A DNA stretch of 32,960 bases from Amoebophrya sp. A120 (taxonomy: Eukaryota; Protista; Dinoflagellata): assembly GCA_905178155.1 (NCBI GenBank), contig CAJINV010000001.1:11346850-11379809 (forward strand), given 5' to 3'. Positions 1 through 32,960 of this stretch are shown here, in pieces; position 1 is the first letter of the stretch, and the number at the start of each line of letters is the position of its first letter. Under the pieces are notes generated by a model that worked only from the letters and a program-made list of their open reading frames with translations, was not told the DNA's origin and did not search any database. The translations under genes were made by a program, and so were the position numbers.

Positions 1-60
1 GGGGGGAGGGGGGGGAGCAGCAGCAGAAAAGCAGAGGAGGCAGATGGACGGTTTTGCTTT

Positions 61-202
61 GAAACTGTAGCAGGCTGGAAACTGTAGGGGAGAAGGCTTC
101 TGAAATTGTAAAAAGCTTGAAACTGTAAAAATGTCGAAAACATAAATGGATGGAAACTTTGCAAGTTGAATCAGGTCGGTTTTCAAGAAATCTTGAAACT
201 TT
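61..202. repeat. Degenerate repeat array of a gaaactgta/gaaacttt motif
   Basis: Motif at about 61, 78, 102 (gaaattgta), 119, 153 and 195 with irregular spacing. Confidence 0.5.
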
Positions 203-845
203 CAAAACTTTCCCCGGTGCTATGACGCACCCCGCCCAGCGCCTCACTCTCAAAAAAAAATATCTGTTGATCATCACCAAAAAGCGTTTTTCTTTCTTTG
301 GTTGGCAGGATCACCATCACGTCGGATCGTACAACAAACAAAAACAATCCATGAATCGACACACTACACATGAACAGCCGTCTTCGTGGCTGCGCCACAG
401 TCCTACAACGGCATCCATCAGCTCTGTGTGACGTCTCGACTGCTCATCAGTTGGAAATTATCCTACGCTACAGCTACTTCAAATGCTGAGCGAATCAATT
501 CTGTGGAAAATGGTGGCAGGAGCTGTTGAGAGCAGCTGCAATCCAGATGCAAAATTAAAGACTAGAATGGAGCGCACGTCAACTTGCGACAAGTGTACAA
601 ATGCATCCAGCAGCCAGGCGGCCGAGCTGAAAGATAAAACTCCAGCAATTCCAACACACCTCTGGTGCTTGCGCTTTCCAAAATTCAACAGGACGTGACA
701 GTTAGTACATCTGACGTACCTACGTCCACGTCCTCCTCCTACCTCAGCAACGAGGTGCAGAACAAAGACAAATAGAAACACAAACATACATTTACATGAT
801 TGGATAGGTTTTCGGCAAATGTTCTCCACCTTCTCTTTGTCTTTC

Positions 846-2468
846 TCAGCCCATTTTCTCCTTGAAATAAACGTTCTTACTACCGGGTCGTCCGCGACGG
901 CCACGTCCACCATGGTGTAGGTTCGCAAAAAATCTCCCAGTAAACGACGTCGAATTCGAAACGTCCAAGGTAGTCGCTCCGAGGAAGAGCGACTTCAGTT
1001 GGCTCCACGCAGAGGAGTTGCCGCACTCCCACGTCGGTGCACTGCCAGACACCAGGCCGCAGGTGAAGTGCAGGGCGACAAACGCAAGCAAGGAGATCCC
1101 GTTACGCAGAACAGTCGACTCGTAGTGCGAAAATTGGCCCTCCGGAAACAGGCCTTGCTGGGCTCGCTTGTCAAACCCGTGGTCAAAAAACGTATCGTAG
1201 ATGCTGAACGGAATCAACGCGAAAAGCCGCAACACCGCCCAGACGTGCGTAGGCGCGAGAACGGACGGAATGGGCACCGCGGCGAGGGACGGTGCGGATG
1301 AAAACGTTCTCGAGCGTGGTGAAGCCTTAGCATTCAGATTCAACATTGTGTCTTGACTAGTAGAAGATACAGTTGCACTTTTGGTTCGAAGAAGGGCACC
1401 AGAACTGCCCTGGCGGTAACTCCAATAGCGATGAAGGAGCTCGCACAGGAGAAGCGGCATAAAGCAACTCATGGCCGGCAGGAGGCAGCGCCGCCGGACG
1501 CGCCACCGGTAGCCGAAAAAGTGCCACAGTCCAATCAGTGCGCAGTGTGCCCGGTTCATCGCCAGGCCAGCTCGGTACTCCGCATCGTTGAAACGTATTA
1601 TACAACTGGTGGAACAGGATGACGTTGCGCCACTACTTCTACTGGCATTGTCCTTCAACTCATCATCCTGCTTGCTATGCTTTTCTTTGTCCTGGAGCTG
1701 GACCTGGTGCCCGACTAGTTGCTGTCCCTTCGTTCCAGTACCGTTCCTGTCAAGATTCAGTGCATTGCCTGCGGTCTTGGTGAGTTTTAGCCGTATGGTG
1801 TTCGTCTGTGGGCAGACTGTCAAGTACTCCATCGGAAAAGCAAAGGCCAGAATGAGGAATCCAAGCACGTAGTCGCTTTGGAACACGGCAAAAGCGCCCG
1901 CTTCCCAGACATTCGCATAGAAAACGATAAGTGTGGCGATTTCCGGCACCGTAACCGGAGAAGGAAGACCGCTACTTCTCATATCGCTTTTTTCTGGTAC
2001 GTCGGCGCTCCGCCCGTTTAGGTTTACGTTTTTTATCCGTTGGTCCGCCATGATCCACATGATACAAAAGTAGGCTAGTACGAGCAAGAACCGCTTCAGA
2101 TTTTCGTACGCGTCAAAGCTGCCTTCGGACTGGAGATACTGCTCTAGTGCAGAGAGTTGTCCTGGGGTGCGCGGAGCCGCAGGTGATGAAATCGCAGAGA
2201 ATTGACGAGCCAGACTTCTTTCTCCGCAAAGAAGTATCAGCACCAGGACCGTCTGGCACATCCGCCACACTGGCTGGCTGCTGCAGAACCCCACGAAGGG
2301 AAACCACAGGCCGCAAACGCCACCAAAACCAATATCCAATAACGAGAGGGGGCTTCCGATACCTGCAGCAGTGACATGCCAATGCGAGTAGGCTGACAGG
2401 AAAGGACGCCACGAATCACCCTCCCCAACAACCTCTGGCGCTGACATGATGCGATGACGGCTTTGCAA
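846..2468 (-). CDS. Hypothetical multi-pass membrane protein (main exon; 5' and 3' ends uncertain)
   Basis: 540-codon open frame with several hydrophobic segments (e.g. FLLVLAYFCIMWIM, YVLGFLILAFAF, ISLLAFVALHFTCGLV) separated by Ser-rich linkers; no family recognised. Confidence 0.6.
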   Translation of the reverse strand: MQSRHRIMSAPEVVGEGDSWRPFLSAYSHWHVTAAGIGSPLSLLDIGFGGVCGLWFPFVGFCSSQPVWRMCQTVLVLILLCGERSLARQFSAISSPAAPRTPGQLSALEQYLQSEGSFDAYENLKRFLLVLAYFCIMWIMADQRIKNVNLNGRSADVPEKSDMRSSGLPSPVTVPEIATLIVFYANVWEAGAFAVFQSDYVLGFLILAFAFPMEYLTVCPQTNTIRLKLTKTAGNALNLDRNGTGTKGQQLVGHQVQLQDKEKHSKQDDELKDNASRSSGATSSCSTSCIIRFNDAEYRAGLAMNRAHCALIGLWHFFGYRWRVRRRCLLPAMSCFMPLLLCELLHRYWSYRQGSSGALLRTKSATVSSTSQDTMLNLNAKASPRSRTFSSAPSLAAVPIPSVLAPTHVWAVLRLFALIPFSIYDTFFDHGFDKRAQQGLFPEGQFSHYESTVLRNGISLLAFVALHFTCGLVSGSAPTWECGNSSAWSQLKSLFLGATTLDVSNSTSFTGRFFANLHHGGRGRRGRPGSKNVYFKEKMG

Positions 2469-3433
2469 CTTGGAAAAGGTCCTTTTCCTTGGGAAAATCT
2501 GAATATCTTCTTCTAGTCACGGCGCCGCTTGCGCTTGGAGGAAAAAAAAATCCATGGGCGCAACCGCAAGCTTCATTCTGCATCTTCCGATTGGAAAGAC
2601 GAAAAGTTTTGACGTACTCAGGGATCGATCCCGGGCCAACTCTGATGCAAGCCACGAACAACATGCACTAATCTGAATCAGCTTCAGAACCGCGCCTCCG
2701 CTAGTTCTCAGAAGCAGCAGAAAGAGCGCGACGACGAGCGTCAAAGAAACATCAGTGTATCATGGTCGAGAGAATCAATGCACAAAGAACTAAAATCGCA
2801 AAACATAAAACACAAGGCGTGATCAACTACAGAGCGCACAAGTCAGATACAGGTTGATGAATTCGAAGTAGTCAAACACATCACTAGCTACAGAAACATC
2901 AACAAGCAAGCATCAGTGGCAAAAACACCAGTTGTCATATCAGACTACGCGTCAAGGTCAAGCAAATGCAAATAGTTCAAAGGTATGCAGCCGCGCAACG
3001 AAGGTACGTAAAATGGTACGCACCTGCTACGTGAGCTAGAACAAAAAGTGAAAGTGGAAAATGAAGATCTAGTCCTGAATACAAAAAGTTAAGGCTGTTC
3101 GCTTTATCTTTAATAGCTCTGCACGTAGTAGTTGCTGCTACTTGTTCTAATTGTGCCAGAGAAGACCCAGAAGCTATCTGGATTTTCTGGTGAATACCTA
3201 GATACTAAGGAAGAGCTGCTAATATGCTACGAAGTCGAGCTTGAAGTGGTTGTCAGTGAAACATCTCCATGCGAAGAAATGCGAAGAGAAAATAACGGAC
3301 AAGCTCTGCGTACGGTCGACCACGATGACGAGATCATTTTAGCTCTGGTTGAGAGCATGCGGTGGCCACAGTCACTAATTTTCAAGTGGGGCGTAGTTGT
3401 AAGAGCTCTACTTCTACTGTTGCGATTTTCTAT

Positions 3434-6400
3434 TCATTGTCTCCCCAGACCGAAAAAGCCGCCACGTGGTTTGGGCTTGTTCTCTGTTTTTGCCTTCGTT
3501 GGTTGCGTGGACGAGTTCGCCGTGGGGCCGGTTTTCCTCTTGGTGGTCGCACTCTTGCCTCCTGCACCAGTGTCCTGCTGATGCTTTGCGCCTGGCCCTG
3601 CACCACCAAAAAGCCCTGTGGAAAGTGAGAGAATCAATCACTCAAATGTAGAATTAAGTGTAGTGGTCACGGGTTCTAGGGGACTGCTCAGTTCCAGCTT
3701 CATCATGTCGGTGTCAGAGTCAGTACGATCCGTGTCACGTAAAAAATGCATTTACAAATCAAATGAAGCACACTAAATTTGTCATATGAAAAGAAGGAAG
3801 CAGTGAGTTTTGTTGCGAGAGTGAGGTGAGTAAAGCAAGAAATTCAAGAGCTGCCTGACTCTATTTCCACTGCCCAGTACCATAGCTTGATTTTTTCTTC
3901 TGACCGCCTGCATGGTCGGTAGCAACCGCCGGGCCTTGAAAGTTGTGGTACGATGGTGGTTCTCCTGACACAGTAAGTTCCGGCTCATCAGCGGGCGTGT
4001 TCATCTTACTTGAGGAGTTCATGATGCGCATGTTGCTGTTGTTGCTCTGGTTCATGACGCTGCTGCTGTTGGGCCCTCCACGCAGGGACGACGCGCCACG
4101 TGTGGAAAAGCCGCCTCTGGACGAAGACGTGGACGCGCCCAGATGAGACGGATGATGGTAGTTGTGCTCGTGGTGGTGCTCGCCTGTGGCCGGTAAGGCC
4201 GACGCGCCGCCGTGGTGCGCACCAGAGTTCCGCTGCATGGAGTTCACTAACAGCCCAGCAGAGTTCGCGACGAGGCTCGATCCCTGAATTAGCACGCCGC
4301 CGTTGCTGATGCTGGGGCCTCCTCCGTGGTTCGCTGAGCCGTGCAGAAGATTTTTGTTTCCGCTCGTGTTAAAGTCGAAGTTTCGCGCAGACGTGTTCAT
4401 CACGTTCGTTAACACAGACGGTGGCCCACCCAAGGAGCTGCTGCTCTGCTGTATACTTGCTCCGTCTACACCTCCCCCCGCTGCAGTTCTGCTCGACGTA
4501 TGCTGATCTACTACGTCCAACCCGAGCGCGGTAGAAGTGGCCCCACCTGCACTCGAGAAAGGGACGATGGGTGCGAAGGCATTTGGATTGGACGCCACAC
4601 TCGATGTAGCCGTGCCATTGGTGTTCAGACTTCTGTTTTGTGTCGTCACTGAAGTCGTCGCACCACCGCTGTTTGCAGCACTGGACATGGAGACGGAGCT
4701 GACCGCTTGGTTGTTGTTATTTACCCCCGACGAGCTGCTGCTCTGCGACGTCGAGGTGTGCGAGGAAATCTTCCCGCGGTTCCGTTGCCCCGCTTCACGC
4801 GTCTGCCGAATGTGAGCGTGCATGTTCTCGAGGAACTGGGCAAACACGCGCGCGTTGTTCGCTTCCAGGCTGTTTGCGTTCGTACCAATTCCAGCACTAC
4901 TGCCTGCAGCTAGTAGTAAAGAGCCGGCGGTGAGACTGCTGCTGTTGTTGATGTTGGTGTTATTACTGGATCTCGTCTTGCTCGCACTTCCGCCAGCTGC
5001 CATGGAGCTTGTGCCGCTGTTGGACAAGGCGGAGCTGCTCAGAGGGGCGATCGCGAATTGTTCCGACAACAGCTCGGATACCTTGGAATTCGGGGGAATC
5101 ACCCACGCAGAGAGCTCTTCCTCGGCCAGAAAGCACTCCTCGTCTCCCTCGTCAATCTCTTCTTCTCCTTATGCAACAGAAACTCGTCACCGCTACCGCA
5201 CGACGACACAGACACACGGTGACTGCACACACCCGACGTACCTCCACGGGCACTATACAATATGCATGTATATTCATTTTCATTTCTCTATGTACTAAAT
5301 AAAGGAGGATCTGAGAGGATTCCGCTTCATATGCAAAGAAAGTAGTCGTGGTCACCACGTGAAGTGGTGATGACGGAGCGTCTTGCACGTGTGCTGCGTG
5401 TCGGCTAAAAGCGAAAACTACACTCGGATACTTCCTCTTCTAGTATGGCCGCATCCGCGCTCTTCGAAAACTGTTCATATCCACAGCAAAAAACTCATCC
5501 ACATCCAATTCGTCATGTAAAACACGTATCAAATCAGGCGTTTGTCATGCAAAAAATTGATGTGGGTGGTTTTTTTTCTGCTGATAGCTCCAGAAGGCAG
5601 TCTACTTGCCTTCCGAGCTCCGAGGTGTTGTCCTGGTGCTGCTGTCCGCTGCTTGTTACCCCACCTGCACAACTTGAGTCGGCCTGATTCTGTATCGTTT
5701 GGTGCAGCTTCTGCTTCTTTTCCAGAATGCTGCGAAACCCAATTCTTTCCGCTTCTTGGCGAAAGTGCGGCCTTCCAAGCAGAGAGTACAGCGTGCCGTT
5801 TGCGTACGTGCGAACCTGGGAGTCTATGTGAGGACACAGCATCAGAGCCGCCAACACGGGCAGCGTCGACGGAATCTTTTCGAGCTGATTTTTGCCCGCC
5901 TTCCGCAACGCCAAATTCATCAACAGCGCACTGCCGAATTCCAGTGTAATTTCTGAAATCAGCGTCCCGCGGGACGGCCGCGAAGGGTCATCCGTGTGCA
6001 CGATGTGCGCCATCTGCATAAAGGTTTCGTGCGAAACCGCATCTGCACTGGGTAATAACCCTGCTCCTGCTCGACTCATCAAATGGTGCTGCTCTTGCTG
6101 CGAAGGTGCGCTCATCTGCTCTGGCTGGTTGCCTTGCCCCGTGATCACCAGACTACCAGTAGCCGCGATGGCGCCGCCACCACTTCCGGAGGAATGGGAG
6201 GCCGAGAGGCGGTCTTGCTGGTGCCACAAACTGCTCGAGGAGCTCGCAGAGTTGTTCGCGTTGCTGTGCTATGCATTGGAAAAGTATCGCACTTCGTAGA
6301 GACTACATTACAAATTTATCCAGAGGTTGTGCTGCAAGTTCACCAGGTGGGCAAGAAAAAGCGGACCTTCTGTCATGCAGCCAGCCTGCAATTTTCACGA

Positions 6401-8729
6401 GTTGCGTGATACTTCTCCAGTGGATACATTACGTATCGTGCCACCAGGAGGTGGAGGCGCAGTTGCACCGTTTGCGTTGTTGGAGGAAGACGAACGAAGT
6501 AGTTTCCCACTGCTGCTGCCCATTGGTGTCGGGTTTAGAGAATTGGAGGCGGAGGACGAGAACAGAATGAACTCGCGAAACTCCCCCAAAATCCAGCTCA
6601 TCAGCTGCTCGTCACAGATCATGGCTTCCTGCATCTTTTGCGACAGTGATAGCCTTTGCAACGCCACCAGTGCCTGAAGCTCCGTGTTGTCGGACCGACC
6701 CAGGTGCTGCATCAGCCCGCGGATTAACAGGGATGGGTTTTGCGACAGGTACACGCGCCCGCCGGCTTCACACGCTATCACGGCGATCAAAGCAATGCAC
6801 GCGTCCAGCTGCAAAAAGGACGCAAAAGCGCTGGACGCCGGGTCACCGGTGCCTGGATGAAGATGATCGATTCGCGCTTTAAACACTTCCTTCAGGAGTT
6901 TCAGGACTTTCTTCTTCATATAGAATCATGGGAAAAACAGAAAGAGATTTGACTTTCAGAATCGAGTAATTAGTACTAGTCAGTGGTCCAGCTCCAGTAT
7001 CCGCACTTGCGGACGCCCCGACGTGCAAGATGTCGAAACAGCAGATGCCATGGAGGAACGCGCGGCGGTCGGCCAGAGGATCGAAGGCGGAGCAGCAGTG
7101 CTTTAAGATACTGATGAAAAGGTCGTTCTGGAGGGTCGCCGGGCTGTTTGGCGGCGGGTTTTGCAGCGCAGTCCGAATCCGCTGGAAATCAAACCGCGCG
7201 CAAGGACCGATTTGCTCGATGCTGGCCCCGCCGCTGTTGGCCTGCGCAGCCATGATCCCGAGCGTGCGGGACCGCGACCCGGACCGCGAGTACAAGGTTG
7301 ACTGCCGACTCGGCCGCGCGCCGTAGCGGCTGTACAGGGACTGCCGACTGTGTACCCCCCGAGACACCAGCGCTCCGCGGCTTTTAATGTTGGCGCGCGC
7401 GCTGTCGGCTTCGAAGAGCATCATGGAACCACGCCGCGAGTAGAGCTGCTGCACGACGCCGTTGAGTTTGCGCTTGAGGTCTTCGTACGCCTCCCACTGC
7501 TTGGCACCTCCGCCACCTCCTGCGGACGAGGAAGCTGGGAGTTGTGTTCCAGGCTGCCCGTTTCTGGTGGGGTTTGCCGACGTACTGGAACTCGAGCCTC
7601 CGTACTGATACCGATCTGCTAGCTGCGGGAGGAGCCCGGCTCCGAGGTGCTCGTCGCTGCTGCTGTTGGACTGCTGCAGTGCCTCGCCCATGTGCTTCAG
7701 CGCCAGCTCCGAAATCTGCAGAAGATCCCGCACCGGATACAGAGAGCTGGCACTGCCAGCTACTGGTCCCTCGATCAACGCGTACAGGAAGGGATACCTA
7801 GTCGGGAATGAAGCCGTTGCAAAACACGTTGCAAAGTGTATATTTATAATTCGTAAGGAATGCTCTAATTTCGTCTTACTATCTAGGAATCCCATTTATG
7901 ATCAGTGTCGTGCAAGAAGATACATAGTAAACAAGCAGTAGGACGACGCACCTTGGGGCATTTTGCGCAGAGGAGGGAAACTCGTGCAGCACCTTGGACG
8001 TTTCTGCTCGGAGGTCATCAACCCACTTCTGCGCGAAGATGTGCTTGAGTTCTGGGTGTTGGTGTGGCGTCGGCACAAACGGCAAAGCGTAGAACGCCAC
8101 CATGGAGCCGTCCTCGTCTTGGTGCTCGGCCAAGTATTCTTTCAGTTCCTCGAACTCGCCCTGCTTCTGTCGCGGAAACTTCTCGTTGTTCTGCAGCCGC
8201 TTGCGCATGGGCAGGATGGCAAAGTACACACGCAACCGCAACTCGAGCGAAGAAAGATGGGAAACTGAGTTGGTCGCCGCTGCACTAGCCTGCTCCAGTC
8301 GGCGCCAGCCTCGGAAAAACCGCACGCTGTCGCCTGAAGTAGAGAAGTTTTACTTTCATTGTTTTCCTTTTCGCAGCCAACGGAATAAATTGAAATCGAC
8401 AGACAGTGACAGACGCAGCTATACATGCTTCAAATGCACGTGCCTATAGTGATTGCTATACCGGAGTCAAATGCCTCGAGCAGAGCTTCCGGCGTGTACG
8501 ACTGCGAGCTCGCTGCCGCATGATTGGAGTTCAGCGATGTCGCTTCCTTCTTTAGTGTCTTCAGCGACTTCTCGAATCCGTGATAGGTCAAGTATTCCTC
8601 AATAGCGCGCAGAATAGTCAGCTCTTGCATACCCGCACCGAAATCCAGCGTGTTCCAACTTGGCAAGGGGGTTTCATGTTCCTGATCGTAATTGTGGCTT
8701 TCATCGGGGGGATTGAGACTGTCCGCCAT
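3434..8729 (-). CDS. ARMC9: LisH domain-containing armadillo-repeat protein ARMC9 (ciliary), about 8 exons
   Basis: LisH motif ILRAIEEYLTYHGFEKSLKTL and ARMC9-like blocks FDSGDSVRFF, LELRLRVYFAI, FYALPFVPTPHQHP, TLEFGSALLMNLALRKAGK, YANGTLYSLL, RQVDCLLEQF. GT-AG introns at 8334-8461, 7798-7951, 6890-6953, 6269-6427 and 3616-3880; hairpin introns at about 5478-5586 and 5170-5430; long S/G/N-rich C-terminal tail. Confidence 0.9.
5170..5430 (-). mobile_element. Introner-like intron in ARMC9 (TAT...ATA, degenerate 5-bp direct repeat)
   Basis: Minus strand GGAAG|tatccg...ttgcata|AGGAG; removing element plus 5 nt gives in-frame ILEEEEEEIDEGDEE; weak internal inverted similarity; a GT-AG solution also exists. 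Confidence 0.55.
5478..5586 (-). mobile_element. Introner-like hairpin intron in ARMC9
   Basis: Near whole-length imperfect palindrome (cagcaaaaaactcatccacatccaatt vs aattgatgtgggtggttttttttctgctg); minus GGAGC|tatc...gata|TGAAC; excision gives RQVDCLLEQFSK, matching the ARMC9 RQIEFIIKQL block. Confidence 0.75.
6270..6426 (-). mobile_element. Introner-derived intron with canonical G|tat...ata|G (GT-AG) ends in ARMC9
   Basis: TIR tatccactggagaagtat vs tatgcattggaaaagtat (15/18); flanking G on each side creates in-frame GT...AG; direct repeat no longer recognisable. Confidence 0.7.
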
Positions 8730-9656
8730 TTTCACCTTGTCGTTGTCTGGTCGTCCTCCGGGATAGGAAAGCGAAAGGGTGCGCGTGAGAAAGCCTCGTC
8801 GTACTGCGTGGGAGTAAGCTTGTTTCCTGTAGATCTCCACTCTAGCTACCTCGCCCTACCCGTTTCGCTCACACCATTCCGCGACTTCTGCGACCTCTGC
8901 GTCCCTCTGCAACATGGGTCCCGTACGGGCGCGCCAGACATATTTATCCACATGAGGCAAAAAAGTTGCTGCTCATGCTCATGCATGCTGCTTTTCCTTT
9001 TGCGAGCTAACGCTTCACCTTATTGTTCGTCAGGTCAGCCTCCCTGTGATGTGACTGGCTGCGAGTCAATAGCGCCGCGAGCGCGACCGCGTTGAGGAGC
9101 ACTATAAGTAAACTGGCACACTCGACAATGATCGCTCTACGTCCGCGCTCTCTAGACGTGGGTCACGCCACGAGCATCCGATCGCGTCGATTGATCTCGA
9201 CGCTCTATGACTCGCGCGCTTTAGTAGTTGCTTCGACGATGACGAATCAACGTTGCAAAACGACTACATACACATCTTTTTGTAAGTCTAGAGCGTCAGC
9301 CACAGACTCGAATGATTTGAGCACGACCACGAACCGAAGCTAACCGAAAAAGAACACGAGACGCATTTACCACATGCACATTGCAACGTTGAAAGCATGT
9401 TTGCTGGTGCTTTGACGACGCAGGGGATCAACGTCCACGAAGCTCGTCGCGTTGCGGTAATGTTGATGGTGAGCCTTCGAATTCAGTAAAACCTGTAGGC
9501 AACCTACAATAGTCAACGTCTTCGGCGCTAGCACCAACTTTTGATATCTAGCTTTCGCCCAAACTAGTCCGTGGATAACGCCACATGACCAGGAGCACTA
9601 GATGAAAATCCAGTCACAGTCATACCTTCATCTGACCGGTTGTTCGCCGTTCTCAT

Positions 9657-10147
9657 TCAGCGGGGCTGTCCGTCCCGGAGAGCCATGTCGTAACCGGTGC
9701 CCGCGGAGATGTCCGAGGCGCAGTACCGGAAAGTGGGTTTGTACTCCATGTCTGCCTGCTCCTCATAGTTCGCGATCAGCTGGCAACCCTCGCCAAGGCA
9801 ACTCAAGGACACTCCGCCATACGCGTTAGCCCGCAACGCAGCCCCGCCTTGCCCTTGCACCGCGCACGTGCACCCAGGTTGTGAATTTTCTTGGCATTGG
9901 GCAAGACTTCCAACACGGGGGAGGTTGAGGTTGTCGGCGGCCTTCACGACAGAGAGCACGCTCGCCGCTTCTCCAGCACTCTCGCCTTGCCCCGCCCCCG
10001 CGACGCTGAACTTTGCGTCCGCGGTGACCTCGGTGCTCTCGGGCTTCACGACGTCCATTGCCATCGCGGACGTCACTAAGAAGAATTCGAGGAACAGGAG
10101 GACCCCCCCCCCCGGAAGGGGGACGCATCGATGTCGCGCGTCAACAT
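9657..10147 (-). CDS. Hypothetical small Cys-containing secreted protein; 5' end interrupted at an 11-nt homopolymer
   Basis: ORF 9657-10076 is preceded in frame by a signal-peptide-like stretch VLLFLEFFLVTSAMA; ATGs at 10128 and 10147 are each one base out of frame across the C run at 10103-10113. Confidence 0.5.
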
Positions 10148-10750
10148 CTCTTTCTTTTATAGATATTCTGGTGGAGGCTTTGACTTAGTTTGCCGCACGT
10201 CGTCCCTATTTCATTTTTAGTTCGCGTGCGGGCACCTCCGCAAGAAAGTACATCAGTGAGGGAATCGAAGCGACATCAACATTCGATCGAATTGGGAAAT
10301 CGTGCTCAAAACCAGCGGTGGGAAAGTTCGCAGATGAAGTACCGCTACCGGCTGGCGGTGGTCGTTCCACAAAAAAATGATCATGCTCAATAGCGATTCG
10401 TTTTGTCTTCATAAACCGAAGCACCGGAGACCCATGCTAACGATCAAAAAGTGCAAGTAGTTGCAGCACGAAGTACTTGGCTGCTCCTGCCCTCAACTCA
10501 GATACGTAAGCAAGAATAGGAAAATAACGCAACACCTCGGACTCTCATCTCCACGCTCTCCAATACGACCGCACCCAGGTCGACGTTCCTCGTTTCGAGC
10601 GTCCTTCTCCTATGACTAACAAAACGAAAACACAGCTACTCTAACACGCAGCTGCATTTCACGAAACAAATTTCTGGAGAGAGTTGCAGTGTCGTCAATT
10701 ACCCCATCCGAGCTTCGTCTTTTTGCGTGGGTGAATTAATTTTTGGCATC

Positions 10751-12010
10751 CTATTTCCCTTTGAGTTTAATAAACAGAAGTAGCAGTAGCGTGAGACTGA
10801 GCACGAGTGCGGTGCTCATGAGTATGATTTTGTTTGTGAGAACCCGCCGGCTCATTTGCAGTAGTACCCGGCGGCTGTTCGTCAAATTCCGATCGATGTT
10901 GTCAATATGCTGTCGGCTTTGCTGAATCACTTCGCGCTGCTGCCTCAGATCGCTCATGATTTGCGTCCCCGTGGCCTCCGTGTCGACCGCCATGCGATGC
11001 GCATCCTTCAGTTGCCCGGTGCCGGCCGCTATTCGGTTGCCGGTCTCGCGAAACCTCGAATTTTTTACCAGTTCGGCGTCGCGACCTCCTCGGCGCTCGG
11101 CCAGTAGCGCATCCCGATCCACGTTGGCGCGTACCTCGGAATACTCCCGACGAAACCCAAGTTATCCCACGGAAAATCACCACAATTACCGTAAAACTAA
11201 ACATTAAATAGAATTGCAAAAAGAATGCATATCTTCACGCCGGGTGGTCACGGTCATGCTCGTCGTTGAATTTCTTTCGCATTCTGCATTTTCTTTTCAC
11301 CAATTGCAAGTGTAAAAGTGGCAGTGACTTTACCAAGCGTACAACGAGAAGGCTGCGGTACTGACGGACCCGCTGCTGCACGACGCCAGTGGTCGGCGCT
11401 GCGGGCGGGAGGGTCTTGACTTCCTGCTATGAAAATGAAAAACGCCATCCTCTTTTTCACTGTACGTAGGAGCATCATCATATCTACAAGCACGTGGAGC
11501 TTGTTCGACGAGAAAAAACTTGATGAATCAGAATCGCGGCGTTTGTTCCTGAAAGTAAAAACGTTACAGTGGCAAAAACTGCGCTTGATTTTCATTTTGT
11601 GAAGATGGTGATAGATAGCGTCTTTCATTTTCCTAGCTGCTCCATTTGTGCTATCTGCTGTTCCGCAACTTGCATCTTTTGCTCCACGTTGAAAATAGCC
11701 TGGATTCTCTCGTCGATCGCAAGGACATCCTGGCTGCCGGTCGCCGCAGGTGCGCCGCTTCGCTGACCTGGGTTAACGTTAGAACCAGAATACGACGTCG
11801 TGCTGCAGCACACGTTTGTACTTATTTTGCCTCTCAAGGACCTGCTGGTGACCATTAACGCTAGATACATGGGGATCTGCTCCTGCTGTTCCTGTTGTAC
11901 TGGAATAAATTGCAAAAACAAAAAATAGCTCAATAAGTACCGGCCTTGGCGAGCAACTTGCGAATTTCGCTCTCGGAATGATGAAAATCCTCCTCATAGG
12001 AGGCAAACAT
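10751..12010 (-). CDS. VTI1: Vti1-family Qb-SNARE (vesicle transport v-SNARE), about 4 exons
   Basis: N-terminal MFASYEEDF, Habc QMEQEVKTLP...RVRQYRS, SNARE motif AHRMAVDTEATGTQIMSDLRQQREVI...LTNSRRVLLQMSRR, C-terminal TM anchor; GT-AG intron 11900-11940 and hairpin introns 11428-11635 and 11163-11341. Confidence 0.88.
11163..11341 (-). mobile_element. Degenerate introner-like intron in VTI1 (TAC...ATA)
   Basis: Minus CGTTG|tacgc...gggata|ACTTG; removing element plus 5 nt gives RQYRSLLVGFRREYSEV in frame; TIR weak; a longer GT-AG intron is also possible. Confidence 0.5.
11428..11635 (-). mobile_element. Introner element in VTI1
   Basis: TIR taggaaaatgaaagacg vs tatgaaaatgaaaaacg (15/17); direct repeat GCAGC/GCAGG; excision yields QMEQEVKTLP; no GT donor at the junction. 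Confidence 0.85.
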
Positions 12011-12534
12011 TTCAGAAACACCACCCTGGTATGAGAGGTTCCCGATTGGCTTATTCAACATTCGAACCGGACGGCCATGCGATTAGTACTGTTTCGACCA
12101 TACAGGACGCGTATCCGTTTCCTACCAACCATGGATACGCCGTGGAAGTCTTACGATAGCAAAGTTTTGGAGTGCTTCAAAAAGTAGAAAGTTGAGGTAT
12201 CATTCAGCACACCACGCGGATAACAAATATAATCTGTACTACTAGTCAAACCGATGACAATGCTACTGTCCCTGTTACAGATACAGACATTTCACGTCTA
12301 CGAATCAATGTCGCCTGTTTTCATAATGTTAATGGCCGCGCAGATCAAGATCATCATTCCTTCGTTTCACTTACAAAAACCCGAGGCTTGTTGGTCGAAC
12401 ATTCGAAACGTCCTTGGTGATGTTTCGGTACTTTTGTCCAAAGAGGAATGCGCAATGATTCGCGCACTTCACGGTTGTTCGGTGGGAACCAGCAGGCCAG
12501 CTGCATGTAACTTCGCGTTCTCCTTCTCAATCTG

Positions 12535-12774
12535 AATCTCCAAAAAGGAAAATGCGCAAAGATGAAAATAAAAAAACCATTTGTTCGGTTTGCTGCAGTG
12601 CGAGTGCAAGGACATGCGCTCGCGCACTCCTAGTGTTATTTTTTGTTCTTAGTTGGACCACGCAATTGCATGACCACTGGCTTGATTGTCATATCTGATG
12701 TTGTTACCAATATAGCATCTTTTCGATTTCGATGAGATTATCTGTGTATTTGTGTTGTAACAGTAAATGAGTTA
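12535..12774 (-). mobile_element. Candidate old introner in a small unresolved gene (about 12050-12889)
   Basis: Perfect 5-bp direct repeat CAGAT flanking taac...gatt; excision joins AEDADR to an open frame LRRRTRSYMQLACWFPP...RVF ending at a gtaag donor. Confidence 0.35.
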
Positions 12775-12989
12775 ATCTGTCCGCGTCTTCAGCTCCTCTT
12801 TCCAGTACATTTGTAGCTACATCATCAGTGCAAAAACTTTTCAAAATGAAAACACACCGGAATCGCGACTGGGACGAAGAAGAAACCATTCCTAAGCCTC
12901 AAAAATCAGCCGCATCATGGGTGACGTAGAAGTTCGAGTGAGTCAAAGTGTCTTGCGCCGACCCTCCTGCTCCTGTCTTTGCAGTCTGT

Positions 12990-15511
12990 CTAGTAGGTTT
13001 TCCGTGCGATCAGGGACTTCAGATCGATTTTGCCTTGCTCCTCGTAATCCGCTTTGGTGATTTCGTAGTAAGGAAACGTGGAGAAGCTGGCAAACATCGA
13101 CCCCCCTATCCAGGCGGCGTTTTTTCGCTGCGAATCCAGGACCAGCTCAACTTTGCTTCCGACGAGCTTCTGCACCTCGCTGCTTATTCTGCCGGGAACG
13201 CCAGGAAGCATGCTTGTACCTGTGCGTGATATTGCGGTTGTCTTTTTTATTGAAAGCTTGATCCTCGCAAGGATCACACGGCAGAGTGTATCTCCTCTGA
13301 TTTGTGTCCTGGCCTGCCGAAACCGGCGATCAATCACAACTTTTAGGACTAACAGACCTGGCTGCTCAGAGGCATTTTCCTATGATGATGTACGTGCTCT
13401 TCATTGTTGCATGATGGTGCAGGTGCAGCGAATGCGAAGAAGATGCCGCTGCAGCTCCAGCTGAAGAACATGGATGGTCCACAGAGACAGACATGATCAT
13501 GATATAGATATTGCAAAATGTTGTAGACGCTCAAATACCTCCTGTGAGCACAATGTTGTGCATGCACTCGGCGCGGAATTCAGGGTCTAGGGTGTTCAGG
13601 GCAGAAGCACAGATGTGTTGCACGCTCTGCTCCTCGTCACTGGAAAAGAGGACTTCCCCCGCAGCATAACGAATGTCGTGCGGGATCTGATTTTTTTTTG
13701 CGCATTCACATTCTTACAAGACGTAATGAGTTACAAGTTTCTCATGCAACAGTTGTTCCTACTTTAGTCAAATTCATGGCGCGATTGCCATGCACTTCTA
13801 CTTCATTTGTAATTCCAGTTAGCCACCATCACAAACGGAAAAATGAAATTATGAAATCCATAAACAACTACAGGTGAATCCTTACCTGTACGATGCTGCC
13901 GTCTGGTAATTCGAAGGACCTGTGTTCCTGGTCAGATGGGTCCTTGCTGAAGGTATGGACACAAAAAGCATGACAAAGCTCGTCCTCGTCTATTCCGAGA
14001 GTACTTGCTGGTCTTTGTAGGCCTATCATCTTCCACGAGCATGGAGGACAGACACGTACTGGCTACCTATCGGCGGGGAGCTTTGCCGCTTTTCGTTTTC
14101 TGTTTTCATTTTCATATGAGCAGGCTTTATCGTAATCAATAACAACTTCGCAGAGTTTTTCTTTCATCTTTCGCATGACGAGCACTTGCTGGGCGGGCTC
14201 GAACTCCGGTACAATTCGAGCGTCGACACACCGGGCGTAAAGCTCCTCCGTAGTGAATCGCATGCAAAATCACCCTCATCACCCTCCATCTGCAAAAAAA
14301 TGCGGAGACTCGTAAAATCTTAATCTATCAGGCCCAAGGCCGAGCGTAATTGTTGAGGATCGAGGAGTACACTGTAGTGAATTTTCATCTTGCATCATCT
14401 AGGAGGGGGTACGTTGTAATTGTATGGATCAGCGTTACAAGTCAACGGAAATAAGGGTCGTGAGGGGATGTTATCCGATGGGATATGATGTCGGAGCCAC
14501 CGCAGTCCAGTTTGAACATGGCATGTGGTATTGCGTAGCCCTCGAAGACCTGAGATTTAGATAGAAGAATGCACAAAAACTACATGTAGTTCCATCTGCA
14601 CCTTATCGCCCTGCTATGTATACTTCTTTTTGTGAATGTGCTTGGATATTGATGCAGAAAGCAACCATGAAGCATATGATTTTCGCTGAAAATAACCCAT
14701 CTTCGTAATAAGACAGCGTAAGAGTACCGGAACAGCGTGCGTGACTCCATCACCGGACTCCAGAACCAGACCTCTCGTCTTCCCGGTTGAAAAAAGCGAC
14801 ATAACAGCCGTGTTGAACATGGCCAGACTCTTCACCTTGAACTTCTCGAAAAGCAGCTGGAGTTTTTTGGGATTTAGAATTTGCATGTAGAAGCGCCCGT
14901 ACTTACTACGCGAAGTAGCTGCTTGGCTTTTTCCTTTCCCAAGCCAGCAAGCGGAACAAAAAAAAGTATTCGTGCGCGGAAATTCCTTGGAAAGAAAACT
15001 AAAACTTCTGTTAATTCATCATACTTACCTCGCCCATCCACTCCCGGGCGGCTTTTGTTTCTGTTGGTGAGTCGAGCAGCAACACGGGAAAATCTTCCGG
15101 CTCGACCCCTAGGACCTTGGTAAATGCGTGCTGCAACAAGCTCTCAACCGCAGAGCCGCCTGCCTCGCTCCCGTGATCGATCATTCCGCGCTTTACTGGG
15201 TAGGTCAATACCGGGCTCCCTGATACGCTCGCGGCTTCCCCGCCTTGGCTTTCCGATGCTACCGCGGCGCTGTTGTATTGGTAGGCCTCCAGTCCCAACA
15301 GCGTCTTCTTTGTTTTCTCTACTTGTCCGGCTGCACTCCCGCTGGACTGGCCGAGCCCTCCACCCGCAATGATCTCCACCTGGCCTACGACTGTATCTAC
15401 GCACGCCCGCGGCGCGTCCTCGCCGCAGAAGCCGATTTTAGTCACTCCGGAGCCCATGTCGATGACGATGACGTCCGTCTCGTCCATCGTGGCCTCTAGG
15501 TCCATCGCCAT
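12990..15511 (-). CDS. Actin-related / actin-like protein, 7 exons
   Basis: Actin-fold motifs VIVIDMGSGVTKIGFCGEDAP, YPVKRG, LFEKFKV, GLVLESGDGVTHAVPVFEGY, KEKLC, FELPDG, NIVLTGGTSMLPG, AAWIGGSMFAS. GT-AG introns 14857-15028, 14550-14727, 13947-14066, 13687-13885, 13220-13538; one non-canonical intron about 14256-14485. Confidence 0.92.
14256..14485 (-). mobile_element. Non-canonical introner-like intron in the actin-related gene
   Basis: Minus CATCA|tatcccat...atgcgatt|CACTA; excision gives GGSDITEEL (actin AGRDLTDYL); in-frame stops inside and no frame-compatible GT-AG pair at this junction. Confidence 0.75.
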
Positions 15512-16559
15512 CTTCGCCGGTGTTGCTTCGTTTACTTTTTCCAACGTGCACCAAATAAAACGAGCAAACAGGAAGCGACGAACACGAAGGTAGCAGTGGT
15601 AGACCCGCTACCAGCTGAGGATGAAGACACGAAGAAAGTTGCAGTCCGTCCGCAGTACAAAGCCGGTTGTGTAGGTAGCGGCGAACAAAAAGTGGATGGT
15701 GGTCCTTTCTATGCCTATGCGCAACGTCGCGCCGGTTGCTCACCCTACGAGGAGCCCAGCGTCGCGGGTATTTGCCTCTTTTCCCACTCGACTTACCGCA
15801 CAAGGTTGTCAAAGCAACAAGGATGATGCAAACACAAACAATCGTAGCTGTACTTCCATTTGTTCACTATGCCTAAGCTTCCGCTACATAATTTTTTCAC
15901 TCACCTTGGCCATGAACAAACAGTGTTGTTCGTGCTGCGACGCGAAGCAGATTTATCTCACAAGGTGAGGTAGGAATTCCTGTTCCTCCACAGCAACATA
16001 TTATCCCTCATTGAATCCAGGAGCCATCACGACATTTGCGTTCTCTCGAAGAACTCACTGCAGCCCACGACTTCGACTGTTCCACGCGGGCGTGAATTTC
16101 ACGTCCTCAAGGGATAGTTCTCTCCCCCGTTGAGACCAGCCACTCAGCACGTCCCAGCGATGTCGGAAATCAAACCGGACCTGCCTCCAGCAAACTCGTC
16201 TTCTAAAGCAATACCGAGGTAGTTACAGGAAGAGCTCATTAGGGCGAACAAGAACTTTTTATCTTCGGATGAAATATTAGCGCTGCGCTTAGACAGAAAG
16301 CAGACAGCGAGGTGGGACTGGCAGTGGCAGCATCCCAATAGACCTGCATGGAGGTCAACCACAATGCCGAGCCCGCGTGCTGCCTTCGATGGCACTGCCA
16401 CTGGATAGCTTTTTTTCATCTCCTGATTGTGGTGTCGATACTTAAATGGTGGCATCTAATTGATCCTGCCTGTGTAGTTTGCACGTGTAAAAACTGTGGC
16501 TACTTCTTTCCTTCACATTTTTCATACGACCTCCAGATACTTCATTTTTACGCTTCATT

Positions 16560-17897
16560 TTAGCGGTGTAGTCTCGGTGCTTCATACGGTCCACCTGGGT
16601 CGTCCTCGGTGGTCGCTGCTGGAATGGAGGTTGTGCTTCTGACACGGACGCGCGCATTGTCGTTGCTGCCGATTCTTAGCTTGACCTTTACCTTATTCGT
16701 AGTTGTAAATTCGCCGTCGTCCTCCTGCTGGGCGGAATTCCCGACGGACCCGGTACCACCCCCTTGCCCTTATGCAATTTCGTCAAATTTTGACGCGTTG
16801 TACTTGATGCTCGTCCTCATCTCCAGGATCTTATATTTGTTCTACCAAGCCCCACTGTCAGTCTCATCAACTTCGTCTGAATCTATTCAAAAACTACACC
16901 TTAAGCTTTGGCTTTCCACTATGCAAGTGCTGAGCACTTTCCTGTCTCGTTAGTTGCACGCTTTGATTAATTTGATCTTCATTGTCAGCGAGATGGAGAT
17001 CGACGTTGCTTATGCATCATTCTGATCGAGATCGAGATGTTCGAGGCCGGCCAGAAATGTACGCAAAACGAAGAAATTCATGCGTCGTATCATGTTCAAC
17101 CTCACACCGTCTGCGTCCACGTCGCCTCTGGCATTCACAGTGGCCGAGTTGCCGTATTGGTCCCTCGTCGCTTTGGTCACCTCCTCGTAGCTGTCCCCGT
17201 CCCCGCTACTTCCCCTAGCGTATGTGAGCGTCAGGCGGGAAGCCAAGTTTGCCAAAAAGTCGACATTGAGAAAATTCAAATGTACCACGGAAAGCTCAGA
17301 CACTCTCCGTGCTACGAACATGCGCGAAGAGCGAAAGCGATTAACATTTTGCCATCAATATTAAAATGCACTTGATGGTCGATTCCACCTCCCTAGCTGA
17401 CACTATCATACCCTTCTTCGCCGCCGTCTCCTTCTACTACCGCGCTCGCGCCCTTCGCCTTGGCTTTCACGTTTTCCTTCGCGGTTGACAAACGAGGTTG
17501 GTGGGGCTTCGCTGCTGGTACTGCTGTCCTCCGCGTTGGAGCCATAGGCACGATCTGCTTCCTCCAGACCTTCGTTAGACGCGCTGTGAGCACTGTGACT
17601 GTGTTGTGCTTCCGCACTATCCGCAAGGTGGAGCTGCTTCTGCTTGTTGCTGTTGGGCTTCGACAAAATCCCCGGCAAGGCGGCTCGTCCTGAACCGATT
17701 CCGGTGTAATCCTCGAGTTCCTTCGCCTTGTGTTCAAAATTTTCTCGCTGGTAAGCCGCTTCGTCTTCGACCAGCTGCTTGGTAGCTGCACATCGAACCG
17801 CGGTAGTCACTAGGATGACCAAAATCATAACCATTACTCGTGTGCCTTTCAGCAACACCAGAAAATCTAGGTGGTGGCGGCCCGCTGCTTGTCGCAT
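16560..17897 (-). CDS. Hypothetical protein with N-terminal hydrophobic segment and charged low-complexity regions (exon structure uncertain)
   Basis: Open frames 17406-17897, about 17011-17215 and about 16560-16770 on the same strand; hydrophobic VMVMILVILVTTAV near the start. Confidence 0.45.
17221..17410 (-). mobile_element. Candidate introner-like intron
   Basis: TIR tatgatagtgtcag vs tatgtgagcgtcag (11/14); removing element plus 5 nt joins RRRRR to GGSSGDGDSYEEV in frame; the direct repeat AAGGG/TAGGG is offset by 3 nt. Confidence 0.55.
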
Positions 17898-18422
17898 CGT
17901 AACAAGCGATGCGTTTTTAGCTGGGACAAAAGATGAAGATCATACTACTGGAAACTACAGCATCTTGCAGTGATGAGCGACCATGTGCCACTGCATCAGG
18001 CACTTCTGCAAACAACCAAATGACCCAAAAACGATCGGCATGAATCTCCAAACGTGCTGCACGATGCTAAACGATTTTTTGTGACATCGTCTTTTCCCGT
18101 CACACCCGAGACACGTGAATCATAACGAGCGTGCGTGCAGCTCGTCGTTAATGTCAACCGTCTACACTCGGTGCCAGGCACTCCTCGTCGCTCTTGTTCA
18201 TCGTACATTTGCATGTTACTTTGCACTCCTACTGGTATCTCAAAGAATGCACACAAGCCGCGGCGCATTGCCATTGCGAACAGACTGTCAATGGAGTAGA
18301 AGAAGGCGAATAAAGCTGCGTCGAGCTTGCCCGTCTAAAGCGGCGACGTCATTTCGAACTGGAATTGGAATACGAAAATGCGAAATGGGCACTGCGGCCG
18401 GCCTGTGCTTCCGAAAAAGCAC

Positions 18423-21400
18423 TCAGTCAGCAAACGCTGCCCGGCTTAGATTTTCAAGCATCTCCGCCGTGTTGGAATACTCCGGTACAGAACGAGAACC
18501 AAATTGATAGTAAAGAGCATCAACAGGTCATAATTCACTGCAAGCTCGTATTGATTACCCGCTTGACAGATCCTGGAGCCACATAGGGAAGTGCTTCCAC
18601 AGTCCCGTACCCATCTGGGCCGCGCTGGATCTGGAAGGAAACCTGAAAGTTTGATCGACTTTTTCTTGGGGTTGCGCTCTTCATTTGATGGATTCATGTT
18701 GGTTAGCAACGAGGAGACGAGCATCAAGCTCAATCTCAAACTCATACTTGCGCCGGCGAGATCGCGAAAAGATTCATGTTCGCAGTCTTTATTCTTTTTC
18801 TTTCTGGTGCGGATATTAATATTATACGTCGTCTAAACATTCAAAAAAAATCGATAATGAGAGACGACCATCAATACTTCCCCTCAACTTTACATGACTA
18901 CACGAGAAAATCATACAATGTCTCCCGGCTTCAAATCTTCTGGCGTTCCACTCTCGTTCAACTTTGCATCATTAAGATGCAGTGCGCGCACTCCCACACA
19001 GCCGATCGTGAGGCTTTTTCCCTCGCCTTTCACCGTTCCCACGAAGCCGCGCTGGTTCAAATTCTGGGGAGGTAACTCCGAACCTGGTGATCAATTTTTC
19101 GTGTGTTGGTGACGCTATCGCCAAAAATAAGAAAAATCATGATTATGGTAGTACGCATTTGCTGTGTACTCGGTTACGATCGTATTTGTACGTCGAACTC
19201 GAACTATATCAGATTCATCGGTATTGATTGTCATGACAGCGGTTCAAAGGTGGAACTCCCAAGCTGATTATACCGTGTTTGAAGCGTAGGCAAGCGGCGC
19301 CACTCGGGTCCATTTGCACCTGAAACGCCAGAACCGCTCCCTCCGGTAAATGTAGAAAGGACAGTGTGGGCAGAGAGATCGTGGGAAACAACGCTGCAAG
19401 CTCCGGACAAGCGATGTGCGTTTTCTTGCTGGCGCTGTCTCGTAGATACTGGCCCGTAAAGTGAACGGTGGAAAAGTGGACGCTGCTCAGCGGGGTCTTT
19501 TTTGTTCCTGATAAAAGAGTTTTCGTGGACCATGCCAAAGCTAGAAGAGAGGACCGTTGAGGGAGCTTGGAAGAAGCAAATTAAAGTTGGCAAAGCAGGA
19601 ATGTTGTTTTTTGACTTTCGGCGTCGAGGAAAAAAGAAAAATGGTCAGTGACAGTGAAGAACGTCAAACAAATCAGTCGTACGCGCAGTCGGACTTTTAC
19701 CGCAACTTGTATCCCCCGGCTCCACGCCCCAAGATTCTAACTCGTTTTCAAAGTAAGCGCACTTCGGGAAGTTTTCGCTGTTGTGATGAAAGCCCGGCCC
19801 CGGGGGAAAGTCCGTAGTTGGTTGCCACCTTTTCGCCGGTGTTGAAGTAGAAGAGTTTCCTTTTCTAGCTGGAACTGGTTGCGCTTTCAACTCTTGCTGT
19901 CGCGGCACAGAATTTTTCATCTCGACGCCGTCGCGAGTCGTAAGCACAGTTTTGCTACTGGTTGTATTTTCGTCATCAAGAACTTGCTTCACCACGTTTG
20001 CGGTCGTGCTAGGTGGGCGTGCCCGTTTCATCTTGACACCGCCACTAGTCGTAAAGGCGGCGCTCCAAGGCTTTACCCGTTCTTCTGCATTTCCATTCGG
20101 GCTGCTGCGCGTCTTGCCAACGGCAGTATCAGTGTGGTCGTCGTGGCCGTAGTCCTTCTCCTGTTCATTCCACGAAGACCTAGACTGTGATCCGCTTGTA
20201 AGATTTTCATGCTTCTGCTGTTTGCCATCATGCTGTTGCGGACCATACTTTTTCATCTCTTTGTCATCCTTCTCGTCCCACCACGGCTGCGTGTTTTCTT
20301 CCCCATCGTCCAAGCCCTTTTCCTTCCAGTCGTGGTTCCGATTCTCTCGTCTGGTGTTCCACGACCCGTTTTGATTGTTCCAACTGGACGATGATGATGA
20401 CGAAGAGCTGGCTGATGTGCTCGCGTTTTGGTCTCCTCCTGCTTTCCTTCCCCAGCTAGAAGACCAGTCTTCCTCTCTACCATCTTCTTCGCTCCACCTT
20501 TTCCACGAATTGGAAGAGTTTTTCTCGCCCTCACTGTTCTTGCTGGGGTTATTTTGGGTTTGTTCTTCTTCCCAGCCTTTTTTTTGCCAGGTATAGTCTT
20601 CTTTGTTCCACCATTGTGAAGAAGACTTCCAGGAGGAAGAGGAAGTAGACGTAGACCGATCCTGCTTCTCGTCGTTCCAAGAATTCTTGTAGCTGTGGTC
20701 CTGCTGTTTTTCATTTCGTTCCCACCAGCAAGAATTATTCGTGTGCTTGTCACTTTGCCAGCCTTGTTTCTTGTCGTCGTCCCATCCGTCTACTTCTCGC
20801 TTCTGGTAATATTCCGCAGGCTCACCCCGACTGCGACTGCTCGTTTTCCATGATGAGTTTCTTTCCTCCTCCTCGTCTTGATTCTTTCTACTTTTGCCGG
20901 TATCGTCTTCTTTGTCTTTCTGTTTTTCGCTTTCCCACCATTCAGCATTGTTTTTCTTCCTTGAGGACCACCCGGATGAAAAGGCTCTATACGTATCGCT
21001 GTCGTGGTCGCGATGCCTTGAGCTACTGCTTGCATTTTTCTCCCTCGTCGGCTCAACATGTTCTACTCGAGGATCCGGTGTTCTATTGGTGTTTGCATTT
21101 GTCTATGAAATGCAAAAGCATCGCACTAGTAGTAATCGCATTACAAATTCGCTCAGCATTACAAATGGAATTTCTCATGCTGATTTACATTGAGAAAGAG
21201 ATTTGTCATGCATAATTGCGATTACTACGAGTACGATGCTTTTGCGTTGCATATTGTCCCCCCGCCGAGTCCGCAGTCTTCTTTCCATATGACACCCTCA
21301 GAATGGAAATCCTCAAAGTGGAAATAATTTGTAATGCAAAAAAACGACTCCAGTTGAAGCGCCATTTCTAGTCGGCGCATGACAGATTTTCCGGGCACTC

Positions 21401-23505
21401 AAAGCATGTCTGTCATGCTAAGTAGGCAAAGGGGTGCCCTTCTGTCGTGCTAAGCAGCACTCCAATTCTTCACCCCTAGCAGGACAATAGTCGGCCTCCA
21501 TTGCGTCCTCTGCAATACAGTCTTTTTTGCGTGGCATTTCATGCATCACAAATTATTTTCACTTTGAGGATTTCCATTCTGAGGCTTTCATATCCCACTT
21601 GTCGTGCTTCCAGTGACCTTCGTCGTCGTTTTCTTGGTCGTTCTTAGCACGGCTCTGGTAGCAGCTGCCCTTCTCGCGCTTCACTTGTTCCGCTCGAGCC
21701 TTCTGGTTCTGTTTGTAGGCGCAAAATTCCCGATATTGCTCTTCGATGAATCTCTCTGCATCTTGTATTTCTGCATTCACATTTTGCCCGCGCCCGTCCC
21801 TCTCAGCGCCGTCGAAGGAAGACCGTTGGGAAGACCACGAGGACGAGGACCGAAGACGCCCCATCGGCTGCGGTAGTGGTGCACTTGACACTGAGGAAGA
21901 CAGCGATTTTTGTTTCTCCATCTTCAAGGCTGTGGCTTGCGTTTGCTTTTGCTCCGAAACTTTGATCATGTTCTGCACGGCGTCGCCCTCAAAAGAGATT
22001 TTCGGCGCGTGGTGCTGTTGCGTCGCGTGGTGTTCTCCGTGAAGAGTTGGAGCAGGTTTGAAATTTGATGCCTCGCACGATACTGAAACTGACACACTTT
22101 GCTGCGGCGTCACTGGTCCTGGATTGACTCTCGCGGTTTGATGGCTTTTCTGTGTCAGGGCAGACGCTATACTGTCTTCAGATCGTCGCTTGCCGGCTGG
22201 AAATTTTGTCGCCCAGGCGCTCTCCCAATCCGTTGGGGCGCGGGAACGGGTAGAGGAGGGCGCTCCTGCTTCTCCACGCTCATTTTTATCAACTTCCGGA
22301 CTACTTTCTGACTCGGGACACTCTACGACAAAGTTGGTGCCCATAGCATACTCCTTCTTTTGCGGACGTGGGCGAGCCTCATCCGGCGAGCTCTTGGCCG
22401 CGATTGCCTGCTCTACGTTTTCGGCTTCACCAATATCGTGATCACGAGGGGAAAGATGAGCAGAGTAATGCTCACAGCCCTGCTTTGACGGCAGAAACAA
22501 CGAAGTGCTCTGCTTCGAGGTGGGCAGTGACACGGAATCAGTGCCAAGCTGCGCAGTATCCTTCGTGGTTGCTTTCGAGGCTGAAGTCGACAGTGGTCGT
22601 TTTGTCAAGTACAAGGCTTCGTCTTGTTGGCCCTCCTTTGTCAAATAGGCCTGCGCTGTCTCCTGCTCGTGGATACCGTATTTCAGAGCTGCGTTAGCTT
22701 CAAGGAACGCTCCTGCTCCAACGCCCTCCTGCTGCAACAGAACGCCAGCTGGGGCCAAAGTAGGTGCGATGCCCTTACACCCCACGTTCGCAGCTGCTGC
22801 GTCCTGCTCTGACTCGTCATCTTCTGCGAGACCCATTCCCGGGGGGAGCCTCATTGCTACTTTCGACGCAGCACACGACAACTCCAAAGAAGCGGGTAGA
22901 TTACGTGTAGCGTCTTCGGGCACATGTTGACGCAATACCTCTACTTCCGCCGCATCCTCAAAACACTCCGCGGAAGGTGTCAGCTGCGGGGCGGGCGTGC
23001 CTGCGTCGTGGTAGATTTCGCCAGGGGACGAAATGGTAGCCGAATCCTTCGACAACGCTGGCATGCGAATACTGAAGTGACTCTCTGCGGGACTTGTCGC
23101 GGACCAAGTAGTTCCGACCGGCAATATATTTCGATTTCCAGCATCAGCAGCAAATCCAGTTTCGTCATAACTGCGGGCGTTATAGAAATCGACTTCCACG
23201 CTGGTGTCGATGGCTGTACCCTCTCGGCTCGTTGCTGCGACGAAGGGTTGCGGTTGCCCTTCTCGGTGTACTTTCTGCTGTATTTCGAATCCATCGTCGT
23301 CAGCGAGACAGTTTTCATCTCCATCGGCCAAACCCGAAGCGCTTTGAGGCGGATAGAGTAAATCTAAATCTAGATCATCTATTGGCGGTGGAAGACCCCC
23401 GTGCAAGCTGGATATTGACGTCGCGCCCGACAAGGCCGACAAGCGGGCCGGAGCCTCGATCTCGTCATTGTCCGGAGATGAAGCGAAATCGTTGAGCGGC
23501 TGCAT
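18423..23505 (-). CDS. Large protein: acidic disordered N-terminus, Trp-rich charged middle region, C-terminal degenerate cold-shock/OB-fold-like repeats
   Basis: ORF 21559-23574 joins via two introners and a 34-nt exon to an open frame 21102-19660, then GT-AG introns lead to FTGQYLRD...HIACPELAALF...LPEGAVLAFQV and GFVGTVKG...LKPGDIYEFEIELD, which resemble cold-shock-domain repeats; 3' end approximate. Confidence 0.65.
21104..21253 (-). mobile_element. Introner element, family A copy 1 (150 nt)
   Basis: Perfect 5-bp direct repeat GACAA; TAT...ATA ends; TIR core gcaaaagcatcgcactagtagtaatcgca has 2 mismatches in 29; excision keeps frame (GGGTNANT). Confidence 0.92.
21288..21592 (-). mobile_element. 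Introner element, 305 nt, long TIR
   Basis: TIR cctcagaatggaaatcctcaaagtg(g/a)aaataatt, 34 nt with 1 mismatch and extending further; ends tatga...tcata; direct repeat TGGGA/TGGAA; excision removes the stop at 21559 and keeps frame. Confidence 0.92.
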
Positions 23506-25191
23506 TTTGATTTGGTGTACATCAAGGAAACCTATCCTTCTATCAATATTCAAGGACAAGAACCACAAACCCAAACGAACTAACGACGTCTTTCTCTTTA
23601 CAAAAAACTCTTGTGTTCAATACGCATCGCAATATACACAAACGCAATATTACCGCGGCAAAGTCGGTGAAAGAAGGAGGACAAGCACAAGGGTTGTAGT
23701 AACTTATGGAAAGACTACTTGTACTTTCACAACGGGCACATTAAGTTATTTTCACTGATCCTGATTGATTGTTGCGCGAAATTAATTATGCTTGCATTGA
23801 GGATACCCGTTCCATGCTTTCGTTCCTCACAACATGCCGATCTGTATCATCTGGCCATCCGATCTCTGAGGCAGAACCTAGCTACGTACATGTGGATGTG
23901 CAGCTACATGAAAGAATATGGAAATGATCTGGATCGGGACGGATCTCTATCTTCGACTCGATCTTTCTACAAGCTCTGCGGCACGTCCTCTACCACGACC
24001 ATTGACGACGAAAATCGTGATCGTCGTGGTTGGTTTACAAGTGTGGCTAGTCTGCTTCCACAGACAAGAAATAAACAAGCAGCCAAGAAATAAATAGAAG
24101 ATGTACATGTATGCACCTCAGTAAGCTGCACAACGACCGATCAAAAATTCTGGCAGTACGCCTGTGAATCGGATAAAATTTCAGATTCTGATGTAGAGGT
24201 ACAACAGTAAGCCTGATTCTGTTGAACAACCGCGTCAGTGTCTTGGAGGAGCAAGAGGATACTCTCGCCGCCTTGACATTCGCTGGAAAAATCTGCGCTG
24301 CCAAAGATACGTCGAGGCGTTTCGCGCAATCAGGTTAATATCGTCGTAGCATATAGCCCTTTATGGTTTTCTTGAATTTTGCAGGTATCTCTACTCCTTG
24401 AAAGAAATCATCAACGCGACGTGCGTTTATTCTTTATATCGAAATCGACAAGCAACGAGCTGACATTGTTTCATTTCGTTTGCACCACAAAAACACAAAA
24501 ACCGTCAGTATTGCTGTTACCATTGGTCATGACCGGGCTCGCAATACAAGCATCATGAGGGAGCTTCCAGGGTCGGTGAATCCGCAGATGCGAGTAGATG
24601 CGCCTGTACCTTATCTTCGTCCGTGTCGAATCAAGAGCCTTACATGAAACCAAAAAAAAAGCTAGAGAAAAAGTTGTCTTGTGGCTCCAAATATTCTTTA
24701 TTTGATTTGTAAGTAGAGCACTAATAAATTGGCGCGACATTAGTTCCATGTATATGTATCGCAAAAAATCGGAAAAGCATAAAGTACACTATTCTTTACA
24801 AAGTTTCGCAGAAAAATCAAAAATGGCTGCTGGCAGTACGGTCGGGCTGATGCCAGAACCGTCGCTAGTGCCACAGGAAGGTCGTCGAGCTGGTGCAGCA
24901 ACGACTTACTTGAAACTTCGCCAGCCAGCGATGAACGCCGATGCGGACGAGCAATTGTTTTCATTTGTGTATAGAAACTACTCCTACTGGAACGTATTCG
25001 TTGAGTGTACTGATACAGACCGAGACACGCACCACTGTGAAGTGAACCATCTTCAAAGATAAATAGAGAGACGAAAAGTTATATCTCTCCTCGCAACGAT
25101 TCCGGAACTCCCTCACCCTGCCCTTCGTGACAAGCTGCCGCCCAGCAGAGCGGCAGGGTGTTTTTCGAGATCGTCAGGCCTCGAGCTGCTC

Positions 25192-27045
25192 TCACAGAAC
25201 TACCCACCAAAGAAGGAAGAGTCCCGCGGTGAGTGCCAGTGCGCCGATGACGCCATACCAGAGCATGGAGATGTTGGACAGAAACGACCCGAAAAAGGAA
25301 CCACTAGATGCTGGGCGCCCCCCGGCACCGGCTGCGCCGGCTTGTTGCGCATTGTTATTCATTCCGTGATGCTGAAATTGGAACTGCCTCGGAACAGCGT
25401 GCCCATTGTTGTTGAACTGCAGCTCCCGCTGCGCAGCTCCGGGGCTGTTGTTGTTCGGGTTCAGAAACGCATTGTTATTGTTGTTATACGCACCGTAGTT
25501 ATAATTCTGGCCCGCTGCATTCATGTTCGCCCCTCCGTTCCCCGGGAAATTAGGATTATTGTTCGGAAAAAAGTGCTGGTCTGCGTTGTTGATGCTACTA
25601 TTGCGGATCAAGACGCCCAACCCAACCAAACACACGGCCGCGATGCAAAAGAGGATCATCACGATGCGGCTGCGTCCATAGTTCTTCGATGCCGACGCCG
25701 AGTTGTTGTTCTTGCGAGAACTGGCGTACTGCCCTGTGGAATCATACTTCGAAGTTCGGTGCTGAAAGTTTCTTGATGGGAGCTTCGTGCTAGAAGCACC
25801 ACCTGCTCCTCCCGGGGGTCGTTTATTCAGCAAGTTGATGCTGTCTCGCGGTAGCGTTCCACTTGATGCAGTTGGTGCACCAGAAAGCTGCTGTCTAGAG
25901 GCACGATTCAGGCTTGCCATGCTGTATTTCTTGTCCCGGGGGGACTGACGCTTCAAAATGGACGCTGCACCGGGAGGGCCCAGCGGGCCTGGAAAAGCTA
26001 TTGCAGAACCACCGACAGGACCTGATATGAAGACAGAGGGAAGAAAGGATTTTCTTATCTGAAATCTCAATCTTTGGGTCGGGGAAAAATAAAGCATAAG
26101 CAATGAATATACTCGAAATCATACCGTAACTTTCAAAACGCGCAACATACCTCTCGAGATTCGCTGGGCCTTGCCACTACTTTTCCGAAAGGGCCCGCGC
26201 CCACCTGCAACATTTTGCCCTTGCACCTGATAATTGCAATTCGAGTTCGTTTTTTAGCTACAAACGGCGGCATTTTGAAAATCAACAGGAGCCAGAATGC
26301 GCAGCTTGTGACGGAAAACATTGCGAAGAAACATTTAACCCCGACCACGAGCAACGAACAGGAGAGCCCCACTGCGCAGCCGCTCCCGTCCCATGCTATG
26401 GAGCGCTAGAATGCAGTCGAGACTTCTAGACGTACTATCAAAACGGAACGCAAGACGCTACCTAGTAATGCAACTTACGACACCAGAATCAGTCGTCACG
26501 CTCACGATTCTAAAATACTTAAATAAAACCATACCTGACGAGACAGGCGTCGGTGGTTTTGGTGTTGCAAAGCAGCCTGCTCCGTGGTTCTTGCTTCGTA
26601 CCTGCTGCTTCTTCTATCCCCATATCCCAATCGCGAAGGATCTACAGCATCCTGCGTCAAGGAGCTCTCTCCAGTGGTGCTCGTGTCGTCATCCGTGTAG
26701 CCCGAGTCATACGAAGAGGAGTACTATGAATTGCAAAAGTATCGTACTCGTATAAATGCATTACAAATTTTCTCAGCATGAGAAATAAAATTTGTAATGG
26801 GGATTTGCCTCAAGAAAAAGATTTGTAATGCAAGACTTGCATTTATACGAATACGATACTTTTGCACAGGATAAGTACTCGTCATCCTGCAGGTCGTCAC
26901 TGGAGTCCTCGGTGGACGGGGAAAGCTTCTGCTGCTTTTGCGCCACCACGTCGGTCCTGTGCCTGCCAGGCGCCATATTTGTAGCACTGGTAGTTGTACC
27001 GGCGGAGCGAGGCTGCAGAGGAGGGCTCTGCACGACGGAGGACAT
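25192..27045 (-). CDS. Hypothetical Asn/Gly/Ser-rich protein with two TM segments (one C-terminal), multi-exon
   Basis: Exon 26874-27045, introner, exon about 26534-26724 (DDEYSSSYDSGY...RLSRQ then gtatgg), small middle exons, last exon about 25192-26021 with IVMILFCIAAVCLVGLGVLI and LWYGVIGALALTAGLFLLWWVVL. Confidence 0.65.
26725..26873 (-). mobile_element. Introner element, family A copy 2 (149 nt)
   Basis: Perfect direct repeat GTACT; TAT...ATA ends; 29-nt TIR tgcaaaagtatcgta(c/t)tcgtataaatgca with 1 mismatch; aligns end to end with 21104-21253; excision gives DDEYSSSY in frame. Confidence 0.93.
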
Positions 27046-28955
27046 GAGTGTGCTGACGCACCGTAACTAAGTGATCTTGTTATGAATGGTCTACACAGAT
27101 GTTATTTTCGTCAAAAGGGCTCCGGCTGCGCCTTCGTTCATCTGCGTCTGCCGCAGCAGAAGCAAGAGAATGCAGCAGCTGGCATGACGCTCAAACACAA
27201 GAAAAAAACGCAAGAAAGCAGAACGAAGACGCGATCTATCAAAAAAAACCAGAACGGGGAGTGCTAGGCGTAGTTCGATCCAAAAAAGTTTAGTTTTGGT
27301 TACCGGATGAGGTGGGTTATTTCACTCAGGACACGTGATGAAATCGCTCTGCAACTGTAAGCGTATCGAGGGCGTTGATATCGAACACCAGTACGAGTTC
27401 GTGGCAACTCTGCGGAATAGAAACAATCAAAGCCAGCACGTAGTTTGTCGCTCCTTTATCTTTGCCAACATGCTTCGTATTAGCATCGCAAACAGAAGGT
27501 GAAACAACATCAAGGTCAAGAAGGCAGTCGTGACGCGGTGGTGGAAACAAACGGCAGGGCTAGCCAGACACAAGTCTACTCGCATGATCCTGCTGGAGAA
27601 ATACAAGTACACAAAGTAGACGATAAAACTGACCGGGATAAGCAAGTGACGTGAGTGAGTCACAACGCCTAGCCCCAATATCTTTCTTTGTCCTGGTCGT
27701 AGCCGAGTTGCATGGATTACCACACATCAAAACTAGCTCATAAAATGGATGGATAGAATCTTCATCCGTCGGATGGCGCAAGTCCCCCCGTTCAAACTAA
27801 GAAAGTACAGTCGCACTGCATGCTACCGATGCAGGTAGCAGAAGTGGGGAACGTAGGACTAGAATGAAGAAGCAAAATTAGAAACGGTGAAACTGTAGCT
27901 CGAAAACAGAATAGAAGATGCATCATACAGCTGGATCTTTCTTGGGAGGATAGGGATAGCGCAAGACTCTTGCCCAATCATACATCCTAATGCTCTATTT
28001 GGCGAAGCGCTAGAATCAGAAACAGTTGTACCTCCGCACCGCTGAAAATCAGCAAAATTAGCTCTACGGTCGTGAAAATGTAGGATATGACAGAAACTAG
28101 AAGGCGCAACTGCAGTTGGCACAAAACAACCACAGACACACCAGCAAAATGAAAATGATATAGAAAAGCTCATTGGTAGTCTTCGACGGCATGACTGCAC
28201 TTTAGTCGAAACATATCGAATAACATAGACATACATATGTAGCGACGGTGTGAATTGTAACGGCGATCGGGTTGATATTGATTCACTTAAGTTGATAGAC
28301 AAAGCGAGTTCCTTCCTATCGGCATCGATATTGCTCACAAACCCTAGTTGGTGAAGAAAAACTAACCAAGAAAGTGGTGTAACTAATGGAATTTCAATTT
28401 TCTAGGAAATAGAAACGAGCTTTTTGTTTTTGTCACGAAATATTCTTTCATTCAGTAACGTCAGCATAACAAATATTCTCTAGTAAGATGTTGCGGAATC
28501 GAATTCCCGGGGGTAGGCTGCAAGGAATAGTCATTTTTTTCAATGTAGTTGCACACAAAAGCTTCGTTGACGATAGGTAGCGTACCATTGGCTTTGTGAT
28601 TGTAGTAGAGAAATGCGCAACATTTTCTTTTCCTATTTGTGGAGGAGGAATGCTGGCATGGAGTTTGCTTCCAGAATTCGAATCAGATTCATCGTACTAC
28701 AAAACTCACTTGTTCCTAATAGCAAGTGCCTTTTTCAACATTTTCATGAATTATGCAAAGAGAAGCTCCGAAGACTCACTCACTAGCGATCGGACGTTGC
28801 GTGATCTAGATTTAGACTCTATCTCGGGTTGTAGTATCAGTGCATTTTTCAACAACACCACGAATAAACTTTGACTAGCCACTGCCACTCCTACTACTCA
28901 GTCGTACCTGAGCATCATTAGGAGCATAGGTTTTGGGTGCCAGCATGTACCTCTT

Positions 28956-31900
28956 TTACGGGCCAACCAGCGGCGTGGTCTCATCCCTCGTCGCAGGTCC
29001 ATTTCCGCTGAATGTAGCCGCTTTGAACACCGCGATAGCCGCACCAATCGTCATCAGCCCCAAGATCGTCATTTCTGTCACAAACAGAGCGTTTAGACAG
29101 GTGAACAGGTTCATTCCAACCGCGGCAATCCAGGCGGTGATGCAGAACATGCTAGCGCAAACTGCGCCGGGAATGCTGGGTGTACCTGATAGGGATACAG
29201 AGGCCCAAGTAGGATGGCGCACTTTAATAACACGTAGCTGCTCCAATAATTCGAAATAAACGATGAAAACCCATCAAACCAGGTGTGGGCGATGTGATTA
29301 TGCGTCATGCTCATGCGACAAAACAACAACAGGAGGACGAATTTCATTCAATACGAACCCAATATAATCATGTAAGTAAAACACGAGCCAGTTGTCTAAG
29401 TACCTTGGCGAAAGGTTCGGCACGCCCAATCGTCAAACTCGTCAGTGAAGCAAACCTGTAGATGCATAGAAGAGAAATTCAAAATTGTTTTTCATCCTCT
29501 TTTTTTGTGCCTTCGCCGACTAGAATCAATATCAAGCAACGAGAAATTGAGATTGACGTAAAAACTACCTTCCTATACGAGAAAGATGTAGTACCAGACA
29601 CGTGTCGGCAAACATTGCGGCACCCAAGAGGCCGGCCATCGTATACGCCGCAGTGGCATTTTCGCACTTAGCTCCCGCTCCTCCAGTGATGATAAGTGCC
29701 AGGCAAGCGATCACAGGAATGGCGCATCTCATCAGAACGTAATCGAGGTACTGAAACCAGGCGTGTTCTGGATCCCATGAATTTCCACGAGACACAAAGC
29801 GGAATGTGTATCTGCAGACGAGCGCGCACAGATCAAACACGATGGCAAGACCGGATGTCGCAGCCAACAGGAGGCTGGAAATAACGACGCGGCTCTGTTG
29901 TATTGAGGGAAGTCGTCAATAATTTTTTTCGCACGTTGGTTTTATACGTACGAATGCGTCATCATGTTTCCTCCATTTACGAAATGGAAATACCAAGAAT
30001 GAATTAAAGAAAACATCCCTGAAAAAGAACTTTTCGCCACAATGAATTCATGCTTCCATAGCTGCTCGTAGTTAAGGTTTCCCTGCTTACCTGTGCACAT
30101 GATGAACCGCTCACGTAGTAAAACGTAACTGAGGAAGCAACTGCGAAGGTGGCTTGAAACAACCCCAACCAGAATTCGACCGTACGCACAAAAAAGATTG
30201 CTGGAACCTGATGCGGAGCGCGGCGAAGGTGCGATTATTATTCCGGATTAATTTTAGTTCGACAAATTTATCTCAACGAAAGCATTTGTTTACGCTGCCC
30301 GAAAAGCAGCGCATCACGTTCACATGCTGCCCATACGCATACCCTTTGTAGAGAGGAGAACTCAGCCAGAAGCATCTTCAGGGTCATCTATATTTGTTTC
30401 ATTACAAAAACGTACCACATGCTCCGAGTAATCGTCTTTTGCGGCTTCGTGGTACGCTTGCAGGTACCCCCGAATCCAGAACACGTTCACCAAGTCGAAA
30501 AGAACTCCAGGCAAGACGAGCCCGAGCGCGATGGCGATTTTCGACGAGCAGTCAGCTGCTTCGAGTCCGATGGTGCACAGGCTTCCCACTGCAAACAAAT
30601 CCACCAACAACGTGAGAAAAGTAAGGAACACGCTGATGTGGTACAGGTACGTGGTGTAGGCGTAGGTCTGGTAAGAGTAAAACGTGACGCTTTGACGAGA
30701 AGTTTCGTACAGGCCCGCCGAGGTGTCGACAATGGAGGTGGCTCCACGCTTTATGGATTTCCCCGTGCTTTCCGCCAGGTTGCCAAGCGGGCCCAGAGTC
30801 ATGGAATGCAGCTTGTCGCCCACCGCGGAGAGTTTCGTCCCCTCACCATCGCCGAAACCAAAGACCTTGAATGTTCGCACAACTTGCAAAGAAAAAGATG
30901 CGGCTTTCAGTGTGTAAGTGCTGCTTCACACATCGAAATGGACCTTTCACACATCGAAATGCACCGTGACAGATTAAAAACAATCTCGCTGGAAACCGGA
31001 CCAGCATGGTCGAGTGCAGTTTTTTTCAGATTTTGATGAACCAAAAAAGCAAAGCCAAAGAGCGTCTAGTAGTACCCCCGTGGTATCGGGCATTCCGGGC
31101 ATGGAATCGCGGACGGTTTGCACCCGGGTCGAGACGCCGGTCGATAGAGTGGATACGCCGTTTGATACTCCCTGCGTAACAGTCGAGACCGCAGTGGAAA
31201 CACCATTCGAAACACTCGAGAACATTCCGCGGACACCTGCATATCGTTTTGAGATCATTGTTTTAGATCAGATAGATTGATTTGATGCTCGCTCGTTCAA
31301 AGTTCAACATTTGCGTGTCGTTTACAAAGCACAGAACGCGAATTAGAAACATCGAGTATCAAGTTACAAAAATGAAACGTATCTACTATCAACAGAAAGT
31401 AGGTCAAGTGCGCATACTGAATTTGAAGCCGCCATCCGGAGAGGAATCATCGGCTGCAAACTCGGTTGTTTCGGCGTCTGGGTCGGTCCCCTGGTTTGTT
31501 CCACCGTAGTTCGCAAACTGCTGCCCCGCTCCGCCGGCATGGTACTCGCTCTGCGACATTCCGGTGGGGCGACCCATTAATTCATCCGGATTAAACTGGG
31601 TGTTTGCACCGCGCGACGCAGCAGCACCGTAGCCGCGCAGCTGCCCGTCCTGGCCTTGCTGCGCGCTGTTCGTTTCCGGAGTACTGGCGTACCTGAGTAG
31701 CAGGTCGTTCGAATAAAAACATCGATATCATATCGTCGAGTTCGAGATTGGAAAACAAGTACAAGAATCTCTTTTCATATAGTCATCCCGTCATCACGAT
31801 TATTTACAGCAATCACACAGGCTTTTTTAGGTCTGGAAAAAGAAAAACAAATGGCACTGTCACCGAAATCAAAAGAACCACTTTCAATGATAATACCCTT

Positions 31901-32132
31901 GCCCCCCGTACGAATCCGCCGGACCAGCACGGTTTCCGTACGCGCGGACCTGGTCGTAGTCTCCCTGGTTCAGATAATTACGTTCCTCAATGTCCGCCGC
32001 GTCAATCTGTTGGCCCTGTGTAATAGGACCAGTCCGGACCGCTCCCTGCATTCCGGGCGCATAGCCTGTTTGATCTTGAGCAAACCCTTTCTCCTTGCCG
32101 CCGCCTTTATTCTTATCCTTTCCTCTTCCCAT
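28956..32132 (-). CDS. Hypothetical multi-pass membrane protein with Gly/Gln-rich N-terminus (possibly two genes split near 31260-31404)
   Basis: Consecutive minus-strand exons linked mostly by frame-compatible GT-AG introns (GQG|YASTPE, FKFS|VRGMF, SEHV|VPAIFF, SCAQ|SRVV, RIGR|FASLT, FAK|LRVI); many hydrophobic helices; junction near 30890-31075 unresolved. Confidence 0.6.
30925..30966. repeat. 21-bp tandem duplication within an intron
   Basis: ttcacacatcgaaatggacct followed by ttcacacatcgaaatgcaccg. Confidence 0.85.
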
Positions 32133-32960
32133 CTTTTGTTCTATTTCTTTTTCTTTTTGTAAACACAAACTTTCCTTCCGCTTCCCCCGAGCTAGTAACT
32201 TATTTTTCTATCGCTGAAGTTCTTAATCGAGGGTGGAAATCGAAATCAACGCGCTCCGGGAGCCGTTGCCCTTGATCAACACCTTCTACTGATGGGTTTA
32301 CGAAATTAATATCTTCACTTGGTGTTTTGCTCCTTTATTTGTAACTTGCTACCATTTTGTCCTCTCATTGAAGACAAATATCATAAAAGCGAGTCATCGA
32401 TTTTGTGTCCTACCGCCGGGGGACGAGGATTCGAGTCCACACTCTCAAAGATGCTGAAGGATAAACATTCAACCTGACGGCTCGTGATGAGTTACATGGT
32501 CTGACGGTTTCGTGACGTTTTGAAAAAAGAAAAGCGAAATTTTTACTGTGGCTCGGCACTACGATAGCTTCGGGCGATAGGCGGCAAAGCCATGCCGCGA
32601 AACACACCGCGAAGCACCATTGGTCCTACCCCAGGACAGTGTCTGCCTGGGGAGCGTGCACGCATGTCGCCACACGCGTTGAAAATTGTGTGGGCCCCCA
32701 TAACACAAAAAGACGAAAGAGCAAACCCCAAATGCCCAACGACTGGCATCCCACCAGCCAACGCAGGGGCGCGCAACGGCTGGACGTTGGCCATATTCTG
32801 GGTTGCCGCCTGACGTTTCCCATGGGCGCCTTTGGTGGTAAGTAGCTAGGTAGGCCCTCAGGTAGCCCAAGAATGAAATGACGCAATTTGACGGAATGGT
32901 GACAAAACCGTCACAAGTTGGAAGGCGGTTCCAATTTGGTTAGTGACAGTTTTTCTTCCC

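Follow-up and report, generated by a model that had tools for sequence, protein, structure and literature searches.

Genes and introns of the locus

The window, i.e. the whole 32,960-nt stretch of Amoebophrya sp. A120 DNA analysed here, contains the following genes.

3434..8729 (-): ARMC9-like gene, spliced ORF of ~1,360 aa, its first intron (8334-8461) predicted only; Pfam CTLH_Armc9 (E 6e-27) and ARMC9_ARM (E 2e-22)
10751..12010 (-): v-SNARE gene, spliced ORF, which we take to be Vti1-like; Pfam V-SNARE_C (E 3e-13)
12990..15511 (-): actin-like protein gene, spliced ORF; Pfam Actin (E 9e-17 and 2e-15)
16563..17897 (-): P0003 gene, 272 aa, unnamed A120 protein
18538..23505 (-): P0001 gene, 1,288 aa, unnamed A120 protein
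25195..27045 (-): P0002 gene, 420 aa, unnamed A120 protein

Pfam recovers ARMC9, v-SNARE C-terminal and actin domains, in line with the ARMC9, Vti1 and actin-like motifs noted in the first-pass annotation of this DNA. Three proteins of the window show exact block matches to NCBI entries named Amoebophrya sp. A120. At an E-value of 0.01 Pfam gave no match for 10 of the 16 exon-level ORFs, and Rfam gave none in the window. The genes, all on the minus strand, are interrupted by 12 non-canonical introns that correspond to inserted elements, listed below together with one GT-AG intron of the same layout (element coordinates are those of the + strand; the repeat is the 5-bp direct repeat flanking the element).

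5166..5431 (-): GT-GA intron, element 5170-5430 plus 1 + 4 nt, ARMC9-like gene; repeat 3/5; contig skip 266 nt, 3 equivalent placements
5474..5587 (-): CT-AA intron, element 5478-5586; repeat 3/5; contig skip 114 nt, 2 placements
6266..6427 (-): GT-AC intron, element 6270-6426; repeat 1/5; contig skip 162 nt, single placement
11159..11342 (-): GT-TT intron, element 11163-11341, v-SNARE gene; repeat 3/5; contig skip 184 nt, 4 placements
11424..11636 (-): CT-AG intron, element 11428-11635; repeat 4/5; contig skip 213 nt, 6 placements
13950..14117 (-): AT-TT intron, element 13954-14116, actin-like gene; repeat 2/5; contig skip 168 nt, single placement
14252..14486 (-): AT-CT intron, element 14256-14485 (+ strand starts AAT, 3' end ATT); repeat 3/5; contig skip 235 nt, 2 placements
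16767..17090 (-): AT-GG intron, decayed element 16771-17089; repeat 1/5; junction from annotated protein P0003 only, 2 placements
17217..17411 (-): GT-CT intron, element 17221-17410; repeat 0/5; length 195 nt; annotated protein P0003 and frame test, single placement
21100..21254 (-): AT-CA intron, element 21104-21253, same family as 26725; perfect repeat; length 155 nt; annotated protein P0001, 6 placements
21284..21593 (-): AT-GA intron, element 21288-21592; repeat 4/5; length 310 nt; annotated protein P0001, 2 placements
26721..26874 (-): TT-AC intron, element 26725-26873; perfect repeat; length 154 nt; annotated protein P0002, 7 placements
26022..26150 (-): GT-AG intron, layout G + TATG...CATA + TCAG, without a predicted hairpin; annotated protein P0002

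All nine insertions claimed in the first-pass annotation (5170, 5478, 11163, 11428, 14256, 17221, 21104, 21288 and 26725) begin where it placed them, and three that it missed were added, 6270-6426 and 13954-14116 from RNA and 16771-17089 from an annotated protein.

Excision of the elements and the register of the cut

The transcript contigs used here are assemblies, with minor isoforms dropped, of two runs of one sample, the RNA status of which is guessed. All seven of their non-GT-AG joints skip exactly the element plus 5 nt (among the 15 joints listed of 16), and the same excision follows for five further introns from the junctions of annotated A120 proteins, on which the introns within 15900-32960 rest. 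The proposal that the elements are excised with 5 additional nucleotides is thus upheld for each of the nine original insertions, five by contig skips and four by annotated proteins, with the lengths given above. The ends of eight elements were fixed before RNA or protein was looked at, and all eight gave element plus 5. It had also been argued that removal of the element and one repeat restores the reading frame; frame alone cannot separate +5 from +2 or +8, but the RNA and protein junctions do.

These joints might be ascribed to an insertion-free strain or DNA form rather than to splicing, as the RNA nature of the runs is a guess. We consider this highly improbable, given that the same contigs also skip eight GT-AG introns and carry no other letters, and that their unambiguous joints comprise four bases of one decayed repeat and one of the other, which is unexpected from an empty site. 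The contigs skip the elements at non-GT-AG joints in seven of seven cases, rather than retaining them or using other GT-AG sites. The earlier statement that most of these introns cannot be spliced by the GT-AG rule proved to hold throughout: none of the 12 junctions has any GT-AG placement, and the GT/GC-AG ends of U2 introns are found in none. Adjacent AGs are passed over, e.g. at 6266, where GT-AG sites could delimit a 159-nt intron in frame and the contigs skip 162, and at 5166, where such sites would give 264 or 267 in place of the 266 skipped.

A scan of 99 offset pairs, using junction coordinates only, showed that a single arrangement of 1 nt + TAT...ATA + 4 nt (the 1/4 register) fits all 12 junctions, including all seven with RNA support. 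Other registers fit fewer (0/5 fits seven, 2/3 six and 4/1 three), and random pseudo-junctions gave a mean of 0.08 and a maximum of 3 fits in 20,000 draws. Within this register T at +2, A at +3, A at -7 and T at -6 are invariant, +1 and -4 to -1 are free, and the junctions define the motif N1-TAN...ATW-N4. The register persists at junctions that retain only 0-2 of the 5 duplicated bases, in introns with a weak hairpin and next to AGs that could have been used. The description of the excised segment as the element plus one repeat is correct as to the total, but the 5 nt are split 1 + 4 across both repeat copies and survival of the repeat is not needed.

The published view is that the cut site varies within the direct repeat (legends to Fig. 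3 and S23 of Farhat 2021), under which the 1/4 fit would be a small-sample effect. It might draw on the fact that nine of the 12 junctions admit more than one placement, and on the symmetry of the published A120 family counts, with 69% NT donors and 68% AN acceptors (Gozashti 2025, PMC12130899). Nevertheless, no junction excludes 1/4, whereas nine of 12 exclude 4/1, and the chance that any one of six registers would fit all junctions is about 1e-4 for the 12 and 5e-3 for the seven RNA junctions. The three junctions with a single placement, 6266 and 13950 (RNA) and 17217 (protein), have repeats of 1/5, 2/5 and 0/5. Moreover, the variety of the published sites is reproduced when junctions slide within a perfect repeat, and a variable cut therefore appears improbable. 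In a simulation with TAT/ATA ends and a 5-bp duplication, in which junctions were slid towards GT-AG, the counts published for splice sites of the largest A120 family (9,716 introns) were recovered with r of 0.92-0.98. True 1/4 and true 4/1 registers fit these counts equally well and the counts are symmetric, so the published figures do not by themselves support 1/4. For the same reason nine NT-NN motifs listed in Farhat Table S4 were dropped as support, as eight of them also have A at -2 and sliding reproduces the counts under either register. The available text of Farhat 2021 (PMC7789003) places the commonest A120 repeats four nucleotides upstream of the inverted repeat and, on its downstream side, within two, and this may be a mirror of the 1/4 register. 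The fixed register of 1 nt + TAT...ATA + 4 nt was not found in print; it is likely to be the missing splicing code for these introns.

Structure, copies and origin of the elements

The elements are 109-319 nt long, with no stop-free stretch above 87 aa. TAT is present at 19 of the 22 ends of 11 window elements, and positions 11-14 are A-rich. Pairs of TA[TCG]...[ACG]TA ends in which 15 or more of the 20 terminal bases are complementary occur nine times in the window, against a mean of 0.35 and a maximum of 2 in 60 shuffles of it; these nine comprise six of the listed elements, two pairs nested inside 26725 and one at 24352. When a direct repeat of at least 4/5 is also required, four pairs remain against 0.03 in shuffles. 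The claimed self-complementarity of the termini is weak at 5170 (8/20), 11163 (11/20), 13954 (11/20) and 16771 (6/20). Most of the nine original insertions have the perfect or decayed 5-bp repeat ascribed to them (perfect in two, 4/5 in two and 3/5 in four), with the exception of 17221, where no base is retained. Over all 12 elements the repeat copies agree at 34 of 60 bases (binomial p 5e-7), and for 11 elements identity is 0.60 at a repeat length of 5 bp versus 0.18-0.45 at other lengths. The interiors had been described as mostly unrelated, but 143 nt of 21104 align with 26725 at 78% identity, and 6270 has one end in common with both; element 21288-21592 has a 57-nt inverted repeat.

Copies of one family were sought in one other public assembly, of no established kinship to the window strain, with a pattern that omits the terminal 8 bases and selects intact inverted repeats. 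Among the 161 copies recovered, TAT is found at 309 of 322 ends and TGT at two, TA..TA termini in 151 copies, and a perfect 5-bp repeat in 121, as compared with one perfect 3-bp, one perfect 4-bp and no 6-10-bp repeat. Target-site composition is near-even, and both orientations occur among 88 sites oriented by codon score, of which only two would be GT-AG (five under any placement). Inverted-repeat pairs flanked by a perfect 5-bp repeat number 143, of which 132 are TAT..ATA; 29 of these 132 lie outside the search pattern and divide into several further end types. A set of 132 'AAA..TTT, 4-bp' matches was rejected as the inner TGCA palindrome of the same elements, and the one-family pattern had no match in viral_contigs. 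Repeated families were found for both sets of elements whose copies were sought, i.e. 21104/26725 and 21288. The elements are short, noncoding, multicopy units with terminal inverted repeats and a fixed duplication, as expected of MITEs, and the notion of MITE-like introns that have constant TAT...ATA ends and duplicate 5 bp of the target is supported by the window junctions, the 121 of 161 copies and the 132 of 143 pairs.

The window insertions are published Amoebophrya A120 introner elements, sharing with them the host, the TAT-start inverted repeat, the border direct repeat (absent at 17221), removal without GT-AG and the occurrence in families. As stated in the first-pass annotation, introners with inverted and direct repeats are on record for A120 (Farhat 2021; Gozashti 2025), with ends of TAT + 7 nt + AAA, 3-5 nt direct repeats including a 5-bp example, and non-canonical splice sites (Farhat 2021, PMC7789003). 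Gozashti 2025 (PMC12130899) further reports a family 38 with an integrase-related region, a 5-bp TSD and TA/TA termini. The object is hence not new, since these elements were already published, and the 5-bp form likewise has a published precedent. What differs is that the papers give 3-5 nt repeats and variable splice positions, whereas the window has a uniform 5-bp duplication and junctions that fit 1/4.

The suspected separation from IS3EU is sustained. In the available text on these transposons (PMC10045372, PMC2836005), IS3EU/GingerRoot has TA..TA ends like the A120 copies but a 6-bp duplication, seen in none of the 161, and Ginger2/Tdd has 4-5-bp duplications, compatible with the 5 bp here, but TGTNR ends that these elements lack. 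Neither group, as described there, combines both features, and the elements are set apart by ends and duplication alone. The insertion and splice geometry of the A120 elements is also displayed by the class 12 ILEs of Polarella glacialis in the accessible part of the report on them (bioRxiv 10.1101/2020.10.14.339549), with a 5-nt duplication, a donor formed by the last duplicated and the first element base, and an acceptor in the second duplicate. Class 12, however, requires an NNAGG/NAGGH target for GC/GT-AG splicing, while the A120 elements have no target need (2/88 GT-AG, near-even composition).

Fixed ends together with a fixed duplication length usually point to one DDE enzyme type. This speaks against a spread by several unrelated transposases or an RNA intermediate, with the common ends resulting from selection for spliceability, as do the several end types that combine TAT..ATA with exactly 5 bp and the features of family 38. 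Such a selective account has some appeal, as only cleanly splicing elements would persist in exons, no transposase was found in A120 (Farhat 2021, PMC7789003), and Gozashti 2025 (PMC12130899) assigns A120 introners to several classes, one of them Mutator-like; we nonetheless judge it rather unlikely. In the latter study, automated TSD calls for A120 families vary between 2 and 11 nt, and an 8-9-bp TSD with GG/CC ends is given for one of them, which leaves the single transposon system of the first-pass annotation a proposal.

Removal machinery and wider implications

Our preferred explanation, which we hold to be probable, is that these known introners are lost as element plus 5 nt at 1/4 cuts, having likely been inserted by a DNA transposase and being likely removed by a relaxed spliceosome. 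A putative transposase acting in trans would make cuts staggered by 5 nt at target sites of nearly random sequence and insert the element in one or the other orientation, a step that is strongly supported apart from the identity of the enzyme. The transcript then loses the element plus 5 nt, as shown by contigs for seven introns and by annotated proteins for five. Since the upstream duplicate keeps four of its bases and the downstream duplicate one, the original mRNA would be restored and the insertion would be near neutral. The cut appears to be measured from the TAT and ATA ends, with GT, AG and the direct repeat having no part in its placement, as shown locally and, quite probably, genome-wide. 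Finally, a U2-type spliceosome could read an N-UAY donor without G at +1 and position the 3' cut at a set distance from the terminal AUA, the stem helping young copies, a step for which belief and doubt are about equally balanced.

Of the structure-guided or relaxed splicing originally proposed, the structural part is only partly borne out: end-to-end hairpins are predicted for seven of 12 introns (z -2.6 to -11.8) and for none of 13 GT-AG introns, but the other five are weak (z -2.0 to +1.5) with the same cut points. These observations also bear on whether a non-spliceosomal or second machinery might recognise the paired TAT/ATA ends and cut and ligate at fixed distances, as proposed for the nonconventional introns of Euglena. 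Besides the hairpins, the free +1 and last four intron bases, the unused nearby AGs and the failure to find U1 snRNA in A120 (Farhat 2021, PMC7789003) would be in accord with such a machinery, as would the analogous Euglena code N3-CDG...CHG-N5-6 with its circular products. Nevertheless, the register holds in the weak-hairpin introns and in three of 12 in which the +4/-7 pair is broken, and the spliceosome is nearly complete, with 83 of 89 subunits found (Farhat 2021, PMC7789003). Likewise, the GT-AG intron 26022-26150 has the same layout, and GT-AG donors in the window are GTAY in 11 of 14, resembling the element ends. Hence, a separate machinery is a possibility that we regard as rather unlikely, and we favour the spliceosome. 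The intron 26022-26150 is possibly an aged introner; 15% of canonical A120 introns carry such repeats (Farhat 2021, PMC7789003). The invariant A at -7 was considered as a branch point, which young copies do not support (TAT at 85/88 on both ends).

A precedent for a spliceosomal solution is offered by Fritillaria borealis, for which the available portions of PMC13326754 and PMC11282704 describe MITE-derived non-GT-AG introns and a modified spliceosome; these introns keep preferred AG-AC/AG-AT ends, in contrast to the A120 introns, whose first and last bases both vary. In A120, over 60% of the introns lack GT-AG at their cuts, and how these are removed was left as an open question in Farhat 2021 (PMC7789003); a fixed 1/4 register would make it directly testable and permit correct genome-wide re-annotation of junctions. 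We lean, with some reserve, towards a single genome-wide second splicing code in A120, N|TAT...ATA|NNNN, read from the transposon ends, needing neither GT, AG nor target, and matched exactly to the 5-nt stagger of an unclassified TA..TA/5-bp transposase. Were this true, every inserted copy, whichever way round, would behave as a seamless intron. The tens of thousands of new introns would then be accounted for, and the published 'no splicing signature' would be an alignment artefact. As far as the accessible text of PMC12501133 and PMC11282704 goes, the nonconventional introns of Euglena, a lineage unrelated to Amoebophrya, are alike in having no terminal dinucleotide rule, complementary triplets at a fixed distance, an end-to-end hairpin, direct repeats and a proposed MITE origin. 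They differ in using CDG/CHG, spacers of 3 and 5-6 nt and a purine in the exon, whereas A120 has TAT/ATA with spacers of 1 and 4 nt and shows no exon preference, and their N3-CDG...CHG-N5-6 signature does not occur in the window introns. A fixed 1/4 register would add to Euglena another, independent example of splicing in which the ends of a transposon set the code.

Removal of the elements from transcripts and annotated proteins

The elements are real and already known as the introner elements of A120, described in the accessible text of Farhat 2021 (PMC7789003) as starting with TAT followed by 7 nt and As, with repeats of 3-5 nt (one example being of 5 bp) and with variable, unknown borders. 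All nine insertions listed by the first-pass annotation were found in the window, and the ends of eight elements were written down before RNA was consulted. Pairs of the form TA[TCG]...[ACG]TA whose 20 terminal bases are complementary at 15 or more positions numbered 9 in the window versus 0.35 in 60 local dinucleotide shuffles; six of these are elements, two are nested within one element and one is unexplained. Relaxing the threshold to 12/20 gave 73 pairs versus 40 in shuffles, mostly noise, so that weak elements are not callable from DNA alone. A TAT...CTA pair at 24352-24791 (terminal match 15/20, repeat 1/5) lies outside every gene modelled. The element at 5170-5430 might consist of two elements placed end to end (5170-5331 and 5330-5430) with a CATATG junction in common, their terminal matches (13/20 and 11/20) being at noise level.

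All six genes examined lie on the minus strand. Pfam matches were recovered in 6 of 16 ORFs, including ARMC9, a v-SNARE C-terminus and an actin-like protein. Three ORFs each had one NCBI match, 'unnamed protein product [Amoebophrya sp. A120]' (identity 100%, 97% and 100%), and the three matched proteins align to the window in exact blocks. Two Logan sets of assembled contigs from one sample, X1 and X4, whose RNA status is the tool's guess, cover 1-16600 without any differing letters and show 15 of 16 joints. Eight of the 15 are GT-AG and seven lack any GT-AG placement; all seven are TAN...ATN elements, each lost with five additional bases. They comprise the five of the first-pass annotation in this stretch (5170, 5478, 11163, 11428 and 14256) plus the previously unlisted 6270-6426 and 13954-14116. 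Beyond the covered stretch, annotated A120 proteins join at element plus 5 for 17221, 21104, 21288, 26725 and an additional element, 16771-17089; this annotation is transcript-based according to the methods of Farhat 2021 (PMC7789003, accessible text), and as annotation these five junctions are weaker evidence than the contig joints. The earlier proposal that each element leaves with five further bases held at every junction tested (12: seven by RNA contigs of one sample, five by annotated proteins).

Outside the 15 joints, a GT-AG intron is predicted at 8334-8461 as the first of the ARMC9-like gene; removing it brings LisH-CTLH back into frame. At 10102, X1 but not X4 has one extra C within a C run; the position falls in a short gene with deep coverage (9657-10184), for which Pfam gave no match. 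Loose contig ends at 1686 and 7525 in both sets are probably unrelated transcripts with a short word in common.

Register of the cut

Junction sliding renders nine of the 12 sites ambiguous. In the remaining three, read on the mRNA strand, the intron starts one base ahead of TAT and ends four bases past ATA, an arrangement here termed the 1/4 register.

Unambiguous junctions, with intron ends, source and surviving bases of the 5-bp direct repeat
6266-6427; GT-AC; RNA contigs; 1/5
13950-14117; AT-TT; RNA contigs; 2/5
17217-17411; GT-CT; annotated protein; 0/5

Since these sites retain just 1, 2 and 0 of the five bases, the direct repeat is unnecessary for the cut. Because the ends of elements 6270, 11163, 13954 and 16771 were set with the junction already in view, the test relied on was a scan of 99 offset pairs using junction coordinates only: 1/4 fits 12 of 12 junctions, 0/5 seven, 2/3 six, 3/2 four, and 4/1 and 5/0 three each, random pseudo-junctions fitting a mean of 0.08. 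Under this register no two of the twelve introns have the same pair of terminal dinucleotides; T at +2, A at +3, A at -7 and T at -6 are invariant (n=12), and +1 and -4 to -1 are free. A frame-keeping 159-nt GT-AG intron at 6266 and nearby-AG options of 264 and 267 nt at 5166 are unused in the contigs, which would hide minor isoforms. As a testable rule the 1/4 register seems to be new; it is based on 12 junctions in one window, of which seven come from the RNA contigs of a single sample. That it is the code genome-wide in A120 we hold to be slightly the better bet. The open literature yielded no published statement of a fixed A120 register, although Farhat Figures 3 and S19-S23, subscription papers and the Current Biology Polarella version may contain one.

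In the available parts of Gozashti 2025 (PMC12130899), published splice-site counts for the largest A120 family show symmetry, with NT at 69% of donors and AN at 68% of acceptors. A simulation with one architecture and junctions slid towards GT-AG reproduces these counts (r 0.92-0.98) for true 1/4 and true 4/1 alike; the modelling supports a common architecture and is silent on register.

Insertion and comparison with known systems

For the family of 21104 and 26725, a pattern built on the inner inverted repeat with the terminal 8 bases left out matched at least 158 loci in metagenome_contigs (24/64 parts covered), all of one assembly (prefix JACKZZ01) that may not be the window's strain; viral_contigs gave no matches to this pattern. 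Among 161 JACKZZ01 copies with flanks, TAT occurs at 309 of 322 ends, and perfect direct repeats are of 5 bp in 121, 2 bp in 17, 3 bp and 4 bp in one each, and 6-10 bp in none. A terminus-blind scan of the same loci recovered 143 pairs of inverted repeats flanked by a perfect 5-bp repeat. TAT..ATA ends occur in 132 of these, and the 29 among the 132 that lie outside the search pattern represent several additional end types. Over 158 distinct sites the best codon scores came on removing element plus 2, 5 or 8, with 77 sites above 5 at +5 versus 30-38 at other frames. Target-site composition in the 161 copies is near even and, in 88 sites oriented by the codon model, donor bases are A 30, G 22, C 20 and T 16, with 2/88 that would be GT-AG; hence insertion does not seek splice signals. 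Two of the metagenome loci, L011 (at 224-743) and L004 (at 232-736), have 67-69% alignments to all of window 21103-21592, spanning both neighbouring elements; separate families may thus have internal sequence in common or occur in clusters.

The 5-nt stagger of insertion and the 1+4 division of the cut match exactly, returning the original five bases to the mRNA. An element landing in an exon is therefore almost neutral whichever way it points, and the repeat halves inside the intron can decay afterwards without harm. The data carry the argument to this point; the enzyme we infer.

Judged by the accessible text of the sources, the 5-bp form differs from IS3EU/GingerRoot (TA..TA ends, 6 bp; PMC10045372), as the first-pass annotation had suspected, and from Ginger (TGTNR ends, 4-5 bp; PMC2836005), failing one defining feature of each. 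In the available material of Gozashti 2025 (PMC12130899), including every A120 row (58) of one dataset, family 38 is entered as '5-bp TSD, TA/TA Termini', a manual value of 5 bp is given for family 19 and one family is Mutator-like with 8-9 bp, automated TSD calls ranging over 2-11 nt. Polarella class 12, in the portion consulted (bioRxiv 10.1101/2020.10.14.339549), has the same geometry yet requires AG, whereas A120 insertion seeks no splice signals. Euglena offers an analogous splice code (PMC12501133, PMC11282704, in part), and the trait is described as limited to some strains (PMC12005148, PMC11453091, likewise).

Hairpins, intron ends and the machinery of removal

Structure-guided removal, one of the two modes first proposed, is supported in part: an end-to-end hairpin is present in 7 of 12 introns (z -2.6 to -11.8 versus 30 base shuffles) and lacking in the other five non-GT-AG introns (z -2.0 to +1.5), so that pairing helps in young copies and is not the entire signal. 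The same folding found end-to-end hairpins in 0 of 13 GT-AG introns. The A at -7 is invariant in the 12 introns, whereas the +4 base with which it pairs varies in 3/12. This pattern is not significant at n=12; the A might serve as a branch point near the 3' cut.

Ordinary GT-AG donors in the window (introns 3616 to 26534) are GTAY in 11/14 and GTAAG in 2/14, one of the 14 being predicted only. GTAY matches the TAY element ends; either a preference of the spliceosome for N-UAY or an origin of some ordinary introns as aged introners may lie behind this. The GT-AG intron 26022-26150, laid out as G + TATG...CATA + TCAG (repeat 3/5, no hairpin), is a candidate introner turned canonical.

A separate cut-and-ligate system is a possible though rather unlikely agent of removal. 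It would suit the freedom of both intron ends and the failure to find U1 in A120 (accessible text of Farhat 2021, PMC7789003), which count against a spliceosome; against it stand a spliceosome nearly complete in A120 (same source), the mostly GTAY donors, the GT-AG intron of like layout and the precedent of Fritillaria. For these reasons we favour removal by a relaxed spliceosome, albeit with confidence near the midpoint. In the published material available, A25 elements start with TTA and the top A25 splice pairs are TT-NN; subject to the same sliding artefact, A25 and A120 aligned at the cut would both show N-T-A at +1 to +3.
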